Positions 1 to 64,000 of a DNA stretch of 64,000 nucleotides are shown in pieces. A program made the position numbers and the translations under genes. The stretch is from NCBI GenBank assembly GCA_910588565.1, contig CAJUPF010000006.1:531-64530 (forward strand). Direction: 5' to 3'. The stretch's first letter is position 1. Each line of letters begins with the position of its first letter. This DNA is from an uncultured Lachnospiraceae bacterium (lineage in GTDB: Bacteria; Bacillota; Clostridia; Lachnospirales; Lachnospiraceae). Under the pieces are notes generated by a model. The model made no database searches, was not told where the DNA came from, and saw only the letters and a list, made by a program, of their open reading frames with translations.

Positions 1-92
1 GATATTTTGTTACAAGAACTATATGTACTCTTAAACTGTATTTACGTCTGTTATGACTGCTATATCTATTGTCCATAATCCACCTCAAAACA

Positions 93-120
93 TTGACTTT
101 CACTATTTTTAGTATATTAT
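93..120 (+). promoter_or_regulatory. Candidate sigma-A promoter upstream of tnpB
   Basis: TTGACT (93-98), 16-nt spacer, TATTAT (115-120). RBS GGAAAGGAG lies just before the 148 start. Confidence 0.35.
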
Positions 121-147
121 ATTTTTAGTGAAATATCAAGGAAAGGA

Positions 148-1296
148 GTGCATCTTATGGAACAAATGACTATAACTGCAAAAGTTCAAATAGCCGTATC
201 GGATACAGATAAAGTTTTGCTTAATGAAACTATGTCTGTTTATCGTGATGCCTGCAATTATGTTTCTGACTATGTATTCCGTACACACGACCTGAAACAG
301 TTTTCACTTAACAAGGTTTTGTACTCTGCTCTCCGGGAAATGTTTGGCCTTAAGTCTTAAATGACCCAGTCTGTATTTAAGACAGTTATTGCAAGATATA
401 AAACCATTCTTGAAAATCAGAATGAGTGGATTAAGCCAGCGTTTAAAAAGCCTCAGTATGATTTGGTTTGGAATAGGGATTATTCCTTAACCCAAAACTG
501 TTTTTCAGTGAATACTCTTGACGGCCGTGTGAAGCTGCCATATTTTACGGAAGGTATGTCCAAATATTTTGACCATACGGTATACAAGTTCGGCGCTGCT
601 AAACTTGTAAACAAACATGGCAAGTATTATCTTCACATACCAGTAACATATGATGTTGAAGAAAATAACATTTCAGACATCTGCAATGTTGTAGGTATTG
701 ACAGAGGCATTAACTTTGTTGTTGCAACCTATAACAGTAATCACAAGTCTGGATTTGTTAGTGGTAAATCTATTAAACAGAAACGGGCTAACTATTCCAA
801 ACTTCGTAAAGAACTCCAAATGTGTCAGACTCCATCTTCTCGAAGAAGAATAAAAACTATTGGTCAACGAGAAAACCGTTGGATACAGGATATTAACCAT
901 CAGGTATCGAAGGCACTCGTTGAGAATAATCCAAAGCATACTCTCTTTGTGTTAGAAGATTTGTCGGGCATTCGTAATGCTGCAGAATGTGTTAGTACGA
1001 AAGACCGCTATGTTTCTGTATCATGGTCGTTTTATGACCTTGAACAAAAACTTATCTACAAAGCCAAACAGAATCTGTCTTCTGTAATTAAGGTAAATCC
1101 TCGTTATATGAGCCAGTGCTGTCCTATATGTGGACATACTGAAAAAGCTAATCGTAATAAGAAGATACATCTGTTTGCTTGTAAGAACTGCGGCTACAAA
1201 TCTAATGATGACCGTATTGGGGCTATGAATCTGTATCGTATGGGAATCAACTATCTTGCTGATAGTCAAGTACCTAATACAGTTGTAGCAGAGTAA
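148..1296 (+). pseudogene. tnpB: TnpB (IS1341/IS605 OrfB-type RNA-guided endonuclease) interrupted by an in-frame TAA at 358-360
   Basis: ORFs 148-360 and 361-1296 are in the same frame. RuvC-like motifs VVGIDRGIN, FVLEDLSGI and SNDDRIGAMN are present, as is the zinc ribbon CPICG...CKNCG. Confidence 0.85.
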
Positions 1297-1450
1297 ACTC
1301 TGCTATAAAGGGCGCTGTCAATCACCCTATGATGTAACGCCACTTTAGGTAGCAATACTTATCGGGGATAAAGGTCGGAGGCGTAAGCCGTTAGCACGAC
1401 TGGGCAGTTACAAGCCCATTATCTTTAGGTGATGGGTAGTTGACAATATG
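1297..1450 (+). ncRNA. Putative omega-RNA (reRNA) scaffold / IS right end downstream of tnpB
   Basis: Dense local stems: TTATC-GGG-GATAA, GGC-GTAA-GCC (GNRA loop), GTCG...CGAC and GGGC...GCCC. A long-range pair ATCACC(C)TA (about 1321) with TAGGTGAT (about 1426) is also possible. Position matches known TnpB guide RNAs. The true 5' end probably lies inside the tnpB 3' end. Confidence 0.3.
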
Positions 1451-1550
1451 TAAACCTCGTGTTTGTTATTGGTGTATGATTGGTGGTAGCAGTTGCGTTT
1501 CATGGGGATTGGGGGTTTTATGCTAAGTTGTTTGTGTTCAAAGGGGGACG

Positions 1551-1645
1551 CCCAGAACAGGTCTCTCTGTGTCCACAGACTCGCTCTCGCTCTTAAGAAC
1601 CGACGTTTCTTAACGGTCTGTGGACAGAGAGAGACCTGCTCTGGG
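1551..1645. repeat. Long imperfect inverted repeat (30-nt arms, 2 mismatches, 35-nt spacer with its own inner stem TTAAGAA/TTCTTAA)
   Basis: Left arm 1551-1580 is CCCAGAACAGGTCTCTCTGTGTCCACAGAC. Right arm 1616-1645 is GTCTGTGGACAGAGAGAGACCTGCTCTGGG. Confidence 0.85.
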
Positions 1646-1768
1646 CTGGCTGTTGAATTATAGCTGACATTTATTATAGCTGGTACACAGACGCAGCTTG
1701 CGTAATTTCCCATATGTGTGAAATGTAACCATCAGTTACATAATATAGCACAAGCGGTGAATAAATGG

Positions 1769-1797
1769 TAGATAAAAAAGGAGGAATGTGGTAAGAT
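1769..1797 (+). promoter_or_regulatory. Candidate extended -10 promoter for the ter-like operon leader
   Basis: TAGATA (1769-1774), 17-nt spacer ending in TGG, then TAAGAT (1792-1797). Confidence 0.25.
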
Positions 1798-1803
1798 TTG
1801 TTA

Positions 1804-2041
1804 AAGTTCAGTCTGCAACTGCGCACTTGTTGTGCAGTTCGCAGCCGATACAGCAGAATTGCCAGGAATCCGGCTCCTTTGTCGCGGGCAAACTTTAAAT
1901 GAGCCGGATTCTGTAACAGTGAAGCCGGAAGGCTGAACTGTTACTAAGATTTTATTTAGATTCGCCTGCAGTTGTTTGCTGTGCGGTGAACGGGTGGTAC
2001 AGGTTTTTTGGTTAAGATGAAGTCAAAGGGGTTTTGGTGCA
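1804..2041 (+). promoter_or_regulatory. Structured 5' leader (candidate riboregulator/attenuator) upstream of the protease-YceG-TelA-TerD operon
   Basis: Hairpin A spans 1813-1844. Hairpin B spans 1866-1911 (11-bp perfect stem GAATCCGGCTC/GAGCCGGATTC). Hairpin C spans 1913-1944 (8-bp stem, tandem GA/GA internal loop, AGCC-GGAA-GGCT cap) and is followed by a U-rich stretch. AGTTCAG (1805-1811) could alternatively pair with CTGAACT (1933-1939). Confidence 0.3.
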
Positions 2042-3706
2042 ATGGAACAGGTGATGCGTTTCAGACATAATGTAATGCATGTGAATTCACTCTCTGCGTT
2101 TGAATGTATTAAAGGAGGGGTGAATCAGAATTGTAAGGATGTATATTTTGTCAGGCTGGTGGGCATGAATGATACATTGGTTTCTGATTTGGAAAAAATG
2201 GATTATGATATGACAGTGCGTATGCAGAGCGGGCGGGGGATATACCAGCGCGTACAAAAGCTGCCGGTGCCGGGAAATCCGCAGGAGGCGGCGGAGTATG
2301 AGAAATGTTATCAGGAATGGCTTGAGCAGGGGAAGAAGAAGGCTCTGGCAAAAGTTTTACGGGATCAGGAGGAATATAGCAGCCTGCTTGGAACGGGTAT
2401 CCGTAAAGTAACGGAGTTGTATGCTGCAAACAGGGCGGTCAGTGCGTCTATGGAGAAGAATTTTGTGGTAAAATTGTTGTTCTGGCATGATTTTTTATTG
2501 CAGGATGTGCTGTCTTTGTGGAGCGGGAATCTGTCGGTTAAGCTTGTCCTGGCAAATATCAGCAGGCAGCAGGAGTATTTGTTTGCGTATTTTCTGACAT
2601 TGCTGGGGTATGATGTCTTGTTGGTGCAGAGTGAGCAGGATATTGCAGAGAAGGAAGAGTCGTTAGGACTTTCGCAGAAGATTCAGATTGGGGATTTTAG
2701 AAAAACTGCACTGCCGGAATATCACAGGGAGAAAATTCTGGCGGCTGTCAATGCAAATGTGTCTGCAGTCCGATCCGATAAGAGTGCAGCGTCATCCGTG
2801 TCCCATCCGGTATCGATTGTACATCCGGGACGAAGCCGGGGAGTATCCACGGGTTCAGTACCGTCCGGCCAAAGTGCGGTGGCGACCGGGGGAGCTGCGC
2901 CGCCAGTGGGTTCGGGTCAAAGGCGGGAGGCGTCCCGTCCGGTGTCGATCGTGCATCCGGGACGAAGCCTGAGAGCATCCGCAGGTTCAGTACCATCAGG
3001 CCAAAGTGCGGCGGCGACCAGGGGTTCTGTGCCGCCAGTGGGTTCGGGTCAAAGGCGGGAGGCGTCCCGTCCGGTGTCAATTGCCCATCCGTCCAGAAGC
3101 GCTGCGCCGCATACTTCGGCGGGAAATGCAGCGGCAGAGAAGAGCTTTGAACAGCTGGCACAGCTGGCGTCTTCTGTGGTGATGATTGCGATTCATGATA
3201 AAAAGGGGGATATTATCGGGACGGGCTCCGGGATTATGATTGGGGCAGGCGGGTACATACTGACAAATAACCATGTGGCAAGCGGCGGAAGGTTTTACTC
3301 AATCCGGATTGAAGATGACGATACGGTATATTCTACGGATGAAGTGATCAAGTACCATTCTGTTCTGGATCTTGCTGTTTTGCGGGTTGACCGCAGGCTG
3401 AACCCGCTTCCGGTTTACAGAGGAAAGAATCCTCTGGCCAGAGGGCAGAAGGTAGTGGCGATTGGGAGCCCGCTGGGGTTATTTAATTCGGTGTCCGATG
3501 GTATTATCTCCGGTTTCCGCAAAATAGACGGGGTGGATATGATTCAGTTTACCGCGCCGATTTCCCATGGCAGTTCCGGAGGCGCGGTGCTGAATATGTA
3601 TGGGGAGGTAATCGGGATCAGCACAGCTGGTATCGATGCCGGGCAGAATATCAATCTTGCCATGGGATATGAGTGCATCAATCAATTTATAGCGGGCTTT
3701 GTATAG
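2042..3706 (+). CDS. Fusion protein: YceG-like N-terminal module, a 44-aa tandem-repeat linker and a C-terminal trypsin-like (S1C/HtrA-type, no PDZ seen) serine protease
   Basis: Protease triad contexts are ILTNNHV (His), LDLAVLRV (Asp) and HGSSGGAV (Ser). The N-terminal ~220 aa parallels the N-terminus of the next ORF. The start is uncertain (alternative ATG a few codons in). Confidence 0.75.
   Translation: MEQVMRFRHNVMHVNSLSAFECIKGGVNQNCKDVYFVRLVGMNDTLVSDLEKMDYDMTVRMQSGRGIYQRVQKLPVPGNPQEAAEYEKCYQEWLEQGKKKALAKVLRDQEEYSSLLGTGIRKVTELYAANRAVSASMEKNFVVKLLFWHDFLLQDVLSLWSGNLSVKLVLANISRQQEYLFAYFLTLLGYDVLLVQSEQDIAEKEESLGLSQKIQIGDFRKTALPEYHREKILAAVNANVSAVRSDKSAASSVSHPVSIVHPGRSRGVSTGSVPSGQSAVATGGAAPPVGSGQRREASRPVSIVHPGRSLRASAGSVPSGQSAAATRGSVPPVGSGQRREASRPVSIAHPSRSAAPHTSAGNAAAEKSFEQLAQLASSVVMIAIHDKKGDIIGTGSGIMIGAGGYILTNNHVASGGRFYSIRIEDDDTVYSTDEVIKYHSVLDLAVLRVDRRLNPLPVYRGKNPLARGQKVVAIGSPLGLFNSVSDGIISGFRKIDGVDMIQFTAPISHGSSGGAVLNMYGEVIGISTAGIDAGQNINLAMGYECINQFIAGFV
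2797..3100 (+). repeat. In-frame 132-bp tandem repeat, about 2.3 copies (44-aa unit PVSIVHPGRS...GSGQRREASR)
   Basis: The landmark CCGGTnTC... recurs at 2807, 2939 and 3071, an exact 132-nt period. The block is GC-rich. Confidence 0.9.
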
Positions 3707-3717
3707 GTGAAGAATCC

Positions 3718-6039
3718 ATGTTTGAGCATAAAAAAATACAGCGACTGGAAGATTATTTTCTTCCTCTGGCCAGCCGGAGGGAAAAAGGCGTCTATTTTTA
3801 CAGAATCAATCAGTATAGTGAAGAGACCGGTCAATTTTTAAGAAAATATTATGAAACAGCGAGGCGTTTTGGTGTTATTATAGAGGGAAGAATTCCCAAT
3901 CCGGATGAGAAGAACCTTTCTTATTATGAAGAAGTGATGGGACTGAATTTCCAGCTGAGTATGGGGTTTTTGACTGCGAGCCTGAAAAAATGGCTTCCGC
4001 GGATGAAAGACTGCCAGAGGAACAACGTTGCCGGAGCAATCTACGATTCTCTGGATATACTTCGCCGATCCGGGAAAAATGAAAATATGCAAAAGAATGC
4101 ATATATTAAATTTATGTGCTGGCTGTATTATAAATTTGAGCGGGTGGTAAATCATCTGGGCGAGGAAACAGTGCCGAAACTGTTGTATGAAGGGGAAATC
4201 AGCAAGTATGAACTGATGCTGCTCTCCATTTTATCCCATGCCGGATGTGATATTATTCTGCTGCAGTACAAAGGAGACGGCGCTTATCTGAAATCAGATC
4301 CGCAGTCCCGGTATTCCGAGGTATTTCAGGTTCCGGGCGGCACGTCGTTTCCAGATTACTTTAATCTGAAATGGCTTCGGAATGAGATGTTGTCGCAGGC
4401 CAATACAGAACGGTTATATGGAACCAGACCCCGGCGGCAAAATTGTACCAATGCATGGATAGAAGGGAACGGTTTTGAAGATATTAAAAAAGAGCCAAAA
4501 GACAGAGGCAGCGATCCGAATCTGTTTTATAACTGTCTGATCCGGATCAACGGAGCAGAGGATAAACTGATTTATGAGAATGAACTGTATCAGTTTCAGC
4601 TGGCCATAAAAAAGGCCGGGCGGAAGCTTATGATTGTGGATGAAGGCCTTACGCCCCCTTCGCCGGAAGAGATTGGCAAAATAAAACGGAAAAATATCAG
4701 CCTGGCAGGCCGTCCGCCGGGTACATCTCAAGGTGCATCCGGCGGATATGCATCACAGGATCAGATGATTTTGGATCTTGCCGGCAATATCCGCGCTTCT
4801 AATCGGGAACTGCAGCTGCTGATGCACAAGGCGTTTGTGGATATTCTTCTGGAAGCGGGAAAGACTCCTGGAATCAGCGTCAGCAAACTGACGAATAAAG
4901 CGGTCTATCTGCTTTGCTGGCTGAACCGCTGCCAGCCAGAGCTGTTTTCCGGCTGGAACGAAGGGGATATCAGCTGTTTTATTCTTTTAGGAGGCTGTCG
5001 GAATGAGAATGAAGCATTGTTTTTGAAATTTCTGTCTCATCTGCCAACAGATGTATTGGTATTAAAACCCGATTTGGGCGGCAGCTGTGTTCTGCAGGAT
5101 AATATGCTGTATGAAATCAACTATCCGGATTCCATAGCGGTGAACACATATCCCACAGAAGACGGCGGCCGGCAGGTTGCCACGGCGGCATACCATGCGG
5201 AGCGGGAGCTGGATTCGATTTTGTACCAGGACTCCGGTATGTACCGCAACCGGCAGTATGGCAGGGCGAATACCGTTACCCTGCAGACCACTTATGAAGA
5301 AATTGGAATTTTATGGGATCAGGAATTGAAGTATCGTCCAAGTTTTAGTACAATAGAGGGGGCTGTGTCCGTTCCGGTTTTGTGCGCCAAGGTTTCCGGT
5401 GTAAAAGATGGACAGGTACAGCCGTACTGGTCAGGAATTAAGGAGCTGATTACCCAGGATACACTGGTAATCCGGGGCGTTCCGTTTCTTCAGGCGACAG
5501 ACGCCAATCCGATGAAAGCCTGCGCGGCAGAATTTTTCAAAAATGGAAAACTGCTGAGGGCAAAGATCAAAGCGCATAAGAATTATCCTTATGGCTACCT
5601 GCGGGATGAGATGCAGGAGCATATTCTGGACAAACTGCAGCTTTTGATCCAGCAGAAAACGATTCTGGGTACCTTTGAAACTGGGACAGAATACGCGATT
5701 ATCGCAGTGGTATTGAACCTGCGGCAGGAAATTGTCAGGATGATTCAGAAGTTTGATTTTACAAAGAAGAATCCCAAGCTGATTTATCTGATTACGGCGG
5801 AAGCGATGCTTTCTTTGGAGGACTCGATTCTGGCGGCTTTTTTGAATCTGATCGGATTTGATATTCTGTTTTTTGTACCGACCGGATATCAGAGCGTTGA
5901 GAAATATTTTAACAGGAAAATTATGGAAGAACATCAGATCGGAGAATATCTCTATGATTTACAGGTTCCCGATTTTTCAAGAATTTCTTCCGGCACACGT
6001 CCTTCGTGGCGTGATAAACTATTTAGGAGAGGTAAATAA
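3718..6039 (+). CDS. YceG-like protein of the Ter-associated module, with three internal copies of one helical/beta module
   Basis: Start set at ATG 3718 (MFEHKK) after AGGTGAAG. Repeated pattern h-W-h...K(L/I)hh.G....E.hhL.hL...G.DhhhhhP/Q near aa 140-200, 400-470 and 660-740. Sits with TelA and TerD genes, as in B. subtilis yceC-H. Confidence 0.6.
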   Translation: MFEHKKIQRLEDYFLPLASRREKGVYFYRINQYSEETGQFLRKYYETARRFGVIIEGRIPNPDEKNLSYYEEVMGLNFQLSMGFLTASLKKWLPRMKDCQRNNVAGAIYDSLDILRRSGKNENMQKNAYIKFMCWLYYKFERVVNHLGEETVPKLLYEGEISKYELMLLSILSHAGCDIILLQYKGDGAYLKSDPQSRYSEVFQVPGGTSFPDYFNLKWLRNEMLSQANTERLYGTRPRRQNCTNAWIEGNGFEDIKKEPKDRGSDPNLFYNCLIRINGAEDKLIYENELYQFQLAIKKAGRKLMIVDEGLTPPSPEEIGKIKRKNISLAGRPPGTSQGASGGYASQDQMILDLAGNIRASNRELQLLMHKAFVDILLEAGKTPGISVSKLTNKAVYLLCWLNRCQPELFSGWNEGDISCFILLGGCRNENEALFLKFLSHLPTDVLVLKPDLGGSCVLQDNMLYEINYPDSIAVNTYPTEDGGRQVATAAYHAERELDSILYQDSGMYRNRQYGRANTVTLQTTYEEIGILWDQELKYRPSFSTIEGAVSVPVLCAKVSGVKDGQVQPYWSGIKELITQDTLVIRGVPFLQATDANPMKACAAEFFKNGKLLRAKIKAHKNYPYGYLRDEMQEHILDKLQLLIQQKTILGTFETGTEYAIIAVVLNLRQEIVRMIQKFDFTKKNPKLIYLITAEAMLSLEDSILAAFLNLIGFDILFFVPTGYQSVEKYFNRKIMEEHQIGEYLYDLQVPDFSRISSGTRPSWRDKLFRRGK

Positions 6040-6040
6040 T

Positions 6041-7183
6041 ATGGGTCTTGATTTTAGCAAAACAGCGACAATGCAGCAGACGGCGGCTCCGGCGGCGAAG
6101 AATGAGATTGAGGTTGTGCAAAGCTATGATATTGCAGAAGACAGACAGCAGATGAATGCCGCGCTTGTCAACTCCCCGGAAGTGGACGCCTTAGTCAGTA
6201 CCATTGAAATTGACAATTTAGAGACAATCGTATCGTTTGGCGCAGAGGCTGCAGAAGAGATCTCCAAAGCGTCCGATGTTGTCTTAAACAGTATGAATAT
6301 GTCCCAGATCGACGATTCCAGCGAGATGTTAAATACACTTGGTAAAATTATGTCCAAGTTCGACATTGAAGAGATTCAGGAGAATCCGGGATTATTCAGC
6401 AAATTATTTGGCAATATGAGAAAACAGCTGGATAAAATCCTTGCCAAATATCATACAATGGGGGAAGAGGTGGATAAAATCTATGTCCAGCTCAAACAAT
6501 ATGAATCAGAGATCAAACAGTCCAACCGCAAACTCGATCAGATGTTCCAGGCAAATGTCAATTATTACCACGAACTGGTAAAATACATACTTGCCGGGGA
6601 GCAGGGGTGCAAAGAGATTGAGGAATATATTGCGAAACGGCAGGCGGATATGGAATCTACGGGTGATATGTCCATTCAGTTTGAGTTGCAGAGCTTAAAC
6701 CAGGCGCTGCAGATGCTGGAACAGCGGACGCAGGATCTGCGGACTGCAGAGAGTGTGGCGATGCAGTCCGTTCCGATGATTAAGACGATGGAATTTTCCA
6801 ATATGAACCTTGTTCGGAAGATTAATTCCGCATTTATCGTAACACTTCCGGTATTCAAACAGGCTCTTGCCCAGGCGATTATGCTTAAGCGCCAGCGGAT
6901 TCAGGCGGAGGCAATGTCTGCTCTTGATGAAAAGACGAATGAGATGCTGATCAAAAATGCAAGGAATACGGTGGAACAGTCCAAGATGACAGCCCGTATG
7001 GCGTCCGGCAGCTCGATTAAGATAGAAACGTTAGAAACAACCTGGCGAACCATTGTAGACGGTATCAGCGAGACAAAGCAGATCCAGGAAGACGCAAGAA
7101 GAAAGCGGGTGGAGGATCAGGCAAGGCTTGAGAATATCAAAGCAGAGTTTAACAGGATGTATCATATGCCAAACAAAAAATAA
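6041..7183 (+). CDS. telA: TelA/KlaA-family toxic anion resistance protein
   Basis: Start ATG 6041 after AGGAGAGG; the upstream ORF-track extension overlaps the previous gene. A long coiled-coil protein with TelA-like N-terminus ...[31 protein letters not shown], sitting next to terD genes. Confidence 0.8.
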
Positions 7184-7200
7184 GTGAGGGAGGTTCTTTT

Positions 7201-7782
7201 ATGCCGATTAATTTATCAAAAGGACAAAAGGTGGACTTGACAAAAGGAAATCCGGGCTTAAAAAATATAATGGTAGGCCTTGGATGGGATGTAAACGCAT
7301 TTGACTCCGGCGCTGATTTCGACCTGGACGCGGCTGCGTTTATGCTGGGTGACAATGGAAAATGCCCGACGGAAAAAGAATTTATTTTTTATGGAAACTT
7401 AGGGCATGCCAGCGAATCTGTACAGCATATGGGAGATAACCTGACCGGGGAAGGCGAAGGGGACGATGAAGAGATTCATGTAGATCTTTCCAAGATCCCG
7501 GCGAATATTTCCAAAGTGGCATTTACGGTTACGATCTATGATGCGGATGTGCGCAGGCAGAATTTTGGCCAGGTATCCAATGCCTATATCAGAATTGTGG
7601 ATCAGACGACCGGGCAGGAGATTATCCGGTACGATCTGGGTGAAGATTTTTCGATTGAGACAGCGATTGTAGTAGGCGAGTTATACCGATACAATGGAGA
7701 ATGGAAATTCAATGCCATTGGAAGCGGCTTCCAGGGCGGCCTGGCAGCGCTGTGCGGGCATTATGGAATAGAAGTGGCTTAA
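7201..7782 (+). CDS. terD: TerD-domain stress protein, paralog 1
   Basis: [15 protein letters not shown]..., [13 protein letters not shown], Ca-binding-type [26 protein letters not shown]. Confidence 0.92.
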
Positions 7783-7805
7783 CAGGACAAGAAAGGAGAG
7801 GCGCT

Positions 7806-8387
7806 ATGCCAGTTAGTTTGCAGAAGGGGCAGAAGGTTAATCTTACGAAAGGAAATCCGGGGCTTAGCAAGGTAGTTGTAGGCCTGGGATGGGACGTCAA
7901 TGCCTTTGATACAGGCGGAGATTTTGATTTGGATGCGGCGGCATTTTTGCTGACGGACGATGGGAGAGTAACAGGCTCGCAGGATTTTGTGTTTTATGGG
8001 AACCTGAAACATCCTTCCGGCAGTGTGGAGCATATAGGAGATAACCTGACAGGAGCCGGAGAAGGGGATGACGAGCAAATCCGAATCGATTTGTCTTTGG
8101 TTCCTGCGAATATTACCAAAATTGCGTTTACCGTTACCATTTATGAAGCAGAGGCAAGGCGGCAGAATTTTGGCCAGGTAAACAATGCGTTTATCCGGAT
8201 TTATAATGAACAGACAGGAGAAGAACTGCTGCGCTATGATCTGGGCGAGGATTTTTCGATTGAGACAGCAGCTGTATTTGGAGAATTATACAAAAACGGC
8301 GGCGAATGGAAATTCAATGCGATCGGCAGCGGTTATCAGGGCGGCCTGGCAGCGCTGTGCGGAAATTTTGGCGTGGATGTAGAATAA
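7806..8387 (+). CDS. terD: TerD-domain stress protein, paralog 2
   Basis: Start ATG 7806 ([15 protein letters not shown]) after AAAGGAGAGG. Same motif set as paralog 1. Confidence 0.92.
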
Positions 8388-8423
8388 AAGCAGCCAGAGC
8401 AGAACAGGAAGGGGACAAAACAG

Positions 8424-9011
8424 ATGTCAGTTAGTTTGCAAAAAGGACAGAAAGTCAATCTGTCGAAAGAAAATGCAGGATTGTCGAATGTAATTATTGG
8501 TTTGGGCTGGGATGAGGCAACGCGGAAAACAGGATTTTTTGCACCCAAGCCGCAGCCGATTGACTGCGACGCTTCCGCATTGTTATTAAAAAATGGAAAG
8601 CTTACAAATATCGGAGATCTGGTATATTACGGCAACCTGCAGCATCAATCCGGCACCGTGCGCCATATGGGAGATAATCTCACCGGAGCGGGCGACGGGG
8701 ACGACGAGCAGATTCTGGTGGATCTGGCAAGAGTTCCGGCAGAATATGACAGAATTGTGATTGTGGTAAATATTTATGAAGCGTTAAAGCGCAATCAGCA
8801 CTTTGGACTGATTGAAAATGCATATATCCGGTTAGTAGATGGAAGGAATAACAATGAGATGTGCAAATTTAATCTTACAGAAAACTATTCCGGCATGACA
8901 GCCATGATCTTTGGGGAAGTTTACCGGCACAACGGCGAATGGAAATTCAATGCGATTGGCCAGGGAACACAAGATCCGGGTCTGAATGAGCTGAAAAACC
9001 GATATATCTAA
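8424..9011 (+). CDS. terD: TerD-domain stress protein, paralog 3 (more divergent, with an insertion after GLGWD)
   Basis: [41 protein letters not shown]. Confidence 0.9.
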   Translation: MSVSLQKGQKVNLSKENAGLSNVIIGLGWDEATRKTGFFAPKPQPIDCDASALLLKNGKLTNIGDLVYYGNLQHQSGTVRHMGDNLTGAGDGDDEQILVDLARVPAEYDRIVIVVNIYEALKRNQHFGLIENAYIRLVDGRNNNEMCKFNLTENYSGMTAMIFGEVYRHNGEWKFNAIGQGTQDPGLNELKNRYI

Positions 9012-9087
9012 ATATAGTGGATCGGGCATGAGAAGGAGAAACTGTCCAAAACGGGCGGCTTTCTTCTTCTCTTCTGCCTTTTTTATA

Positions 9088-9222
9088 ATGTCCAAAAAAA
9101 GACAAAAAGGAGGAAATACCCTTCGGGTATACCTCTATGTCCAAAAAAAGACAAAAAGGAGGAAATACCCTTCGGGTATACCTCTATGTCCAAAAAACAG
9201 AGACAAGAAGGAGGAAATATGA
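9088..9222 (+). repeat. 49-bp tandem repeat (2 full copies plus 1 diverged) covering the Shine-Dalgarno/start region of the ATPase gene
   Basis: ATGTCCAAAAAAAGACAAAAAGGAGGAAATACCCTTCGGGTATACCTCT occurs at 9088 and 9137. A diverged third copy starts at 9186. Each full unit carries GGAGG and the hairpin ATACCC-TTC-GGGTAT. Confidence 0.95.
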
Positions 9223-11924
9223 ATTTTCAAGGATTGAATGATCAGGAGGTTGTATCGTCACGGGAGAAATACGGTTCCAATGTGATCCCTGATTCAGAGC
9301 CGACCACATTCTGGGAGGAGTTTAAGGAGACATTTGGCGATCCCATGATTAAGATACTGCTTGCCATAGCAGCGCTTATGATTGTGATGTTCTTCTTTGG
9401 CTACGCGGAGATTTACGAACCTGTAGGCACCATTGTGGCGGTGCTGATTGTAGCGTTTGTATCGGCAAAGACAGGTGTTGCCAGCGACACCAAGTACAGA
9501 GAATTAAAAGACAGCACAAAAAAAGACCAGTGTAAAGTACACCGGAATGGCATAATCACTGTGATTGATGTGGATGATGTCGTAACAGGAGACAAGATTT
9601 TACTGCAGTCCGGCGATAAAATCCCGGCGGACGGTATCTTAGTTTCCGGGAAACTGGCAGTAGATAACTCCGCTTTAAACGGAGAAGCGGAGGAGTGTAA
9701 AAAAACAGCGGCGACTGCAGATTTTCAGCTGGCGGATAACATTACAGGGGACACTTTTGTAGACAGCCATTCCCTGTTCCGCGGCGCGGTTGTATTTGAC
9801 GGAGAAGGCGTTCTTGACGTCAGAAAAGTCGGATTAAAAACCATGATGGGGAAAATGGCGGAGGAAATGCAGGAAGAAGAGCCGGATTCTCCGTTAAAAG
9901 TGAAACTGGCGAAACTGGCTAATCAGATTTCTACGTTTGGTTATATTGGCGCAATTGTAATCGCGATTTTGTATCTGGCCTATTTTATGATGAATGCAGG
10001 CGGCGTATCCGCATTTTTCGCCCTTGGCGCGGAAGTGGTAATCAAAAAAATCGTAGAAGCCGTATCGCTTGCGGTTGTAATTATCGTCTGCGCAGTTCCT
10101 GAGGGCCTGCCGCTGATGATTTCTCTGGTGCTGATGCAGAATACAAGCAAAATGCTGGCTCATAACGTACTTGTCCGCAAGGCGGAAGGTATTGAAACAG
10201 CGGGTTCTTTAAATATTTTATTCAGCGATAAAACCGGAACCATTACAAAAGGAATGCTCGAAGTCGTGGATTTCTTCACAGCGGACGGCAAATCCATTGC
10301 GATCAGTGATTTAAGCGGGCACAGCAGTGTAAAAGGCTTGATTGACTATGCGATTGGGAAAAATACCCAGTCTATGTTTGACGGCGAACACAGAGTGATC
10401 GGCGGAAACGCTACCGATCAGGCGCTGATGAAATTTATCGGTGAAACGACGTTCCATGCTCTGGAGGCAGATAAAAAATGCCTGGTAACAAAATCCCAGG
10501 GATTTAATTCCACCAATAAATTCAGCCAGGCCAGAATTGACAGCCTGGGAAAAACCTTCTATAAAGGAGCGCCGGAACGCCTGCTTGCTTCTGCGCAGAA
10601 ATATCTGGACGCAGACGGCCAGGTTCAGACAATAGACTCCGCAGTTTTGAATAAGAAAATCGATGATCTGGCTGCAAAAGCCATGCGTGTCCTGGCATTT
10701 GGCTATTCAGAATCTGAGCTTGTAGAAAATAAGATCAACGAAGATATCGTTATTATCGGCCTGGTAGGAATCCGTGACGATGTGCGCGCGGAAGCCAGAG
10801 AAGCGATCCAGGAAGTGCAGAATGCCGGAATCCAGGTAGTTATGATTACCGGAGACCGTTTGGAGACGGCGGTTGCCATTGCAAAAGACGCCGGACTGCT
10901 GAAGGATGATTCTGATAAAGCGCTATCTTCCGCACAGTTAAATGAAATGTCGGATGATGAAGTAAAGAAAATTATTCCTGATATCCGTGTGATTGCAAGG
11001 GCGCTGCCTACCGATAAATCCAGAATGGTGCGTCTGTGCCAGGAAATGAATCTGGTGGTAGGCATGACAGGAGACGGCGTCAACGATTCCCCGGCGCTGA
11101 AACGAGCCGACGTGGGATTTGCTATGGGCAGCGGGACAGAAGCGGCCAAAGAAGCCGGTAAGATTGTAATTTTAGACGATAACTTTAAGTCTATCAAAGA
11201 TGCGATCTGGTACGGCAGGACGATTTACCACAATATATTAAAATTCTGTAAATTCCAGCTTGTGATTAATGTTGCGGCTGTCGTTGTCAGCGCGATTGCG
11301 CCGTTCTTCGGCGTAGAGGAACCGTTAAAAGTAACGCATCTTCTGTTTGTCAATCTGGTCATGGATGGGTTGGGCGCAATTATGCTTGGAAACGAGCCTG
11401 CACTGAAGAAATATATGCATGAGAAACCAAGAAGAAGAGATGAAAGCATTGTAAGCAAAAAGATGATGGCACAGATTATAACTATGGGCGTATGGCTGAC
11501 GATTGTCAGTTTTGCATTCTTAAAGCTGCCGTTTTTTGCCAACCTATTTGGTGGCTGGGCAGTGGATGAGGCCGGACAGGCGCTGCAGGGTGTTCCAAAC
11601 GGTAAACACCTGACAGGATATTTTGTATTATTTATTGTAAGCGCCCTCTTTAACGGCTTTAACGTAAGGGATGACGGATTCCGCATCTTTAAGGGCTTAA
11701 ATGAAAATACCGGATTCTTAAAAGTATTTTTTATCATTATTCTGGTGCAGGCGTTAATTGTAAATGCCGGATTAGTACCCCTTGCTCCGTTTGCCTGGAT
11801 TGGAAATATGTTCAGCTGCGTGCCTTTTGGAATTCAGGGGTGGATTGCGGTTGTGCTGCTGGCAGTGACGATGATTCCGGTGGACTTGATCCGGAAAGTG
11901 ATTGTAGGAGATACGAAATCTTAA
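9219..11924 (+). CDS. P-type (P2, PMCA/SERCA-like) calcium-translocating ATPase
   Basis: Motifs PEGLP, DKTGTIT, MITGD and GDGVNDSPALKRADVGFAMG. Start is ambiguous: ATG 9219 (GGAGG 4 nt upstream) or ATG 9186 (ORF-track start). Confidence 0.9.
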   Translation: MNFQGLNDQEVVSSREKYGSNVIPDSEPTTFWEEFKETFGDPMIKILLAIAALMIVMFFFGYAEIYEPVGTIVAVLIVAFVSAKTGVASDTKYRELKDSTKKDQCKVHRNGIITVIDVDDVVTGDKILLQSGDKIPADGILVSGKLAVDNSALNGEAEECKKTAATADFQLADNITGDTFVDSHSLFRGAVVFDGEGVLDVRKVGLKTMMGKMAEEMQEEEPDSPLKVKLAKLANQISTFGYIGAIVIAILYLAYFMMNAGGVSAFFALGAEVVIKKIVEAVSLAVVIIVCAVPEGLPLMISLVLMQNTSKMLAHNVLVRKAEGIETAGSLNILFSDKTGTITKGMLEVVDFFTADGKSIAISDLSGHSSVKGLIDYAIGKNTQSMFDGEHRVIGGNATDQALMKFIGETTFHALEADKKCLVTKSQGFNSTNKFSQARIDSLGKTFYKGAPERLLASAQKYLDADGQVQTIDSAVLNKKIDDLAAKAMRVLAFGYSESELVENKINEDIVIIGLVGIRDDVRAEAREAIQEVQNAGIQVVMITGDRLETAVAIAKDAGLLKDDSDKALSSAQLNEMSDDEVKKIIPDIRVIARALPTDKSRMVRLCQEMNLVVGMTGDGVNDSPALKRADVGFAMGSGTEAAKEAGKIVILDDNFKSIKDAIWYGRTIYHNILKFCKFQLVINVAAVVVSAIAPFFGVEEPLKVTHLLFVNLVMDGLGAIMLGNEPALKKYMHEKPRRRDESIVSKKMMAQIITMGVWLTIVSFAFLKLPFFANLFGGWAVDEAGQALQGVPNGKHLTGYFVLFIVSALFNGFNVRDDGFRIFKGLNENTGFLKVFFIIILVQALIVNAGLVPLAPFAWIGNMFSCVPFGIQGWIAVVLLAVTMIPVDLIRKVIVGDTKS

Positions 11925-11925
11925 G

Positions 11926-12759
11926 ATGATAATGTTTTTTACAGATTTGGACAATACGCTGATTTATTCTTATAAACATGATATCGGAATGGCGAAGCGG
12001 TGTGTGGAGGTGTATCAGGGCAGGGAAATCTCCTTTATGACAGAGGAGACATATACGCTTTTAAATAAAGTAAAAAAGGCGGTAACAATTGTCCCTGTGA
12101 CTACACGGACCGTGGAGCAGTACGGAAGAATTGACCTGGGAATCGGGCAGTTTCCCTATGCGCTGGTGTGCAATGGCGGTATTCTGCTTGCAGATGGAAA
12201 AGAGGACGCGTTATGGTACAGGAAGTCGCTAGAACTGGTGTCAGACTGTACAAAGGAACTGGCGTATGGGGAAGTTTTGCTTGGGCAGGATCGAAACCGC
12301 TGCCTGGAAGTGCGGAATATCCGCGGGCTTTTTCTGTTTACAAAGAGCAAAAAGCCGCTGGAATCTGTGCGTTTCCTGAGAAAAGAGCTGGATACGGCAG
12401 CGGTGGATGTGTTTTGCAATGGGATGAAAGTGTATATTGTGCCAAAGAAATTAAATAAAGGGAATGCGGTATCGCGGCTACGGGAACGAGTGAAGGCGGA
12501 TTATGTGATAGCGGCTGGGGACAGTGAATTTGATGTTCCCATGCTGCTGTCAGCCCAGCTTGCGTTTGCGCCGGATGCGCTTAAAGAGAGTGAAGTATTT
12601 GCGGAAATTCAGAGAAATTCGGATGTACGGCACGGCGGATCGGGAGAAGCGGTGCAATGTGCCGGGGGAGTGCATGAGAATATTGTGTTTATGCGGGGAG
12701 ACAGAGTTTTTTCAGAAGAATTGCTGACGTATATAATCAGAAACTGCCGGAAAGGATAA
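11926..12759 (+). CDS. HAD-superfamily hydrolase (IIB-like phosphatase)
   Basis: Motif I FTDLDNTL and motif IV GDSEFDVPML. Its start is 2 nt after the ATPase stop. Confidence 0.75.
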   Translation: MIMFFTDLDNTLIYSYKHDIGMAKRCVEVYQGREISFMTEETYTLLNKVKKAVTIVPVTTRTVEQYGRIDLGIGQFPYALVCNGGILLADGKEDALWYRKSLELVSDCTKELAYGEVLLGQDRNRCLEVRNIRGLFLFTKSKKPLESVRFLRKELDTAAVDVFCNGMKVYIVPKKLNKGNAVSRLRERVKADYVIAAGDSEFDVPMLLSAQLAFAPDALKESEVFAEIQRNSDVRHGGSGEAVQCAGGVHENIVFMRGDRVFSEELLTYIIRNCRKG

Positions 12760-12788
12760 GAAGTGAGAGCTTTCCGGCAGTTTTTTTG
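12742..12788 (+). terminator. Rho-independent terminator closing the ter/ATPase/HAD unit
   Basis: ACTGCCGGAAAG, 15-nt loop, CTTTCCGGCAGT, then TTTTTTT. Confidence 0.85.
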
Positions 12789-12823
12789 TGCTTGTCTGAA
12801 CCGGAAAAAAATTCATAATTTAC

Positions 12824-12850
12824 TAAGGAAATCACAAAAACAACCGATAA
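12824..12850 (+). promoter_or_regulatory. Sigma-28 (SigD/FliA)-type promoter upstream of flgM
   Basis: TAAG-N15-ACCGATAA, against the consensus TAAA-N15-GCCGATAA. Confidence 0.6.
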
Positions 12851-12930
12851 ATAGTGTAAGAGCGAATGAGAATAGTTAGAGAAAGACTATTTTTCGTAGA
12901 AGATATTTCAAGGAAGAAAGGGGATCGGTT

Positions 12931-13212
12931 ATGCGTATAGAGGCTTATAATCAGATGGCTGGTTTGTATAAGAGCAGTAAGTCTGGAAAAGTATCCAAAT
13001 CGTATGATGCCGTGATCGGAAGGGACGAAGTGACTATTTCGCGGGCTGGTTATGATTATCAAATTGCAAAGCAGGCAGTAGCAGAAGCTTCAGACATCAG
13101 GGAAGATAAAGTCGCTCAGTTAAAAGCAAGAGTGGAATCGGGAAGTTACAGAGTCGATGCCGGAGATTTTGCCAGCAAGCTGCTGGAGAAATATAACGCC
13201 TTGAAAGGTTAG
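12931..13212 (+). CDS. flgM: Anti-sigma-28 factor FlgM
   Basis: 93 aa. C-terminal ...KVAQLKARVESGSYRVDAGDFASKLLE is typical of FlgM. Position before flgN-flgK. Confidence 0.85.
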   Translation: MRIEAYNQMAGLYKSSKSGKVSKSYDAVIGRDEVTISRAGYDYQIAKQAVAEASDIREDKVAQLKARVESGSYRVDAGDFASKLLEKYNALKG

Positions 13213-13222
13213 GAGGATACCA

Positions 13223-13735
13223 GTGGCTAGTTTAATGGATAATCTTGTAGAAGTCTTAGAAGAAGAAAATACCCAGTATGAGAAGCTTGTGGAATTATCC
13301 AAAGATAAGAAGCAGGCGATCATTCAGGCGGATATCGCTGCGTTAGAGAAGATCACGGAACAGGAGCAGGACGTTTCCAGCGTCCTGCTGAACCTTGATA
13401 ACCGAAGGGACGCAGTTCTAAAAGATATGGCGGATGTTCTCGGCAAGGATTTTGAAGAGATGACCATTACACGGCTGATTGGGTATTTAGAACAGCAGCC
13501 AAAAGAGCAGGAACGCCTGTCACGGATTCGTGCCAAGATCCTGACGACAGGGAATCAGATGCAGGAATGGAACAAGCGGAATGAGGCTCTTTTGAATCAG
13601 GCGCTTGAAATGGTAGAATTCGATCTCACCTTGTTTAAAAGCATGCGGCAGGCGCCCGAGACGGCGAATTATGACAAGAATGCTTACAATACGGGTGATC
13701 TGCTGGGAAGCAGCGGATTTGACGCAAAACAATAG
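13223..13735 (+). CDS. flgN: Flagellar export chaperone FlgN-like (GTG start)
   Basis: Helical 170-aa protein between flgM and flgK. N-terminus MASLMDNLVEVLEEENTQYEKLVELSKDKKQAI is FlgN-like. Confidence 0.7.
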   Translation: MASLMDNLVEVLEEENTQYEKLVELSKDKKQAIIQADIAALEKITEQEQDVSSVLLNLDNRRDAVLKDMADVLGKDFEEMTITRLIGYLEQQPKEQERLSRIRAKILTTGNQMQEWNKRNEALLNQALEMVEFDLTLFKSMRQAPETANYDKNAYNTGDLLGSSGFDAKQ

Positions 13736-13746
13736 GAGGAAGAATC

Positions 13747-15495
13747 ATGGCCAATTCAATGGGAAGTTTATTTATCGGGGCGTCCGGCTTACAGACGAGC
13801 CAGAACGCCCTGAATACGACTGCGAATAACCTTTCAAATGTCGATACGGAAGGTTATGTCAGAGAGCGGGTACTGCAGTCGGATCGCAATTATCTTACCT
13901 TCAATACAACGGCTTCCATCAGCCGCCAGCAGTCCGGGCTTGGCGTGACGATCGGGGATGTTGTACATGCGAGGGATATTTTTTTGGATAAAACCTATCG
14001 GACCCAGACAGGGCGCCATGGGTTTTATTCTGCTACATACGAAGCAATCAATGAAGTAGAGACATTGTTCCAGGAATTAGAAGGAACATCATTTCAGGAA
14101 ATTCTTACTGGGAACAACGGTTTATGGGTGGCATTCCAGGAGTTTGCCAAAGACCCGTCCGACAGGACCAATCAGAATCTGGTGATCCAGAGAGCCAGCT
14201 TGTTTGCCAGCAGGGCGGAAGCTGTGTACAGCGGGCTGAAATATTATCAGTCGGATCTGAATCTGCAGATCAAAGAAGCGATCCAGGAAGTCAATGATAT
14301 CGGCGCGAAGCTAAAGCAGTTAAACCTTGACATTATGAAGACAGAAGCCGGCGGCATCGAAACGGCGATGAATCTCCGGGACGTCAGGGATACGCTTTTA
14401 GATGAACTGTCTGCCTATGGAAGGATTGACTACAAGGAACTTGCGAACGGCATGGTCAAGGTGAATTTTGAAGGCGTGCCCTTTGTAGATGAGCTTCATG
14501 TCTATGATCTTGGCATGAAAGAAGATGAGATTACCGGATTTGTCACACCGTACTGGCCTTATCTGTCCGATACGGAAAAAGGCGAGTATTATCTGGCATA
14601 TAATACAGCCGAAGAGATTTCCACAGAGCGAAAGACTGATATCGGAAAAATCAAAGCTCTCCTGTTTGCCAGAGGAGAAAAATATGCAAATTATAAAGAT
14701 ATTGAAAACATTTCCGTACAGAAATACGATCAGACGCTTGGCAATTCCGTGATGATGAATGCACAGGCAGAGCTTGATATGCTGGTGCATACCGTAGTGA
14801 CTAAGATCAATGATCTGTTTGCCCCGAATATTACTTACAATGCACCGATTACCGGAAGGGATGAGAATGGCAATCCGGTATCTTTTCCGCCGGGACAGAA
14901 AATATTAGACGTGGATAACTGCTGTGTGGGTGCGGATGAAGCGCTTCCGCCGCAGGAACTGTTTACCAGAATCGGCTGTTCCCGTTATACAACCGTATAT
15001 GGGGATGATAATAAGACATATTATGTATATAACCAGGAACCGGAAGACGATACTTCCAAACAGTATACCATTGGAAGCATCCGTATCAATGCAAAGCTTT
15101 TAGAGAGCGAGTCGCTGCTTCCGGCATTTGAGCAGAACGGGCGCGAAGGAGAACTGCCCATTGCCTATCGATTGGGAGAAGCTCTGGCGGCATTATGGGA
15201 TGAAGACACCCTGTTCTTAAGCCCTCATGACACGACGCCGTGTACATTCAGTGAATATTATTCCAAAATGACTGGCGAAATGGCTACGTTGGGAGATGTA
15301 TTTGGTTCCATGACGACTGGCTTAGAAGGCACTTCACTGGCCACCAATAACGCGAGACAGCAGATAATTGGCGTATCTTCCGACGAAGAACTGAGCAATA
15401 TGATCAAATTCCAGAACGCATATAATGCGTCCAGCCGGTTTATCAACGTAATCAGTGAAATGATTGAGACGATTATCTACCGGATGGGTTCCTAA
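13747..15495 (+). CDS. flgK: Flagellar hook-associated protein 1 (FlgK family), paralog A
   Basis: N-terminal rod/hook motif TTANNLSNVDTEGY. C-terminal MIKFQNAYNASSRFINVISEMIETII. Confidence 0.85.
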   Translation: MANSMGSLFIGASGLQTSQNALNTTANNLSNVDTEGYVRERVLQSDRNYLTFNTTASISRQQSGLGVTIGDVVHARDIFLDKTYRTQTGRHGFYSATYEAINEVETLFQELEGTSFQEILTGNNGLWVAFQEFAKDPSDRTNQNLVIQRASLFASRAEAVYSGLKYYQSDLNLQIKEAIQEVNDIGAKLKQLNLDIMKTEAGGIETAMNLRDVRDTLLDELSAYGRIDYKELANGMVKVNFEGVPFVDELHVYDLGMKEDEITGFVTPYWPYLSDTEKGEYYLAYNTAEEISTERKTDIGKIKALLFARGEKYANYKDIENISVQKYDQTLGNSVMMNAQAELDMLVHTVVTKINDLFAPNITYNAPITGRDENGNPVSFPPGQKILDVDNCCVGADEALPPQELFTRIGCSRYTTVYGDDNKTYYVYNQEPEDDTSKQYTIGSIRINAKLLESESLLPAFEQNGREGELPIAYRLGEALAALWDEDTLFLSPHDTTPCTFSEYYSKMTGEMATLGDVFGSMTTGLEGTSLATNNARQQIIGVSSDEELSNMIKFQNAYNASSRFINVISEMIETIIYRMGS

Positions 15496-15518
15496 GAATA
15501 AGAAAGAGGTGTTAAGAT

Positions 15519-17372
15519 ATGCCATCAACATTTTTTGGATTAAATATAGCTTCTTCCGCTATGAACGCGTTTCAGGTGGCGGTAAATACAACGGCGAATA
15601 ATATATCAAATGTACAGACGGAAGGTTACAGTAAACAGGTTGCGAACCGGCAGGCGTCCGAAGGGCTTCGGGTCTATCAGAAGTTTGGAATGGCCGGAAC
15701 CGGCGTTACGACGGAATCCATTACATCCTTACGGAGCGTCTACTACGATACAAAATATTGGAACAACCAGGCTTCGGTTGGCAATTATAATACCAAACTG
15801 ACCTATTTGAACCAGATTGAGAATTATTTTATTGACGACGGCGAGACGCAGCCAGGATTTTCCACGATTTTTGCAAACATGTTCAATCAGATGAACGCGC
15901 TGACCAGCGACGCGGGGAATATTGACAGGCGCAAGAATTTTGTCAGTGAGACGCAGAGCTTTGCCTCCTATTTTCATGATGTGGCGGCCGATCTGCAGGA
16001 TTTGCAGAAAGACTGTAATGAACAGATCAGTTCTCTGGTGCAGCGGATCAACGCCAGCACACAGAAGATTGCTTCTCTGACCAAACAGATCAATACCATT
16101 GAGCTTGAGAACGGCATGAGGGCAAATGAGCTGCGGGATCAGCGTGCGCTGATTATCGATCAGATTTCTGAGATAGTGCCCGTCAGTGTAGAGGAAAGCC
16201 CGATTACGAACAGCAATTATCCGGATATGTATCTGGGCGGCACAAATTATATTGTAAAATTAGACGGCCAGACTTTGATTAACAATTATGATTATAAAAC
16301 CCTGACCTGCGTACCCAGGGAGAATAAAGTCAACCAGACCGATGCGGATGGCTTGTATGACATTGTCTGGTCCGACACAGGGATGAAGTTCAATGTTAAC
16401 GCAAAATCGATGAACGGCTCCCTGCGGGCGCTGTTTGACGTCCGGGACGGCAATCACGCGGAGAATTTTCAGGGAGACGTACTAAGCGCTACAAATAAAT
16501 TTATTAAAATAAAACCCAGCACCATGACGACTGTAGAGTCGATGACAATGGCTGCCGAGGGCGTCATTACGATTAAGAACAAAGAATATTACTATTCAGG
16601 GTTTACGGCGGAGCTGGATGAAAATGGTAAGGTAATTTCTTATACGTTTGAGATGGAACAGAGCATGGAGACTTCTGCGGCGGCTGCTGTAATTGGAAAG
16701 AGTGCGCAGATTGGCGCGAGCGTGGAGGCCATGGGAATTCCCTACTATATGGCGCAGATGAGTGAATTTTTACGGTGTTTCAGCGGACGGTTCAATGCAT
16801 ATCAGAAGGGAGCCATGGATCTGAATGAAGATGAAATGGGCGCTTTCTTTGTAGCGACCGGATTTGACGGAACGGAATACAGTTTTAACCAGCATACCGT
16901 AGGGAAAGACGGCGTAACAAGCCAGGATTCTGTGATATCGTCTTCCTCGGACTGCTATTATCAGCTAACGGCGTTCAGCTTTAACGTAGCGGATGCAATT
17001 GTCCGAGATCCTTCAAAATTTGCGACTTCCATGGATGTTACCGGCGATAAGGTCGACGCGCATGAGATCATTGACGAGATGTTAAAGCTGCAGAATGAAA
17101 TCAAGTTATTCCGCGGCGGCAGCGCGTCAGATTTTCTGCATTGTATTTATACCGATATTTCAGTAGATACAAATGAAGCCGAAATTTTCCAGAAAAATTT
17201 TAACGATATTGCAAGTGCAATCACAACCCAGCGGTTATCTATATCAGGCGTGGATGAAGACGAAGAAGCGCTGGATATCGTAAAATTCCAGAACGCATAC
17301 AATCTGGCGGCCCGCATGGTTCAGTGCATGTCGGAAATGTATGATAAGCTGATTCAGGAAACCGGCGTATAA
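15519..17372 (+). CDS. flgK: Flagellar hook-associated protein 1 (FlgK family), paralog B (canonical N-terminus)
   Basis: MPSTFFGLNIASSAMNAFQVAVNTTANNISNVQTEGYSKQ. C-terminal IVKFQNAYNLAARMVQCMSEMYDKLI. Confidence 0.9.
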   Translation: MPSTFFGLNIASSAMNAFQVAVNTTANNISNVQTEGYSKQVANRQASEGLRVYQKFGMAGTGVTTESITSLRSVYYDTKYWNNQASVGNYNTKLTYLNQIENYFIDDGETQPGFSTIFANMFNQMNALTSDAGNIDRRKNFVSETQSFASYFHDVAADLQDLQKDCNEQISSLVQRINASTQKIASLTKQINTIELENGMRANELRDQRALIIDQISEIVPVSVEESPITNSNYPDMYLGGTNYIVKLDGQTLINNYDYKTLTCVPRENKVNQTDADGLYDIVWSDTGMKFNVNAKSMNGSLRALFDVRDGNHAENFQGDVLSATNKFIKIKPSTMTTVESMTMAAEGVITIKNKEYYYSGFTAELDENGKVISYTFEMEQSMETSAAAAVIGKSAQIGASVEAMGIPYYMAQMSEFLRCFSGRFNAYQKGAMDLNEDEMGAFFVATGFDGTEYSFNQHTVGKDGVTSQDSVISSSSDCYYQLTAFSFNVADAIVRDPSKFATSMDVTGDKVDAHEIIDEMLKLQNEIKLFRGGSASDFLHCIYTDISVDTNEAEIFQKNFNDIASAITTQRLSISGVDEDEEALDIVKFQNAYNLAARMVQCMSEMYDKLIQETGV

Positions 17373-17385
17373 TAGGAGGTAGGCT

Positions 17386-18903
17386 ATGCGAATAACTAAT
17401 AATATGATGATTAAAAATACAGCGGCCAATATCAACGGCAATAAAGGCAATGTCCTGGATCTGAATAATCAGATGGCGTCGCAGAAAAAGATACAGCGGC
17501 CGTCCCAGGACCCGGTTATTGCAATCCGTGCGCTGCGTCTTAGGACTTCTTTAAGTAAGATTAACCAGTATTATGAGAAAAACATCCCGGATGTACAAAC
17601 CTGGTTTGAAAATACGGAGACGTCCTTGAAAAATATGAACAAAATCCTGACAGATATCCGTACCCAGTGTGTAAACGGCACCAACTCTTATCTGACCCAG
17701 GATGACAGAAAGACGATATTATCCGCTTTGACAGCATTAAAGTCACAGATTTACGGCGAAGGAAACTCCGATAATGCAGGAAGAACCGTATTTACCGGAT
17801 ATAAAACCAATTCCCAGCTGACTTTTATGGAGGATGAAGCGGAAACATCCTATAAAATTACACAAAGCTTTTCCTATAAGGATATTGAAGAATACACATA
17901 CTACAGCGGCAGCATCGAAGTGCCTACGACACTGACGGAAGTTCAGGATACAACTAAAATCTGTGAGATTGATAAAGACAATTTTGACAGAATCCGTCTG
18001 GCATATGACGACTTAAAAGAGGATGATTTCAGCGTGTCCTACACGATTGACGGCACTACAACAGAAGACGCTCCGGTTACCATTTATGCTTCTGAGGAAG
18101 AATGGGCAGCAGCAGATCCGAATGGGAAAAACATCAAACAAGTCGGGGAAAACGAGATTATCTTTATCCAAAATACCGGAGATGTGATTTTTGGAAGCGC
18201 CATCAGCCAGGAGTTAAAATCAGGCAGGGCTACGATTGATATCGACTATCAGAAAGAGGGATTTGCCAAAGGCGAGCTCCGTCCGGAGTACTACTACAAC
18301 TGTACGGATGTGAGCGACGCAGCCAATCCAATCGAATACACCAGATATGATGAAAATGGCAAGAAAATCTATGAAGACATCAACTATACGGTAGCTTTAA
18401 ACCAGACCATTACCGTGAATATGCAGGCGGATGAGGTCTTTGATATGAGCATATACCAGGATGTGGTAGAACTTACCGACGCTGTTTCCGATGCCATCAA
18501 TGCCCATGATAAATTAGACCGTCTGAAACTGATGAAAGAAGAAGCGCAGTATGTAGATCATCAGGAAGAAATACAGGCATGGATCGATGCGGCGCAGAAA
18601 GAAGCCGATTATGCGGATAACCGCCTGACGGAGCTTTACAGTGCGGGCATCGGCAACTTTGACAACTATATGTCAAAGCTCAATCAGGCATATACCGAGG
18701 TCGGCGCAAGAGGGGAGCAGCTTGAAATGATAGAAGCCCGCCTCAGCAACCAGCAGCTTGTCACAGAAGAGCTGAAATCTACCAATGAAGATAAAGAAAT
18801 ATCAGATATTATTATTGAATATACAGCAGCCTATAATGCCTATACCGCATCCTTAATGGCATCCAGCAAGATTAACCAGCAGACGCTGCTGAACTACATT
18901 TAA
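17386..18903 (+). CDS. flgL: Flagellar hook-associated protein 3 (FlgL)
   Basis: MRITNNMM... with flagellin-like N- and C-termini (QRPSQDPVIAIRAL..., ...YNAYTASLMASSKINQQTLLNYI). Follows flgK. Confidence 0.88.
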   Translation: MRITNNMMIKNTAANINGNKGNVLDLNNQMASQKKIQRPSQDPVIAIRALRLRTSLSKINQYYEKNIPDVQTWFENTETSLKNMNKILTDIRTQCVNGTNSYLTQDDRKTILSALTALKSQIYGEGNSDNAGRTVFTGYKTNSQLTFMEDEAETSYKITQSFSYKDIEEYTYYSGSIEVPTTLTEVQDTTKICEIDKDNFDRIRLAYDDLKEDDFSVSYTIDGTTTEDAPVTIYASEEEWAAADPNGKNIKQVGENEIIFIQNTGDVIFGSAISQELKSGRATIDIDYQKEGFAKGELRPEYYYNCTDVSDAANPIEYTRYDENGKKIYEDINYTVALNQTITVNMQADEVFDMSIYQDVVELTDAVSDAINAHDKLDRLKLMKEEAQYVDHQEEIQAWIDAAQKEADYADNRLTELYSAGIGNFDNYMSKLNQAYTEVGARGEQLEMIEARLSNQQLVTEELKSTNEDKEISDIIIEYTAAYNAYTASLMASSKINQQTLLNYI

Positions 18904-18917
18904 AAGCGAGGTTTAGG

Positions 18918-19376
18918 ATGAAAGCAGATACAAGAATGTTTGGAGAAATTGATATCGAGGATTCCAAGATTATCCATTTAGAGCAGGGAATTGTCGGATT
19001 CCCGGATATGAAGGATTTTGCATTGATATTTGATGCGGACAGAGGCGAAGAATCTGTGATTAAATGGTTCCAGTCGATGGACGATCCTGTGTTTGCCATG
19101 CCGGTACTCGAGCCGCATGCAATGGCGGAAGACTATGCGCCGGCGATCAGCGATGAACTCTGCGGGACGCTTGGCGGGCTGACCCAGGAAAATGTTTTTC
19201 TCCTTGTGACCGTAACCGTTCCGGAAAATATCGAAGAGATTTCCATTAACTTAAAAGCGCCGATCGTCATCAATACCGACAACAACCAGGCGGCGCAGGT
19301 AATTATGGAACAGGATTATCCGGTAAAATATAAGATTTATGACAGGATAAAACGAGATTCAAAGGAAGGTGAATAG
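18918..19376 (+). CDS. fliW: Flagellar assembly factor FliW
   Basis: FGEIDIEDSKIIHLEQGIVGFPDMKDFALI... and LKAPIVINTDNNQAAQV. Lies directly upstream of csrA. Confidence 0.9.
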   Translation: MKADTRMFGEIDIEDSKIIHLEQGIVGFPDMKDFALIFDADRGEESVIKWFQSMDDPVFAMPVLEPHAMAEDYAPAISDELCGTLGGLTQENVFLLVTVTVPENIEEISINLKAPIVINTDNNQAAQVIMEQDYPVKYKIYDRIKRDSKEGE

Positions 19377-19378
19377 AG

Positions 19379-19594
19379 ATGCTGGCATTGACAAGACGCA
19401 AAGGCGAATCCCTGGTTATCAACAATAACATTCAGATGGATATCCTGGAAATTCGGGGCGATCAGGTAAAAATCGGCATTTCTGCACCAAAAGAAGTCCC
19501 GATTTACCGTAAAGAGGTATACCTGCAGATCGAAAACGAGAATAAAGAAGCCATCAGCACGGAAGCTGCAGAGGCACTGAAAAAATTATTCTAA
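19379..19594 (+). CDS. csrA: Carbon storage regulator CsrA (flagellar type)
   Basis: MLALTRRKGESLVINNNIQMDILEIRGDQVKIGISAPKEVPIYRKEVY. Confidence 0.95.
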   Translation: MLALTRRKGESLVINNNIQMDILEIRGDQVKIGISAPKEVPIYRKEVYLQIENENKEAISTEAAEALKKLF

Positions 19595-19619
19595 AAAAAA
19601 TGCGGCGCTATGCCGATAT
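19592..19619 (+). promoter_or_regulatory. Sigma-28-type promoter upstream of flaG-fliD-fliS
   Basis: TAAA (19592-19595), N16, GCCGATAT (19612-19619). Confidence 0.6.
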
Positions 19620-19669
19620 AGAGAATAATAAATACATTCACTTTTTAAATCACACGGAGGTGGTTAACT

Positions 19670-20098
19670 ATGGCAATAGAAGCAATTACAAAATCGGCTG
19701 TGGCATATCAGGGAAGCGTGTCAGCGCCGGAAGCGCCCAAAGTAAGCAGCGTTGAAAAGACGGGCGGCAATCCCGTAAACACAGAAAGCCCGGCAAGAGA
19801 TTATGCTGGCGCCGTTGTGGCAAGCGGGAGCAATGATGCGGTTAATGTTCGTGCAGACGATGATTCATCTATCAAGGTGAACTCAGACAGCATGAAGAAA
19901 GCTGTGGAGGAGATTAATAAAAATATGATGAACTCCGAAGCGATCTTCGGGATTCATGATAAGACAAATCGCATTACAATCAAAATTATCGATAAGGATA
20001 CGAAGGAAGTATTAAAGGAGTTCCCACCAGAAAAGACCCTGGATATGATTGCCAAAGTATGGGAAATGGCGGGTCTTATGGTGGATGAGAAGAGATAG
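19670..20098 (+). CDS. flaG: Flagellar protein FlaG
   Basis: C-terminal ...FGIHDKTNRITIKIIDKDTKEVLKEFPPEKTLDMIAKVWEMAGLMVDEKR is FlaG-like. Position before fliD. Confidence 0.85.
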   Translation: MAIEAITKSAVAYQGSVSAPEAPKVSSVEKTGGNPVNTESPARDYAGAVVASGSNDAVNVRADDDSSIKVNSDSMKKAVEEINKNMMNSEAIFGIHDKTNRITIKIIDKDTKEVLKEFPPEKTLDMIAKVWEMAGLMVDEKR

Positions 20099-20110
20099 GA
20101 GGAATTAATT

Positions 20111-22114
20111 ATGCCAATTAGAATCACAGGAATGAATTCCGGACTGGATACGGAAGCATTAGTTTCTGAGCTGGTATCCGCATATCGGTTAAAGAGCCAG
20201 AAATATACAAAAGCACAGACGAAGTTATCCTGGAAGCAGGATGCATGGAAATCTTTAAACAGTAAGATTTCCACATTCTATTCCAAACTGACAGGCCTGA
20301 AATATTCTTCCGGTTATACAACGAAAAAGGCGACTGTATCAGACAGCACAAAAGCATCTGTTTCAGCGAACTCTAACGCGGTAAATGGAACGTATTCTGT
20401 AAAAATAGACCAGACAGCGAAAGCCGGGTATTTAACAGGTACAGAGCTTGGCGCCAACATAACGGAGAGCAGTACGCTGGCGTCTCTTGGATTTTCAGAT
20501 TATGGTATGATCAGCCTGAATGTAGAAGGGAAGACTACTAATATATCCGTCAATGGTTCTACTAAGATTTCTGACTTTGTGAAATCTTTAAATGATGCGG
20601 GAGTCACTGCAAATTTTGATTCCAAGTATAAGAGGATTTATGTGTCAGCCAAAAAGACCGGAGTGGAAAATGACTTTACATTATCAGGCGTGAATATTGC
20701 GGGTAATGACGCTTTGGCAAAACTTGGGCTGAATGTAGACAGTAGTTCAGTTACAGATACATACAGGACCTGGGCTTCTTACGCAATGAATTCAGACGGC
20801 CAGAATTATGAATCCGGCAATCCTTTTGTAACTGGTTATGACTCAGATGGAAAGCCTATTACAAACGGTACGTATAGCAAGGAGAAGACATGGAAACGTA
20901 TTGCAGAGATTCTGGCGGAGAAAGGACAGAAATCTGCGGAAATTACGAAAAACGAGGCGAATATCAAATATGCGGAAGCCTACCGTAAAGTAAATGATCC
21001 TTCCGCAGATACGACAACCCAGGACTATCAGGACGCCCTGGCGATTGTAAACGGCGATACAACGGATATAGATGTAACGGCGATTCGGAATGCGCATGCA
21101 GCAGGAACATTAAACAGCTATATTACGGATCGGCAAAATGAAATTGCTTCGGCGCAGGAGTTTTTGGATAGGCACAGCCTTCTGGATACTTCCGTATCTT
21201 CTGTATATGAGATGGAAGAGAAAATATCAGGCGCTATTGATATACTGAATGACACTACGGAAGTCAGCAGGGGAGCAATCCGGGTAAAAGGGCAGGATGC
21301 AAAAATTGTGGTAAACGGCGCAGTTTATACATCTGACAGTAACGAGTTTGATATTAACGGGCTTTCCATTACTGCCCTGGCTGAGGCGGCAAGTGAGTTT
21401 TCTGTCACAGTGGGTACAGATACGCAGGGACTGTATGATAAGATTAAGGATATTATCAAAGAATATAATACCTTGATTAATGAAATGACGAAACTATATA
21501 ACGCGGATTCGGCAAGGGGTTATGAACCGCTGACCACGGAAGAAAAAGATTCGCTGTCAGAGACAGAGATCAAAGAATGGGAGACGAAGATTAAAGACTC
21601 CCTGCTTCGCAGGGACGACACTTTAAGTTCCATCCTGAGTTCCATGAAGAACGTTATGTTTTCTTCCTATACGGTGAATGGGAAATCCTATTCGTTGTCC
21701 AGTTTTGGTATTATGACGCTGGGAGTTATGAAAGCTCCGGACAATGAGGAGAATGCGTTCCATATTGACGGCGACGCTGATGATCCAATTACATCTGCTA
21801 ATACGGATAAACTGATGGCGGCGATTAAGGAAGATCCGGACGCGGTTGTGGATTTCTTTAAACAATTAGCGACAGGTTTATATGATACAATCAATTCCAG
21901 GATGAGTTCCAGTACGCTGAGCAGTTATGGATCTGTGTATAACGATAAGCAGATGGCTCAGGAATACAGCGACTACACCACTACAATTAAAAAGTGGGAT
22001 CAGAAATTAAAAGATATCGAAGAATCTTATTACAAAAAATTTGCAGCGATGGAATCCGCACTGGCATCTTTGCAGAGCCAGCAGTCTGCACTGGCAGGCA
22101 TGTTCGGATTCTAG
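20111..22114 (+). CDS. fliD: Flagellar filament cap protein FliD
   Basis: MPIRITGMNSGLDTEALVSELVSAYRL..., with a C-terminal coiled coil ...FAAMESALASLQSQQSALAGMF. Confidence 0.92.
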   Translation: MPIRITGMNSGLDTEALVSELVSAYRLKSQKYTKAQTKLSWKQDAWKSLNSKISTFYSKLTGLKYSSGYTTKKATVSDSTKASVSANSNAVNGTYSVKIDQTAKAGYLTGTELGANITESSTLASLGFSDYGMISLNVEGKTTNISVNGSTKISDFVKSLNDAGVTANFDSKYKRIYVSAKKTGVENDFTLSGVNIAGNDALAKLGLNVDSSSVTDTYRTWASYAMNSDGQNYESGNPFVTGYDSDGKPITNGTYSKEKTWKRIAEILAEKGQKSAEITKNEANIKYAEAYRKVNDPSADTTTQDYQDALAIVNGDTTDIDVTAIRNAHAAGTLNSYITDRQNEIASAQEFLDRHSLLDTSVSSVYEMEEKISGAIDILNDTTEVSRGAIRVKGQDAKIVVNGAVYTSDSNEFDINGLSITALAEAASEFSVTVGTDTQGLYDKIKDIIKEYNTLINEMTKLYNADSARGYEPLTTEEKDSLSETEIKEWETKIKDSLLRRDDTLSSILSSMKNVMFSSYTVNGKSYSLSSFGIMTLGVMKAPDNEENAFHIDGDADDPITSANTDKLMAAIKEDPDAVVDFFKQLATGLYDTINSRMSSSTLSSYGSVYNDKQMAQEYSDYTTTIKKWDQKLKDIEESYYKKFAAMESALASLQSQQSALAGMFGF

Positions 22115-22148
22115 GAAGAACTGTCGTCATTAACAGGGAGGTTATCAG

Positions 22149-22526
22149 ATGACAAACAAACAGGGATATGCAGCTTACGAGAACAACAGGATTATGACTG
22201 CTTCACCCGCAGAATTGACATTGATGCTGTATGAAGGCGCAATTAAATTCTGCAATATTGCAATTGTGGCAATTGAAAAAAATGATATCGAGAAGGCGCA
22301 CAATAACATTATGAAGGTCGAAAATATTATTGAAGAATTTCAGGCGACATTGGATCATAAATACCCGGTTGCAGAAGATTTTGATAATGTTTACAACTAT
22401 TTAAAACAGCGTCTTTTCACCGCGAATGTCAAGAAAGACAAAGACATTTTAGAGGAAGTGCTGAAACATCTGCGGACGATGCGTGATACGTGGAAAGAAG
22501 TCATGAAACAGGCAGGGAAACAGTAA
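22149..22526 (+). CDS. fliS: Flagellin-specific export chaperone FliS
   Basis: YENNRIMTASPAELTLMLYEGAIKF... is the typical FliS N-terminus. Confidence 0.92.
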   Translation: MTNKQGYAAYENNRIMTASPAELTLMLYEGAIKFCNIAIVAIEKNDIEKAHNNIMKVENIIEEFQATLDHKYPVAEDFDNVYNYLKQRLFTANVKKDKDILEEVLKHLRTMRDTWKEVMKQAGKQ

Positions 22527-22541
22527 AGCGCATATTTCTTA

Positions 22542-23051
22542 GTGCATACAGCAATGGAACGGAGAGAGATGATGGTGGAATCAGAATATATTCGCATTAT
22601 GACAGAAAGCCTCGAAAAAAAACGGGATATTCTTGGAAAAGTTATTGAACTGAATAAACAGCAGAAGTTTTTACTGCAGGATCCGAATCTCTCACCGGAA
22701 CAATTTGAAGAGAATATGCAGTATAAAGCAAATCTTGTGGATCAGTTAAACTTATTAGACAGCGGGTTTGAGAAATTGTTTAACCGGGTAAGAGATGCCC
22801 TCAATAATAACCGGGATCTGTACACATCCGAAATTCGCAGAATGCAGGAACTGATCAAAGATATTACCGCATTGCTGAATACCGTCCAGACACAAGAGGT
22901 ACGCAATCGGGAGGAAGTCACCCGTAAATTTGCCAGTGTCAGGGAACAGGTAAAAGGCGTGCGCAACAGTCAGAAAGTGGTGAATCAATATTATCAGAAT
23001 ATGATGAAACGGGGAAATGTGGCGCCACAGTTTTTTGATAACAAAAAGTAA
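22542..23051 (+). CDS. Putative flagellar chaperone (FliT/FlgN-like helical protein)
   Basis: Helical, coiled-coil-like protein in the fliT position after fliS. No diagnostic motif recognised. The start could be the internal ATG near 22569. Confidence 0.4.
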   Translation: MHTAMERREMMVESEYIRIMTESLEKKRDILGKVIELNKQQKFLLQDPNLSPEQFEENMQYKANLVDQLNLLDSGFEKLFNRVRDALNNNRDLYTSEIRRMQELIKDITALLNTVQTQEVRNREEVTRKFASVREQVKGVRNSQKVVNQYYQNMMKRGNVAPQFFDNKK

Positions 23052-23066
23052 ATATAGCATTAGGAT

Positions 23067-23103
23067 AAAAATGGATCTGTGCTTTGCATAGATTCATTTT
23101 TCT
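23067..23103 (+). terminator. Rho-independent terminator after the fliD operon
   Basis: AAAAATGGATCT, 11-nt loop, AGATTCATTTTT (one G-U pair), running into a T tract. Confidence 0.75.
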
Positions 23104-23193
23104 TAAATTAGGTTTTTCGTTTTGGAGATTTGTGGTATATTGATTTTATTGAGAAACTGTGTAAGGAACAGAATCCAGAAAGGAGGCTCTTAC

Positions 23194-24912
23194 ATGGCAA
23201 GGACAACAGCAATTGGACATCAAGATTTTGAACGGGTAATAGAAAACGATTACTTTTATATTGATAAAACGTATTTTATCAAAGAATGGTGGGAGAGCGG
23301 GGATATTGTGACATTGATTACCCGCCCCAGAAGATTTGGGAAAACATTGAATATGAGCATGACAGAAAAATTCTTTTCTGTAAATTATGCCGGGCGGGGG
23401 GATTTGTTTGAGGGGCTGACTGTCTGGAATGAAGAGAAGTACCGCAGCCTGCAGGGAACATATCCGGTGATAAGCCTGTCTTTCGCGAATGTAAAAGCGG
23501 TAAATTATAAAAATGCCAGAAAAGAAATTTTTCTGATATTGACGAATTTATATACGGAATATTCTTTTTTGCTTGACAGTGATGCACTGGGGGAAGAAGA
23601 GAAGAAGCTTTTTGGCAATATTTCTACTGACATGGAGGATGTAGATGCAGTCTATGCGATTCATAATCTTTCCAAATTTTTAAATAAATTTTATAAGAAA
23701 AAAGTGATTATCCTATTAGATGAGTATGATACTCCTATGCAGGAGGCGTATGTCAGCGGATATTGGGAAGAACTAACAGCTTTTATGAGAAGTATGTTCA
23801 ATGCTGCTTTTAAAACAAATCCATATCTGGAGCGTGCGGTTATGACTGGCATCACAGGAGTCAGCAAAGAGTCTATGTTTTCTGATTTAAATAATTTGAG
23901 AGTGGTAACGACAACATCGGAAAAATATGCAGATTGTTTTGGGTTTACGGAAGAAGAAGTTTTTAGAGCATTAGAAGAGTTTGGATTATCTGATCAGAAG
24001 CAAAAGGTGAAGCAATGGTATGATGGCTTTACATTTGGGAGTCAGCCTGATATTTATAATCCATGGTCAATTCTGAATTATCTTGATACAGGAAAATTTG
24101 CCGCTTACTGGGCAAACACCAGCTCCAACAGCCTTGCAGGCAAACTGATACGGGAAGGCGGACGGAGTATCAAAGAATCCTTTGAGCATTTGCTGCAGGG
24201 AGGGCATTTGTTTGTTCCGATTGATGAGCAGATTGTTTATAATCAGCTTTATGATAATGAATATGCGATCTGGAGCCTTTTGACAGCAGGCGGTTATCTG
24301 AAAGTGTTAAGCCATGAAGAATACGACGATGAGGGTCTGGTAACGGCGCCAAAATATGAGCTGGCGCTGACGAATGGCGAAGTCAGGCTGATGTTCAAAA
24401 ACATGGTACGCGGATGGTTTTCCGGCAATGTTTCCGACTATAATGATTTTGTGAAAGCATTGCTGCTAAATGATGTGAAGGCAATGAATGTGTATATGAA
24501 CAGAATTGCACTGACGATATTCAGCTGTTTTGATACAGGGAAAAACCCGTCAAAAACAGCGGACCCTGAGCGTTTTTACCATGGATTTGTACTTGGGCTG
24601 CTGGTAGAATTGGAAAGCCGGTATATTCTTACTTCTAACAGGGAAAGTGGTTTTGGCAGGTATGATGTTATCCTTGAACCAAGAAACCTGAAAGACGCTG
24701 CAATGATTTTGGAATTTAAAGTGCAGGACACAGAAGATGAGAAGGAGCTTTTGGATACGGTACAGGTGGCTTTGGATCAGATTGAGAAGAAGAGGTATGC
24801 AGCATCATTGACCGCAAAAGGAATCCCAGAAGAGAGGATACACAGATATGGGTTTGCATTTAGTGGAAAAAAGGTGCTGATTGGTACAGGCGGTTATTAT
24901 TGGAACAGCTGA
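23194..24912 (+). CDS. Predicted AAA-ATPase with a C-terminal PD-(D/E)XK nuclease domain
   Basis: Start ATG 23194 after AGGAGG. N-terminus IGHQDFERVIENDYFYIDKTYFIKEWW..., Walker-A-like RPRRFGKT, LLDEYD. C-terminal nuclease-like GRYDVIL...MILEFKV. Confidence 0.8.
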   Translation: MARTTAIGHQDFERVIENDYFYIDKTYFIKEWWESGDIVTLITRPRRFGKTLNMSMTEKFFSVNYAGRGDLFEGLTVWNEEKYRSLQGTYPVISLSFANVKAVNYKNARKEIFLILTNLYTEYSFLLDSDALGEEEKKLFGNISTDMEDVDAVYAIHNLSKFLNKFYKKKVIILLDEYDTPMQEAYVSGYWEELTAFMRSMFNAAFKTNPYLERAVMTGITGVSKESMFSDLNNLRVVTTTSEKYADCFGFTEEEVFRALEEFGLSDQKQKVKQWYDGFTFGSQPDIYNPWSILNYLDTGKFAAYWANTSSNSLAGKLIREGGRSIKESFEHLLQGGHLFVPIDEQIVYNQLYDNEYAIWSLLTAGGYLKVLSHEEYDDEGLVTAPKYELALTNGEVRLMFKNMVRGWFSGNVSDYNDFVKALLLNDVKAMNVYMNRIALTIFSCFDTGKNPSKTADPERFYHGFVLGLLVELESRYILTSNRESGFGRYDVILEPRNLKDAAMILEFKVQDTEDEKELLDTVQVALDQIEKKRYAASLTAKGIPEERIHRYGFAFSGKKVLIGTGGYYWNS

Positions 24913-24930
24913 TCACAAGGTGAAAATTAA

Positions 24931-24997
24931 ATGGTCGAGGACAACAGCAATTGGATATCAGGATTATGAGTAGGTAATAGAAAACGAATACTTTTAA
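24931..24997 (+). pseudogene. Decayed 5' fragment of a second AAA-ATPase/PD-(D/E)XK gene copy
   Basis: ATGGTCGAGGACAACAGCAATTGGATATCAGGATTATGAGTAGGTAATAGAAAACGAATACTTTT aligns by eye with 23194-23260 of the intact gene (ATGGCAAGGACAACAGCAATTGGACATCAAGATTTTGAACGGGTAATAGAAAACGATTACTTTT). It carries an indel and stop codons. Confidence 0.75.
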
Positions 24998-25019
24998 CCC
25001 CAAATTTTAAATTCAGCTA

Positions 25020-25046
25020 TAAAGTATATAAAAATTTGCCCGATAT
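25020..25046 (+). promoter_or_regulatory. Sigma-28-type promoter of flagellin gene 1
   Basis: TAAA-N15-CCCGATAT. Confidence 0.7.
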
Positions 25047-25193
25047 ATATAACAGCAAGTAAACAAAATATACCATTACCTCAAGGGAGTGTCAAATGGT
25101 ATAGAGGGATACCCAAAGGGTGTTACTTGGGATGCGGGTCTGAACGGAGCGTACGGCCGTAAGGATGAGCATTATATATTAAAACAAGTTTTT

Positions 25194-25227
25194 GCAGCAT
25201 GGAAGCTGCAGTAAATTCAAGGAGGAA
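25194..25227 (+). promoter_or_regulatory. Candidate CsrA binding sites in the flagellin leader (GGA-loop hairpin plus a GGA-containing SD)
   Basis: GCAGC-ATGGAA-GCTGC hairpin (25194-25209) presents GGA in its loop. AAGGAGG SD at 25219-25225. The same arrangement occurs at 26632-26663. Confidence 0.55.
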
Positions 25228-25233
25228 AATATT

Positions 25234-26343
25234 ATGGCAATGGTAGTACAGCACAATCTTACAGCGATGAACTCTAACCGTCAGTTAGGCGTTATCACAA
25301 GCGGACAGGCAAAATCATCTGAGAAATTATCATCCGGTTACAAAATTAACCGTGCGGCAGACGATGCGGCAGGATTGAAGATTTCTGAGAAAATGAGAAG
25401 CCAGATCAGAGGCCTTAACAGAGCGTCTACAAACGCACAGGACGGCGTATCCTTACTGCAGACAGCAGAAGGCGCATTGAACGAAGTTCACAGCATTCTT
25501 CAGAGAATGAACGAGCTGGCAATTCAGGGTGCAAACGATACAAACCAGTCTATTGATCGTGACGCTATTAACCAGGAGCTGAAAGCCCTGACAGATGAGA
25601 TCGATCGTGTATCCCAGACAACACAGTTCAACAAACAGGGTCTGTTGGATGGTACATTTGTAGGCAAATCACTTCAGGTAGGAGCAAACCAGAACCAGAC
25701 CATTACATTGAACATTGCAGCAATGAATGCTACAGCAATCGGTATCAAACCAGTTTCCGTTGCTAAAGTGTCCGGCTATATGACGACGAATGAAGTTGTA
25801 AGGAATGCTGGCAAGACAACAGTTTCTGGTACGATCAGACAGTCTATCGGTGCATTGGCAGCGTGCAACGCACAGGTTGGCGTACTTTATTCTGCAAAAG
25901 CGCCTACAACTGCATATTATATGAGAGGTGATGGAGTAGCCGTGACTACTTCTGCTTCTGTTCGTAAATATGTCAGCAAACAGGCAATGTGCGCAGCTCA
26001 GATTTTCGTTGTAAATTCAAAACAGGCAACAAAAGTCAGCTCACCGAACGTAAGGGATTCCCAGCAGGCAACAGGAACCATTACAATGATCCAGAACGCG
26101 ATCAACAATGTATCCGGCCAGAGATCCGCGCTTGGTGCATTACAGAACAGATTAGAGCATACGATTGCTAACCTGGATAACGTAGCAGAGAATACCCAGG
26201 CAGCAGAATCCCGTATCCGTGATACAGATATGGCTTCTGAAATGGTGGAATACAGCAAGAACCAGATTCTTGCACAGGCAGGACAGTCTATGCTTGCACA
26301 GGCAAACCAGTCCAACCAGGGCGTATTGTCACTGTTACAGTAA
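25234..26343 (+). CDS. fliC: Flagellin, copy 1 (369 aa)
   Basis: Start ATG 25234 after AAGGAGG. MAMVVQHNLTAMNSNRQLG..., NRAADDAAGL, LQRMNELAIQ. C-terminal ...ILAQAGQSMLAQANQSNQGVLSLLQ. Confidence 0.97.
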   Translation: MAMVVQHNLTAMNSNRQLGVITSGQAKSSEKLSSGYKINRAADDAAGLKISEKMRSQIRGLNRASTNAQDGVSLLQTAEGALNEVHSILQRMNELAIQGANDTNQSIDRDAINQELKALTDEIDRVSQTTQFNKQGLLDGTFVGKSLQVGANQNQTITLNIAAMNATAIGIKPVSVAKVSGYMTTNEVVRNAGKTTVSGTIRQSIGALAACNAQVGVLYSAKAPTTAYYMRGDGVAVTTSASVRKYVSKQAMCAAQIFVVNSKQATKVSSPNVRDSQQATGTITMIQNAINNVSGQRSALGALQNRLEHTIANLDNVAENTQAAESRIRDTDMASEMVEYSKNQILAQAGQSMLAQANQSNQGVLSLLQ

Positions 26344-26357
26344 TACGAATTTTAAGT

Positions 26358-26386
26358 CAAAGAGCCGGTGCTGCCGGCTCTTTTTG
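26358..26386 (+). terminator. Rho-independent terminator of flagellin copy 1
   Basis: AAAGAGCCGG-TGCTG-CCGGCTCTTT followed by TTG. Confidence 0.85.
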
Positions 26387-26460
26387 TAGTATGATTTAGG
26401 ACAGGATATAAGTGGTGAAGCGTATCTGGCACCAAATAGATTAAAAAAATAAAATGGCTA

Positions 26461-26487
26461 TAAAGTTTTTTGGAAATTTTACGATAT
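26461..26487 (+). promoter_or_regulatory. Sigma-28-type promoter of flagellin gene 2
   Basis: TAAA-N15-TACGATAT, followed by the same ATATATAACAGCAAGTAAACAAAA block as copy 1. Confidence 0.65.
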
Positions 26488-26671
26488 ATATAACAGCAAG
26501 TAAACAAAACAGGATTGTTTCCTCATATTTGCCGCATGGCACTGAGGAATACCTGAAAGATATTGCTTGAGATACAATCTGGATGGAGCGTACGGCCAGA
26601 AGGAGAAGTATTATACATCAAAACAAGTTTTGCAGCATGGAAGCTGCAGTAAATTCAAGGAGGAAAATATT

Positions 26672-27781
26672 ATGGCAATGGTAGTACAGCACAATCTTAC
26701 AGCGATGAACTCTAACCGTCAGTTAGGCGTTATCACAAGCGGACAGGCAAAATCATCTGAGAAATTATCATCCGGTTACAAAATTAACCGTGCGGCAGAC
26801 GATGCGGCAGGATTGAAGATTTCTGAGAAAATGAGAAGCCAGATCAGAGGCCTTAACAGAGCGTCTACAAACGCACAGGACGGCGTATCCTTACTGCAGA
26901 CAGCAGAAGGCGCATTGAACGAAGTTCACAGCATTCTTCAGAGAATGAACGAGCTGGCAATTCAGGGTGCAAACGATACAAACCAGTCTATTGATCGTGA
27001 CGCTATTAACCAGGAGCTGAAAGCCCTGACAGATGAGATCGATCGTGTATCCCAGACAACACAGTTCAACAAACAGGGTCTGTTGGATGGTACATTTGTA
27101 GGCAAATCACTTCAGGTAGGAGCAAACCAGAACCAGACCATTACATTGAACATTGCAGCAATGAATGCTACAGCAATCGGTATCAAACCAGTTTCCGTTG
27201 CTAAAGTGTCCGGCTATATGACGACGAATGAAGTTGTAAGGAATGCTGGCAAGACAACAGTTTCTGGTACGATCAGACAGTCTATCGGTGCATTGGCAGC
27301 GTGCAACGCACAGGTTGGCGTACTTTATTCTGCAAAAGCGCCTACAACTGCATATTATATGAGAGGTGATGGAGTAGCCGTGACTACTTCTGCTTCTGTT
27401 CGTAAATATGTCAGCAAACAGGCAATGTGCGCAGCTCAGATTTTCGTTGTAAATTCAAAACAGGCAACAAAAGTCAGCTCACCGAACGTAAGGGATTCCC
27501 AGCAGGCAACAGGAACCATTACAATGATCCAGAACGCGATCAACAATGTATCCGGCCAGAGATCCGCGCTTGGTGCATTACAGAACAGATTAGAGCATAC
27601 GATTGCTAACCTGGATAACGTAGCAGAGAATACCCAGGCAGCAGAATCCCGTATCCGTGATACAGATATGGCTTCTGAAATGGTGGAATACAGCAAGAAC
27701 CAGATTCTTGCACAGGCAGGACAGTCTATGCTTGCACAGGCAAACCAGTCCAACCAGGGCGTATTATCACTGTTACAGTAA
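26672..27781 (+). CDS. fliC: Flagellin, copy 2 (protein identical to copy 1)
   Basis: Start ATG 26672. Reading by eye, the CDS differs from copy 1 at a single synonymous position (TTG versus TTA near the 3' end). Confidence 0.97.
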   Translation: MAMVVQHNLTAMNSNRQLGVITSGQAKSSEKLSSGYKINRAADDAAGLKISEKMRSQIRGLNRASTNAQDGVSLLQTAEGALNEVHSILQRMNELAIQGANDTNQSIDRDAINQELKALTDEIDRVSQTTQFNKQGLLDGTFVGKSLQVGANQNQTITLNIAAMNATAIGIKPVSVAKVSGYMTTNEVVRNAGKTTVSGTIRQSIGALAACNAQVGVLYSAKAPTTAYYMRGDGVAVTTSASVRKYVSKQAMCAAQIFVVNSKQATKVSSPNVRDSQQATGTITMIQNAINNVSGQRSALGALQNRLEHTIANLDNVAENTQAAESRIRDTDMASEMVEYSKNQILAQAGQSMLAQANQSNQGVLSLLQ

Positions 27782-27796
27782 TACGAATTTTAAGTC

Positions 27797-27826
27797 AAAG
27801 AACCGGCTATGCCGGTTCTTTTTTTG
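27797..27826 (+). terminator. Rho-independent terminator of flagellin copy 2
   Basis: AAAGAACCGG-CTATG-CCGGTTCTTT followed by TTTT. The stem differs from the copy-1 terminator by a compensatory pair. Confidence 0.85.
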
Positions 27827-27880
27827 TATAAAATATCTAAGAGGAAGCTGATTGTGTATAGGGCAATTTACAGACATGCC

Positions 27881-27907
27881 TAAAGTATTTGTTTTGCTGT
27901 CCGATAT
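27881..27907 (+). promoter_or_regulatory. Third sigma-28-type promoter, heading the glycosylation island
   Basis: TAAA (27881-27884), N15, TCCGATAT (27900-27907). Confidence 0.6.
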
Positions 27908-28093
27908 ATTATATAATATCTATACAAGCATGGAAGCTGTGCCAAATTCAGGGAGGAAGCATCGTGGCAAACAATATTCGGCAATATAATTCAATGATAT
28001 TTTCCAATTACAAATGGATATAACAGAGAGTAGAAGTTGGTAGTTATCAGCTTTTTTTATCATGCAGGCAGAGTTGGCCTGAGGAGGTATTTT

Positions 28094-28420
28094 ATGGACA
28101 GATTTTCAGAAGAATTACAGCGGCATATAGAAACTGTGGAACGGATAGGCGATAAGATTGAAAATGGAGAAAACTATATGGAAGACATGAAAGGCTATCT
28201 TCCGGCCCTGAACCAGATGATGACAGGGATTTTTCAGATATTGCAGGAGCCGGCTTCCCCACTAGGGTTAAATCAGGGATATGTCGTGCAGGTATTAAAT
28301 GATATTCTGTACGGGATTGAACACAGAGATTCCGTATTTTTGCTGGATGTCCTGCGGTATGGCCTGTTAGAAATTTATCATTTTCTGGAAAAAGAATTGC
28401 AAAGCGAGGGAGTACAATGA
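28094..28420 (+). CDS. Small helical protein of unknown function preceding maf
   Basis: Start ATG 28094 after GAGGAGG. 108 aa. Its stop overlaps the maf start (ATGA). Confidence 0.5.
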   Translation: MDRFSEELQRHIETVERIGDKIENGENYMEDMKGYLPALNQMMTGIFQILQEPASPLGLNQGYVVQVLNDILYGIEHRDSVFLLDVLRYGLLEIYHFLEKELQSEGVQ

Positions 28421-30339
28421 ATCAACTCATTTATGAAAAAAATATGGATGCTTTACGGACAAAATATCCGGTATGGGCTAAGATTTTAGAAGACGTAAAA
28501 CGGAAAAAAAGAAATTTTGACGTAATGGCTGAGGAAAGCCTGACGGGTGAAGTTATTCTTAAAGTAAATCAAGAGGGACGGGTATTGTATCTGAATGGAA
28601 GATACGCGCCCGCCGCGGTGATAGATCGGTGGTTTGACCGCCAGGGGGATATTGAGGAGTACGCTCCTATCGTCATTATCGGCATTTCAAATGGTGAGCA
28701 TATACGCCGGATTATAGAACGCGCGCCTAAGACGTCGAATATTTTGATTTATGAACCATCCTTTGAGCTTTTCCGCAGAGCGATGCAGGAGGTAGATATA
28801 TCTTTTATCTTTCAGCCGGATATTCCCGTCGGGATTATTGTGGAAGGTATGAATGAGTATGAAATGGACGCTTTTTTTCACTTTTTCATTTCTTATGACA
28901 ATATGGCGTTCCTTCGTTATTATGTATCAGGAAATTATCAGGAATTGTTTCCTGAACAGGTAGAAGATTTTGTTGCGGGGATGAAGAAATATATATCAGA
29001 TATTCATGTGTCCTGGGATACGGTTTTGCGTTATGCAAATGTAAGAGCAGTGAACGTACTTGCAAATCTGCCTTATCTATATGAAGGATATAGTATGGGA
29101 GAATTATATGGTATGCTGCCGGAGGATATTCCGGTTATCATTGTTTCTGCAGGTCCGTCTTTGAATAAAAATATTATGGATTTGAAGAAAGCGGTAGGAA
29201 AAGCCTGTATCATTGCTACGGATACGGCTATGAAACCTCTTTTAAATGCGGGAATTAAGCCTAATTTATTTGTAATTGTAGATGGATTAAAGCCAGAGCT
29301 TCTTTTTTTGCATAAAGATATTTCAAAAGTTCCAATGGTTACGATGACGGCTGTATCTACAGAACCTATGGCATGTCATAAGGGAAAGAAGTTTTTTTAT
29401 TATGCGGATTCTGGTTTTGAAAATGAGATATTAAAAGAGCTGGGGGAAAAGGAAGGAGCAAATAGAATGCTGCCTTGTCTGATGACCGGAGGCTCTGTGG
29501 CGACGTCCGCTTTTTCTCTGGCGCTGAATATGGGCGCGAGGACAGTGATTTTGGTTGGACAGGATCTGGCGATGACAGGAAACAGAACGCATGCGGATGG
29601 TACGTTTCAGGATAAAATGGATGAAATCAATACGAACAGCAGAGAGTATTTTGAAATAGAGGCGGCAGACGGCGGTAAGGTTTTAACCAGAGCGGATTTT
29701 AAGCTTTACTTGGAATGGTTTGAAAAATATATTAAAGAATGGGATCATATTACCGTTGTGGACGCGACAGAAGGAGGCGCGTTAATTCACGGCAGTAAAA
29801 TTATGACGTTAAAGAATGCGATTAAAAAATACTGCAAACGAGAATTTAATGTGAAATGGCATATTGACCACTGCAAAAAGTTGTTTGTTGGGGAAAACCG
29901 TGAAATTGCAATCAATTGTTTTGCGAATTCTATTGAAAAATTAGAAGAGGTAAAAAAGAAAGCGAACGAGGGACTGCGTTATTATGAACGTTTGGAGAAG
30001 CTGGTAAAAAAACACAGGGATTCCGGTAAGGAATTGGGTAAGGTCTTAAAAAAGATTAAAAAGCTGAATCACTATATGGAATCAGATTATATGGCGCAGA
30101 CAGTTATGGACAGTCTGGTGGGGTTGAATTATACGCTTCGGCCATTGGTATACCAGATGCAGGAAGAGCGTGCGGATGAGCTTCTGGATGTGGCGGCGCA
30201 GGGCAGAGTTTTATTGTACGGGGTAACAGTAGCTGTGGATGAAATTAAACTGATAGCGGAGAAAACGGTTGTGGAATATGCGAAAACACATCCAATTGAA
30301 AGGAAAAAGAATGGTAGAGAGGGCAATGATCAGTTATGA
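28417..30339 (+). CDS. maf: Motility-associated factor (Maf/DUF115-type) putative flagellin glycosyltransferase
   Basis: Core PVIIVSAGPSLNKN...CIIATDTAMKPLLNAGIKPNLFVIVD...GGSVATSAFSLA...VGQDLA is typical of Maf/MptE-like proteins. Position directly after the flagellin genes. Confidence 0.8.
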   Translation: MNQLIYEKNMDALRTKYPVWAKILEDVKRKKRNFDVMAEESLTGEVILKVNQEGRVLYLNGRYAPAAVIDRWFDRQGDIEEYAPIVIIGISNGEHIRRIIERAPKTSNILIYEPSFELFRRAMQEVDISFIFQPDIPVGIIVEGMNEYEMDAFFHFFISYDNMAFLRYYVSGNYQELFPEQVEDFVAGMKKYISDIHVSWDTVLRYANVRAVNVLANLPYLYEGYSMGELYGMLPEDIPVIIVSAGPSLNKNIMDLKKAVGKACIIATDTAMKPLLNAGIKPNLFVIVDGLKPELLFLHKDISKVPMVTMTAVSTEPMACHKGKKFFYYADSGFENEILKELGEKEGANRMLPCLMTGGSVATSAFSLALNMGARTVILVGQDLAMTGNRTHADGTFQDKMDEINTNSREYFEIEAADGGKVLTRADFKLYLEWFEKYIKEWDHITVVDATEGGALIHGSKIMTLKNAIKKYCKREFNVKWHIDHCKKLFVGENREIAINCFANSIEKLEEVKKKANEGLRYYERLEKLVKKHRDSGKELGKVLKKIKKLNHYMESDYMAQTVMDSLVGLNYTLRPLVYQMQEERADELLDVAAQGRVLLYGVTVAVDEIKLIAEKTVVEYAKTHPIERKKNGREGNDQL

Positions 30340-32006
30340 TAGCGGAAGAAATATTAGCATACGGGATACAGCAATTTGAGGAAAAGAAATATGATGCTGC
30401 TTTAGACGCAATGGTGTTGGCTTTTACAAAAGGATATCAAAGGGAATGGATATTGGCAAATATTTATTCATGCTATATGGATGGCAATGAAGCTGAATTT
30501 AGGGAATGTTATAATACGTGTTGTATTTATAAGGATATTTCTTATACGGAATGCTGCTTGGATTTTATACCATATAAAGACAGCGAATACTATATTTTTG
30601 ATAAGATGGAACAGAAGTTTTTAGGAATTGTATCTGTACAGGAAATGTTTCAGGCAGAGGAGTTAAAAAGGGAGTTTGATGATGTTGCAATTGAGCTTGA
30701 TTGGGACTGGAGAAAATATAAGGAATCACTGAAATGGGCGTTCAAGCATAAGGTTTATGCAATATGTCATGACAGAAAGCGAGCGGCTTCATTTTGTAAA
30801 ATTCCAGAATTTGTAGATTGTTTTAGAAAGATAAAGGCTTTTGCAGACAGGAAGGCATATCAAAAATATTTCCATGAGGACACAGGTGTTGTTTTACCAA
30901 GGTTTTTCCTAGGTGAAGAGGGGAGTCGGCAAGAATTTGTGCGGATATGGGAAGAGGAACATGCATACCGTATAACAGCAGAAGGCAGAAACAAGGATCA
31001 TATTTTGCTGACAATAGGAATCCCTACGTTTGATCGCGGATTTCTGGCCTTACAAAAGGTGAGGAATTTACTGGAAATGACATATGACGCCGAAATTGAG
31101 ATAGTGGTTTCAAAAAATGGAACGAAATTATACCAGGAGGATTATCAGCAAATTGCGGAAATATCAGACGCCAGGCTTCATTATGTGGATCACAATAGAA
31201 CGCTGACAATGGAAGAAAATTTTAGGAACACAATTGCGTTGGCAAAGGGCAGGTATGTCTTGCTGGTGAGTGATGAAGATAATGTGCTGTTGGAGTCTTT
31301 AGACCATTATCTTGCTGTTTTGGCGCGAAATAAAAATTTATCTTATGTTAGGGCAAAAACAAAAATACAATATTCTCATATAAAGGATCATTTCTACAAA
31401 AGAGGAATCGAAGCCTTTTCGGGAGCGTTTCTTGCGGGCAATTATTTATCCGGGAGTATAGTTAAGAGAGAGTCGCTCTTGAAATTGCCATTAGATGAAA
31501 TTAGAGAGTATGCAAAAAATAATGCGTTTTATATACATTATTGCCATGATTGGTGGTTTTCGATGCTTGCTTTTGAAGGTGATTTTCGGCAGGATGCTAT
31601 ATGTTTAATTGCAGAAGGCGAAAGTATATTAGATATGATGCAAGAGGAATATAAGAAAATAGGCGCAGAAAATCCAATTAATTATGGAAATGGAATGCTG
31701 GGATATGCAACATACGAGAGTAGATTGGAACAGTTTAAAGGATATATAGCGTTTTTGCATTTTATCAAAGATGTTGGATTGGATGTCATAAGGGCAGGCG
31801 TACACATAGCAATTGGAAAAACCGGTTATTTATTGCGCATAATCTATGTTATATGTAATTATAAACCGGAGCGGATTGGGGATGTAATGATGCAATTTTT
31901 TGAACTTTGCACACAGGCGGTTGATGAGTTCCCATTTGACGATGTACAGAAGAATGAATTATTATCATGGGCTGTTTTCAACATAGAGGCAATTGTAGCT
32001 AAGTAG
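30336..32006 (+). CDS. Glycosyltransferase family 2 domain protein with a ~215-aa N-terminal extension
   Basis: GT-A core LLTIGIPTFDRG...EIEIVVSKNG...LLVSDEDN (DxD-like). Confidence 0.6.
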   Translation: MIAEEILAYGIQQFEEKKYDAALDAMVLAFTKGYQREWILANIYSCYMDGNEAEFRECYNTCCIYKDISYTECCLDFIPYKDSEYYIFDKMEQKFLGIVSVQEMFQAEELKREFDDVAIELDWDWRKYKESLKWAFKHKVYAICHDRKRAASFCKIPEFVDCFRKIKAFADRKAYQKYFHEDTGVVLPRFFLGEEGSRQEFVRIWEEEHAYRITAEGRNKDHILLTIGIPTFDRGFLALQKVRNLLEMTYDAEIEIVVSKNGTKLYQEDYQQIAEISDARLHYVDHNRTLTMEENFRNTIALAKGRYVLLVSDEDNVLLESLDHYLAVLARNKNLSYVRAKTKIQYSHIKDHFYKRGIEAFSGAFLAGNYLSGSIVKRESLLKLPLDEIREYAKNNAFYIHYCHDWWFSMLAFEGDFRQDAICLIAEGESILDMMQEEYKKIGAENPINYGNGMLGYATYESRLEQFKGYIAFLHFIKDVGLDVIRAGVHIAIGKTGYLLRIIYVICNYKPERIGDVMMQFFELCTQAVDEFPFDDVQKNELLSWAVFNIEAIVAK

Positions 32007-32015
32007 GAGGATATT

Positions 32016-33806
32016 ATGATAAAGCTGTCAGATTATATTTTTACATATTTTGAATCTATTGGGATGACCACAGTATTTACACTGACAGGCGGCGGCATTA
32101 TGCATCTGGTAGATTCTCTTGGGCGCAGCAAGATGGAATATGTCTGCTGCCATCATGAACAGGCGGCTGCAATTGCGGCACAGGCTTACGCTATGTATCA
32201 AGAACAAATAAGCGTATGTTTAGTGACTACAGGACCAGGTGGAACAAACGCATTGACAGGAGCTGCAGCCGCGTATGTAGATTCTACGCCTGTACTTTAT
32301 ATGAGCGGACAGGTGAAAAGGGATGATTTTGCGAGACTGAGGGGAGTTAGGCAGTTTGGAGCGCAGGAAAATGATATTGTTGCAATGGCAAGGCCTGTTA
32401 CAAAATATGCTGTATTAGTAATGGAACCAGAAGATATTGCTTATGAATTGGAAAAATGTATTTATCTGGCGACTCATGGGCGGAAAGGGCCTGTCTGGAT
32501 TGATATTCCATTAGATGTGCAGTCTTCGATGATTGACGAAAGCAGGCTGCGGCACTATAAGCCTGATTTTGAGGAAGCGGAGGCAGATTTAAAGCAGTCG
32601 GCGGGGCAGACATTGGATATGCTCGAACATGCGAAAAGGCCGACGCTTTTGGTGGGGCAGGGAATGGTATCTGCGAAAGCACAGGCGCTTACGCGTCAGT
32701 TTGTTGAAATAACAGGAATACCGGTACTTGCCACATGGAGGGCGCTGGATTTTATGGGAAGCGGGGAAGCGGGATTTTTTGGAAGCCCAGGGCTTCAGGC
32801 ACCCAGATATTCAAATCTGATTTTGCAGCATGCGGATGCGTTGCTTGTATTAGGAAGCAGAATGGACAATATGATTACGGCCTTTAATGAAGAACATTTT
32901 GCTTATCGTGCAAAAAAGGTAATTATTGATATTGATGAAAATGAAATAAAAAAACTAGCAATGACAGATGTTTTACCAGTCGTTGCAGACGTCAGGGAGT
33001 TTATGGAAGTTCTGTTAAATGAATGTATGATTCGGGATTTTAAACCGGATTATAGCAGATGGATTTGTAAATGCCAGGAGTTAAAAAACCGATTTCCCGT
33101 TTTAGAGGAAAAGCAGGACAAGGAAGAGAATGTCAGCCTTTATCAGGTTACAGAGGAAATATCGAAATATGCCAAGGTAGAAGATACAATTGTAATTTCA
33201 TCAACCAGCCGCTGCAATACGGCAGGACATATTGCGTTTTCCCATAAAAGAGGACAGAAAACAATATCCTCTATGGGAATGGGATCTATGGGGTTTGCAT
33301 TACCTTCGGCAGTGGGGGCATATTATGCGAATGGGAAGAACCGGGTGATTGTAATAGAAGGCGACGGAAGCTTTCAATTAAACATCCAAGAGTTGGAGAC
33401 AATTGTATCGAATCATATTGAAGCCAAAATATTTGTCTTCAATAACGCCGGATATGCTGCGATTACTACAATGCAGGATCGGAATTTCGACGGTTTTTAT
33501 GTCGGCAGTAATGAGAAAAGCGGATTATTTATGCCAGACTTGGAAAAGATTGCATTTGCCTACGGTATAAAATTCTGTACAATAGAAAATGATGAAGAGA
33601 TAGAGAAAACAGTAAAAGATGTGATGGAACAGAAAGGCGCTGTGATTTGCAGTATAGAAGGCTCGCTTTGGTTTGATGAGATACCGAAATGCGTTTCTGC
33701 TGTAGATCAAAAGACAGGGAAGAGGGTATCAGCGTATTTAGAAAATCCATATCCATATTTAGAGGAAGAAGAGTTAAAAGAAATTGAGACAGAATTATTA
33801 TGGTGA
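32016..33806 (+). CDS. Thiamine-diphosphate-dependent enzyme (acetolactate synthase large-subunit-like; candidate YerE-type sugar branching enzyme)
   Basis: TGPGGTNALTGAAAAYVDSTPVLYMSGQV and the ThDP motif GDGSFQLNIQEL...NNAGY. Confidence 0.8.
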   Translation: MIKLSDYIFTYFESIGMTTVFTLTGGGIMHLVDSLGRSKMEYVCCHHEQAAAIAAQAYAMYQEQISVCLVTTGPGGTNALTGAAAAYVDSTPVLYMSGQVKRDDFARLRGVRQFGAQENDIVAMARPVTKYAVLVMEPEDIAYELEKCIYLATHGRKGPVWIDIPLDVQSSMIDESRLRHYKPDFEEAEADLKQSAGQTLDMLEHAKRPTLLVGQGMVSAKAQALTRQFVEITGIPVLATWRALDFMGSGEAGFFGSPGLQAPRYSNLILQHADALLVLGSRMDNMITAFNEEHFAYRAKKVIIDIDENEIKKLAMTDVLPVVADVREFMEVLLNECMIRDFKPDYSRWICKCQELKNRFPVLEEKQDKEENVSLYQVTEEISKYAKVEDTIVISSTSRCNTAGHIAFSHKRGQKTISSMGMGSMGFALPSAVGAYYANGKNRVIVIEGDGSFQLNIQELETIVSNHIEAKIFVFNNAGYAAITTMQDRNFDGFYVGSNEKSGLFMPDLEKIAFAYGIKFCTIENDEEIEKTVKDVMEQKGAVICSIEGSLWFDEIPKCVSAVDQKTGKRVSAYLENPYPYLEEEELKEIETELLW

Positions 33807-33826
33807 CGGGAAAGGGAGAGTAATGC

Positions 33827-34903
33827 ATGAGCGATAAAAAAGAGCTGCCGTTAGTCAGTATATTGATGCCGAACTATAATTATTCCCGGTACTTAGATCA
33901 GTGTATCCAAAGCGCAATTCATCAGACTTATCCTCATAAAGAAATTATTTTCTGTGATAATAGTTCCACAGACGACTCAGTAAAAGTGGCGGCAAAGTAT
34001 AGAAAAGACGGGGTAATGATCTGCAGGAACCAATGCAACATTATGAATTATAATTACAGATTATTAACAGAAGAATACTGCAGGGGAAAGTATTTTATTT
34101 TGTTGTGCACGGACGATTATTTACTTCCAGATTTTATAGAAACGGCGGTTGCCATAATGGAAAAATATCCGGATGTGGGGTATGTACATGGAGAACGGGA
34201 TTTTGTGACTTCGGAAAATAAGTTGGTGGAACAGGATCCCTTTTATAAATGTAGTTTTGTAGCGCCAGGAAAGAAGACAATGCCTGTCTATATGGTAGAG
34301 ACAGTTGCCCATCCGTCACAGGGGGTAATACGCAGGGAGGCTTTTCAAAGCATTGGGGGTTATGATATGGAAATTGACTGCCTGAATGCAGACCGTTCTT
34401 TGTGGTTTTATTTATCTTATCAGTATGACTCTTCATTTATATGTAGGAAAATGAGTAGAATTCGTGTAGGAATTCAATCCGAGACAGCAATTCTTTTGCA
34501 GAATTTCCAAATGCCTGTTTTGTATCATCTTATTATAAAAGATTTTGTTAATTTTGCCCAAAATTACAATCTTCCAGAAGTATATGAGAGGGAAGGAGAG
34601 GCGTTGCAGCGGCTGGCAAAAGAATTTGTAGGATATGCAGGAAATATGTTATATATGAATCATGTGAAACAGGCAGAGGCTTATCTGAAATACGCCAAAA
34701 TTGTATTTAGAGACGTAGTAAATGAAGGATTATATCAGGCGTTTAACAGTATGATTCAGAAAAATTTGGTGGATAAGCGTTTTATAGAACAACAGAATCA
34801 GGAATATAACGAGCATAAGAGGAGCTATGAGCCGCCACAGGGCTATATGGAGATTAACCCGGAGGAATTAGTACGATGGCTGAGGCAAAAATACAGATTT
34901 TAA
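33827..34903 (+). CDS. Glycosyltransferase family 2
   Basis: VSILMPNYNYSRYLDQCIQSAIHQTY...IIFCDNSSTDDS...CTDDY. Confidence 0.8.
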   Translation: MSDKKELPLVSILMPNYNYSRYLDQCIQSAIHQTYPHKEIIFCDNSSTDDSVKVAAKYRKDGVMICRNQCNIMNYNYRLLTEEYCRGKYFILLCTDDYLLPDFIETAVAIMEKYPDVGYVHGERDFVTSENKLVEQDPFYKCSFVAPGKKTMPVYMVETVAHPSQGVIRREAFQSIGGYDMEIDCLNADRSLWFYLSYQYDSSFICRKMSRIRVGIQSETAILLQNFQMPVLYHLIIKDFVNFAQNYNLPEVYEREGEALQRLAKEFVGYAGNMLYMNHVKQAEAYLKYAKIVFRDVVNEGLYQAFNSMIQKNLVDKRFIEQQNQEYNEHKRSYEPPQGYMEINPEELVRWLRQKYRF

Positions 34904-35868
34904 TACCCACATGTAACAGTGTGAATGATTTGGATATAACCGTGGAAAGTATACAAGAACAGAATTACGATCCTGAGAATATTTACATTACCATTGTGGA
35001 TTTTGGATCAAATGATGGAACATATGAAAAAGCCTTAGGTTATAATGGGAAACATCTGGGGATATATTCAAGGCCGTTTCAGAAAAATTGGAGGCAGCGG
35101 CTGACGGATGCTGCAAGAATTATCGAATTTACACGTCCAGGCGGTATGTATTGTTTATCAGCAGTGATGTATCCAGGAGATATTATGTATTCGGACTGCC
35201 TTCAAACGATTTCGGACAAATATATAGAAAGTTTTCAGTTACATCCATCAATGGTAGTATGTGAAAGTGATATTTTTCTGGATAATGGCGAGATAGAGAA
35301 GCAAGGCTCGTTATTTGCAGAGGATTGCGTCATAGATGGGAGCAGGGAGATAAACAAATATGTTGAAAGAGGTTACCGGCATCAGATTTTCCAAATGACT
35401 CCAGAATTTGCCAGAGGGAGGCGTAAGGAGAATTATGAAATGAATGAAGGAAGAAGCTGGAATAAGCTCTTTTGGAGAAATGAGGAAAGGATGACCCTAT
35501 ATATACAGAAACCATTGGTGTGTACAAGAAGAATGATATATGAGGATGAGCTTCAGGAAATCTTGTATCGTTGGGACGCTCATATACATATTGTCCGTTG
35601 GTATACAAATAAATATGGACAGGTATTTGACAATAGGTTTTTAGATGTTGCAAATGCGAATTTAGCAGAGTACGCTCTCTGGAGAAGTTTTTCCCTGCAT
35701 CAAAAAAAGGCGCAGTGGAAGGAAATAGAGGATTGCTTTTTGATTTCAGAAGTTATCTCTTCCACCATAAAGGAAAAAGAAATTTATTCTAAAATGCAAA
35801 AATTGATATTGGAAAAGGATTTGGCGGAGAAAAGCTCCATTAAACAATACTTTAGTAAACAGTATTAA
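34876..35868 (+). CDS. Glycosyltransferase family 2-like
   Basis: IQILIPTCNSVNDLDITVESIQEQNY...ITIVDFGSNDGT. Overlaps the previous gene by 28 nt. Confidence 0.6.
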   Translation: MAEAKIQILIPTCNSVNDLDITVESIQEQNYDPENIYITIVDFGSNDGTYEKALGYNGKHLGIYSRPFQKNWRQRLTDAARIIEFTRPGGMYCLSAVMYPGDIMYSDCLQTISDKYIESFQLHPSMVVCESDIFLDNGEIEKQGSLFAEDCVIDGSREINKYVERGYRHQIFQMTPEFARGRRKENYEMNEGRSWNKLFWRNEERMTLYIQKPLVCTRRMIYEDELQEILYRWDAHIHIVRWYTNKYGQVFDNRFLDVANANLAEYALWRSFSLHQKKAQWKEIEDCFLISEVISSTIKEKEIYSKMQKLILEKDLAEKSSIKQYFSKQY

Positions 35869-35925
35869 TTTTTGTGATATGTAGAGGGTTAACAATATAG
35901 CTGATTGTGGAAGGGAGATTAAAAA

Positions 35926-36954
35926 ATGGATAATAATTTTGGCGGAAGGATCGACAGCGCTGTTACGGAGGAGCGTATTGATTTGGGAAAACTTGCGCCT
36001 TTGGGGCGGCCGTTGGTATTGTACATAGAACCGTCGGGGTATTGCAATTTCAGATGTAAGTTTTGTCCTCAAGGATTGTATCAAGGGCGTTTGAAAAAAG
36101 AAAATTTAACTTTGGAAACAGCAAAAAGAGTTGTTGATGAAATTGAGAATTGGGGATGGGGTAAATGGAAAAAGATAAGAATTACAGGGGTGGGAGAACC
36201 ATTGATAAACCCAAAGCTTATAAATATTTTAAAATATATCAGAAAACGTGATATTGCCGATTGTTTGGAGTTGATTACAAATGGATATTTATTGGATGAA
36301 AACTACTGTAAGGAACTCCCGAAATATTTAGACATTATCAGAATTAGTATCAATGGATTGAGTGATGAAGAATACTGTGAAGTAACAGGCAGCAAGGTTA
36401 ATTTTGAAGAGTTGGTTTTGAAAATAAGCGAGTTATATAACAAGCGGGGAAATTGTAAGGTATATATAAAAATTCATAGTAATGCGGTTCAGACACGGGA
36501 GAGGGCAGAGAGGTTTTTTGGGATATTTGATTTGATAAGTGATGAAATTGCGATAGAAAATCTTTCTGATATATGGCCGGGATTTAAGAGTGAATTATGC
36601 AGCAAAAATAAAAAGTTTAGGTATTCTTTGGATGGAGCAGGATTCGGAACATCTTTATATAAAAGCGTTTGTCCTCAAATATTTAAATCTCTTCAAATTT
36701 ACGCAAACGGCGACGTTGGGCCATGCTGCGTAGATTGGGAAAGAAAGCTGTGTTTGGGTAATTTGAAAGAGAAAAGATTGTCTGATATCTGGAACGGAAA
36801 AGAACTTTTTGATTTAAGGATGCAACATCTTGAACTGGAAAAAGACAGAATTTCTGTTTGCCGGGAATGCATGGCAAATAATTATATGGAAATTGACAAT
36901 CTGGATTATGCAATACAGGAAATAAAAAACCGAATGTTACAAGGGAGTAAGTAA
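35926..36954 (+). CDS. Radical SAM / SPASM-type domain protein
   Basis: CNFRCKFCPQG (CxxxCxxC), GVGEPLINP. Cys-rich C-terminus CPQIF...GDVGPCCVDW...CRECM. Confidence 0.8.
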   Translation: MDNNFGGRIDSAVTEERIDLGKLAPLGRPLVLYIEPSGYCNFRCKFCPQGLYQGRLKKENLTLETAKRVVDEIENWGWGKWKKIRITGVGEPLINPKLINILKYIRKRDIADCLELITNGYLLDENYCKELPKYLDIIRISINGLSDEEYCEVTGSKVNFEELVLKISELYNKRGNCKVYIKIHSNAVQTRERAERFFGIFDLISDEIAIENLSDIWPGFKSELCSKNKKFRYSLDGAGFGTSLYKSVCPQIFKSLQIYANGDVGPCCVDWERKLCLGNLKEKRLSDIWNGKELFDLRMQHLELEKDRISVCRECMANNYMEIDNLDYAIQEIKNRMLQGSK

Positions 36955-36955
36955 A

Positions 36956-38053
36956 ATGAGCTTTACAGAGTTATTGTTGGAGACAGCATACAAAAAAAAG
37001 CAATTGGTTATGAACAAGCTGAAGTATGCAGATAATATTGTAATTTGGGGAACCGGTATTGCAGCGGGAATCGTGTACGACAAATTTAAAGAGCTGAAAA
37101 AGGATATAAAATTTTTTGTTGAAAGCAGCCAAAGTGTTCCGAAGCAGAAGTTTAAGGATAAAGCAGTAAAAGATATAACGGATATTGTTCCATCTGACTT
37201 TGTGATAATTGCAGCTAATTTTAACTATGCCATACATAAAAAGCTAGAAGCGGCAGGTATAGAAAATTATATGTATTTAGACCCGCATTGGTTCAAGAAT
37301 GCCGGTATGGACAGTTTCGACAGATTTGAATGTCTTTTGCGGGAAAATGAGGGGAAGATAAATCAAGCTTATGAATTATTAGAAGATCCTAAATCCAGAA
37401 AGTCCTTTCAAAATGTGCTTCTTCACAGAGCGGTACACGATATAACATTGTTGGAAGAAATATACGAGGAACCTGCATATTTTGGGAACGATGTGATTGG
37501 GGCTGTGGACGGTGTTTTTGTAGATTGCGGGGCGTTTCAGGGTGATACGCTGCAGCAGTTTTTGAGCCAGGGAAGGACGGAATATAAATACTATGCAATA
37601 GAACCAGAAGAATATAATTATGGGAAGTTAGTAGACTACTGCAGAAAATGCAATGTAGAGAATGTGGTTTGCTTAAATTTGGGCGTGTGGGACAAAAAAG
37701 AAAAACTATATTTTTGCGGAGAGCAGGGAGCGGATACGGGAAAAATTTTACCAGAAGGAAGCGCGTCCCAAATAGTGATTAATGCGGATACAATAGATCA
37801 TATTGTAGGCGGGGAAAATGTTAATTTTATTAAGATGGACATAGAAGGCGCGGAAATCAACGCCTTGCTTGGCGGAATGAGAGTGATACAACAAAACAGG
37901 CCGGCGTTAGCGGTTTCTGCATATCATGAATTGGAGCATCTATGGGAGATCCCGCTTTTGCTGAAATCTTTTTATAGAGGATACCGGATTTATTTCAGGC
38001 ATCATAGCTGGAATATGAGCGATACGTTATGTTATGCAATAGCTGATAAATAA
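36956..38053 (+). CDS. FkbM-family methyltransferase
   Basis: VFVDCGAFQGDT...IKMDIEGAEINAL. Confidence 0.75.
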   Translation: MSFTELLLETAYKKKQLVMNKLKYADNIVIWGTGIAAGIVYDKFKELKKDIKFFVESSQSVPKQKFKDKAVKDITDIVPSDFVIIAANFNYAIHKKLEAAGIENYMYLDPHWFKNAGMDSFDRFECLLRENEGKINQAYELLEDPKSRKSFQNVLLHRAVHDITLLEEIYEEPAYFGNDVIGAVDGVFVDCGAFQGDTLQQFLSQGRTEYKYYAIEPEEYNYGKLVDYCRKCNVENVVCLNLGVWDKKEKLYFCGEQGADTGKILPEGSASQIVINADTIDHIVGGENVNFIKMDIEGAEINALLGGMRVIQQNRPALAVSAYHELEHLWEIPLLLKSFYRGYRIYFRHHSWNMSDTLCYAIADK

Positions 38054-38078
38054 AGAGGAAGTTTAAGGAGGGTACAGT

Positions 38079-39614
38079 ATGGCAGGATTTGTTAAACCGT
38101 TATTTATTTTTGAAATGGCTAATAACCATCAGGGGAGCGTGGAACACGGTAAGAGTATTATTGGAGAGATTCGCAAAGTATGCGATTCGTTTCCAATGTT
38201 TGATTTTGCTTTTAAATTTCAGTACCGGGATTTAGATACTTTTATCCATCCGGATTATAAAGGGCGGGAAGATATTAAGAATGTAAAGCGTTTTCAGGAC
38301 ACCAGATTAAGTATGAAGCAGTTCCAGGAGTTATTAGACGAAGTCCGGAAGAAACAGTTTCAGGCAATTTGTACCCCATTTGATGAAATATCCGTAGATC
38401 GAATTGCAGAGCAGGGATATGATTATATTAAAATTGCAAGCTGTTCTTTTACAGATTGGCCTTTGTTGGAACGGATTGCTTCAAAGAAAATGCCGGTCAT
38501 TGCGTCTGGGGCGGGAAGCAGTATGGAAGACGTTCGTAATGTGGTGAATTTTTTCCGCAATCGGAATATCCCGTTTTCTTTGATGCACTGTGTGGCGGAA
38601 TATCCAACGGAAAACCAGAAACTTCAATTAAACCAGATTGATTACTACCATGCGCAGTTTCCTGATATCAGGATTGGGTTTTCTACGCACGAAGCTCCGG
38701 ATAATGTGGTTCCGGTTAAGCTGGCGGTTGCAAAAGGAGCGGAGATTTTTGAAAAGCATGTGGGACTTCCAACAGAGACGATTCAGTTAAATGGATATTC
38801 TGCAAATCCAAAACAAGTGGAGTCGTGGCTTGCATCGGCAAAGGAAGCATTTGATATTTGTGGGATTGTTGGTGAACGTTATCATTCAACGGTAAAAGAG
38901 CAGGCTGATTTGGCCGCGTTAAAGAGGGGAGTGTTTACAAAAAAACCGCTGGAAGGAGGCGGATTTATCAGTACAGACGACATATATCTGGCGTTTCCAT
39001 GTAAAGAAGGCCAGCTGGTGGCAAGTGATTTATCTAAATATAATAAGATTCAGTTAAAAAAAGGCATGAATGAACCTGATATGCCGATTATGGCAGAAAA
39101 CACAGAAATGACGAATACGTCAAAGGATACACTGGATATAATGGAGCGGTTAATAGCTTTATTGGTAGAAAGTAATGTTGTGGTTCCGGCAGGAAGCAGC
39201 TGTGAAATTTCACATCATTACGGTATAGAAAATTTTGGGCAGACTGGAGTGGCAATGATTGATTGTGTGAATCGGGAATATTGCAAGAAAATCCTTGCCG
39301 TGCTGCCCGGACAGTCGCATCCTGGCCATTATCATAGAAAGAAAGAAGAGACATTTGTGGTTCTGCATGGGGAACTGAACATTGTATTGGATGGAAACGA
39401 TACGGTTTTACATAAGGGAGATATTATGACAATTGAACGGAATGTGAGTCATAGTTTTTCATCGGAAAAGGGATGCATTTTTGAAGAGATATCGACGACA
39501 CATTACGCAAATGATTCAATATATCCAGAAAGCGATAAGTTTGTAAGGCCGAGAAAAACTATGGTACACTTTACACAGGAGATGCTGAGAGAAATTAATG
39601 GGAAGGAAGCTTAA
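38079..39614 (+). CDS. NeuB-family (sialic/ulosonic acid synthase-like) protein fused to a C-terminal cupin
   Basis: LFIFEMANNHQGSVEHGKSII, IKIASCSFTDWPLLE, LMHCVAEYPT, GFSTHE. C-terminal cupin GHYHRKKEETFVVLHGEL...GDIMTIERNVSHSF. Confidence 0.75.
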   Translation: MAGFVKPLFIFEMANNHQGSVEHGKSIIGEIRKVCDSFPMFDFAFKFQYRDLDTFIHPDYKGREDIKNVKRFQDTRLSMKQFQELLDEVRKKQFQAICTPFDEISVDRIAEQGYDYIKIASCSFTDWPLLERIASKKMPVIASGAGSSMEDVRNVVNFFRNRNIPFSLMHCVAEYPTENQKLQLNQIDYYHAQFPDIRIGFSTHEAPDNVVPVKLAVAKGAEIFEKHVGLPTETIQLNGYSANPKQVESWLASAKEAFDICGIVGERYHSTVKEQADLAALKRGVFTKKPLEGGGFISTDDIYLAFPCKEGQLVASDLSKYNKIQLKKGMNEPDMPIMAENTEMTNTSKDTLDIMERLIALLVESNVVVPAGSSCEISHHYGIENFGQTGVAMIDCVNREYCKKILAVLPGQSHPGHYHRKKEETFVVLHGELNIVLDGNDTVLHKGDIMTIERNVSHSFSSEKGCIFEEISTTHYANDSIYPESDKFVRPRKTMVHFTQEMLREINGKEA

Positions 39615-39618
39615 ATAG

Positions 39619-40743
39619 ATGAAAGTATTATTTGCAGACTTCAGGCCGATGCATAATGAGATCCGCAATGAGTTAGACGAGGCATATAGGAGAGTGTTGG
39701 AGCGCAGCTCCTTTATTCAGGGAGAGGAGTGCGAGGCTTTTGAACGGGAATTTGCATCATACTGCGGCGCGAAATATTGTGTTGGGGTTGCCAGTGGATT
39801 AGATGCGATTTATTTGCTTTTGAAGGCGCTGGGGATAAAGATGGGGGATGAGGTGATTATTCCATCGAATACATTTATCGCCACAGCGTTAGCTGTCTCC
39901 TATGCAGGTGCAGTTCCGGTATTGGTAGAGCCAGAAATTGAGACATATAATATAGACCCAAATCAGATTGAGGAGGCAATTACAGAAAAAACAAGAGCTA
40001 TTATTGCCGTACATTTGCAGGGACGTGCGGCGGACATGGATGCAATACAGAAGATTGCAGAGAGACATCAATTAGTTTTGGTGGAAGACGCCGCACAGGC
40101 TCATGGAGCGGCTTATAAAGGGAAAAAAGTGGGAACGCTTTCGGATGGGGCGGCGTTTAGCTTCTATCCAGGGAAAAACCTGGGGGCATTAGGAGATGGG
40201 GGAGGCATTGTTACAAATAGTAAAATACTGGCAGATAAATTGCGTGCTTTGGGGAATTATGGATCTGATTATAAATACCATCATATCTATAAAGGCGTAA
40301 ATAGCAGATTGGATGAAATGCAGGCAGCTTTTTTAAGGGTAAAGCTGCGTAATTTGGATCGTTGGAATTTGGGACGGCAAAAAATTGCAGAAAGATATTT
40401 GAATGAAATTGATAATCCGCGTATTCAGCTTCCATTGGCAAACAGCCGAGAATATGGGCATATTTATCATATATTTGCAATACGGTGTGAGAAAAGGGAA
40501 GAATTAGAAAGGTATTTAAATGGAAAAGGCATCTGTACCGTAAAACATTATCCTGTTCCTCTGCATATGCAAAAGGCTTATGAAGATTTAGGATTTTTAA
40601 AAGGATCGTTACCCATTGCAGAAGAAATCAGCAGGACAATACTTAGTATTCCAATGTTTTATGGTATGGCGTCTGATGAAGTTACTTATGTGATAGAATC
40701 GTTAAATACATTTAAATATGGAGAAAAAATATGCAGATTGTAA
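39619..40743 (+). CDS. DegT/DnrJ/EryC1/StrS-family PLP sugar aminotransferase
   Basis: [19 protein letters not shown]..., [22 protein letters not shown] (Schiff-base Lys present). Confidence 0.88.
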
Positions 40744-41150
40744 AATATGTATTTAGCCAGCATGGAGATGACAGAGGTCAACTCATTGCTTTGGAAGAAT
40801 ATAATGACATACCTTTTGAGATCAAACGAGTGTACTATATGTATGGCACTAAGGAGGGAGTAAGGCGTGGATTTCATGCCCATAAAAATTTACAGCAAAT
40901 ACTCGTATGTGTGCATGGGAGTTGCGATATTCTGTTGGATAATGGAACGGAAAAGAAAATTGTCTCTTTGGAGAAGCCATACGAAGGCTTGTATGTCCCA
41001 AATGATATGTGGCGGGAAATGTATCATTTTTCAGAAGACGCAGTTTTACTGGTTTTAGCCTCTGATATTTACAGAGAAGAAGATTACATTAGAGATTATG
41101 ATAAATTTTTAGAATTTGTCAGCCATAAGGAGGGGGAAGAAGCCAAATGA
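40731..41150 (+). CDS. fdtA: FdtA/QdtA (WxcM-like) NDP-4-keto-6-deoxyhexose 3,4-ketoisomerase
   Basis: [27 protein letters not shown]...[20 protein letters not shown]...[19 protein letters not shown] closely parallels known FdtA sequences (from memory). Confidence 0.85.
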
Positions 41151-42193
41151 TAAGTATTGTGATTGGAGTATACAATGGTGAAAACTATCTTAACGCATGC
41201 ATTGACTCTGTACTGAATCAGACGTATGAAGATATTCAGATTATCTTGGTGGACGACAAATCACAAGATAATTCAATGGCTATTTCCCAAAAGTATATGC
41301 GTGAGTATCCAGAAAAAATTAAGCTGATTGCACACGAAGAGAATAAGGGTACTGCGGCGGCTTTGAATACAGGGATATTAGCCTCGGATGGTGAGTATGT
41401 AATGATTATGGGAGATGATGACTGGCTTGATCCAGACTTATGTGAAAATATATATGATGTAACGAGCCAGAAAGAGGCAGACATTGTGTTTACGGGGAAA
41501 AAGGGATGGATTGGCGGACAAAGCATTTTATACAAGCCGTATCCAAGGGAATATTTGGGAATTATGACGGTAGAAAAGAAGAGAAAAACTCTGGTACATT
41601 TGGCTAATGATTCGGGATTTGTAATCGTAGGGGCGTATCGCAGATCGTTTTTAATGGAGAATAATTTGTTGTTTCAGCAAATGGTACCAGAGGACATTCC
41701 GGTTACGCCGCTCTGTGTGGTTTGTGCAAGTAATATTGAGATGGTAGATAATAGTTATTATAATTACAGGATTCATGACAACTCTGTGACACATAAAAAA
41801 AATTCGGATTTTTATTTGAATATTTATAAGGCCGGCTTGTTGATGAGGCAGAATTTTATTGACAGAAAGATTTACGGCATTTATCGTGAAGAAGTGGATT
41901 TTGCCTTTATATTAAGCACATATTATGTTACGATTTATAATGCTTTGGCGAGATATGATGAAAGGCCAATCGAGCTGATGATCAAAGTGAGAGATATCAT
42001 TCGGGAATTGGCGCCGAATTGGAAAGAAAATGTTTATATTCACTTATGCTGGGTTCAATGGAAATATGAACTGTTAAAGCTTAACGATGAATCTCCACAG
42101 CGTTTGGCAGAGCGTTTTCCAGATTGTGATGAATTTATAAAAAAAGCGCGTAATGGAGAATTGGAAAAAGAATTTTCTGGGGGGGAGAGATGA
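41147..42193 (+). CDS. Glycosyltransferase family 2
   Basis: [42 protein letters not shown]...MGDDDW. Confidence 0.85.
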   Translation: MISIVIGVYNGENYLNACIDSVLNQTYEDIQIILVDDKSQDNSMAISQKYMREYPEKIKLIAHEENKGTAAALNTGILASDGEYVMIMGDDDWLDPDLCENIYDVTSQKEADIVFTGKKGWIGGQSILYKPYPREYLGIMTVEKKRKTLVHLANDSGFVIVGAYRRSFLMENNLLFQQMVPEDIPVTPLCVVCASNIEMVDNSYYNYRIHDNSVTHKKNSDFYLNIYKAGLLMRQNFIDRKIYGIYREEVDFAFILSTYYVTIYNALARYDERPIELMIKVRDIIRELAPNWKENVYIHLCWVQWKYELLKLNDESPQRLAERFPDCDEFIKKARNGELEKEFSGGER

Positions 42194-42295
42194 AAGTTTT
42201 GGATTTTTTAATTTATTCAGGAATAAACGGCAATTCGTTAAGAACATTATAAAGGTGAAATGAACTAGGTATGTATAATTTGAAAAGGGTGAAAA

Positions 42296-43363
42296 ATGGC
42301 TAGAATTTTAATTGCGGGAGCGGGAGGAGCACCTTCAGAGGGTGTGATTCATTCATTATTGCTAAGTCCGCAGCAGGAAGAAATAATCGGTATGGGGGCA
42401 GCAGCGTCGGATTTGGTATTATCAAATGCAAAGAGAAAGTATTTGATACCTTATGCAAACGATCCCGCTTATAAAAAAGAGCTGATAAAGGTATTGGATA
42501 AGGAACATCCAGATCTGATTCATTTTCAGAACGATTTGGAAATCTATCATGCATCTTTAATCAGAGATGATATTATGGCCTGCGGCACAAATATATATAT
42601 GCCCCGGCATGAGGTTATTGAAACTTGTGTAAGTAAATGGAAGTCCTGGAGAGCATTTAAAAGAGCCGGAATTGTTGTGCCGCAGAATATATTTATTAGG
42701 GATGAAGCTGACTTAAAACTGGCTTTTAAAGAACTTGGGGATGAAGATGGCAAAGTGTGGCTCAGGGCAGAATCCATGGGAGGAGGCGGAATAGGTTCTA
42801 TTCCCACAAATGATTATGCAATGGCGAAAGCCTGGATTGACAGATATCATGGATGGGGGAATTTTATTGCGGCTGAAATGCTTGGATGCCAGACAGTAAC
42901 ATTTCTTTCGATCTGGTGGAAGGGAGAGTTGATCTGCGGACAGACCAGGAAGAGAGCGGGCTGGATTCATGGCAATAGATCCGCGTCTGGCGTGACCGGA
43001 GTTACAAAAGTTGGAACAACTTGTAGTGATGAGATTGTTACAGATACCGCAATTAAATCAATTAAAGCTGTTGATCATGATCCGCATGGTATTTTTGGCG
43101 TTGATATGGCTTATGATAAGAATGGAGCGCCAAATCCTACTGAGATCAATATTTCCAGATTTTTTACGACAATTTTGTTCTTTACAAGAGCTGGATTAAA
43201 TATGCCGGTAATTTTTAAGGATTTAGCGCTTTATGGAAAGCGGCCAAAATTGGAAAAAAGGATTAATCCATTGCCCGATGGGCTCAGCTGGTTTCGGGGG
43301 ATGGACACAGAACCTAGATTGCTGGCAATGGATGAAATGGGCAGGGAGTTGATTCAATTATGA
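42296..43363 (+). CDS. ATP-grasp domain protein (carboxylate-amine ligase-like)
   Basis: ARILIAGAGGAP... N-terminal pre-ATP-grasp. K.W..F...G..VP, GKVWLRAE, GVDMAYDKNGAPNPTEIN. Confidence 0.65.
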   Translation: MARILIAGAGGAPSEGVIHSLLLSPQQEEIIGMGAAASDLVLSNAKRKYLIPYANDPAYKKELIKVLDKEHPDLIHFQNDLEIYHASLIRDDIMACGTNIYMPRHEVIETCVSKWKSWRAFKRAGIVVPQNIFIRDEADLKLAFKELGDEDGKVWLRAESMGGGGIGSIPTNDYAMAKAWIDRYHGWGNFIAAEMLGCQTVTFLSIWWKGELICGQTRKRAGWIHGNRSASGVTGVTKVGTTCSDEIVTDTAIKSIKAVDHDPHGIFGVDMAYDKNGAPNPTEINISRFFTTILFFTRAGLNMPVIFKDLALYGKRPKLEKRINPLPDGLSWFRGMDTEPRLLAMDEMGRELIQL

Positions 43364-44256
43364 AAATATTAATTACAGGGGCTTCTGGTTTTGTGGGAAG
43401 TAAAGTATTGGACAGGTTAAAGCTGATATATGGAACTGAAAGTATAATTGCTCTTTCTTCAAGAAGTATTGAGGGCGTTAAAACAGTTGATTCTCATAAC
43501 TATAAATTTGGCAGGAATTATTTGGAAGAAAGCGGCTGCGGGGATGTTAAGGTTTTAATCCATATAGGCGCCTTTATACCAAAAGCTGCAAAGGATGTAG
43601 ATAATATGGAGTTAACAACAGAAAATATTGAAAATACGCAGCGTTTGCTGCAATCTCGAATGGAACAATTAGAAAAAATTATTTTTATTAGTACTATAGA
43701 TGTATATGCACGTTGTCAGGGTACTTTAGATGAAACAATGTTGACTGTGCCTTCAACTTTATATGGTTGGTCGAAACTTTATTGTGAGGAGATGGTTAAA
43801 AAATATTGTATAGAAAAGAAATGCAGCTACGAAATTTTGAGACTTGGTCATGTTTATGGAGAAGGGGAAGAAAAATATAAAAAAGCAATGCCTTCGATGA
43901 TAAACAATGCCGTTATGGGAAAAGATTTAAATATTTACGGAGATGGAAAAGCTGTCAGGACATTTGTTTACATTGATGATGTCGCCGAGGCAATTGTGAA
44001 TGCAATAAATTTATACGAATCCGAGACGATTAATGTTGTTGGAAATGAAAGTGTCACAATAGAAGAATTAGCCAAAATGATACAATCCTTTGCCGATAGG
44101 CAGATTAATATTATACATACGCCTTCGGATGTGTCAAACGTAAATTATGTCTTTGATAATTCTAAAATGAGAATGCATTTGATTCAGTCGTTTACTCCAT
44201 TAGAAGCAGGTTTAAAGAGGGAGTATGATTATATGAAAGAAAAGCTGGGACAATGA
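43360..44256 (+). CDS. NAD-dependent sugar epimerase/dehydratase/reductase (extended SDR)
   Basis: KILITGASGFVGSKV, and YGWSK (YxxxK). Confidence 0.85.
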   Translation: MKILITGASGFVGSKVLDRLKLIYGTESIIALSSRSIEGVKTVDSHNYKFGRNYLEESGCGDVKVLIHIGAFIPKAAKDVDNMELTTENIENTQRLLQSRMEQLEKIIFISTIDVYARCQGTLDETMLTVPSTLYGWSKLYCEEMVKKYCIEKKCSYEILRLGHVYGEGEEKYKKAMPSMINNAVMGKDLNIYGDGKAVRTFVYIDDVAEAIVNAINLYESETINVVGNESVTIEELAKMIQSFADRQINIIHTPSDVSNVNYVFDNSKMRMHLIQSFTPLEAGLKREYDYMKEKLGQ

Positions 44257-44879
44257 GTATTATATTTGATTTGGATGGAACTTTACTAGATGCATCCAAA
44301 AGAATGTATTCGCTTTTTTGCGAATTAGTACCAGACTGTACTCTAACAAAGAAAGAATATTGGAATTATAAGCGGAATCAGGTTAGTCACAAGATACTTC
44401 TTGAATGGAAGTACCCACAGGCTGATTTTGCGGATTTTAATGAACGATGGATGGAGCTGATAGAATCAGAGAGATATTTGAATATAGATACAGTCTATCC
44501 TGATACAATAGAAACCCTAGAAAAATTAAGACAGAGAACCACGCTATATTTATTAACGGCGAGACAACGAAAGGATAGATTATTAAATGAGCTTAGAAGA
44601 CTGGATATAGAGAAATATTTTAAAAAAATACTGGCGACAGAAAGAAACTATTCTAAAGAGGAGTTATTGCAAAGGAATCCGTTGGCGGTTACAGATATTT
44701 CCAATAAAAAAAATTATTTTGTTAGCGATATGGGTAAAGATATTGCATTGGGGAACCAGATTGGATACCGGACGGTTGCAATTACACATGGATTTATGAA
44801 CAGGGAGAGATTACAGGATTATAACCCTAAAGCGATTATAGATGAATTGAAAGAATTGCTGATGATTTGTGAAGGATGA
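44253..44879 (+). CDS. HAD-family hydrolase (phosphatase)
   Basis: IIFDLDGTLLD, LLTARQ, and a VSDMGKD-type motif IV. Confidence 0.75.
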   Translation: MSIIFDLDGTLLDASKRMYSLFCELVPDCTLTKKEYWNYKRNQVSHKILLEWKYPQADFADFNERWMELIESERYLNIDTVYPDTIETLEKLRQRTTLYLLTARQRKDRLLNELRRLDIEKYFKKILATERNYSKEELLQRNPLAVTDISNKKNYFVSDMGKDIALGNQIGYRTVAITHGFMNRERLQDYNPKAIIDELKELLMICEG

Positions 44880-44919
44880 TTAGGGGAAGAATTAATTGTT
44901 TAAAGGTGGAAATAAGAAG

Positions 44920-46104
44920 ATGGAGAATTTATTAAGAGAAGCGATTCTGACTAGTTTAGATGTAAATGAATGCGGCAATATATGTGAATTTTTGCGCTCT
45001 CCCAGAAAAAAAGTGTTCTTTGGCCAAGGCAGGCAAGCAATAGTATGTTATGAGTTGTGCAGAGAACTGGGAGTTGAAGTAGATGCTTTTATTGGGAACA
45101 ACGAAAGTGATCGTTATCAGCATTTGCCAAAAGATATTGAATTTTTTGCTCCGGGAAAATTCCCATATAAGAAGGATGACTATGATGTTTTGCTTGCTAT
45201 AAATGAAGAGTATTATGCAGATGTGATGGGACAGTTAAAAATACATAATTTTAAAAATATTTTTTATGCTAATAATTGGAAGATGGTAAATTATTTATAT
45301 AAGAGAGCATTTTTGAAGGTTTTTTTAGAGCTGCAGGGGATTGATACAGGTAAAAAAATCTGGGAAAGTGAAGATAAAGGATTTCGAATTTATGGGATTA
45401 TCGGACAATCTAAGGAATATATTACAGAATTGGTATTGTCAGGAGGTTTTTTTGATGTTGTTGCGCCCTCAATATTTGGTTGTTCTAGATATTTTAGAGA
45501 GGGTGCGTATGAATTGGATATGGTTCAGATTGAAAAGGAAGATATTGTTTTAGATTTAGGAGCAAATATTGGGATGTTTTCCTGTGTTGCAGCAACAAAA
45601 GGAAGACATGTTTATGCGTTTGAACCGACGCCTGGAACCCGAAAGCTGTTAGAACAGAATGCAGAGTTGTATCATAATTTTGATGTAATAGAATATGCTG
45701 CCAGTAATGAAGATGGAGACGCAATGTTTACGATTAATGATATGTCGACGGAAAACGCAGAGATAGGGCGGAATACATTGTTTGGAGACATCTTGGATAA
45801 AACATTTAATACTTGCCAGATAAAAGTAAAAACGAAAAAAATTGATACTTTTATGAAAGAAAATCATATTGCAAAGGTTGATTTTATAAAAGCCGATATT
45901 GAGGGGGCGGAAAGGTATATGCTGATGGGGGCGCAGGAAACTTTGAGAATATCTGCCCCTAAATTGTCATTGTGTACATATCATCTGCCTGACGACAGGG
46001 AGGTGATGACTGAGCTGATTTTAAAAGCGAATCCTGATTATAAGATTATATATAAAGAATATAAATTGTATGCATATGTGCCAGACGATAGGAAGCGGAA
46101 GTGA
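44920..46104 (+). CDS. FkbM-family methyltransferase
   Basis: Start ATG 44920 (the ORF-track start at 44896 is also possible). VLDLGANIGMFS...IKADIEGAERYML. Confidence 0.75.
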   Translation: MENLLREAILTSLDVNECGNICEFLRSPRKKVFFGQGRQAIVCYELCRELGVEVDAFIGNNESDRYQHLPKDIEFFAPGKFPYKKDDYDVLLAINEEYYADVMGQLKIHNFKNIFYANNWKMVNYLYKRAFLKVFLELQGIDTGKKIWESEDKGFRIYGIIGQSKEYITELVLSGGFFDVVAPSIFGCSRYFREGAYELDMVQIEKEDIVLDLGANIGMFSCVAATKGRHVYAFEPTPGTRKLLEQNAELYHNFDVIEYAASNEDGDAMFTINDMSTENAEIGRNTLFGDILDKTFNTCQIKVKTKKIDTFMKENHIAKVDFIKADIEGAERYMLMGAQETLRISAPKLSLCTYHLPDDREVMTELILKANPDYKIIYKEYKLYAYVPDDRKRK

Positions 46105-46158
46105 GTTTAGAGCATGTTATAGTATAAAAAATAGAAAGATGCATAAGGAGGCAGATAA

Positions 46159-47238
46159 ATGAGCGAGACATTGAATAAATACGAACAAGCGGGAAGGAAT
46201 TATTTAAAAGAGAAAAAACCATATGTGTTTGAAAAGGTTTCAAAATTTACAGAAAAATATAAACGTGGAGAAAGCATTGCAATTATTCAGCTTCAATATA
46301 ACTATATGTGTAATATGCTCTGCGAGCATTGTTCTATAGAAGCATATCAGAAAAATGCTGCAGGAAAAAGGAGCCTGACGCCAAAAGATGTGGCAGGCTT
46401 GGCAAAACAGGCAGATGATATGGGGCTTGCACGATTTGTGATTTCAGGAGGGGAACCTACGGTATTTCCGGATTTGGACGAATTGGTGGCGGCGATTGAT
46501 CCTGAAAAGTTTTTTATTAACAGCGATTCAAACGGATTTTTGCTGGCGGAAAAAGCAGAGCATATGAAAAAAATTGGAATAGATCGGATACAGTTAAGTA
46601 TAGACAGCCTGAATCCTGAAGAACATGATGAGTTTCGCCGTAAGCCGGGGGCGTGGAAACGGGCAATGGAAGGAATTGATGAGTGCCAGCGGATAGGGCT
46701 TCCATTATATATACAGACTGTCGTAACAAAACAAAGGTTATATTCGGATGAATTTATTCAGTTTTTAGAGTATTTTAACCGACGGGGATTAAATGTATTT
46801 ATTTCTTTTGCGAAACCGGTCGGCGCATATGCGGGGCATTATGAAAGCATGGTGGACGCTAAGGATCTGGCATATGAGCGTCAGCTGGAAAAAAAATATC
46901 AGCTTTGTACACATTTAACGCCGGGGTATGGATTGGATATGGGGTGCATTGGCGTAAAGGGGTTCGTCTCAGTTACACAATATGGCGATGTTCAGCCCTG
47001 CCCATATTTCCATTGTTCAATAGGTAATATTTTTGAGAAACCGTTTCAGGATATTATCGATACTGGAATGAATATTAAGTTTTTTGGAGAACACGTGGAT
47101 ACATGTCTGCTGGCGGCAGACCTTCCATGGGTAAAAAAATATGTGGCGGATAAAATATATGGGAAACCGGTGCCGGTTCCTTATAATCAGGTTTTTACAG
47201 AAGAAGACAGAACCGTAAAGCCTTATTGGAAAAATTAG
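46159..47238 (+). CDS. Radical SAM protein with a Cys-rich (SPASM/twitch-like) C-terminus
   Basis: CNMLCEHCS (CxxxCxxC), ISGGEPTVFPD, C-terminal GDVQPCPYFHCSIGN. Confidence 0.8.
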   Translation: MSETLNKYEQAGRNYLKEKKPYVFEKVSKFTEKYKRGESIAIIQLQYNYMCNMLCEHCSIEAYQKNAAGKRSLTPKDVAGLAKQADDMGLARFVISGGEPTVFPDLDELVAAIDPEKFFINSDSNGFLLAEKAEHMKKIGIDRIQLSIDSLNPEEHDEFRRKPGAWKRAMEGIDECQRIGLPLYIQTVVTKQRLYSDEFIQFLEYFNRRGLNVFISFAKPVGAYAGHYESMVDAKDLAYERQLEKKYQLCTHLTPGYGLDMGCIGVKGFVSVTQYGDVQPCPYFHCSIGNIFEKPFQDIIDTGMNIKFFGEHVDTCLLAADLPWVKKYVADKIYGKPVPVPYNQVFTEEDRTVKPYWKN

Positions 47239-47270
47239 AATTTGAAATGGTGTAAGAGGTACATAAACAG

Positions 47271-48251
47271 GTGGCAAAAAAAGAGAGAGTACTTGTAACG
47301 GGAGGAACTGGAGTTACCGGCGTGGCATTAGTACGGCATTTGCTAAGGAATAACAAAGAAGTAACCGCTATTGTGAGGCCGCACAGCAAGAGAAGCCGCT
47401 ATTTGCCGGAAGACAAAGATTTACATGTTGTGGAATGCAGCCTGGCGGATTACGACAGGATCGGAGTGGAAGAATTAGGGAAAGATTATTCTGTATTTTA
47501 TCATCTTGCGTGGGACGGTTCGACAGGAAAAGAAAAAGTGGACAATCGGAACAATATGCAGCTTCAGGCACAAAATATTCAATATGATATTAAGGCAGTG
47601 GAACTGTGCAGGCGGATAGAATGCCCCGTATTTCTGGCAACAGGAACACAGGCGGAATATGGTCTTTGCGATACGGTAATCAATGAAGAAACAGAAACAT
47701 ATCCGGAGAATGGCTATGGCTCTGCTAAGCTGTGCGCGGGCCAGATGACCAGAATTTTGTGTAATATGTATGGGATTAAGCATATATGGGCGAGACTGTT
47801 CAGTGTATATGGACCATATGATGGAACACAGAGCCTGATATATACCAGTATGATAAAATTGATGTCTGGTAAATGCCCGCAATATACAGCCGGAAAACAG
47901 ATTTGGGATTATTTATATTCTTTTGATGCAGCCAGGGCGTTAGCTTTGCTGGGCGAGAAGGGCAGAGCAGGCGAAATCTACTGTGTAGCCAATGGCAAAT
48001 CAGAGATACTGCGTTCTTATATTTTGAAACTTCATGAAGTTGTAAATCCTGAAATTCCTGGAATATTTGGGGAAATACCATATACTTCGAATCAAGTGAT
48101 GAATCTACAGGTGGATACAAAAAAATTGCGGCGAGATACGGGATTTATACCAGAGTATACCTTTGAAGACGGCATAAAAGAAATTTTTGCATGGTGTAAA
48201 AAGGAACTTCAGATTTTGACTAAAAACGATCTAAACGAACTGATTTTCTAG
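47271..48251 (+). CDS. NAD-dependent sugar epimerase/reductase (extended SDR; GTG start)
   Basis: VLVTGGTGVTGVALV, and YGSAK (YxxxK). Confidence 0.8.
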   Translation: MAKKERVLVTGGTGVTGVALVRHLLRNNKEVTAIVRPHSKRSRYLPEDKDLHVVECSLADYDRIGVEELGKDYSVFYHLAWDGSTGKEKVDNRNNMQLQAQNIQYDIKAVELCRRIECPVFLATGTQAEYGLCDTVINEETETYPENGYGSAKLCAGQMTRILCNMYGIKHIWARLFSVYGPYDGTQSLIYTSMIKLMSGKCPQYTAGKQIWDYLYSFDAARALALLGEKGRAGEIYCVANGKSEILRSYILKLHEVVNPEIPGIFGEIPYTSNQVMNLQVDTKKLRRDTGFIPEYTFEDGIKEIFAWCKKELQILTKNDLNELIF

Positions 48252-48290
48252 AATGGTAATTATGAAATTTTGTTTCAAGAGGAGAAAATA

Positions 48291-49433
48291 ATGCAAAAGA
48301 GATGTAGATGCTGTAGGGAAGAAATATCGGGAGAGCCGGTACTGAAATATTTTGATATGCCGGGAATGGCGCAAAATTTCCCGGACGAGGCGCATTTATC
48401 TGAAGATTCCAGCATAGATATCGAGCTGTATCAATGTGGGAATTGCGGCTTGATACAAATCCTAAGCGAGCCTGTAGTTTATTTCAGGGATGTGATTCGC
48501 GCATCCGCAGTATCGGATGAAATGAAGGTTTTTCGTTTGGAGTATTTTAAAGAATTTGTGGAAAAGTATGGATTGGCAGGTAAAAAGATTGTTGAAATTG
48601 GATGCGGTAAGGGTGAATTTTTAGAGCTGATGGCAAAGGCTGATGTGACAGCATATGGGATTGAACATGATTCGAGTTCCGTAAAAGTATGTATTGAACA
48701 CGGATTGTGCGTGACAGAAGAATTTATGGAACATGCGCAGCAGAAACTGGCAAATGCACCGTTTGACGCGTTTTTTATTATGAATTTTCTGGAACATATT
48801 CCAGAGCCGAATACATTTCTGCAGGGGATCTATCACAATTTGTCAAAAGATGCGATTGGGCTTATTGAAGTGCCTAATATGGATTTTATATTGGAAAACG
48901 CAATTTTTTCTGAGTTTATGGCAGATCACTTGATGTATTTTACAGAGCAGACGCTGCGGCTTTTATTGGAAAAAAACGGATTTGACGTATTGGAATGTAA
49001 GGCAGTGTGGCATAAATATTGTTTGGCTGCAGTTGTAAAAAAAAGGCCGGTTTTAAATTTAAATGGATTTTATGAAAGACAGGAACTTATTGTACATAGT
49101 ATTAATCATTTTATTTGGGAAAATCAAAATGAAGGACGTAAGATTGCTGTTTGGGGAGCAGGGCATCAGGCGCTTGCAGTGATTGCATTGTCGGGAATAA
49201 AAGATAAGATAGAATTTGTAGTGGATTCAGCTGTATTTAAGCAGAATAAGTATACGCCAGGAACCCATGTGTTTGTTATGGAACCGGAGGAACTACGCAG
49301 GCAGGGAATAGGCGCGGTTTTGATAATGGCGGCAAGTTATTCGGATGAAGTGGCAGGTATTGTCAGGAAGAACTATCAAAATATAACAATTGGAATTTTA
49401 AGGGATGATGGTGTTGAAGTCTGCCCGTTGTAA
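48291..49433 (+). CDS. NDP-hexose C-methyltransferase-like (TylCIII-type: Zn ribbon, class I SAM methyltransferase and a C-terminal domain)
   Basis: Start ATG 48291 after AGGAGAAAATA. CRCC...CGNCG zinc ribbon, VEIGCGKGEF SAM motif. Confidence 0.7.
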   Translation: MQKRCRCCREEISGEPVLKYFDMPGMAQNFPDEAHLSEDSSIDIELYQCGNCGLIQILSEPVVYFRDVIRASAVSDEMKVFRLEYFKEFVEKYGLAGKKIVEIGCGKGEFLELMAKADVTAYGIEHDSSSVKVCIEHGLCVTEEFMEHAQQKLANAPFDAFFIMNFLEHIPEPNTFLQGIYHNLSKDAIGLIEVPNMDFILENAIFSEFMADHLMYFTEQTLRLLLEKNGFDVLECKAVWHKYCLAAVVKKRPVLNLNGFYERQELIVHSINHFIWENQNEGRKIAVWGAGHQALAVIALSGIKDKIEFVVDSAVFKQNKYTPGTHVFVMEPEELRRQGIGAVLIMAASYSDEVAGIVRKNYQNITIGILRDDGVEVCPL

Positions 49434-49447
49434 AAAGGAGAGACAGT

Positions 49448-51913
49448 ATGTATTTTTATATTTTATGTCCAGCGGAATGTGAGTCGGGAGGCCCGGAGCT
49501 GGCGCATCAGCTCTGCCAGATATTAGTTGGATTGGGACATCAGGCATATATGTATTATGTGCGCGGAGGGCAGAAAGATCCAGTGGATGTGGATGCAGCT
49601 GAAAAATACCGGAAATATGGAACGGATCATGTAAGATGTATGCTTGATTTGAACATGGATTCCGTTGTTATTGTACCGGAAGCATTAACGACATGGATAC
49701 CGGAAATCCCGGCTGGAAGAAAAATTGTTTGGTGGATGAGCGTAGACGGTTATTTTACCAACACGGGAGGATCGAACCTGAATTATTTGGAAGAGCATGT
49801 GCCGTACCATCTTGTCCAGTCTCATTATGCCCAAAATTATTTGCTAAATAATACTAAGATTTCGGCGGACAAAATTCTGTTTTTGTCGGATTATATTGGA
49901 GATAGTTATGGGCAGTTCCTGTTTCCGGTACAATATCGCCAGAATATGGTTTTGTATAATCCGAAAAAGGGACTTGCTGATTTGTATCCGTTACTGACAG
50001 CGATTGAAGGAATCAAATGGGTTCCGCTTGAAAATATGACGGAAGAGCAGATGATTGTTATGATGCAGGCGGCTAAAGCATATATAGATTTTGGGCCGCA
50101 CCCTGGAAAAGACAGGATACCCAGAGAGGCTGCGAGCTGCGGCTGCTGCGTAGTTACGAATAAAAAGGGAAGCGCCGCATTTTATGAAGACGTGCCGATA
50201 CCGGATCATTATAAATTTGAAGACGTACAGGCTTCTTACTTTGAGATTGCGGTTTTGCTGAAAGATATATGTGATAATTATGAGTCCCATTTTTCTGATT
50301 TCGCAGAATATCGGAAGTTTATTGCAGGGGAGAAAGCGCAGTTTATAGAGGATGTACGAAAGATGACAGATATTTTTCGGGAAAAATTTGGCCCGGAAAG
50401 AAGGAATATTCTGCTGGTCAAAAGTATTACCCCGTACGATTCGTCCGGCAGATATATCGACGAGATGGCGGCTGCTATGCGAAAATGCGGCTGCAATACG
50501 TATGTGCTGGATGCATGGTCTTTGGCGTCGCCGGAGAGCTATAAGCAGATTATTTCTAACTGTAAATTTGACGCGGTAATTGATATAGTAGGGATGCTTT
50601 GTGATTACGGCGCGACGGAAAAACTGCCGGCAGGAACCATATATGGGATGTACCTTTGCGATCCGCCGAAAGCGTTTGATAAGAATCTGAAAAAGGCGGA
50701 TGACAGAACGGTTGTGTTTTGCTGTGATAATGATTTCCGGAATTATATAGATCGGTTTTACCAAAATATAAAACATACGGAGTTTATACCGTTATCAGGG
50801 AGCGCTTACCCAAAGACTATTCCCTATAAGGACAGAACCATAGATATTTTATTTACAGGTACGTATGAAGAGCCTGAGAACATAAGGCGGCACGCGCTTT
50901 CGCGATTTGAGGGAGGAACGCTGGCGGGGTTTTTGGAAGATATGTTTGCAGATATCAGGGTAAATACCTGGCATACGCTGGAAGATTGTCTTTCCGCTGT
51001 GTTACAGAACTATGGCCTGAATATAGATACAGTGGAATTTGACGAACTGATGGGAGAATTTATAGACGTTCAGTGGTATGCCAGAAGTTATTTTCGGGAC
51101 AAACTGATTCGTACATTGCTGGGCGCGGGATTAAAGATTCATGTATTTGGAAGCGGTTGGGGCACATTTTATTCCGAATGGAATGACAATCTGGTAATAC
51201 ATGAAGGAGGAGTTTATGCAGCGGCGAAAGCGCTGGCAAATGCTAAAATCTCATTGAATATTATGCCCTGGTTTAAAGATGGGTTTCAGGAAAGAATTGC
51301 GGCGGCTATGCTGAGTAAAGCGGTTGCGGTAACTGACGGAAGTAAATATATCGATGCGAATTTTAAGGATGGACAGGACTTGGTGATTTATTCGCTGCAG
51401 GACATGGAGATATTGGCAGAACGTATCAGGTATTTGCTCGTACACCCAAAAGAGGCGGAAAAAATTGCAGAAAACGGCTATAAGAAAGCGCAAAGCCATA
51501 CCTGGTTTTGCCGCGTGCAGGATATGCTGCGAAAGATGGAAGCGGATTTTGGAGTTCCTTTTATCCAGAATGGAGAAGGGCGGGAACTGCGGCTGGAAGC
51601 GGTATATCAGAAACAAAATATCATGTTATTGGACGCGGTTTACGAACTGAAGAAAATGGCTGATTTGGCGGATGGTATAGCGGAAATGGAAGAAGCAGCG
51701 GCAGTTGATCTTGAGCTGTTAATGAACCGGTATTTAAGTTTTACAAAACGGTTTGGGAATATTTTGGAGCTTCCGGAAATGAATGCGTATGTCTGGGATT
51801 GTATGCGTCGTGCGGAGCAGGAAATACCAGCGCATACGGCAGCATTTTTTTCAATACAGTGTCAGGCGATGATGAGTAATTTTTTGTTAAAAGTAAGCGG
51901 GTTGGAGCTGTAA
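49448..51913 (+). CDS. Two-module glycosyltransferase-like protein (N-terminal GT-B-like domain plus a C-terminal CgeB/DUF3880-like domain)
   Basis: The C-terminal ~500 aa is paralogous to the next two ORFs (shared NIMPWFKDGFQERIAAAMLSKAVAVTDGSKYI). Confidence 0.6.
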   Translation: MYFYILCPAECESGGPELAHQLCQILVGLGHQAYMYYVRGGQKDPVDVDAAEKYRKYGTDHVRCMLDLNMDSVVIVPEALTTWIPEIPAGRKIVWWMSVDGYFTNTGGSNLNYLEEHVPYHLVQSHYAQNYLLNNTKISADKILFLSDYIGDSYGQFLFPVQYRQNMVLYNPKKGLADLYPLLTAIEGIKWVPLENMTEEQMIVMMQAAKAYIDFGPHPGKDRIPREAASCGCCVVTNKKGSAAFYEDVPIPDHYKFEDVQASYFEIAVLLKDICDNYESHFSDFAEYRKFIAGEKAQFIEDVRKMTDIFREKFGPERRNILLVKSITPYDSSGRYIDEMAAAMRKCGCNTYVLDAWSLASPESYKQIISNCKFDAVIDIVGMLCDYGATEKLPAGTIYGMYLCDPPKAFDKNLKKADDRTVVFCCDNDFRNYIDRFYQNIKHTEFIPLSGSAYPKTIPYKDRTIDILFTGTYEEPENIRRHALSRFEGGTLAGFLEDMFADIRVNTWHTLEDCLSAVLQNYGLNIDTVEFDELMGEFIDVQWYARSYFRDKLIRTLLGAGLKIHVFGSGWGTFYSEWNDNLVIHEGGVYAAAKALANAKISLNIMPWFKDGFQERIAAAMLSKAVAVTDGSKYIDANFKDGQDLVIYSLQDMEILAERIRYLLVHPKEAEKIAENGYKKAQSHTWFCRVQDMLRKMEADFGVPFIQNGEGRELRLEAVYQKQNIMLLDAVYELKKMADLADGIAEMEEAAAVDLELLMNRYLSFTKRFGNILELPEMNAYVWDCMRRAEQEIPAHTAAFFSIQCQAMMSNFLLKVSGLEL

Positions 51914-51972
51914 AGCGGGTTGGACTGACATGAAACAGATGAAAGAGAACCTGAAAAACTGCGGGGGATAAG

Positions 51973-53502
51973 ATGGAGAAAATGAAAAATATTTTATTGG
52001 TAAAGACTTTGTCGCGGTATGGATCGGTGGATAATTATATTGATAAAATAGCGGCCGGTATACGGAAAGCAGGCTGTAATACATGTGTTCTGGATGTGTG
52101 GTCCCTGGCGTCGCCAATGCATTATAATCACATGCTTTCAGCCTGTAAGTTTGATGTGGTAATGGATGTGAATGGGATGCTCTATAAGTATGGGGCGCCG
52201 GGAAACCTGCCCAAGGGAACGCTCTATGGGACATATCTCTGCGATCCCCCCAAACCGTTGAGCAGGCAGCTTGAGATGGCGGATGACAGAACGGTTGTTT
52301 TTAGCTGTGATAATGATTTCCGGTCTTATATCGATCGGTTTTATTCCAATGTAAAACATGTGGATTTTATTCCGTTATCCGGGGAGGCTTATCCGGAATA
52401 TATCCCGTTTGAAAACAGGAGTTTCGATATTATATTTACAGGAACGTATGAGAATCCGGAAAAAATAAAAGAAAAAACGTTTGAACAGATACAAGGAAGG
52501 GAAGAACTTGTAAAACTTGCGGAGGATATGTTTGAGGATATTATAACAAATTCCCATCATACGCTGGAAGCGTGTCTTTCGTCTGTTTTAAACAGGCAGA
52601 ACCGGAACGTAAGTAAAGAAGAATTTGATGGATTGATGGGAGGGTTAATGGGGGTACACTGGTATGCCCGCAGTTATTTCCGGGATAAACTGATCCGCAC
52701 TTTATTAGAAGCTGGAATACAGATTCACGTGTTTGGAAACGGATGGGATACCTTCTGCTGTGAATGGAAGAACAATCTTATCCCGCATAAAGGCGGGTTT
52801 TATGCAGCCAGGAAAGCGCTGGCAAACGCAAAAATAGCGTTAAATATTATGCCGTGGTTTAAAGATGGATTCCAGGAAAGAATTGCTTCGGCTATGCTCA
52901 GTAAAGCGGTTGCAGTAACAGATGGGAGTAAATATATCCAGGATAATTTTGAAGACGGCAAAGAACTGGTGATATATGCTTTAGGAGATATCGGCGCGTT
53001 GGCAGATCGTATCCGATATCTGCTGGCTCACCCAAAAGAAGCGGAAGCGATTGCCCATAGAGGATATGAAAAAATACAAAACCATACGTGGGAGGAACGT
53101 GCGCACGATATGCTCCGAAAGCTGGAAGCAGATTTTTCAGTTTCCCTGGTTGGGCGGCAGGAAGGAAGGGAGCTGGAATTTGATATGGAATATCCGGATC
53201 AAAGAACCCTTCTCTTAGACGCGGTATATGAATTAAAAAAGCTGGCTGATTTTGTGGATCGTGATTTGGGGATTGCAGAAAAATTGTCAGGGACGGATGT
53301 AAGATATTTAAGGAGCAGGTTTGCGCGTTTTAACAAGCAATTTGGCGGCCGCGTAAACGGGATGGAAGTAAATCCGTATGTCTGGAAGCTTATGGAAAAG
53401 CCGGATGGCGATGTTCCAAAGCATTCGTTTGAACTTTTTTCTATGCAGCTTAAGGCTTTGATGAGTAAATTGCTGTTAAATATAAATGGATTCAATATAT
53501 AA
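51973..53502 (+). CDS. CgeB/DUF3880-like glycosyltransferase family protein (paralog 2)
   Basis: Roughly 60% identical by eye to residues ~320-821 of the previous ORF. Confidence 0.6.
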   Translation: MEKMKNILLVKTLSRYGSVDNYIDKIAAGIRKAGCNTCVLDVWSLASPMHYNHMLSACKFDVVMDVNGMLYKYGAPGNLPKGTLYGTYLCDPPKPLSRQLEMADDRTVVFSCDNDFRSYIDRFYSNVKHVDFIPLSGEAYPEYIPFENRSFDIIFTGTYENPEKIKEKTFEQIQGREELVKLAEDMFEDIITNSHHTLEACLSSVLNRQNRNVSKEEFDGLMGGLMGVHWYARSYFRDKLIRTLLEAGIQIHVFGNGWDTFCCEWKNNLIPHKGGFYAARKALANAKIALNIMPWFKDGFQERIASAMLSKAVAVTDGSKYIQDNFEDGKELVIYALGDIGALADRIRYLLAHPKEAEAIAHRGYEKIQNHTWEERAHDMLRKLEADFSVSLVGRQEGRELEFDMEYPDQRTLLLDAVYELKKLADFVDRDLGIAEKLSGTDVRYLRSRFARFNKQFGGRVNGMEVNPYVWKLMEKPDGDVPKHSFELFSMQLKALMSKLLLNINGFNI

Positions 53503-53553
53503 GCGTTATTTTAATATAAATGATTAACATAGTAATCTGGGAGGAATGATAAA

Positions 53554-55947
53554 ATGCCGAATGTTTTGCTGGTAAAAGGAGATTCACAGTACAGCGCCAT
53601 GCGTAATTATATAGACGAGATAGAAATGGGATTTCGTATGGCTGGTTATCATACAGTCGTGTTAGATGTAACAGAGGAATCATGGAAATTTCAGTATGCA
53701 GAAATGATGAACAGTCTTAGAATCGATATTACTTTTGTTTGTAATGCAATTTTAACAAAGCCGTTGGGACAGGCATATTATATGACTTATCTGGCGGATC
53801 ATCCGGCATTTCATAAACATCGGTTAGAGGGGCTGAACGACAGGTCAATCGTCTTTGTTTGCGACAGGCGTCATAAATCGTATATGGAACGGTATTGTCC
53901 TAATATAAAATATGTGGAATATATTCCGTTATCCGGAGAAGCCGTAAAACGGCATATACCATATCGGGAACGCACCAGGGACATTGTGTTTACAGGAAGT
54001 TATAAAAAGCCGGAAGAAGCCTATCATGAAATTTTTACATGCGATCCGGCCTGCCATGAAATGTTACGGTATATGGCGGATAGTATAATAGAAAATCCAC
54101 AGCAGGATCTGGAAATGTGTCTGCAGAATTGCCTGGATTATTTTGGATTAGAAGTATCCAGGCAGGAATTTGATTCTTATATGGAAGGATTCAGAGTGGT
54201 AGACGCATATGCAAGAATTTTTTATCGGGATAAAATGATCCGGTGTTTAGTAGAAAGCGGATTGCAGGTGCATGTGTTTGGAAATGGGTGGGAAGCATTT
54301 GAAGGAAATGGGAAAGAGAATCTGATTGTTGAAGCGGGCGATTATTATGTAGCCAGAAAAGCAGTTGCAGATTCAAAAATTTCAATTAATATTATGCCTT
54401 GGTTTAAAGATGGATTTCAAGAACGGATCGCTGCGGCAATGTTGAGCGGAGCCGTTGCTGTGACAGATGAGAGCAGGTATATCCGGGAGAATTTTACAGA
54501 CGGAAAAGAAATGGTGTTTTATTCTTTGCAAAAGCTTGAAGAGCTTCCCGGCAAGATAGAGTGGCTGCTAAATCATCCGGATTGTGCGGAAGAGATAGCT
54601 TTAACCGGGAAAGTGCGCGCGCAGAAGGAAATGACCTGGCAGCATCGTACATTTGAAATGATACGATATATGCAGGAATGCTTTTCGCTGCCGGCGCCTT
54701 TGAAAGGTAAGTTTGGGGAAATTCTTCCTATTTCATACAACATATTTCATGAACGCAATATGTTATTGGATGCCGTGGCTCAATTTAACGAAATCATTGC
54801 AATGGTTTCTAATGTGAAATTATACAGTAAAATGGAATTGGAGGATGTAGACTATTTTTATACGAGATTTCTTACTTTATTTGTAAAAATTAACGCCAAT
54901 TTTCCGGAGATTCGTTATTCTGAGTATATCTATCAATTGTTAACAAATTTAGCCGAAGGTCAGGCGGATTTGGGTACAGAATTATTGCTACTGGAATGCA
55001 TGCACATGCTTTCTGTATTTTTGACGATGGAAAATGAACAATTGAAGAAAGAGAAGGATATACTGCAATTGCAGGTGAAACAGGGAAATTCCAGGCCAAA
55101 TCAGTTTGCACAGCAAATGCTTATTCGTAAATTGAAATTAAAGTATCAGGAATCGGGAGATAAAGATATTCAGGAAATCTTACGAAATATCGAAAAAAAT
55201 CAGTCTGTAGAGGCATATAATCAGGATTTTGCAGACAAATACAAATATGCGGATAAACGATTAAACGAGGTTTGGTATGATCCGGAAGCCGAGATGCATT
55301 TTACCCTTTGGAACGGCAAAAAAATCTATTATCCGAAAGGGTATACCAAAGAAGAGGTGGCACTGGCGATTAACTTTGTGTACCTGGAACAGGATTTGGA
55401 CTCGCCGCACCGTTACCTGGACGATACGTTTTCTGTAGACGAAGGGGATATTGTAGTAGACGCCGGAGTTGCCGAGGGAAACTTTGCTTTAGAAATAATA
55501 GAAAAAGTAAAAAAAGTTTATTTAGTGGAATGCGAACATAAATGGATCGAAGCGCTGCAAAAAACGTTTGAGCCATGGAGGGAGAAAGTTGTTATAGTTG
55601 AAAAAATGCTGGGTGATGCAGATAATGAAACTTGTGCGAGCCTGGATCAGATCGTGGAAGAGGGTTATGTAAATTTCCTTAAATTGGATGTTGAGGGAGC
55701 GGAAGTTCCCGCGTTAGAAGGGGCGTCTAAAATTCTGTCTGACAGCAGAAATGTAAAATGTGCCATTTGTTCATATCATCGGAAGAATGCAGAAAGGGAT
55801 ATTCGGGAAATTCTGGAAGCGCATCATTTTTATACGTCAACGACAAAAGGATATATGTTTTTTAAGGAGGATATGGATAGTTGGATAGCCGGTGATCTTC
55901 GGCATGGCATTGTCAGGGGAGTGAAGCAGGAGTGGAAAAGGAACTAA
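53554..55947 (+). CDS. CgeB/DUF3880-like glycosyltransferase domain fused via a coiled coil to a C-terminal FkbM methyltransferase (paralog 3)
   Basis: NIMPWFKDGFQERIAAAMLSGAVAVTDESRYI. C-terminal VVDAGVAEGNFA...LKLDVEGAEVPAL. Confidence 0.6.
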   Translation: MPNVLLVKGDSQYSAMRNYIDEIEMGFRMAGYHTVVLDVTEESWKFQYAEMMNSLRIDITFVCNAILTKPLGQAYYMTYLADHPAFHKHRLEGLNDRSIVFVCDRRHKSYMERYCPNIKYVEYIPLSGEAVKRHIPYRERTRDIVFTGSYKKPEEAYHEIFTCDPACHEMLRYMADSIIENPQQDLEMCLQNCLDYFGLEVSRQEFDSYMEGFRVVDAYARIFYRDKMIRCLVESGLQVHVFGNGWEAFEGNGKENLIVEAGDYYVARKAVADSKISINIMPWFKDGFQERIAAAMLSGAVAVTDESRYIRENFTDGKEMVFYSLQKLEELPGKIEWLLNHPDCAEEIALTGKVRAQKEMTWQHRTFEMIRYMQECFSLPAPLKGKFGEILPISYNIFHERNMLLDAVAQFNEIIAMVSNVKLYSKMELEDVDYFYTRFLTLFVKINANFPEIRYSEYIYQLLTNLAEGQADLGTELLLLECMHMLSVFLTMENEQLKKEKDILQLQVKQGNSRPNQFAQQMLIRKLKLKYQESGDKDIQEILRNIEKNQSVEAYNQDFADKYKYADKRLNEVWYDPEAEMHFTLWNGKKIYYPKGYTKEEVALAINFVYLEQDLDSPHRYLDDTFSVDEGDIVVDAGVAEGNFALEIIEKVKKVYLVECEHKWIEALQKTFEPWREKVVIVEKMLGDADNETCASLDQIVEEGYVNFLKLDVEGAEVPALEGASKILSDSRNVKCAICSYHRKNAERDIREILEAHHFYTSTTKGYMFFKEDMDSWIAGDLRHGIVRGVKQEWKRN

Positions 55948-57536
55948 AAGAAATCTGCAGAGAGATAGAATGTGAAATAAAGCGTATCAGAGCGGATGAA
56001 GTAAGCGGGAGACTGGCGCTGCAGATGAGAGAGTTTGCCCAAATATACCGGAAGCTTCCCGAAATACAAAAAAGAGAAGCGCTTTGGAACGCAGCTGGCA
56101 GGATCGATAAAGAAAAATATCTGTCTGCGATATATATGTATTCTGTTTTAACATTTTATATCCACGAAAGGAAGTGGATGGTTGAGCTGTTGGAAATTAT
56201 CTTAAACTCACCGGGGCTGCGCGCAGATACATTGTATTTTTTGTACTGGCAGATAGCGGCCAGATTTGTGAATGATCCTGAATGTGAATCAGAAACTGGT
56301 AAAGCGCTGCATTGGAAATTGTTTCAACGTATATGTAACATGTATGCCAAGAACGTACGAGGATTGGAATGGATAAAACAGGAAGACAGGAACAGGGAAT
56401 TTGTGGTTGTAATCATGACGCAGTATGCAGGAGTCGGCTTACATGGCCCTTCAAAGACAGCGCTGGATCGTTGCAGAGTGTTAATTGAAGTTATGCGTAA
56501 GCGGGTGCTGCTTATAAATACTGCCGAAGCAGGTTCTATGAGAGGCTGTATTCCTTTCATTGGGATGTTTGTTCCAGAGTATATGGAAGAATTGTGCAAT
56601 GAGGAATATTTGGAATGGAAAACTGTGAAAGTTCCTTTTTTTCAATGTGAGAATAATATGCCTGATATAAATGTGCTGCAGCTTTTGTCAGAGAAAATAA
56701 CAGGCTTAAAACCGCAGTTTATTTTAGAAATAGGAACGGGGAGCATACTTGCGAATCTGCTTAGCCGCAGTTTTCCTGTTTTATCGGTTGTTACAGGATT
56801 TTCCAGGTTATCGGTGACTGAGACACAATACCAGGTATCCGCAGCCGCCATAACCGATAAGGAACGCTGGATATTATCGCAGGTGGGAAAAGAGCAAAAT
56901 CATGTAATACCATCTGTATTTACATTTGGCTTAGCAAAGCAGCAGATGTTTTTAAACAGAAATGAACTGGGACTGCCTGATAATAAATTTTTAATTGCAG
57001 TTGTGGGGACGCGGCTGGACAGGGAAATAGACGACGCGTTTATGAAGATGTTATGTCAGGTTGATAATGCTGGTATAGGATGTGTATTTATTGGCGAATT
57101 TGAAAATTTCAACAGTTATATACAAAAGTATTCTGAATTGGACAAATGCATGTATTATCTTGGGTCATGTAATGATGTGCTTGCAGTATTAGAAGTATGC
57201 GATCTGTTTGTTAACCCGATCCGTTTGGGCGGCGGAACATCGGCGGCAGAGGCAATGAGCAAAGGGCTTCCAGTGGTCTCTACCGCTTATGGCGACGTAG
57301 GCGTTACAGTGGGAGAATCATTTTGGGTGGAAGATTATTGTGAAATGGCAAAGTTTATAAACAGATATCAGCAGGATAAATCATTTTATAAAATACAATC
57401 TGAACTGGCAAAGAAAAGATCAGAACTTCTGTTAGATACAGATCGGGAATTTGTAAATGTGATCAGAGAGTTTGGCAAAAGGATGGGAGAACATTACGCT
57501 GACGCGGCTTTGCATCGGAAGGAAAGAGAGTCCTGA
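55932..57536 (+). CDS. GT-B (GT1/GT4-like) glycosyltransferase with a helical N-terminal region (GTG start)
   Basis: C-terminal NPIRLGGGTSAAEAMSKGLPVVS. Confidence 0.55.
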   Translation: MEKELKEICREIECEIKRIRADEVSGRLALQMREFAQIYRKLPEIQKREALWNAAGRIDKEKYLSAIYMYSVLTFYIHERKWMVELLEIILNSPGLRADTLYFLYWQIAARFVNDPECESETGKALHWKLFQRICNMYAKNVRGLEWIKQEDRNREFVVVIMTQYAGVGLHGPSKTALDRCRVLIEVMRKRVLLINTAEAGSMRGCIPFIGMFVPEYMEELCNEEYLEWKTVKVPFFQCENNMPDINVLQLLSEKITGLKPQFILEIGTGSILANLLSRSFPVLSVVTGFSRLSVTETQYQVSAAAITDKERWILSQVGKEQNHVIPSVFTFGLAKQQMFLNRNELGLPDNKFLIAVVGTRLDREIDDAFMKMLCQVDNAGIGCVFIGEFENFNSYIQKYSELDKCMYYLGSCNDVLAVLEVCDLFVNPIRLGGGTSAAEAMSKGLPVVSTAYGDVGVTVGESFWVEDYCEMAKFINRYQQDKSFYKIQSELAKKRSELLLDTDREFVNVIREFGKRMGEHYADAALHRKERES

Positions 57537-57563
57537 TTGGATAACAGTTTGAGGGAAAAACAT

Positions 57564-58340
57564 ATGAAAGTAGTAATTTTAGCAGGCGGACTGCCAAGCA
57601 CGTTAATTGAAGAAGATGAGAAAATTCCAAAACCCATGGCGGAAATTGGAGGAAGGCCGATTTTATGGCATATTATGAAGCAATATGCCCATTATGGCTG
57701 CAAAGATTTTATCATTTGCACGGGTTACAAAGGAGAAATGATAAAAGAGTATTTTATGAATTTTTACATCTATCAGTCGGATATTACGGTGGATTTGCAG
57801 TCCAACCAAATAGAAATCCATAAAAAAAGAACGGAAGACTGGAAGGTGACGGTGATAAATACTGGAAGGCATTCTTCGGTATCAGAACGTATTTTATGTA
57901 TTCGGGAACTTTTACAGGAGGAACCGTTTCTTGTGACTTATGGGGACTGCGTATCGGATATTGATATAGCGAAGATGATAAGGCAGCATAGAAGCGGGGG
58001 CAGAGCCGCTACCTTTGCAGCGGCATATCCGACTGGCAGAAACAAAATTCTTCCCATTAATCGGAACGGAGATCTTGACATATTTGCAGATCCATCTTTC
58101 AGCAGCACCCCCTGGGTAAATGCCTGCAGCATGGTATTTGAGCCAGGGATATTTCATTATTTGGACAGAGGCGAGACGCTGTTGGGGGAGCGAATGTTAA
58201 GGCGCCTGTCAGCGCGGGATGACGTCTCTGTATACTGCCATGAAGGTTTCTGGTCGCCTATGGAAACCATTCGCGACAAAACTCTGCTGGAATATATGTG
58301 GAATACAAATCAGGCGCCATGGAAAGTATGGGAAGATTAA
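57564..58340 (+). CDS. Glucose-1-phosphate cytidylyltransferase-like protein with a degenerate nucleotide-binding signature
   Basis: Start ATG 57564 (MKVVILAGG). Overall close to RfbF (PKPMAEIGGRPILWHIMKQY..., GFWSPMET), but it reads GGLPSTL where RfbF has GGxGTRL. Confidence 0.7.
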   Translation: MKVVILAGGLPSTLIEEDEKIPKPMAEIGGRPILWHIMKQYAHYGCKDFIICTGYKGEMIKEYFMNFYIYQSDITVDLQSNQIEIHKKRTEDWKVTVINTGRHSSVSERILCIRELLQEEPFLVTYGDCVSDIDIAKMIRQHRSGGRAATFAAAYPTGRNKILPINRNGDLDIFADPSFSSTPWVNACSMVFEPGIFHYLDRGETLLGERMLRRLSARDDVSVYCHEGFWSPMETIRDKTLLEYMWNTNQAPWKVWED

Positions 58341-58379
58341 GGGGAAAAGAGAACGATTACGATTTCATGAAAAGGACGG

Positions 58380-59447
58380 ATGAAAGTGAAAAATCTCAAT
58401 TTTTATAAAGGAAAAACCATACTGGTTACAGGCCATACAGGTTTCAAAGGAAGCTGGCTGTGTACCATGCTGCAGATGGCAGGAGCTAATGTCGTAGGAT
58501 ACGCACTGGCTCCCTCTGCAGAAGCACAGCTGTTTTCTCTGTCAGAAGCAGGCAGTAAGATGCATTCCATAGAGGGTGATATACGCGATTTGGATCACCT
58601 GCAGAAAGTATTTCAAGAGCACAATCCACAAATTGTCTTTCACCTCGCAGCGCAGCCGATTGTACGGGAGAGTTACAATAATCCAGTATACACATATGAT
58701 ACAAACGTAATGGGGACTGTGAATGTCCTGGAATGTATCAGAACCGCAGCGGGAGTAATTTCTGCAGTCAATGTCACCACTGACAAAGTATACGAAAACC
58801 AGGAATGGGACTGGGGCTATCGGGAAACAGATCCGCTGGATGGCTACGACCCCTATTCCAACAGCAAATCCTGCTCGGAACTGGTGACCCACAGTTATAA
58901 AAAATCTTTTCTGGATAATATGAATATCCCGGTTTCTACTGCCAGAGCCGGCAATGTGATTGGCGGCGGAGATTTTGCAAAAGACAGGATTATTCCGGAC
59001 TGCATTCGTGCAGCTATGGCGGGAGAAGAGATTATCATTCGCAATCCTTATGCTATCCGCCCTTTCCAGCATGTCTTAGAACCGTTAAGCGCATATCTGA
59101 TGATAGCGGAGCAGCAGGCAGTATCTGCGGAACAGCAGGGATATTATAATGTGGGTCCGCAGGAAAGCGACTGCATCACCGTAGGAGAGCTGGCGGATCT
59201 GTTCTGCCGTATCTGGCAGGATGGAGCTTCCTGGAAAAATATCCATGACGGTGGACCTCATGAGGCGTCTTTTCTAAAGCTGGATTGCTCCCGCATTAAG
59301 AGCAGAATCGGCTGGAAGCCAAAATGGAATATACAAAAGGCAGTAGAAAAGACAGTGGAATGGACAAAAGTTTATCAGGAACAGGGAAATGTCAGAGCCT
59401 GTATGGAAGCACAGATAGATGAGTTTCTGTCTTCAAATACGCTCTAG
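58380..59447 (+). CDS. rfbG: CDP-glucose 4,6-dehydratase
   Basis: KTILVTGHTGFKGSWL, YSNSK, and a length and C-terminus typical of RfbG. Confidence 0.88.
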   Translation: MKVKNLNFYKGKTILVTGHTGFKGSWLCTMLQMAGANVVGYALAPSAEAQLFSLSEAGSKMHSIEGDIRDLDHLQKVFQEHNPQIVFHLAAQPIVRESYNNPVYTYDTNVMGTVNVLECIRTAAGVISAVNVTTDKVYENQEWDWGYRETDPLDGYDPYSNSKSCSELVTHSYKKSFLDNMNIPVSTARAGNVIGGGDFAKDRIIPDCIRAAMAGEEIIIRNPYAIRPFQHVLEPLSAYLMIAEQQAVSAEQQGYYNVGPQESDCITVGELADLFCRIWQDGASWKNIHDGGPHEASFLKLDCSRIKSRIGWKPKWNIQKAVEKTVEWTKVYQEQGNVRACMEAQIDEFLSSNTL

Positions 59448-59464
59448 AGAAAGGACAGATAAAT

Positions 59465-60808
59465 ATGTTTGAACATAAATCAGAAGCGCAGGCACGGGAA
59501 GAAATCCTTCAGATGGTGGAGGAATACTATAAAACCTTTCATCAGAAAAAAGAAACGTTTCAGGAAGGAGACAGAATCGCTTACGCTTCCCGTGTCTATG
59601 ACCAGGAAGAAATGAAAAACCTGGCGGACAGCGCATTGGAATTTTGGCTGACGTCAGGTCGTTATACGGAGCAGTTTGAGCGTGAACTGGCAGAATATAT
59701 CGGGGTGCGTTATTGCTCTCTGGTAAATTCAGGCTCTTCGGCGAATTTGCTGGCATTTATGGCGCTTACGTCGCCGCTGCTGGGGGAGCGGCGCATTTTT
59801 CGCAGAGACGAAATCCTGACAGTAGCGGCGGGCTTCCCGACTACGGTGACGCCTTATATTCAATATGGCGCGATACCGGTTTTTCTGGATCTGACCATTC
59901 CCCAGTACAATATCGATGTGTCTTTGCTGGAGCAGGCCTTGTCAGAACGGACAAAAGCTGTGATGATAGCGCATACTCTGGGCAATCCATTTGATTTAAA
60001 AGCAGTGCGGGAGTTTTGTGACAGGCACGGGTTATGGCTGATCGAAGATAATTGTGACGCCCTGGGCAGCGAATACTGTATGGATGGCGTCTGGAAAAAA
60101 ACAGGCAGTATCGGAGATATCGGTACCAGCAGTTTTTATCCGCCGCATCATATGACGATGGGAGAGGGCGGCGCCGTTTACACGGACAATCCTCTTTTGC
60201 ATAAAATTATTCGTTCCATGCGGGACTGGGGGCGCGACTGCGTGTGTCCTTCCGGACAGGATAATCTGTGCGGGCATCGGTTTGACAGGCAGTATGGGGA
60301 GCTGCCATTGGGTTACGATCACAAATATGTCTACTCACATTTTGGCTATAATTTAAAGGCGACTGATTTGCAGGCTGCAATCGGCTGCGCCCAGCTGAAA
60401 AAGCTTCCGGAGTTTACCAGAAGACGGCGGGAAAATTTCAGACGGTTAAAAGAGCAGTTACTGGAAGTGGAGAATAAGCTGATACTTCCGGAAGCATGTC
60501 CTGACTCTAACCCATCCTGGTTTGGATTTCTGATTACTTGCAAAGATGGGGTGGATAAAAATCAGGTGGTAGGTTATTTAGAAAAGCATGGTGTACAGAC
60601 ACGAATGCTGTTTTCCGGAAATCTGGTTAAGCAGCCATGTTTTGATGAAATGCGGCAGCAGCAAGAGGGATATCGTGTACCGTGTACCCTCAGTACGACG
60701 GATTCTATTATGGAGCACAGCTTCTGGATAGGCGTATATCCGGGTATGACGGAAACAATGATAGATTATATGGCAAAGACGATAAAAGAAGCGGTCAGGA
60801 AGATGTAA
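59465..60808 (+). CDS. rfbH: RfbH/DdhC (E1)-type PMP-dependent NDP-4-keto-6-deoxyhexose 3-dehydratase
   Basis: SSFYPPHHMTMGEGG (His where aminotransferases have Lys), Cys cluster DCVCPSGQDNLCG, NLVKQPCF. Confidence 0.88.
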   Translation: MFEHKSEAQAREEILQMVEEYYKTFHQKKETFQEGDRIAYASRVYDQEEMKNLADSALEFWLTSGRYTEQFERELAEYIGVRYCSLVNSGSSANLLAFMALTSPLLGERRIFRRDEILTVAAGFPTTVTPYIQYGAIPVFLDLTIPQYNIDVSLLEQALSERTKAVMIAHTLGNPFDLKAVREFCDRHGLWLIEDNCDALGSEYCMDGVWKKTGSIGDIGTSSFYPPHHMTMGEGGAVYTDNPLLHKIIRSMRDWGRDCVCPSGQDNLCGHRFDRQYGELPLGYDHKYVYSHFGYNLKATDLQAAIGCAQLKKLPEFTRRRRENFRRLKEQLLEVENKLILPEACPDSNPSWFGFLITCKDGVDKNQVVGYLEKHGVQTRMLFSGNLVKQPCFDEMRQQQEGYRVPCTLSTTDSIMEHSFWIGVYPGMTETMIDYMAKTIKEAVRKM

Positions 60809-60833
60809 ATGAAATAGTGCAGGGAAATTTTGT

Positions 60834-61610
60834 ATGATGAAAGTAGTTATTTTAGCAGGCGGAAAAGGGACAAGGATCAGTGAAGAATCCAGGCTTCGCC
60901 CCAAACCTATGGTGGAAATCGGGGGTAAGCCGATTTTGTGGCACATTATGCGCCAGTATGCGTCGTTTGGATTTCAGGAGTTTATCGTATGCTGCGGATA
61001 TAAAGGGCATATGATAAAGGAGTATTTTGTGAATTATTACCAGAACAGCAGTCAGATAGAAATCAGTCTGAAAAATCAGCATGTGAATATCCTGGAGAAA
61101 AACAGTGAGCCCTGGAAAGTAACGTTAGTGGATACGGGCCTTGAGACATTAACGGCAGGGAGAATTCTGCGTGTGCGGGAGTATATTGGAGACGGCCCGT
61201 TTCTGCTTACATATGGGGATGGCGTTTCAAATGTGGATTTGCACAGACTTTTGCAGTTTCATCAGGAGCAGGGGAAGACGGTTACCATTTCCACAACGCA
61301 GCCGGAAGGACGGTTTGGCGCACTGCGCCTGGATGATACCGGGAAGCAGATTCTGGGATTCCAGGAAAAGGCCAGAGAGGATCAGGCGTGGGTAAATATT
61401 GGGTTTATGGTAATGGAACCTTCTGTTTATCCGTATCTTGGAGATGGAAGCGTCATGCTGGAACGGGAACCATTCGAGCAGCTTGCAGCAGACGGGCAGC
61501 TTGCGGCATATAAACATACAGGTTTCTGGTCGCCCATGGATAATATTCATGACAGGGAATACCTGGAGAAACTCTGGAATACCGGGGAGGCGCCTTGGAG
61601 AGTGGGTTAG
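60834..61610 (+). CDS. rfbF: Glucose-1-phosphate cytidylyltransferase
   Basis: MMKVVILAGGKGTRISEES..PKPMVEIGGKPILWHIMRQY...GFWSPMDN. Confidence 0.9.
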   Translation: MMKVVILAGGKGTRISEESRLRPKPMVEIGGKPILWHIMRQYASFGFQEFIVCCGYKGHMIKEYFVNYYQNSSQIEISLKNQHVNILEKNSEPWKVTLVDTGLETLTAGRILRVREYIGDGPFLLTYGDGVSNVDLHRLLQFHQEQGKTVTISTTQPEGRFGALRLDDTGKQILGFQEKAREDQAWVNIGFMVMEPSVYPYLGDGSVMLEREPFEQLAADGQLAAYKHTGFWSPMDNIHDREYLEKLWNTGEAPWRVG

Positions 61611-61852
61611 ATTTTTTTCGCATTCAAAAATAAGTTGCCAGGCTTGCGGATAGATGTTATACTCTTTTAGAAAGCAGATTTTCTTGTGATTGATTTTATC
61701 AGTTGTCTATATGACGTATCTAAGGAAATGAGAGCCATAGCAAATCCATCAAAAATATAATTCAGAAAACTCCTGCTTTTGATTTCACATTTAAGAGGCA
61801 GGAGGTTTCTATGTATAGACCTCCTGAAATACAACTTCATAGGAGGAAATAG

Positions 61853-62773
61853 ATGGAAGAAATAAATAGCACAATTTATGACGATGTATTTCGGACAATA
61901 CAAGAAAGACATCCGAAGCTTTTGATTCCGCTAATCAATGAGGTTTTTCATACAGAATATGCGGATTACGAGCCAGTAACGAGGCTTCCGGAAGAATATC
62001 AGAAAGTTGTTTCAAAGGTTGTAGCGGATGGCTGCATTGTAATCGGAAATCATATCTATCATATGGAATGCCAGAGCACAAAAGACAGCGGAATGGTATT
62101 GCGGATGGTAGAGTATGATTTTATGATTGCGTTAAGCCAGGCAGAGATTTGGAAGGGAACATATCAGATTCGTTTTCCGCATTCCTGTATTTTTTATTTA
62201 AGACATAATAAAAATACGCCGGACGAGGAAGAACTGGAAATTATTTTTTCAGATGGACAGACTATAAAGTACAAGGTTCCTGTTATAAAAGCGCAGAAAT
62301 ACTCCATAGAAGAATTATTTGAGAAGAAGCTGTACATCTGTTTGCCGTACTATATTATGCGCTACGAAAAAGAGTTTTATCGAATCAGCCATAATCCAGA
62401 ACTTACAAATCAATTTGTGAAAGAAATTAAAGAAATCGTTATGCAGCTTTGGAAAGAAGCAGAACAGGAGGAAACAGGGTTATATCAGGATTTAATTCGT
62501 CTGATACAAAAAGTTGCTGATTATCAGCTAAGGAATGAATCAGATTTAAAGGAAAGGATGGGAAAAGTGATGGGTGGAAAAGTATTGGAGCTGCCATCGG
62601 ATAAATTAAGAGAGGCAAAATCCCAGGGAATAAAACAGGGAATTTCACAGGGAGAAGCTCGCGTAAACCGATTAATTCTTATTTTACAGGAGCAAGGTCG
62701 GACAGAAGAAATTATTCATGCGGCATCTGACCAGGAGTATCAGAAAAAATTATTTGAGGAATTTGGGATTTAA
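61853..62773 (+). CDS. Rpn/YhgA-like PD-(D/E)XK nuclease family putative transposase
   Basis: VADGCIVI...IYHMECQSTKDSGMVLRMVEYDF (D...ExQ core). C-terminal QGIKQGISQGEARVN repeat-like tail is typical of the family (from memory). Confidence 0.55.
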   Translation: MEEINSTIYDDVFRTIQERHPKLLIPLINEVFHTEYADYEPVTRLPEEYQKVVSKVVADGCIVIGNHIYHMECQSTKDSGMVLRMVEYDFMIALSQAEIWKGTYQIRFPHSCIFYLRHNKNTPDEEELEIIFSDGQTIKYKVPVIKAQKYSIEELFEKKLYICLPYYIMRYEKEFYRISHNPELTNQFVKEIKEIVMQLWKEAEQEETGLYQDLIRLIQKVADYQLRNESDLKERMGKVMGGKVLELPSDKLREAKSQGIKQGISQGEARVNRLILILQEQGRTEEIIHAASDQEYQKKLFEEFGI

Positions 62774-62804
62774 CTTTGTGAACCTTGCAGTTTTATATAT
62801 CTAT

Positions 62805-62832
62805 TAAATAATTTCGCACAAAATGGCGATAT
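62805..62832 (+). promoter_or_regulatory. Candidate sigma-28-type promoter for the downstream nonulosonic-acid module
   Basis: TAAA-N16-GGCGATAT. Confidence 0.35.
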
Positions 62833-62867
62833 AAATAAAAGAATAAAAATCACGGAGGATATAGGAA

Positions 62868-63230
62868 ATGATTGAGAACAGAGCAGAGCAAAAAGAAGCA
62901 TTGGAAACACTGATGGAGTTTAATGTCCGTCTGGTCAAAAACATGAATATTATTGTAAAAGAACTTGCCGGCGAACGCTTAGAAGACACGGATGCATTCC
63001 TAACTGACATCATCAATGCCATGAACTGGGAGATCCAGGTTATGAACGGCACCATGGAATTACTAAACGAAGATAAACCACGTATTGACAAAGAAGCTTT
63101 CAATGAAAAGGTGCAGACCTTAGGCAGCGCCATTGCCGCAAAAGACGACGCCAGGATGGCGGAAGCCTTTACAGAACTTATCCCAGTATTTGAAGCTCTT
63201 GGAAAAGCGGCAGAAGAAGTAACCGCTTAA
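62868..63230 (+). CDS. Small helical protein of unknown function
   Basis: 120 aa with a good RBS (GGAGGATATAGGAAATG). Faint resemblance to the product of 28094-28420. Confidence 0.45.
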   Translation: MIENRAEQKEALETLMEFNVRLVKNMNIIVKELAGERLEDTDAFLTDIINAMNWEIQVMNGTMELLNEDKPRIDKEAFNEKVQTLGSAIAAKDDARMAEAFTELIPVFEALGKAAEEVTA

Positions 63231-63234
63231 CAGC

Positions 63235-63906
63235 ATGGAACAGTCTCTTATCTTAGTTGGTTCTGGCGGCTGTATGAGGGAAATTGTCTGGCAGATACAG
63301 GAATTCAATCAAATCAACCGACAGAACAGCCAGGCCAGAACCTGGGATATCACTGGCTATACAGATCTTATCCCGCCGCAGTCCGGCACAGGAGAGCATA
63401 TCGGAGGCCAGTTCATTCCTTATCTTGGGAATGATGATTATCTGTTGAATCAGACAACTCCGGTAAACGCGGCAATTTGCACGGGCAGTCCGTCTTTGCG
63501 GCGGAAAATTGCAGAAAAATTACAGAAGAACACGCAGATCCAGTTTCCAAACCTGATTCTGGGGAACACCAATATCTGCAGGGATATTCGGATAGGAACA
63601 GGCTGCATTATCAGCATGGACGCCAGGATTTCCACAAATGTGATTCTGGGAGATTTTGTTTTTCTGAATCTGGGAAGCGGAATCTGCCATGACGGGCGGA
63701 TTGGGGATTTTGTAACCCTCAGCCCAGATGTGCGTCTGGCAGGAAATGTCACAATTGAAGATAATTGTGATATCGGCCTTGGTACGAAGGTGATTCAGGG
63801 CGTGACCATAGGCCGGGATACGATTACCGGGGCAGGAAGCGTAGTGATAAACGATATTGCCGGAAACTGTACGGTTGCGGGTGTTCCGGCAAAGAGAATC
63901 AGGTGA
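63235..63906 (+). CDS. neuD: NeuD/PglD-family sugar N/O-acetyltransferase (left-handed beta-helix)
   Basis: N-terminal Rossmann-like LILVGSGGCMREIVWQI. Hexapeptide repeats ...IGDFVTLSPDVRLAGNVTIEDNCDIGLGTKVIQGVTIG...AGVPAKRI. Confidence 0.8.
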   Translation: MEQSLILVGSGGCMREIVWQIQEFNQINRQNSQARTWDITGYTDLIPPQSGTGEHIGGQFIPYLGNDDYLLNQTTPVNAAICTGSPSLRRKIAEKLQKNTQIQFPNLILGNTNICRDIRIGTGCIISMDARISTNVILGDFVFLNLGSGICHDGRIGDFVTLSPDVRLAGNVTIEDNCDIGLGTKVIQGVTIGRDTITGAGSVVINDIAGNCTVAGVPAKRIR

Positions 63907-63910
63907 AGAT

Positions 63911-64000
63911 ATGAGTATTATGATAATTGCGGAGGCAGGAGTAAACCATAATGGCAGCGCAGCGCTGGCCAGGCAGATGATCGACGCTGCAAAGGATGCG
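63911..64000 (+). CDS. neuB: NeuB/LegI/PseI-type nonulosonic acid synthase, 5' end only (truncated by the window)
   Basis: My own translation gives MSIMIIAEAGVNHNGSAALARQMIDAAKDA, the canonical IAE(A/I)GxNHNG start. Confidence 0.75.
   Translation, partial: MSIMIIAEAGVNHNGSAALARQMIDAAKDA

Follow-up and report, generated by a model that had tools for sequence, protein, structure and literature searches.

What does a serine protease do at the head of a Ter operon? Operons of the Ter/TelA/TerD type occur widely and have a long-standing association with tellurite, oxidant, envelope-stress and phage resistance; to our knowledge, no biochemical output has been defined for them, and we know of neither an activity nor a fold for YceG. 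In the window analysed here, a stretch of 64,000 nt from an uncultured Lachnospiraceae bacterium, ORF1 heads such an operon and joins a YceG-type domain through a linker to a serine protease of the HtrA type, which suggests that the Ter system can act through proteolysis. ORF1 spans 2042-3706 and ORF2 ends at 6039, and all seven peptides quoted by an earlier sequence-only reading were found in place (Table 1).

ORF1 and ORF2 are separated by 11 nt, and ORF2 and telA by 1 nt. The association with TelA and TerD named by the same reading held up: telA, identified by Pfam, and three TerD genes occur together in the operon, the TerD identity deriving from Pfam on the identical contig L075 and on L001. 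No TerC (YceF) gene is present, and the P-type ATPase is the sole membrane protein among the operon's genes in the window. Upstream of ORF1 lie a TnpB element and then the window edge; in relatives, the position directly 5′ is taken by PRTase_2/TRSP, StiP/PELOTA, ATPgrasp_Ter and C-C lyase genes. Of the biosynthetic genes linked to Ter systems, HAD is found in the window. A conserved block that reads by inspection as promoter-like is located ∼45 nt 5′ of the start codon in relatives, and in the window an ∼200-nt strain-specific insert with hairpins (approximately 1815-2010) parts it from the ORF1 ribosome-binding site; an Rfam search for a riboswitch or leader RNA 5′ of ORF1 gave no match. ORFs in other frames and on the minus strand inside 2042-6039 (e.g. 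2688-2972 and 2748-3161) fall in the GC-rich repeat, are unsupported and were discarded as by-products.

Table 1. Features of the ORF1-ORF2 locus and its operon, in window coordinates
Feature	Position (nt)	Strand	Description	Evidence
Promoter-like block 5′ of ORF1	1742-1799	+	TAGATA-N14-TGG-TAAGAT, conserved	blastn, alignment
ORF1	2042-3706	+	554 aa; YceG-type domain, linker, HtrA-type protease; predicted cytoplasmic	
YceG-type domain	2042-2746	+	N-terminal alpha/beta domain, aa 1-235	Pfam, hhalign, AlphaFold
Linker	2747-3136	+	aa 236-365, disordered; rich in Ser, Ala, Gly, Val, Arg, Pro	
Linker motif copy 1	2807-2836	+	PVSIVHPGRS, aa 256-265	
Linker motif copy 2	2939-2968	+	PVSIVHPGRS, aa 300-309	
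Linker motif copy 3	3071-3100	+	PVSIAHPSRS, aa 344-353	
Protease domain	3137-3706	+	S1C (HtrA/DegS-like) serine protease, no PDZ	Trypsin_2, Foldseek
Catalytic His411	3272-3274	+		
Catalytic Asp443	3368-3370	+		
Catalytic Ser512	3575-3577	+		
ORF2	3718-6039	+	773 aa, three-module YceG family protein	
ORF2 module 1	3718-4482	+		
ORF2 module 2	4483-5262	+		
ORF2 module 3	5263-6036	+		
TelA (YceH-like)	6041-7183	+	toxic-anion-resistance protein, 380 aa	Pfam TelA 346 bits
Three TerD paralogues	7201-9011	+	7201-7782, 7806-8387, 8424-9011	
P-type ATPase	9186-11924	+	cation (Ca2+-type)	Pfam
HAD-family phosphatase	11926-12759	+	closing gene of conserved block	Pfam, synteny

Pfam searches placed a YceG_bac (PF14266) core at aa 34-198 of ORF1 (nt 2141-2635; E 1.7e-8, with 34.8 bits where the gathering score is 25) and matched ORF2 with 386 bits in three stretches. 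Searched singly, the ORF1 N-terminal segment and ORF2 modules 1, 2 and 3 scored 37.6, 46.1, 143 and 198 bits, respectively, verifying that all four are members of a single family, the YceG_bac family of Pfam that the earlier reading had named. The ∼70-aa module originally described holds as the best-conserved C-terminal core, the full unit being the Pfam domain of about 200-250 aa. By hhalign, the ORF1 N-domain aligned with ORF2 module 1 (probability 92%, E 5.8e-7, 168 columns), including the ‘VYF.R’ and ‘P.P...Y.E’ stretches, in agreement with the proposed alignment of the first ∼215 aa of both proteins; module 1 likewise aligned with module 2 (probability 92%, E 5.7e-7), and module 3, unlinked by the narrow in-house profiles, was joined to the others via the Pfam model only. 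The ORF1 N-domain resembled module 1 only, not modules 2 or 3, and, as judged from these profile comparisons, is a paralogue, i.e. a diverged copy, of module 1.

AlphaFold modelled aa 50-200 of ORF1 with a pLDDT of about 75-90, and the predicted secondary structure orders the YceG unit as strand-helix-strand, helical insert, strand-helix-strand. Sequence and profile searches of the PDB yielded no known fold for the YceG domain, and the Foldseek matches of the pLDDT-80 ORF2 model to UvrD, AddB, KaiC and 11-beta-HSD1 were rejected as weak and generic alpha/beta likenesses (TM-scores 0.07-0.2). Module 2 also contains a strand-GG-x4-E-helix motif, which we take to resemble the ‘PGGxGTxxE’ of LOG/SLOG proteins; this kinship was dropped, with no Pfam match at E up to 1 and no Foldseek match. 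Taken as a whole, ORF2 is a standard ‘YceG family protein’ of the Lachnospiraceae, belonging to a large, functionally uncharacterised family (>3,400 homologues). It had been read as 788 aa, starting inside ORF1 at a GTG (3673), but its true start is most likely, indeed almost certainly, the ATG at 3718, because an AGGTGA ribosome-binding site precedes it, a 100% identical database protein has 773 aa, the same gene call is made on contig L075, and the consensus of homologues begins MFEHKKIQ.

The claimed fusion to a trypsin-like protease via a repeat linker proved real. Trypsin_2 matched aa 395-526 of ORF1 (89.8 bits, E 3.7e-25), and the top Foldseek matches of this part were DegS-deltaPDZ and HtrA1 (about E 1e-6). 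ORF1 stays far below the full-length cutoffs of all NCBIfam HtrA models, the best curated match, TIGR02037 degP_htrA_DO, scoring 105.6 bits where 416.2 are required; no PDZ domain was matched by Pfam at E up to 1, and the C-terminus follows the Trypsin_2 match by only 28 residues (aa 526 of 554). The triad is highly conserved, with His in 110, Asp in 110 and Ser in all of the 111 family representatives. A simple hydropathy scan, not a dedicated predictor, detected no N-terminal hydrophobic segment and located the peak 19-residue hydropathy (1.37) within the protease barrel; hence ORF1, without signal peptide or membrane segment, is predicted to be cytoplasmic. With PADLOC v2, the protease domain alone was matched (RT-Protease_XI) and YceG, TelA, TerD, ATPase and HAD were not, so membership of a catalogued defence system was rejected; PHROGs matches were likewise restricted to the protease domain.

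TRF detected a tandem repeat in the ORF1 linker, with 2.2 copies of a 132-bp unit matching at 87% (nt 2800-3091), and aa 250-365 were modelled with a pLDDT below 35. Across the fusion family, linkers range from 15 to 249 aa and are variable except for a short conserved motif, roughly PV-x-V-x-I-P-x-R-x-G-R, in which alternating hydrophobic residues are followed by an invariant Pro and then by basic residues; owing to the 132-bp repeat, the window carries it three times, as PVSIVHPGRS. In total, 92 occurrences were counted in 65 of 110 linkers, compared with 3.6 expected from shuffles, and ∼40% of linkers have no recognisable motif. The conserved linker motif is a new finding of the present analysis. 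As AlphaFold confidence is low for both linker and protease domain, the model gives no structural hint of the motif at the active site.

A survey of the architecture identified the fusion in 67 species-level genomes, nearly all of which are Lachnospiraceae, and the family forms >110 clusters at 50% identity; the great rarity suggested by a first word-based search (11 clusters) was a sensitivity artefact, as determined by an exhaustive search and a genome scan. Rather than a unique event, the fusion represents a gene family conserved throughout the lineage. It is common in mouse-gut Lachnospiraceae, with Eubacterium sp. 14-2, Dorea sp. 5-2 and Lachnospiraceae bacterium 29-84, 62-26 and X68 as cultured carriers. 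In nearly all sufficiently long loci, the fusion gene lies immediately 5′ of YceG-TelA-TerD(x2-3)-P-type ATPase-HAD, and in 33 loci, about half, a rhomboid protease gene (Pfam 78 bits) is inserted between it and yceG, indicating that proteolysis is a recurrent add-on to the operon. Some otherwise identical operons have no fusion gene, and in one lineage a frameshift cuts Ser off from the other two triad residues, so the gene is dispensable.

Among representatives of at least 400 aa that match the N-domain, 111 of 112 carry the protease, which makes the two an obligate pair. The median identity to the window sequence is 78% for the protease domain versus 42% for the N-domain, conforming to a constrained catalytic part and a faster-evolving recognition part. 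Mirror-tree correlations with the N-domain were 0.70-0.76 for the protease, YceG, the three YceG modules and TelA, and lower (0.63) for TerD1, the operon genes together covering r of 0.63-0.77; distance-matrix and partial correlations singled out no partner for the N-domain, YceG included. TelA had appeared as a partner from a single-reference correlation, which was set aside as probably reflecting phylogeny.

On this evidence, we regard it as an even proposition that ORF1 is an optional, tethered regulatory protease subunit of the Lachnospiraceae YceG-TelA-TerD operon. The YceG-type domain would dock the protease onto the YceG/TelA/TerD assembly through module-to-module contacts like those joining tandem YceG modules, the long disordered linker would serve as a leash, and its motif could be either a docking element or an uncleavable pseudo-substrate that holds the protease quiet; upon a Ter-sensed stress signal, the protease would then cut a member of the assembly or some protein close to it, providing the proteolytic output. 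The domain composition, intact triad, predicted cytoplasmic location, conserved operon position, paralogy with module 1 and linker motif support this explanation, within which we infer the docking to YceG, a regulatory role of the linker, and both that substrates exist and which proteins they are. Against it count the mirror-tree correlations, which, being alike across the operon genes, do not favour YceG docking, as well as the low AlphaFold confidence, the motif-less linkers, the dispensability of the gene and the unmatched YceG fold.

The same N-domain could instead sense a small molecule and not serve for docking; ligand binding would then activate the protease allosterically, much as PDZ-bound peptides switch on DegS. 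We consider this unlikely. Candidate ligands would be the nucleoside-like product predicted for the PRTase/ATP-grasp/HAD genes linked to Ter operons, or Ca2+ passed on by TerD. In this alpha/beta sandwich, strand ends carry conserved acidic and polar residues (an Asn of the KN/TNK helix, a Glu following strand 3 and an Asp preceding strand 4), although these residues also fit a purely structural role and the domain matches no known nucleotide-binding family by sequence or fold. The biosynthetic genes lie directly 5′ in relatives but outside the window, which begins at the TnpB element, and the Ter model as summarised in PMC7824862 proposes that the signal derives from a nucleoside and that Ter proteins bind ligands. 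A more specific version, in which the YceG domain would be the receptor of this Ter signal (or of TerD-relayed Ca2+) and ORF1 a signal-activated cytoplasmic protease effector, strikes us as a long shot. If true, ORF1 would often work with a rhomboid in the membrane, and the Ter operon of Lachnospiraceae would encode an immune or stress pathway leading from a small molecule to a protease, with a built-in pseudo-substrate linker, its logic resembling that of the cyclic-nucleotide-activated proteases of CRISPR type III/CBASS with an entirely different sensor fold.

HtrA-type domains trimerise, and three ORF1 chains could thus imitate a three-module YceG, acting as an independent cytoplasmic quality-control protease or a YceG competitor. 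The closeness of the protease to trimeric DegS/HtrA1, the single module per ORF1 chain versus three in YceG, and the persistence of the operon where the fusion gene is lost would suit such a trimer, which is nevertheless quite unlikely, as the co-location with yceG-telA across the 67 genomes argues for an operon-tied function and the N-domain resembles module 1 but neither of the others. That ORF1 is a housekeeping protease whose neighbours are coincidental and whose YceG likeness is irrelevant to Ter could appeal to the modest Pfam score of the N-domain, some members being sub-threshold (24.7 bits, 16.6 bits or no match), but it is disfavoured by the hhalign probability across the full domain, the operon position kept in nearly all loci and the obligate pairing of N-domain and protease, and is scarcely credible.

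A YceG module hard-wired to a protease offers a concrete handle, with a mutable catalytic serine, discoverable substrates and a linker motif testable by peptides, and whatever the YceG-type module binds, once identified, would hint at the canonical YceG function. The cultured carriers among mouse-gut isolates make such experiments feasible.

In our literature search the fusion was undescribed, the 2012 Ter comparative-genomics survey, which may list this architecture, lying outside that search; it likewise returned no mention of YceG_bac, nor of rhomboid together with TelA and tellurite. As summarised in PMC7824862, the Ter system (Anantharaman, Iyer, Aravind 2012) shares TelA, TerD and HAD with the window operon, and its PRTase/TRSP, PELOTA/StiP, ATP-grasp and C-C lyase match the upstream genes of relatives, whereas a cytoplasmic serine protease arm and a frequent rhomboid are absent from that summary. 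With HtrA/DegS/DegP (MEROPS S1C), ORF1 has in common the protease fold, the His-Asp-Ser triad and an appended non-catalytic domain, plausibly regulatory; it differs in having no PDZ, signal peptide or membrane anchor, its appended domain being N-terminal, cytoplasmic and of the YceG type. The retron type XI RT-protease (PADLOC PDLC02960), an example of the trypsin-like effectors that defence systems fuse to sensor modules, has a similar C-terminal trypsin-like domain (62.5 bits, aa 369-542 of ORF1), which in that conflict-type locus follows another N-terminal module; the likeness is confined to the protease domain, and neither reverse transcriptase nor non-coding RNA is present here.

A further close parallel is the Bacillus yceCDEFGH tellurite-resistance operon with YceG-YceH (TelA), where YceG_bac domains also lie immediately 5′ of telA and TerD paralogues are adjacent. 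Bacilli YceG has two domains in 545 aa (typically about 520-545 aa), aligned to ORF2 aa 267-756, i.e. modules 2 and 3 only, in contrast to the three domains of ORF2; the window adds a fourth YceG copy fused to the protease, has the P-type ATPase and HAD phosphatase instead of TerC (YceF), and places the TerD genes 3′ of telA rather than before yceG. B. anthracis deleted for yceGH is sensitive to reactive oxygen species and less fit in infection models (PMC6813211, PMC11994780).

Two adjacent plus-strand genes make up the YceG-protease finding: ORF1, encoding a YceG-type N-domain (aa 1–235), a linker and an HtrA-type protease, and ORF2, encoding the neighbouring YceG protein. Pfam searches matched ORF1 residues 34–198 to YceG_bac (34.8 bits versus the gathering score of 25) and residues 395–526 to Trypsin_2 (E = 3.7e-25), and in NCBIfam the C-terminal part displayed a DegP/HtrA/DegS affinity, with scores far under every full-length cutoff. 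ORF2 was first listed with a GTG start at 3673 that overlaps ORF1; its start is likely the ATG at 3718, since an AGGTGA ribosome-binding site precedes this codon, the resulting protein is 100% identical to a database entry, an independent gene call agrees and the homologue consensus opens with the same residues. Three YceG_bac stretches were identified in ORF2 (386 bits), and the modules searched separately scored 46, 143 and 198 bits, all over the Pfam threshold. A low-complexity insertion of ~16 aa (GRPPGTSQGASGGYAS) in ORF2 is missing from the homologue consensus and is predicted to be disordered.

The peptide strings quoted in the sequence-only reading were all located at the expected positions, and its proposal that the four segments form one family was borne out by the YceG_bac matches and by profile-profile alignments, in which the ORF1 N-domain and ORF2 module 1 shared 168 aligned columns (probability 92%, E = 5.8e-7) and module 1 also aligned with module 2 (probability 92%). 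Module 3 was not linked to the other segments by narrow, custom-built profiles and was tied to them solely through the Pfam model. In the AlphaFold models (mean pLDDT of 80 for ORF2 and ~75–90 for the ORF1 N-domain), all four units share the element order strand-helix-strand, a helical insert of two to four helices, and strand-helix-strand, so that the YceG unit is a domain of ~200–250 aa. The ~70-aa module proposed in that reading does recur, but as the conserved C-terminal core of this larger domain and not as the full unit. PDB sequence and profile searches with the YceG domain yielded no match, and Foldseek returned weak, generic alpha/beta matches and no resembling solved structure. Canonical YceG proteins were not recovered by single-sequence search with the ORF1 N-domain, which argues for an old, diverged paralogue and not a recent copy.

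In the C-terminal domain of ORF1, whose top structural matches were DegS without PDZ and HtrA1, the catalytic residues His411, Asp443 and Ser512 lie in the expected motifs TNNHV, LDLAV and GSSGG and are kept in 110, 110 and 111 of 111 aligned family representatives, respectively. ORF1 has no PDZ domain and no N-terminal hydrophobic segment, the latter predicting a cytoplasmic protein, unlike the classical HtrA proteases. Across the related loci, median identities to the window proteins were 42% for the ORF1 N-domain, 78% for its protease domain, 58% for YceG, 82% for TelA and 88% for the first TerD copy, which is consistent with strong constraint on the catalytic part and fast evolution of a putative recognition part attached to it; tree-to-tree correlations singled out no specific partner of the N-domain. 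A single additional G in a G6 run within the protease domain breaks the fusion gene of one lineage into parts of 384 + 83 aa, and the identical split was found in three independent samples (loci L001, L002 and L003), so this lineage could carry a pseudogene or a phase-variable switch.

The ORF1 linker (residues 236–365) is predicted to be disordered, is rich in Ser, Ala, Gly, Val, Arg and Pro, and contains a tandem repeat with a period of 132 bp and 2.2 copies. Linker lengths in the family span 15–249 aa, and the sequences are unalignable outside a short motif. Its simple pattern, hydrophobic-x-hydrophobic-Pro-x-Arg/Lys/His, has 92 occurrences spread over 65 of 110 linkers versus 3.6 (maximum 10) in 300 shuffles, an ~25-fold enrichment; a broader pattern gave 113 occurrences versus 7.3 in shuffles. 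The consensus is ~[P/G]-[V/I]-[R/K/T]-V-x-[I/L]-P-[P/E]-[R/H]-x-[G/R]-[R/K], roughly PV-x-V-x-I-P-x-R-x-G-R, and close relatives of the window carry the variant PVS[I/A]x[K/R/H]P. Each repeat copy in the window, the partial third included, holds one motif, PVSIVHPGRS twice and PVSIAHPSRS once; motif-bearing linkers across the family (database proteins P0133–P0281) hold 1–5 copies, and the pattern does not occur in the other operon proteins. Its alternating hydrophobics followed by an invariant proline suggest that the motif may be a partner-docking strand, or a substrate-like segment uncuttable through its X-Pro bond. The linker of a near-identical database protein, P0001, is one 44-aa repeat shorter than that in the window, reflecting either copy-number variation or assembly collapse, and the public contigs of the window strain (cf. 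L075) end within the repeat.

A word-indexed search, returning 11 clusters, had made the fusion look very rare, a sensitivity limit that was overturned by exhaustive search. The latter yielded 231 N-domain representatives at 50% clustering, of which 145 reached an E of 1e-10 or better, and the protease domain was present in 111 of the 112 representatives of at least 400 aa. Scanning one genome per species identified the full-length fusion in 67 genomes, nearly all from Lachnospiraceae and many from mouse gut, with cultured carriers including Eubacterium sp. 14-2 and Dorea sp. 5-2. Numerous members of the family score slightly under the YceG_bac threshold, which probably explains why annotation misses the fusion.

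ORF1 and ORF2 are followed by TelA, three TerD genes, a P-type cation ATPase, a HAD phosphatase and flagellar genes, with gaps of 11 nt between ORF1 and ORF2 and 1 nt between ORF2 and TelA, and this order is kept in nearly all related loci of sufficient length. Directly upstream, the relatives encode PRTase_2/TRSP, StiP/PELOTA, ATPgrasp_Ter and a C-C lyase, the predicted Ter biosynthetic module; where they have the C-C lyase and PRTase genes, the window has a TnpB element (IS605 OrfB / Cas12f-like) and its own edge. The fusion gene is an optional add-on to the operon, because the operon of one 4.99-Mb genome is otherwise the same but lacks it and because in 33 loci a gene for a rhomboid intramembrane serine protease of ~200 aa intervenes between it and yceG. 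This second, membrane-embedded protease is a recurrent addition, seen in roughly half of the related operons; the window lacks the gene.

Upstream of ORF1, a region without an Rfam family match, a conserved promoter-like block is separated from the ribosome-binding site by a hairpin-rich, window-specific extra ~200 nt compared with the relatives. The P-type ATPase is only ~33% identical to that of the window in loci L040, L043, L045, L060, L061, L065, L068 and L071, versus ~80% elsewhere, and appears to be a different paralogue that took over this place in the operon. The Ter operon is succeeded by late flagellar genes (FlgN, two FlgK-like, FliW, FliD and two flagellins), as it is by FlgM/FlgN in the closest relatives. 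Beyond these flagellar genes lies a low-GC island that, with its MptE/Maf-like, NeuB, TPP-enzyme and glycosyltransferase genes, resembles a locus for flagellin glycosylation.

Coordinates of the features in the window and, where a locus is named, in related loci
Feature	Location	Strand	Remark
TnpB gene	361-1296		
Structured region downstream of TnpB	1297-1700		
Promoter-like block	1742-1799		
Hairpin-rich extra segment	approx. 1815-2010		
ORF1	2042-3706	+	554 aa
Repeat within which public contigs end	2800-3091		
Linker motif copies	2807-2836, 2939-2968, 3071-3100		
ORF2	from 3718 (likely start)	+	773 aa
ORF2 low-complexity insertion	4699-4746		aa 328-343
Late flagellar genes	13223-27781		
Predicted AAA-ATPase among flagellar genes	23122-24912		C-terminal PD-(D/E)XK nuclease domain
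Low-GC island	28417-60000		
Rhomboid gene examples	L013:11659-12279; L073:7397-7987		
Fusion-gene split	L001:11115-11135		

Best supported by these sequence comparisons is a reading of ORF1 as a tethered, regulated cytoplasmic protease of the Ter operon, which would be targeted or controlled via its YceG-type module. We favour that ORF1 would dock onto a YceG/TelA/TerD assembly, a mechanism whose chances, taken as a whole, seem about even. Alternatively, ORF1 may be a ligand-gated effector. The published Ter model (PMC7824862), which postulates ligand-binding TerB/TerD proteins, a nucleoside-derived signal and TelA structures beneath the membrane, would accommodate docking or ligand sensing alike. 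ORF1 may also be a self-contained trimer imitating the three-module YceG, and that it is a coincidental neighbour of the conserved operon is much less likely than these.

The Ter/YceGH operon is already known; to the extent checked, there is no prior description of its protease arm, of the N-domain as a paralogue of YceG module 1 or of the linker motif. A literature search, with the main 2012 comparative study outside its reach, returned no description of YceG fused to a protease, nor of Ter operons with a rhomboid gene, and apart from the ORF1 protease domain the operon proteins had no match among catalogued defence systems. Experimental knowledge of YceG comes only from yceGH mutants of B. 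anthracis, whose phenotype is ROS sensitivity and lower fitness in infection (PMC6813211; PMC11994780). ORF2 is an ordinary YceG, with >3,400 homologues, mostly of 757 aa and named 'YceG family protein' by NCBI; one homologue of 1022 aa (P0013) has an internal ~250-aa duplication spanning the module 1 end and module 2, either a recent event or a mis-assembly. A YceG family protein of a Paenibacillaceae plasmid (545 aa), whose gene lies upstream of one for TelA, contains two YceG_bac domains that align with ORF2 residues 267–756, i.e. modules 2 and 3; thus, compared with it, the Lachnospiraceae protein has an extra N-terminal module, and it is exactly this module, ORF2 module 1, that the ORF1 N-domain resembles.

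Follow-up and report, generated by a model that had tools for sequence, protein, structure and literature searches.

The window analysed here, a 64,000-nucleotide stretch of DNA from an uncultured Lachnospiraceae bacterium, spans a late-flagellar locus. Its 5' part contains flgN, flgK, a second gene with a FlgK domain, fliW, csrA, flaG, fliD, and fliS, which are followed by a flgN-like gene, an AAA-ATPase/PD-(D/E)XK gene, and the flagellin genes A and B. The fliW gene (18918 to 19376, + strand; Pfam FliW, E = 4e-35) encodes the protein antagonist of CsrA, and csrA (19379 to 19594, + strand) encodes a 71-aa RNA-binding translational repressor that was identified by its recognised sequence (MLALTRRKGESLVI...GISAPKEVPIYRKEVY in the ORF translation) and its position beside fliW. 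The flagellin A unit (25020 to 26343, + strand) is made up of a sigma-28 promoter at 25020 to 25046, a leader of ~190 nt that carries a GGA hairpin, GCAGCATGGAAGCTGC, and a 13-mer discussed below (25196 to 25208), and a coding sequence at 25234 to 26343. The flagellin B unit (26461 to 27828, + strand) repeats this arrangement, with its promoter at 26461 to 26487, the 13-mer at 26634 to 26646, and the coding sequence at 26672 to 27781, and is closed by a strong + strand terminator of -16.5 kcal/mol at 27797 to 27821 plus a T-run. The two coding sequences differ at 1 of 1110 nt, and strong gene conversion between them is clearly active.

From 28094 to 61610, the window is occupied by a glycosylation island of 27 + strand genes, ~33 kb in length. 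The first of these, which begins at 28094 as a reading of the sequence alone (hereafter the sequence-only reading) had placed it, encodes a 108-aa DUF8042 protein (28094 to 28420, + strand; Shine-Dalgarno GAGGAGG at 28081 to 28087). This protein is predicted to be a four-helix bundle by a confident AlphaFold model (pLDDT 90.5), and a Foldseek search against the PDB gave no match with E < 0.4. FliS appeared only among generic four-helix bundles. The second gene (28417 to 30339, + strand; Pfam PF01973, E = 4e-36; Maf_flag10_N) encodes a Maf-type (MptE-like) putative flagellin glycosyltransferase. The remaining glycan biosynthesis and transfer cluster (30336 to 61610), with all genes on the + strand and gaps of 103 nt or less, contains family-2 and group-1 glycosyltransferases, NeuB, DegT aminotransferases, FdtA, radical-SAM enzymes, FkbM methyltransferases, epimerases/dehydratases, and nucleotidyltransferases. 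No site within this cluster stood out as a convincing terminator.

Between the flagellin B terminator and the island lies the segment of interest, here called the relic, which begins with a sigma-28 (SigD/FliA-type) promoter at 27881 to 27907 on the + strand (-35 TAAA at 27881 to 27884, -10 CCGATAT at 27901 to 27907). The sequence-only reading had proposed a third such promoter at this place, and TAAA-N16-CCGATAT is indeed present. Promoters of this class were defined by a -35 TAAA, a spacer of 15 to 17 nt, and a -10 of (G/M)CCGATA(T/A), all of which the relic displays, and it also fits the sigma-28 consensus TAAA-N16-17-MCGATAa of flagellin genes in Butyrivibrio, Roseburia, and Eubacterium (PMC3720852). 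The pattern TAAA-N16-18-CGATAW is found at 8 sites in the window where 1.83 are expected, a count reached in 0 of 100 shuffles; these sites include the flagellin promoters at 25020 and 26461 and one before flaG, with additional sigma-28-like sites at 44705, 56108, and 62805. A promoter scan of the + strand from 27525 to 28895 returned no sigma-70-type match, and the relic promoter is the sole recognisable promoter between the strong flagellin B terminator and the island. Judged from its sequence, it is likely to be active, with a predicted transcription start near 27915. A single 33-kb sigma-28 transcript may cross the whole island, but this is one candidate reading given the additional sigma-28-like sites.

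The leader that follows had been described as homologous to the flagellin leader, and this description holds: the relic shares with it the 13-mer AGCATGGAAGCTG, then AAATTCA, GGAGGAA, the start codon (GTG at 27964), and GCA. The exact 13-mer occurs three times in the 64 kb (25196, 26634, and 27927). When the relic is aligned with the flagellin leader of the same window, the similarity is above chance (blastn E = 2e-5), and orthologous relics from related genomes match flagellin leaders with E values down to 2e-9. Two putative CsrA sites lie within this leader. The first is a copy of the flagellin-leader GGA hairpin (27924 to 27941, + strand; CAAGCAUGGAAGCUGUG, GGA at 27932 to 27934), and the second is the Shine-Dalgarno region (27947 to 27958, + strand; TTCAGGGAGGAA, GGA at 27952 and 27955). 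Leaders under CsrA control were taken to carry two GGA sites 10 to 63 nt apart, one of which overlaps the Shine-Dalgarno sequence, in a genome that encodes both csrA and fliW. The relic has its sites ~20 nt apart, a spacing equal to that of the flagellin leader, and both genes are found in the window. In addition, CAUGGAAG fits the high-affinity CsrA loop CANGGANG cited in PMC4894983.

Across 17 flagellin and relic leaders, the first site folds as a 5-bp stem that presents A(U/A/G)GGA(A/G/C), with 92.9% of positions paired and compensatory changes in three of the five pairs, a covariation score reached in 0 of 500 shuffles. The copy in the window is the weakest of all, with 3 canonical pairs, and is absent from the minimum-free-energy fold, in contrast to the flagellin leader with its 7-bp hairpin of -9.9 kcal/mol. 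In one natural strain, the first relic GGA is lost through the substitution G27933A. Binding of CsrA to the relic leader is inferred from motifs only, and whether CsrA really controls this leader we regard as an even question. An Rfam scan of 24800 to 28500 at E <= 1 gave no match, which leaves both the relic and the long flagellin leaders unaccounted for by any known family of riboswitches or small RNAs.

As the sequence-only reading stated, the GTG at 27964 opens a 19-codon ORF, MANNIRQYNSMIFSNYKWI*, which ends in TAA at 28023 (27964 to 28023, + strand). This ORF was also said to echo the flagellin N-terminus faintly, and the echo is weak as a peptide but significant as nucleotides. With 19 codons left, no recognisable flagellin protein domain is found in the relic. 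Homology at the peptide level was set aside as too weak, and the comparison was made instead between nucleotides in register, where the first 45 nt of the ORF are homologous to flagellin codons 1 to 15. The 42 nt after the relic start match flagellin nt 4 to 45 at 21 of 42 positions, while all other offsets in the flagellin gene (~1060) have a mean of 11 (sd 2.8), with none reaching 21. The relics of two relatives, L003 and L004, reach 20 of 42 in register and at no other offset. By blastn, the window relic gave no significant match beyond the start codon.

All relatives have ATG or GTG at the relic start, and the short ORF that follows ranges from 10 to 28 codons and also varies in frame. In six relatives, the distance from its stop codon to the hairpin described next is 9, 11, 38, 86, 29, and 19 nt. 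The idea that the ORF acts as an upstream ORF is therefore upheld in that a translatable short ORF is always present, and weakened in that its length, its frame, and its stop-to-hairpin distance (9 to 86 nt) vary. Attenuation by ribosome occlusion would fit the window (9 nt) and L039 (11 nt) but fails in the other lineages (19 to 86 nt), and since none of these properties is conserved, no simple model of this kind fits all lineages. Considered as a leader-peptide attenuator, the relic displays no conserved relation between upstream ORF and terminator, nor was a conserved antiterminator apparent.

Between the short ORF and the first island gene stands an element absent from the sequence-only reading, a hairpin followed by a T7 run at 28032 to 28058 (+ strand). 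It consists of a 10-bp stem (28032 to 28041 with 28046 to 28055) closed by the loop AGUU, with the T7 at 28052 to 28058, and is best described as a degenerate flagellin terminator. The stem contains 2 G-C and 2 G.U pairs and has a folding energy of -7.7 to -9.7 kcal/mol (z = -3.5), which places it below the threshold of the terminator scan because of its 2 G-C pairs and weak energy. The equivalent hairpins of relatives lie between -8.4 and -11.8 kcal/mol, and the two real flagellin terminators at -16.5 and -17.5 kcal/mol. Over nine relatives, 98.6% of stem positions are paired, as opposed to 14 to 57% when the 3' partners are slid by 1 to 3 columns. Covariation in the stem is weak: 114 of 500 shuffles perform equally well, and a single pair is compensatory. 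This C-G to U-A change is the window's own, and another pair is G.U in some sequences and A-U in others. The hairpin is probably a leaky terminator or attenuator.

Taken as a whole, the relic very likely descends from a flagellin gene. Set against a flagellin unit, it aligns in three collinear blocks, namely the promoter (E of 5e-4 to 0.4), the leader through the first codons (2e-5 to 2e-9), and the terminator (8e-5 to 1e-3). It also occupies the place expected of the next tandem flagellin unit, immediately 3' of the strong flagellin B terminator. Several relatives have no relic (L002, L007, L009-L013, and L046), and in these the flagellin gene is followed by a terminator of the form GAGTTGGC-loop-GCCAACTC-T6, with the DUF8042 gene immediately behind it. 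The corresponding element of the relic, GTTGG(C/T)-loop-(G/A)TCAGC-T6, aligns to these terminators and sits exactly where they stand. Because the relic terminator is homologous to flagellin terminators, both ends of a flagellin unit are present and its body has been deleted. The sequence-only reading had interpreted the segment as a truncated flagellin co-opted to drive the island, and two parts of that interpretation stand, the flagellin derivation and the position as island promoter and leader. It requires correction in that the relic is not a recent, private fossil but an old element kept in several lineages, and in that the conserved hairpin lies between relic and island, so that the relic promoter could drive the island only by read-through, and most transcripts might be terminated at this point. 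Read-through of this hairpin feeding the island is, on balance, the outcome that we expect.

Orthologues of the relic stand before the DUF8042 gene in L039, L003 (Eubacterium sp. 14-2, a cultured organism), L047/L050 (counted as one lineage), L004, L008, L049, and L052; together with the window, these make up the nine promoters and relic copies compared below, all of which were reached through the neighbouring gene. Between relic lineages, the Maf protein is 70 to 87% identical, and 4-fold degenerate sites in maf are 33 to 45% identical, which amounts to saturation, with the one exception of L003 and L047. Despite this saturation, CTAAAGT...CCGATAT is kept in all nine promoters, and AGCA(T/A)GGA(A/G)GCT, TTCA(G/A)GGAGGAA, the ATG/GTG start, and the hairpin are likewise retained, while the stretch from promoter to GGA box, the short ORF, and the segment 3' of the hairpin vary in sequence and length. 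In all, the promoter, GGA box, Shine-Dalgarno sequence, start codon, and hairpin are kept in at least five independent Lachnospiraceae lineages, and the sequence comparison shows the relic to be old and under purifying selection. The Shine-Dalgarno region TTCAGGGAGGAA is identical in 8 of the 9 copies (7 of 8 lineages), and L049 has the flagellin form, TTCAAGGAGGAA. Put more simply, AGGGAGG is found in 7 of 8 relic lineages and AAGGAGG in all flagellin leaders, and so the relics evolve as a lineage of their own, with a similarity that is not simply refreshed by gene conversion.

Other layouts of the same parts are seen among relatives. In L001, L043, and L051, the promoter (as the variant CCGATAA, at the orthologous position) and a GGA hairpin are fused directly to the Shine-Dalgarno sequence of the DUF8042 gene, AUGGAGGA (GGAGGA), with neither short ORF nor terminator hairpin. 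In L003, the relic and island lie beside a choline-uptake cluster (choline kinase, cytidylyltransferase, and BCCT transporter), and no flagellin gene is found within 6 kb of them. A Maf tree, built by rough neighbour-joining, gathers most of the relic-bearing and reduced forms into a single clade and puts those without a relic at the base; there are exceptions, and the tree suggests a single origin of the relic.

Several other explanations have been weighed against a selected remnant. It is possible, if unlikely, that the sigma-28 promoter gives a stand-alone transcript of ~145 nt that ends at the hairpin and serves as a CsrA decoy or small RNA, with the island transcribed from an overlapping housekeeping promoter, for which the window offers TTGGTA at 28037 to 28042 and TATCAT at 28058 to 28063. 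The conserved hairpin and T-run do have the form of an intrinsic terminator, the leader of C. jejuni flaA is known to titrate CsrA (PMC4894983), and a second cassette in an organism like L004 likewise has a short ORF and a good terminator. Over the hairpin, L004 has a perfect TTGACA-N16-TATAAT and L008 has TTGGCA-N17-TATGAT, so some relatives may also have a housekeeping promoter at this point. As a general explanation, the housekeeping promoter was downgraded, since the -35/-10 spacer is 15 nt in the window (15 to 18 nt across lineages), the promoter scan did not report the site, the closest relative, L039, is without any -10 element, and conservation extends to the right arm of the hairpin, which that reading would reduce to mere spacer. 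A stand-alone RNA is also at odds with a hairpin half as stable as real flagellin terminators, and with L001, L043, and L051, which have lost the hairpin and have the promoter fused to the gene. A CsrA sponge of the CsrB/RsmZ type was rejected, as there are 4 GGA in 144 nt of relic against ~3 expected, which is no sponge-like enrichment, and the Rfam scan at E <= 1 gave no match. A related and doubtful proposal is that the ~145-nt RNA, timed by sigma-28, would act either as a decoy drawing CsrA off flagellin mRNA or as an attenuator of the glycosylation operon, with transcription past the weak terminator set by whether CsrA sits on the leader. If this were true, the FliW-CsrA secretion checkpoint would directly gate the flagellin-modifying enzymes, and Firmicutes would gain their first example of such a CsrA antagonist or attenuator at the RNA level.

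The remaining alternatives carry less weight. That the relic is a non-functional pseudogene, and owes its flagellin likeness to recent duplication or gene conversion, we consider very unlikely. The near-identical flagellin pair, with conversion plainly at work, would favour it, as would the unconserved short peptide, the loss of the first GGA in one strain, and the degraded hairpin stem of the window. Neutral decay would not leave the functional boxes near-invariant across lineages whose synonymous sites are saturated, the AGGGAGG form is common to most relic copies, and the relic of L003 persists with no adjacent flagellin to convert from. Highly improbable, in turn, is a functional micro-protein encoded by 27964 to 28023, such as a regulator or an export-signal mimic, that is itself under selection. 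A start codon and strong Shine-Dalgarno sequence are present throughout, and codons 15 to 18 read NY[KI]W in frame in the window, L003, and L052 (NYIG in L049); against this, the ORF is frameshifted or truncated to 10 to 18 codons in L039, L004, L008, and L047/L050, and the conserved box is just as readily taken for a nucleotide motif, AAAUGGA(A/U), which could be a third GGA site instead. The lowest probability of all is given to convergence, whereby genes regulated by both sigma-28 and CsrA would come to share motifs with no flagellin ancestry. Two other units in the window, flaG (19592) and the ORF at 62868 (promoter at 62805), do combine a sigma-28-like promoter with the Shine-Dalgarno sequence CACGGAGG, but they have only short motifs in common with the flagellin units, whereas the relic shares the exact 13-nt match, AAATTCA, their spacing, GCA, an in-register coding similarity, and a homologous terminator.

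The explanation that we favour, with some confidence, is that 27881 to 28058 is a flagellin remnant without its body, selected as the dedicated promoter and leader of the glycosylation operon, CsrA-type control included. Four parts of the flagellin unit would be left: the sigma-28 promoter, the leader with two GGA sites, the start codon with ~15 codons, and a weakened terminator. Sigma-28 RNA polymerase would initiate near 27915, and a fraction of transcripts would cross the weak hairpin and T-run at 28032 to 28058 into the DUF8042, maf, and glycosyltransferase genes. Loading of ribosomes at the Shine-Dalgarno sequence and start codon of the short ORF may stabilise the long mRNA or sustain its transcription, and CsrA (19379), antagonised by FliW (18918), could occupy the two GGA sites and prevent this loading. 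The glycosylation genes would thereby track the late-flagellar timing of flagellin, and possibly its FliW-CsrA checkpoint. In C. difficile and the relic-less relatives, dependence on sigma-28 is achieved by read-through from the flagellin promoter (PMC3865298). The relic looks like a derivative of this design in which the final flagellin copy has been stripped of its coding body and left with a weakened terminator.

Strong Shine-Dalgarno sequences reportedly act as 5' stabilisers in Firmicutes, and ribosomes are said to protect the hag mRNA of B. subtilis from RNase J1 (Hambraeus 2002; Daou-Chabo 2009). Like these, the relic has a strong Shine-Dalgarno sequence and a start codon near the 5' end of a putative long transcript, and stabilisation of the relic transcript by ribosome loading is inferred by analogy with them. 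The hag leader of B. subtilis is also reported to be under CsrA-FliW control (Yakhnin 2007; Mukherjee 2011). The same type of control has been described for the flagellin leaders of C. difficile fliC (PMC8523840) and C. jejuni flaA (PMC4894983). The relic resembles the hag, fliC, and flaA leaders in having one GGA in a putative hairpin loop and another in the Shine-Dalgarno sequence ~20 nt away, with csrA and fliW at the same locus; unlike them, its putative sites precede a 19-codon ORF and a glycosylation operon, and the stem in the window is weak. The flaA mRNA leader of C. jejuni, with its two GGA sites, can act in trans on CsrA (Dugar et al. 2016, PMC4894983). In comparison, the relic would yield such a leader without the flagellin, whereas flaA is a full-length mRNA, and the GGA density of the relic is not elevated, and a sponge role would be a minority reading.

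For transcription, the closest precedent is the F2 glycosylation cluster of C. difficile, whose genes lie 3' of fliC, are co-transcribed with it, and owe their SigD dependence to the promoter of fliC (El Meouche et al. 2013, PMC3865298); the same study found no SigD promoter upstream of the cluster (PMC3865298). In both cases, a flagellin gene of the Clostridia is followed by a glycosyltransferase gene and glycan genes, which in C. difficile depend on the flagellar sigma factor, and the relic-less relatives (L002 and the others named above) have exactly this F2 layout. The window differs in that a sigma-28 promoter and a leader of flagellin type, both derived from a decayed flagellin copy, belong to the island itself, and a strong terminator separates them from the intact flagellin genes. 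In H. pylori, jhp0106 (PseE), a Maf-type flagellin glycosyltransferase gene, is under CsrA/RpoN control (PMC5368276). There, as is proposed here from sequence, a flagellin glycosylation gene of the Maf family comes under CsrA and a flagellar sigma factor, but the control in this proteobacterium is indirect, via RpoN, and involves neither leader mimicry nor a gene relic. Sigma-28 control of flagellin glycosylation genes (PMC3865298) and CsrA-FliW control of flagellin are therefore already known. The apparent novelty lies in a conserved remnant of a flagellin gene that serves a glycosylation operon as its own promoter and leader cassette; a literature search for such a cassette in Lachnospiraceae found nothing.

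The locus suggests that a redundant flagellin copy can lose its coding body while its promoter and leader become the control region of the operon that modifies flagellin. In many bacteria, flagellin must be glycosylated before or during export, and so the supply of glycosylation enzymes must match that of flagellin. Under the favoured reading, these enzymes would inherit the transcriptional, and possibly the post-transcriptional, control of their substrate. Gut Lachnospiraceae have flagellins of the CBir1 and Fla2 type, which are major antigens for the immune system, and the locus offers a concrete test of how far the FliW-CsrA checkpoint reaches beyond flagellin in these organisms. The relic would clearly illustrate how purifying selection can preserve what is left of a pseudogene as a regulatory cassette; it introduces no new regulatory principle.

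The nearest named relatives of the locus are mouse- and human-gut Lachnospiraceae, Agathobacter and Roseburia MAGs, and Eubacterium sp. 14-2. The exact 108-aa DUF8042 protein is also present in the NCBI assembly GCA_948846985.1 (L030), where the compared 322 nt upstream and 3800 nt downstream are identical to the window. Among the matches listed, the exact protein occurs at nine places, and those contigs break 320 to 380 nt upstream of the gene, probably as a result of assemblies collapsing the duplicated flagellins; they are informative for strain variation only. Metagenome contigs scanned for the pattern yielded organisms like L003 and L004 among matches that were mostly due to chance. In the L004-like organism, a second cassette with the relic-type Shine-Dalgarno sequence restarts the island after an insertion on the opposite strand, and its own short ORF and good terminator follow.

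The two tandem flagellin genes of the window are nearly indistinguishable in their coding sequences (25234-26343 and 26672-27781), which differ at 1 of 1110 bases in a pairwise comparison, while their leaders, each about 190 nt in length, diverge upstream of about -55. This combination of near-identical coding sequence and diverging leaders indicates continuing gene conversion within the tandem pair. Both leaders carry a conserved box, GGAGCGTACGGCC, at 25146-25158 and 26585-26597, and a scan of window positions 24800-28500 against Rfam (E <= 1) returned no match for the flagellin leaders that contain it. The flagellin leaders of other lineages, among them those of L004 and L008, have CTAACCTAGGGG or ATCCTAGGG boxes in place of GGAGCGTACGGCC. 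The flagellins are preceded by a predicted AAA-ATPase/PD-(D/E)XK (PDDEXK_9) gene at 23122-24912, which separates them from the flgN-like gene, and the related locus L039 has one at the same place.

Within the relic of the third flagellin gene, the first GGA is altered by a natural G-to-A variant at window position 27933 in L034, a strain of the window species, which converts it to GAA. The variant is present in one of the nine strain contigs examined, and the remainder of the relic is identical across all nine. A further box, AAATGGA(T/A), occupies 28011-28018, toward the 3' end of the short ORF; most of the eight lineages keep it, some with a single base changed, and L004 has lost it. The reading frame around it is not conserved, unlike the box itself, which could represent either a third GGA site or a leftover of NYKW codons. 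An L004-like organism carries a second cassette made up of a sigma-28 promoter, a GGA hairpin, and TTCAGGGAGGAAG, located on the minus strand at 5000-5260 of contig L016 and in the corresponding region of L018, L019, L021, and L024. This cassette is found 4.8 kb into the glycosylation island, after an opposite-strand insertion, and a good terminator follows 3' of its short ORF. A poly-G tract within the ORF is 8, 9, 10, or 11 G long depending on the metagenome contig, a variability that could reflect phase variation or assembly noise.

The first gene of the island, at 28094-28420, encodes a 108-aa DUF8042 protein and, in all the relatives examined, lies immediately 5' of the Maf gene. The protein is predicted with confidence (pLDDT 90.5) to form a four-helix bundle; comparison of the model with PDB structures gave no significant match, and FliS chaperones occurred only among weak generic matches. 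Maf itself is 98% identical between L003 (Eubacterium sp. 14-2) and the related loci L047/L050, and the identity at 4-fold sites is 95%. Their relic regions nevertheless show many differences, which suggests a recombination boundary near the relic.

Two further sigma-28-like promoters each have downstream of them the Shine-Dalgarno sequence (A/T)CACGGAGG, a context that fits the CsrA motif CANGGANG at both sites. One lies upstream of flaG (19592-19661), and the other is beyond the main island (62805-62868), upstream of a 120-aa ORF and a hexapeptide transferase gene. Pattern matching also placed sigma-28-like sequences at 44705 and 56108, in both cases within an ORF. The sequence AGCACGGAAGCTG (19556-19568), which is the 13-mer common to the flagellin and relic leaders with one mismatch, occurs within the 3' end of csrA, a short way before the flaG promoter; it may be a chance occurrence or an autoregulatory site.

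Follow-up and report, generated by a model that had tools for sequence, protein, structure and literature searches.

A putative Maf-type flagellin O-glycosylation island with a conserved core and mosaic cargo in a gut Lachnospiraceae bacterium

The locus described here is likely a Maf-type flagellin O-glycosylation island of a gut Lachnospiraceae bacterium, lying directly downstream of two identical flagellin genes, and from the families of its proteins we propose that it probably attaches legionaminic acid and several rare sugars to flagellin. It was identified in a 64,000-nt stretch of DNA (the window; Table 1), for which a preliminary description had already suggested flagellin glycosylation. 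This reading is supported in silico by the position of Maf directly behind the flagellins, a sigma-28-type promoter, the predicted solubility of the proteins, and a conserved core.

Table 1. Features of the window and the evidence for their assignment
Feature	Position	Strand	Evidence or remarks
Flagellin gene 1	25234-26343	+	369 aa; Pfam Flagellin_N/C; start read from sequence
Flagellin gene 2	26672-27781	+	Protein 100% identical to that of gene 1
Strong intrinsic terminator	27797-27821	+	Follows flagellin gene 2; stem of 11 bp with 6 GC pairs; T-run
Sigma-28/SigD-type promoter box	27881-27907	+	TAAAGTATTTGTTTTGCTGTCCGATAT; 187 nt upstream of first island ORF
g01	28094-28420	+	Conserved 108-aa helical protein; ATGA overlap with maf
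g02, Maf (motility-associated factor)	28417-30339	+	MptE-like 125 bits, Maf_flag10_N 24.9 bits; both above Pfam cut-off
g03, GT-A/GT2	30336-32006	+	Two N-terminal TPR-like helical hairpins; C-terminal helical bundle
g04, YerE-like ThDP-dependent carboligase	32016-33806	+	Three ThDP domains (Pfam); GDG motif present
g05, GT2	33827-34903	+	Pfam PF00535, 77.7 bits
g06, GT2, divergent	34876-35868	+	PF00535, 33.4 bits; only N-terminal motif scores
g07, radical SAM/SPASM	35926-36954	+	Pfam; weak similarity to BtrN and DesII
g08, FkbM-family methyltransferase	36956-38053	+	Pfam/NCBIfam
g09, NeuB-like synthase-cupin fusion	38079-39614	+	Pfam NeuB plus Cupin_2
g10, DegT-family sugar aminotransferase	39619-40743	+	Pfam, 384.6 bits
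g11, FdtA-type 3,4-ketoisomerase	40731-41150	+	Pfam FdtA, 171.7 bits
g12, GT2	41147-42193	+	Pfam, 117.6 bits
g13, probable ATP-grasp ligase	42296-43363	+	NCBIfam PRK12767, E 1.7e-19, below cut-off
g14, extended SDR	43360-44256	+	Pfam/NCBIfam
g15, HAD phosphatase	44253-44879	+	Pfam/NCBIfam
g16, FkbM methyltransferase	44896-46104	+	Pfam/NCBIfam
g17, radical SAM/SPASM	46159-47238	+	Pfam/NCBIfam
g18, extended SDR	47271-48251	+	Pfam Epimerase
g19, NDP-hexose 3-C-methyltransferase, TylC3/TcaB9-like	48270-49433	+	Pfam Methyltransf_14
g20	49448-51913	+	821 aa, two tandem modules; residues 319-821 PF13524 "CgeB-like"
g21, PF13524 "CgeB-like" GT	51973-53502	+	Paralogue of g20, 58.6% identity
g22, PF13524 GT with C-terminal FkbM methyltransferase	53554-55947	+	Pfam
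g23, GT1/GT4-type	55932-57536	+	~330-aa unannotated N-terminus
g24-g27, CDP-hexose module	57537-61610	+	NCBIfam, all above cut-off
g24, rfbF-like	57537-58340	+	NCBIfam, 302 > 300
g25, rfbG, CDP-glucose 4,6-dehydratase	58380-59447	+	NCBIfam, 449 > 278
g26, rfbH/E1 3-dehydrase	59465-60808	+	NCBIfam, 706 > 423
g27, rfbF	60834-61610	+	NCBIfam, 370 > 300
Sigma-70-like promoter	61635-61663	+	TTGCCA-17-TATACT, extended TG; consensus match only; in 242-nt gap after g27
d1	61853-62773	+	306 aa; no family match
d2	62868-63230	+	120 aa; DUF8042 in precomputed annotation
NeuD/PglB-family N-acetyltransferase, LegH-like	63235-63906	+	NCBIfam TIGR03570, 155 bits against cut-off of 161
NeuB/LegI-type synthase, start	63911-64000	+	MSIMIIAEAGVNHNGS...; cut by window end

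The gene order upstream is flgM-flgN-flgK-flgK-flgL-fliW-csrA-flaG-fliD-fliS, followed by the two flagellins and then by the island, which thereby closes the late flagellar cluster. Flagellin gene 1, whose product is the presumed acceptor, has about 30 Ser/Thr (about 21%) in its central region and a sigma-28-type box at 25020-25046 upstream; the duplicated stretch, 1379 nt with 95.9% DNA identity, takes in the promoter region, and a degenerate sigma-28 box precedes gene 2 at 26461. Between 28094 and 61610 lie 27 consecutive ORFs (98.6% coding), in agreement with the gene count and strand given previously. The ATGA start/stop overlaps were recovered exactly where they had been placed (28417, 30336, 41147, 43360, and 44253), with three further overlaps at 34876 (-28), 40731 (-13), and 55932 (-16), and the widest gap, which had been put at about 100 nt, is 102 nt (42193-42296). 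The genes are indeed co-directional, but this proves little, since all 52 window ORFs, from 361 to 63906, are on the + strand and every bin has a positive GC skew.

A scan for sigma-28 boxes returned four matches in the window against 0.84 expected, three of them intergenic and ahead of flagellar genes. The box preceding the island is identical in six contigs of the same species, occurs in the same place in the relatives L007 and L008, and has the extended consensus TAAAGTnT...CCGATAT in common with the flagellin promoters of relatives; in other relatives, g01 lies 70-150 nt behind a sigma-28-boxed flagellin gene. The box stands just ahead of the interval given in the preliminary description, whose statement that no convincing internal signals are seen holds: terminator matches in 28094-61610 are all intragenic and near the shuffle expectation in number, and the extended consensus is missing from both relaxed sigma-28 matches (44705 and 56108). 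We propose that the flagellin transcript ends at the terminator behind gene 2 and that transcription of the island begins anew at its own sigma-28/SigD-type promoter. As simple consensus scans detect no intervening signals, g01-g27 are probably read as one long transcript, translationally coupled in part.

At the head of the island, g01 has no family match in Pfam/NCBIfam profile searches; it is found directly upstream of Maf in eight relatives (48-62% identity), and ORFs of ~109 aa are present in L034 and L035. The Maf protein, which also weakly matches the Maf structure 5MU5, is a candidate flagellin nonulosonate transferase. Whereas three of the four GT2 proteins claimed earlier are clear by Pfam, the fourth, g03, itself falls below the Pfam GT2 threshold and is recognized by its family: homologues number at least 200, PF00535 being present in many of them, and the IPTxxRG and SDEDD motifs are invariant. 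Further, its AlphaFold2 model (pLDDT 94.2) matches the GT-A enzymes RmlT, TarS, TarP, and SpsA in Foldseek at probability 1.0. In the loci compared, g03 homologues always adjoin Maf or flagellin, and we consider g03 a candidate for a second flagellin-directed glycosyltransferase.

The comparison with related species that had been suggested revealed a core of flagellin, g01, Maf, and g03 common to eight Lachnospiraceae species, often with the ThDP enzyme next, and differing cargo behind it. Two more distant genomes found via g03 homologues (L034 and L035) have the same layout; in all, linkage to flagellin is kept in ten other genomes. The cargo is a mosaic that has been exchanged between species.

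The preliminary description named a flagella-independent polysaccharide as a refuting case. A capsule, cell-wall, or teichoic-type polymer whose genes are no more than neighbours of the flagellins might be suspected in that GT2, GT4, rfb, and sugar-modification genes are just as characteristic of loci for surface polysaccharides, in that g03 finds its best structural matches in the wall-teichoic-acid glycosyltransferases RmlT, TarS, and TarP, and in that cell-envelope genes have been reported inside the C. sporogenes flagellar region (PMC13317340). However, none of the 27 island proteins has a membrane-protein profile (the two hydrophobic windows over threshold are both in g10) or a Pfam match to Wzx, Wzy, ABC, or phosphoglycosyl transferases, and the 27 genes include no flippase, polymerase, ABC exporter, chain-length regulator, or polyprenyl-phosphate priming transferase. 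Together with the translationally coupled Maf at the head of the locus, the sigma-28-type promoter ahead of it, and the conserved flagellin linkage, this renders such a polysaccharide disfavoured and, in our estimate, highly improbable.

Turning to the cargo of the presumed flagellin island, its gene content had been described essentially correctly. Profile searches confirm the GT1 protein, three FkbM domains, C-methyltransferase, two radical SAM enzymes, ThDP enzyme, NeuB-cupin fusion, DegT aminotransferase, FdtA ketoisomerase, two SDRs, and HAD (Pfam/NCBIfam), as well as the four CDP-hexose genes (two rfbF, rfbG, and rfbH; NCBIfam). The exception is the ATP-grasp protein: g13 reaches E 0.056 with Pfam ATP-grasp_3 and E 0.16-0.56 with LysX/RimK-like PDB chains, and its sub-threshold PRK12767 match leaves the assignment, and with it the amino-acid decoration predicted earlier, tentative.

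Several of these genes are suggestive of a branched deoxysugar. The best solved relative of g04 is JanthE (8RPH), a YerE-like enzyme, with 337 bits over the full length against at most 245 bits for chains annotated as ALS; by this best-match similarity, g04 is a candidate sugar-branching enzyme. It is 40% identical to a ThDP enzyme of L032 flanked by RfbH and an HMGL-type aldolase. Homologues of g18 sharing 36-45% identity accompany the ThDP enzyme in L007, L011, L012, and L032, making g18 a candidate YerF-like reductase, and homologues of g08 follow it in L010, L012, and L032. The closest PDB matches of g19 are D-mycarose 3-C-methyltransferase (76 bits) and TcaB9 (67 bits), and the CDP-hexose module (GC 43-48% against 40% island-wide) is 74-84% identical to that of L014. 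YerE acts on CDP-4-keto-3,6-dideoxyglucose (PMC9306805, PMC12247030), and hence the likeness of g04 to YerE and its co-occurrence with rfbF/G/H predict an acyl-branched 3,6-dideoxyhexose. The published signature of clusters for sugars of the yersiniose, erwiniose, and caryophyllose type (YerE/YerF, ErwE/F/I) is matched in the island and in L032; rfbF/G/H, a YerE-like ThDP enzyme, SDR reductase candidates, methyltransferases, and glycosyltransferases are shared, and in L032 the aldolase adjoining the ThDP enzyme adds to the likeness (PMC9306805, PMC12247030). Unlike those clusters, the window has no aldolase and no E3 reductase, and Pfam searches of the island proteins found no such partner of RfbH, so that completion of the 3,6-dideoxy pathway is unproven. 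YerE-like enzymes have been described as mainly LPS-related, and the known acyl-branched sugars decorate LPS O-antigens or mycobacterial glycolipids (PMC9306805, PMC12247030), whereas the present genes belong to the flagellin island of a Gram-positive bacterium.

The three CgeB-like proteins claimed earlier, one with an extra GT-B module, are three PF13524 paralogues (g20-g22). The N-terminal module of g20 (~315 aa) belongs to no Pfam family, shows a GT-B-type beta/alpha pattern in the AlphaFold2 model (pLDDT 92.2), and recurs fused to many glycosyltransferase types; Foldseek matches to the GT-B/GT4 structures 8XSH, SdgB, TarM, BshA, and GtfC (probability 1.0) apply to the whole model, not to each module. 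For g21, no PDB sequence match was obtained. The g09 fusion scores below the NCBIfam NeuB and PseI cut-offs, is closest to the SpsE-like chain 3G8R (376 bits), and is a candidate second ulosonic-acid synthase; in L035 such a fusion lies between Maf and a CTP_transf_3 enzyme. PF13524 is named for the Bacillus spore maturation protein CgeB, 3G8R carries the annotation spore coat polysaccharide protein E, and many Lachnospiraceae sporulate, so these genes could be thought to serve the spore surface, or else S-layer or pilin O-glycosylation, rather than flagellin. We judge this very unlikely, in view of their place within the same close-packed string behind the sigma-28-type promoter, with no sporulation-type promoter or gene nearby, and of other genomes in which PF13524 glycosyltransferases directly follow flagellin (L033) or the NeuB-cupin fusion directly follows Maf.

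The flagellin glycosylation locus does not end at 61610, as had been stated; glycosylation genes continue at 62868-64000 and past the window end. The earlier interval consequently omits the nonulosonate pathway, the presumed source of the Maf donor, most of which lies beyond the window. Over 12 kb, contig L026 matches the window at 100% identity. Up to the window equivalent of ~70200, it adds NeuC/LegG-, CMP-transferase-, PtmE-, LegB-, and LegC-like genes to the module beginning with the NeuD/PglB gene, and scores exceed the cut-offs for LegB (520 > 475), LegC (449 > 420), NeuB (479 > 400), and NeuC (419 > 236); it also carries the NeuD-type gene, CTP_transf_3, and a CBS-nucleotidyltransferase. 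Scores of the NeuD-like and CMP-transferase genes fall just short of their family cut-offs. This completes a seven-gene pathway of the legionaminic-acid type, with which the whole locus would measure about 42 kb and comprise 36 genes. The module stands apart from g01-g27, separated by the 242-nt gap and by d1, an unrelated gene; in L014, rfbH leads straight into nonulosonate genes with no d1 homologue, and d1 is probably an insertion between modules. Read-through and/or the sigma-70-like promoter at 61635 might carry transcription across.

Taking these findings together, the multi-sugar, methylated, branched glycan predicted earlier appears reasonable, and its sugars can be narrowed down to one of the legionaminic-acid type, a NeuB-cupin-derived ulosonic acid, an acyl-branched and/or C-methylated 3,6-dideoxyhexose, and a 3-amino-3,6-dideoxyhexose. 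We postulate that soluble cytoplasmic enzymes build the activated forms: the LegB/C/H/G/I/F- and PtmE-like genes from 63235 onward would yield a CMP-legionaminic-acid-type nonulosonate, and the NeuB-cupin fusion, it may be together with the HAD phosphatase, the second ulosonic acid. RfbF/G/H would provide CDP-4-keto-3,6-dideoxyglucose for acyl branching by the ThDP enzyme and reduction by an SDR, with methylation by FkbM enzymes and/or the 3-C-methyltransferase; FdtA and DegT would make the amino sugar, perhaps acylated by the ATP-grasp-like protein. While flagellin is still in the cytoplasm and not yet exported, Maf, and probably also g03, would place the first sugars on Ser/Thr of its central domain, and eight other modules (three GT2, two in g20, two further PF13524 GT-B, and one GT4) might extend or diversify the glycan.

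It is possible, if somewhat doubtful, that the locus is instead a mosaic of independent modules and not one pathway for one large glycan: Maf and the Leg genes would add single nonulosonates, the GT2 and GT-B enzymes would build one or more separate short glycans at further sites, and some genes might be redundant, strain-variable, or off, such that gene number overstates glycan size. The variable cargo behind a constant core is consistent with this, as are the module-to-module differences in per-gene GC (34-48%), the three PF13524 paralogues, and the G tract of g07 at 36152-36161 (GGGGATGGGG in the window allele), which in other assemblies reads G7, G4TG8, or a frameshifting G9. L033, with flagellin followed by two PF13524 glycosyltransferases and the g20 N-terminal module and no Maf in the genome, implies that these enzymes can act without Maf. 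Yet the close packing, five translational couplings, and lack of intergenic terminators or good promoters in 28094-61610 speak for co-expression; moreover, the proposal concerns the product, not the target, and is compatible with flagellin glycosylation.

A literature search found no flagellin glycosylation study for Lachnospiraceae. In Campylobacter jejuni, Cj1293-Cj1342 (about 50 genes) direct Maf-dependent O-glycosylation with Pse/Leg derivatives; the locus has strain-variable content, poly-G phase variation in glycosylation genes, and several maf paralogues, and adds modified monosaccharide nonulosonates, not oligosaccharides built by glycosyltransferases. The present locus differs in its single Maf, ten glycosyltransferase modules, and deoxyhexose pathways, and in a G tract that is interrupted in the window allele, switching being suggested by the assembly variants. 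For Aeromonas, a lipid carrier has been proposed, whereas our locus is without a membrane component. The Aeromonas polar flagellin system (Maf plus Fgi glycosyltransferases) offers the best functional analogy for Maf with many glycosyltransferases: the Maf-transferred nonulosonate is the linking sugar, which glycosyltransferases extend to a heterogeneous oligosaccharide, albeit in a Gram-negative whose island is smaller and whose sugars differ (PMC7874193).

Geobacillus islands also lie beside flagellin in the late flagellar cluster and have Maf and/or glycosyltransferases, nonulosonate pathways, and mosaic types; they span 13.4-30.4 kb and 11-23 CDS, with GC below the genome average (PMC5109656). 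At 33.5 kb, or ~42 kb with the Leg module, our locus is somewhat larger and adds CDP-hexose, YerE-like, radical SAM, and PF13524 genes, of which ThDP, radical SAM, and dideoxyhexose genes are not mentioned in that survey (PMC5109656). Given that these islands reach 30.4 kb and 23 genes, and that 2-89 genes make up the flagellar variable regions of Clostridium (PMC13317340), the earlier epithet "exceptionally large" is not warranted. The Clostridium regions (C. butyricum, C. sporogenes, C. acetobutylicum, and C. botulinum) resemble our locus in being Gram-positive, lying within the flagellar locus, containing Maf beside multiple flagellins, and combining nonulosonate (Pse/Leg) pathways with extra glycosyltransferases, methylases, and, in certain species, genes for 3,6-dideoxyhexoses (PMC13317340). 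They lie between flgB and fliD, not downstream of fliS and the flagellins, and the paper does not mention ThDP or radical SAM enzymes, whereas the core here is g01, Maf, and g03, often followed by the YerE-like enzyme (PMC13317340). TPR-GT2 proteins of Clostridium have been proposed as flagellin glycosyltransferases (PMC13317340), and g03 is likewise a TPR-like GT2.

The island follows a late flagellar cluster comprising flgM, flgN, two flgK paralogues, flgL, fliW, csrA, flaG, fliD, fliS and an FlgN-like gene, next to which stand an AAA-ATPase/PDDEXK_9 gene and then two tandem flagellin genes. The encoded flagellins are 100% identical proteins, and the approximately 30 Ser/Thr residues of their central domain constitute potential acceptors. 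The 27 consecutive plus-strand genes of the preliminary description (here g01 to g27; L-numbers denote other contigs or genomes compared) were recovered by ORF listing and translation, its five ATGA overlaps lie exactly where it had placed them, with three more overlaps besides, and its short junctions are confirmed, the biggest gap being 102 nt and 98.6% of the interval coding. Nearly its entire list of gene content was likewise borne out by Pfam and NCBIfam profile matches, with g19 similar to NDP-hexose 3-C-methyltransferases; the ATP-grasp assignment of g13 is a weak match, and a search against PDB sequences returned for it ATP-grasp matches only, none of them significant. All 52 ORFs of the window are on the plus strand and GC skew is positive in each 2-kb bin, as expected of a leading-strand segment in a Firmicute; co-directionality is therefore nothing special to the island.

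Positions of the features discussed (window coordinates, plus strand, unless another contig is named)
Position	Feature	Remarks
361-63906	All 52 window ORFs
361-1296	TnpB/Cas12f-like gene	OrfB_IS605 + TNB domain; left edge of window
2042-9011	Tellurite-resistance-like cluster	YceG-domain, TelA, TerD; P-type ATPase
13747-17372	Two FlgK-like genes	582 and 617 aa
19379-19594	csrA
23122-24912	AAA-ATPase_like/PDDEXK_9 gene	Between FlgN-like gene and flagellin 1
25020-27830	Flagellin duplication	95.9% DNA identity over 1379 nt
25234-26343	Flagellin 1
26672-27781	Flagellin 2
27711-27772	Starts of six Maf-bearing contigs
27797-27821	Terminator of flagellin 2	11-bp stem
27881-27907	Sigma-28-type box	TAAAGTATTTGTTTTGCTGTCCGATAT
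28094-61610	Island, g01-g27
28417, 30336, 41147, 43360, 44253	ATGA overlaps
28094-28420	g01	About 108 aa
30336-32006	g03	GT2
35926-36954	g07	Radical SAM
36152-36161	G-rich tract in g07	GGGGATGGGG; G4-AT-G4
42179-42185	G7 homopolymer in g12	8 nt ahead of stop codon
57537-61610	rfb genes, g24-g27	GC 43-48%
51942-64000	Segment 100% identical to L026
61853-62773	d1	306 aa
62868-63230	d2	120 aa; DUF8042 in precomputed annotation
63235-63906	NeuD-family acetyltransferase
63911	Start of NeuB-type synthase	Cut by window end
L033, 5505-11359	Flagellin-PF13524 cassette	GCA_023664305.1

A strong stem-loop with a T-run stands behind each flagellin gene. Between the second of these and the first island ORF lies a box that fits the SigD/sigma-28 pattern TAAA-N15-CCGATAT and has an extended consensus in common with flagellin promoters. 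With the strict pattern the window gives four matches where 0.84 are expected, and three of the four are intergenic on the plus strand, before flaG, flagellin 1 and the island. The island box is identical in six same-species contigs and is kept upstream of the g01 homologue in L007 (Eubacterium sp. 14-2; the sole match in 21.9 kb) and L008; in five other relatives g01 follows 70-150 nt behind a flagellin gene, and four of those five flagellin genes possess a sigma-28-type box. The absence of an internal sigma-28 box was correctly noted earlier, but the box at the island's head had been missed; consensus scans also agree that no intergenic terminator lies within the interval. Terminator-like and sigma-70-like matches within the island are at or near shuffled-sequence expectation, and a sigma-70-like promoter is found in the 242-nt gap after g27. 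Given the sigma-28-type box between terminator and island, and its conservation in relatives, the most plausible reading of the island is a late flagellar transcription unit with putative sigma-28 dependence.

The second gene of the island encodes a Maf protein (PF01973, 125 bits, cut-off 34.6; PF20157, 24.9 bits, cut-off 23.5), which scores 112 against a cut-off of 670 with the PseD-specific NCBIfam model; hence, we regard it as Maf and not as a PseD orthologue. Its relatives (65-72% identity) are found in eight Lachnospiraceae species, namely Eubacterium sp. 14-2 and Roseburia-, Agathobacter-, mouse- or rabbit-gut MAGs, with g01 immediately before Maf in all eight and, in most, a flagellin gene upstream and g03 downstream. 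Flagellin, g01 and Maf are adjacent in nine other genomes; L007 and L011 show no flagellin within the upstream sequence available, and L034 and L035, found via more distant g03 homologues, have the same core layout. A ThDP enzyme often comes next after g03, and comparison with the islands of related species shows a core that is kept and a cargo behind it that is mosaic. A conserved g01-Maf-GT2 core is present in Lachnospiraceae. Homologues of g01 (in L007-L014, L034 and L035) always stand immediately upstream of Maf, with an ATGA overlap between the two genes in the window, and their nearly invariant residues include D85, R88, Y89 and G90; g01 may act together with Maf or serve in the handling of flagellin. 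Relaxed Pfam scans returned no family for g01, the N-terminal module of g20, the N terminus of the GT1/GT4 protein g23 or d1, a gene beyond the island's right end. The preliminary description's fourth GT2, g03, is itself below the Pfam threshold; its family numbers at least 200 proteins with a length of about 570 aa. Many of these have a GT2 match, and the IPTxxRG and SDEDD motifs are invariant in the family. The AlphaFold model of g03 (pLDDT 94.2, pTM 0.90) places a GT-A domain between two N-terminal helical hairpins (four helices) and a C-terminal helical bundle, and Foldseek matched it to RmlT, TarS, TarP and SpsA. g03 is a candidate TPR-GT2 flagellin glycosyltransferase (in the sense of PMC13317340; GmaR-like): its model has the GT-A fold, and its N-terminal hairpins gave no TPR profile match in a relaxed Pfam scan.

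The gene run is as previously delimited, but its right end is not the end of the glycosylation genes: after g27 come the gap, d1, d2, a NeuD-family acetyltransferase and a NeuB-type synthase. On contig L026, which is identical to the window where the two overlap, the genes that follow are NeuB+SAF, a NeuC-type hydrolysing epimerase, CTP_transf_3, a CBS-nucleotidyltransferase, LegB, LegC, ThiT and an aldo-keto reductase; since this contig carries the rest of the nonulosonate module, we estimate the complete locus at about 42 kb and 36 genes. This extension was obtained via d1, the contigs with the exact NeuD protein all being shorter than 2 kb; JGI metagenome contigs, scanned for the NeuB/NeuD region both by exact pattern and by protein, gave nothing useful. 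LegB (TIGR04180, 520 bits, cut-off 475) and LegC (TIGR04181, 449 bits, cut-off 420) exceed their thresholds, as do NeuB (479 against 400) and NeuC (419 against 236), whose models do not tell Leg and Neu apart; NeuD (155 against 161) and the PseF-type protein (184 against 206) fall slightly under theirs, and the CBS + NTP_transferase architecture resembles PtmE. The predicted gene content fits legionaminic acid (Leg) best, and a putative CMP-nonulosonate pathway, the classical source of the Maf donor, is present beyond the interval of the preliminary description. In L014, rfbH passes directly into the same nonulosonate module without d1, which therefore looks like an insertion. Among 22 contigs, d1 has the same neighbors at each of the six places inspected; d2 is loosely like g01 in size and helical character, and each of the two precedes a module, with only 15% identity between them. 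In L035, a NeuB-cupin fusion like g09 sits between Maf and a CMP-transferase, an arrangement that points to a second ulosonic acid as the product of g09. A reading of the fusion as an aldolase substitute that feeds long-chain donors to YerE-like enzymes was dropped as the preferred one on account of the same arrangement.

The best solved relative of the ThDP enzyme g04 is 8RPH (337 bits over residues 2-587, a full-length alignment), i.e., JanthE, a characterised YerE-like enzyme (PMC12188165); ALS-annotated chains reach at most 245 bits, about 90 bits lower. As a best-hit comparison, not a phylogeny, this places g04 closer to YerE-like enzymes than to acetohydroxyacid synthases. YerE joins pyruvate to CDP-4-keto-3,6-dideoxy-D-glucose (PMC9306805, PMC12247030), and the island's rfbF, rfbG and rfbH, all over their NCBIfam cut-offs, are predicted to lead to that acceptor, CDP-4-keto-3,6-dideoxyglucose. 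The SDR g18, a candidate reductase, accompanies the ThDP enzyme in four relatives. L032 has an unbroken string of RfbH, an HMGL-type aldolase, a g04-like ThDP enzyme (40% identity), an FkbM protein, a g18-like SDR (45%), a methyltransferase and rfbF, which corresponds to the signature published for acyl-branched-sugar clusters (PMC9306805, PMC12247030). Pfam and NCBIfam scans of the island and of the adjacent flagellar and downstream ORFs yielded no ferredoxin-NADP-reductase-type protein that could serve as E3 (CDP-6-deoxy-delta-3,4-glucoseen reductase), and the rfb blocks of relatives likewise have no E3 reductase; it may be supplied in trans. The rfb genes are richer in GC than the rest of the island (34-44%) and are 74-84% identical to those of L014, against only about 65% for the core proteins, which together suggest that the rfb module was exchanged recently between species. 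To our knowledge, LPS, mycobacterial glycolipids and antibiotics are so far the only places where YerE-type acyl-branched sugars have been met; the locus predicts a YerE-like branching enzyme away from the usual LPS setting.

Three paralogous PF13524 proteins, g20-g22 (38-59% identity), might from their family names be assigned a spore-surface role, a reading for which those names are the only basis. At its N terminus g20 has an additional module, about 315 aa long and with no Pfam family, that elsewhere occurs alone or joined to a GT2, PF13524, PF13712 or methyltransferase domain. The model of g20 (pLDDT 92.2) shows two twin-Rossmann modules in tandem. As a whole, this model matches GT-B/GT4 enzymes, among them the protein O-glycosyltransferases SdgB and GtfC; g21 had no match in a PDB sequence search. 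In L033 only two PF13524 glycosyltransferases and a g20 N-module protein stand behind the flagellin gene, a gene order that ties both domains to flagellin independently of Maf. The L033 cassette consists of csrA, flagellin (528 aa), the two PF13524 proteins and the N-module homologue, with neither Maf nor sugar-synthesis genes, and may represent a simple Maf-independent flagellin glycosylation system. An apparent strain-level disruption of g22/g23 proved to be an artefact, the "insertion" in L026 being a run of Ns and the truncations in L027 and L028 contig ends.

In other assemblies, with 99.7-99.9% identity, the G-rich tract of the radical SAM gene g07 reads G7, G4-T-G8 or G9; the last of these, seen in two samples, introduces a frameshift that splits the gene into 83 + 250 aa. 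The tract is reminiscent of phase variation in Campylobacter glycosylation genes, being known here from assembly variants, and it is possible that it is a phase-variable contingency site, though assembly error could also produce such variants. In the case of g12, a change in length of the G7 homopolymer would affect the last few residues only.

Hydropathy analysis found no convincing transmembrane segment in the 27 island proteins, the two weak stretches both lying in the soluble aminotransferase g10, and Pfam searches of the island ORFs for a Wzx/Wzy or ABC route returned no priming transferase, flippase, polymerase or exporter family. A locus with no export or lipid-carrier machinery argues against the production of a capsule or cell-wall polysaccharide, and we disfavor such a role. 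Linkage, the sigma-28 box and the membrane-free content instead support in silico the earlier proposal of a flagellin glycosylation island, its individual sugars remaining speculative; by sequence context and comparison, this glycosylation locus is linked to flagellin, has a sigma-28-type box at its head, is free of membrane proteins and shares a conserved core with relatives. We propose that Maf would O-glycosylate flagellin in the cytoplasm, that g03 would act as a second protein-directed glycosyltransferase, and that the remaining glycosyltransferase modules would lengthen the glycan. The sugars, more speculatively, might include a Leg-type acid, a second ulosonic acid, a YerE-branched and/or C-methylated dideoxyhexose, and a 3-amino-3,6-dideoxyhexose. 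It is also quite possible, and compatible with this scheme, that several separate short glycans are made. The most elaborate version, which we consider rather unlikely, is a legionaminic-acid-anchored flagellin oligosaccharide with a YerE-type acyl-branched 3,6-dideoxyhexose, built wholly in the cytoplasm by the TPR-like GT2 and by PF13524 GT-B proteins that would form a set not described before, switched on or off in part, strain by strain, through the g07 poly-G tract, and shaping TLR5 and antibody recognition of these flagellins.

Campylobacter, Aeromonas, Clostridium and Geobacillus all have well-known flagellin glycosylation islands, with about 50 genes in the case of C. jejuni; we found no study of such islands from Lachnospiraceae in the literature. 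Published islands, in Geobacillus (13.4-30.4 kb, 11-23 CDS; PMC5109656) and in Clostridium flagellar variable regions (2-89 genes, some with 3,6-dideoxyhexose genes and TPR-GT2 enzymes; PMC13317340), contradict the epithet "exceptionally large"; the island is thus large yet inside the known range. The locus predicts a sigma-28-driven operon of about 34 kb and PF13524 glycosyltransferases as flagellin-associated transferases. Lachnospiraceae flagellins are major gut immune targets, relatives such as Eubacterium sp. 14-2 being used as models, and those of commensals fall in a group that includes immunodominant Crohn's disease antigens. If these flagellins are heavily glycosylated, the recombinant unglycosylated flagellins used in immunology may misrepresent the native antigen.

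The flagellin duplication takes in both promoter and terminator. The six metagenome or MAG contigs examined that carry the island's Maf all start in or just past this repeat, and public assemblies thus usually part the island from the flagellar cluster. Homologues (34-52% identity) of the AAA-ATPase_like/PDDEXK_9 gene inserted before flagellin 1 occur within or next to the L013, L016 and L018 glycosylation islands, and L034 has HipA-like and PDDEXK_2 genes at the equivalent spot, which seems to be a preferred site of selfish or defence-like insertions. The two neighboring FlgK-like hook-associated proteins are only about 27% identical in their N-terminal region. The TnpB/Cas12f-like gene and the tellurite-resistance-like cluster are unrelated to the island.
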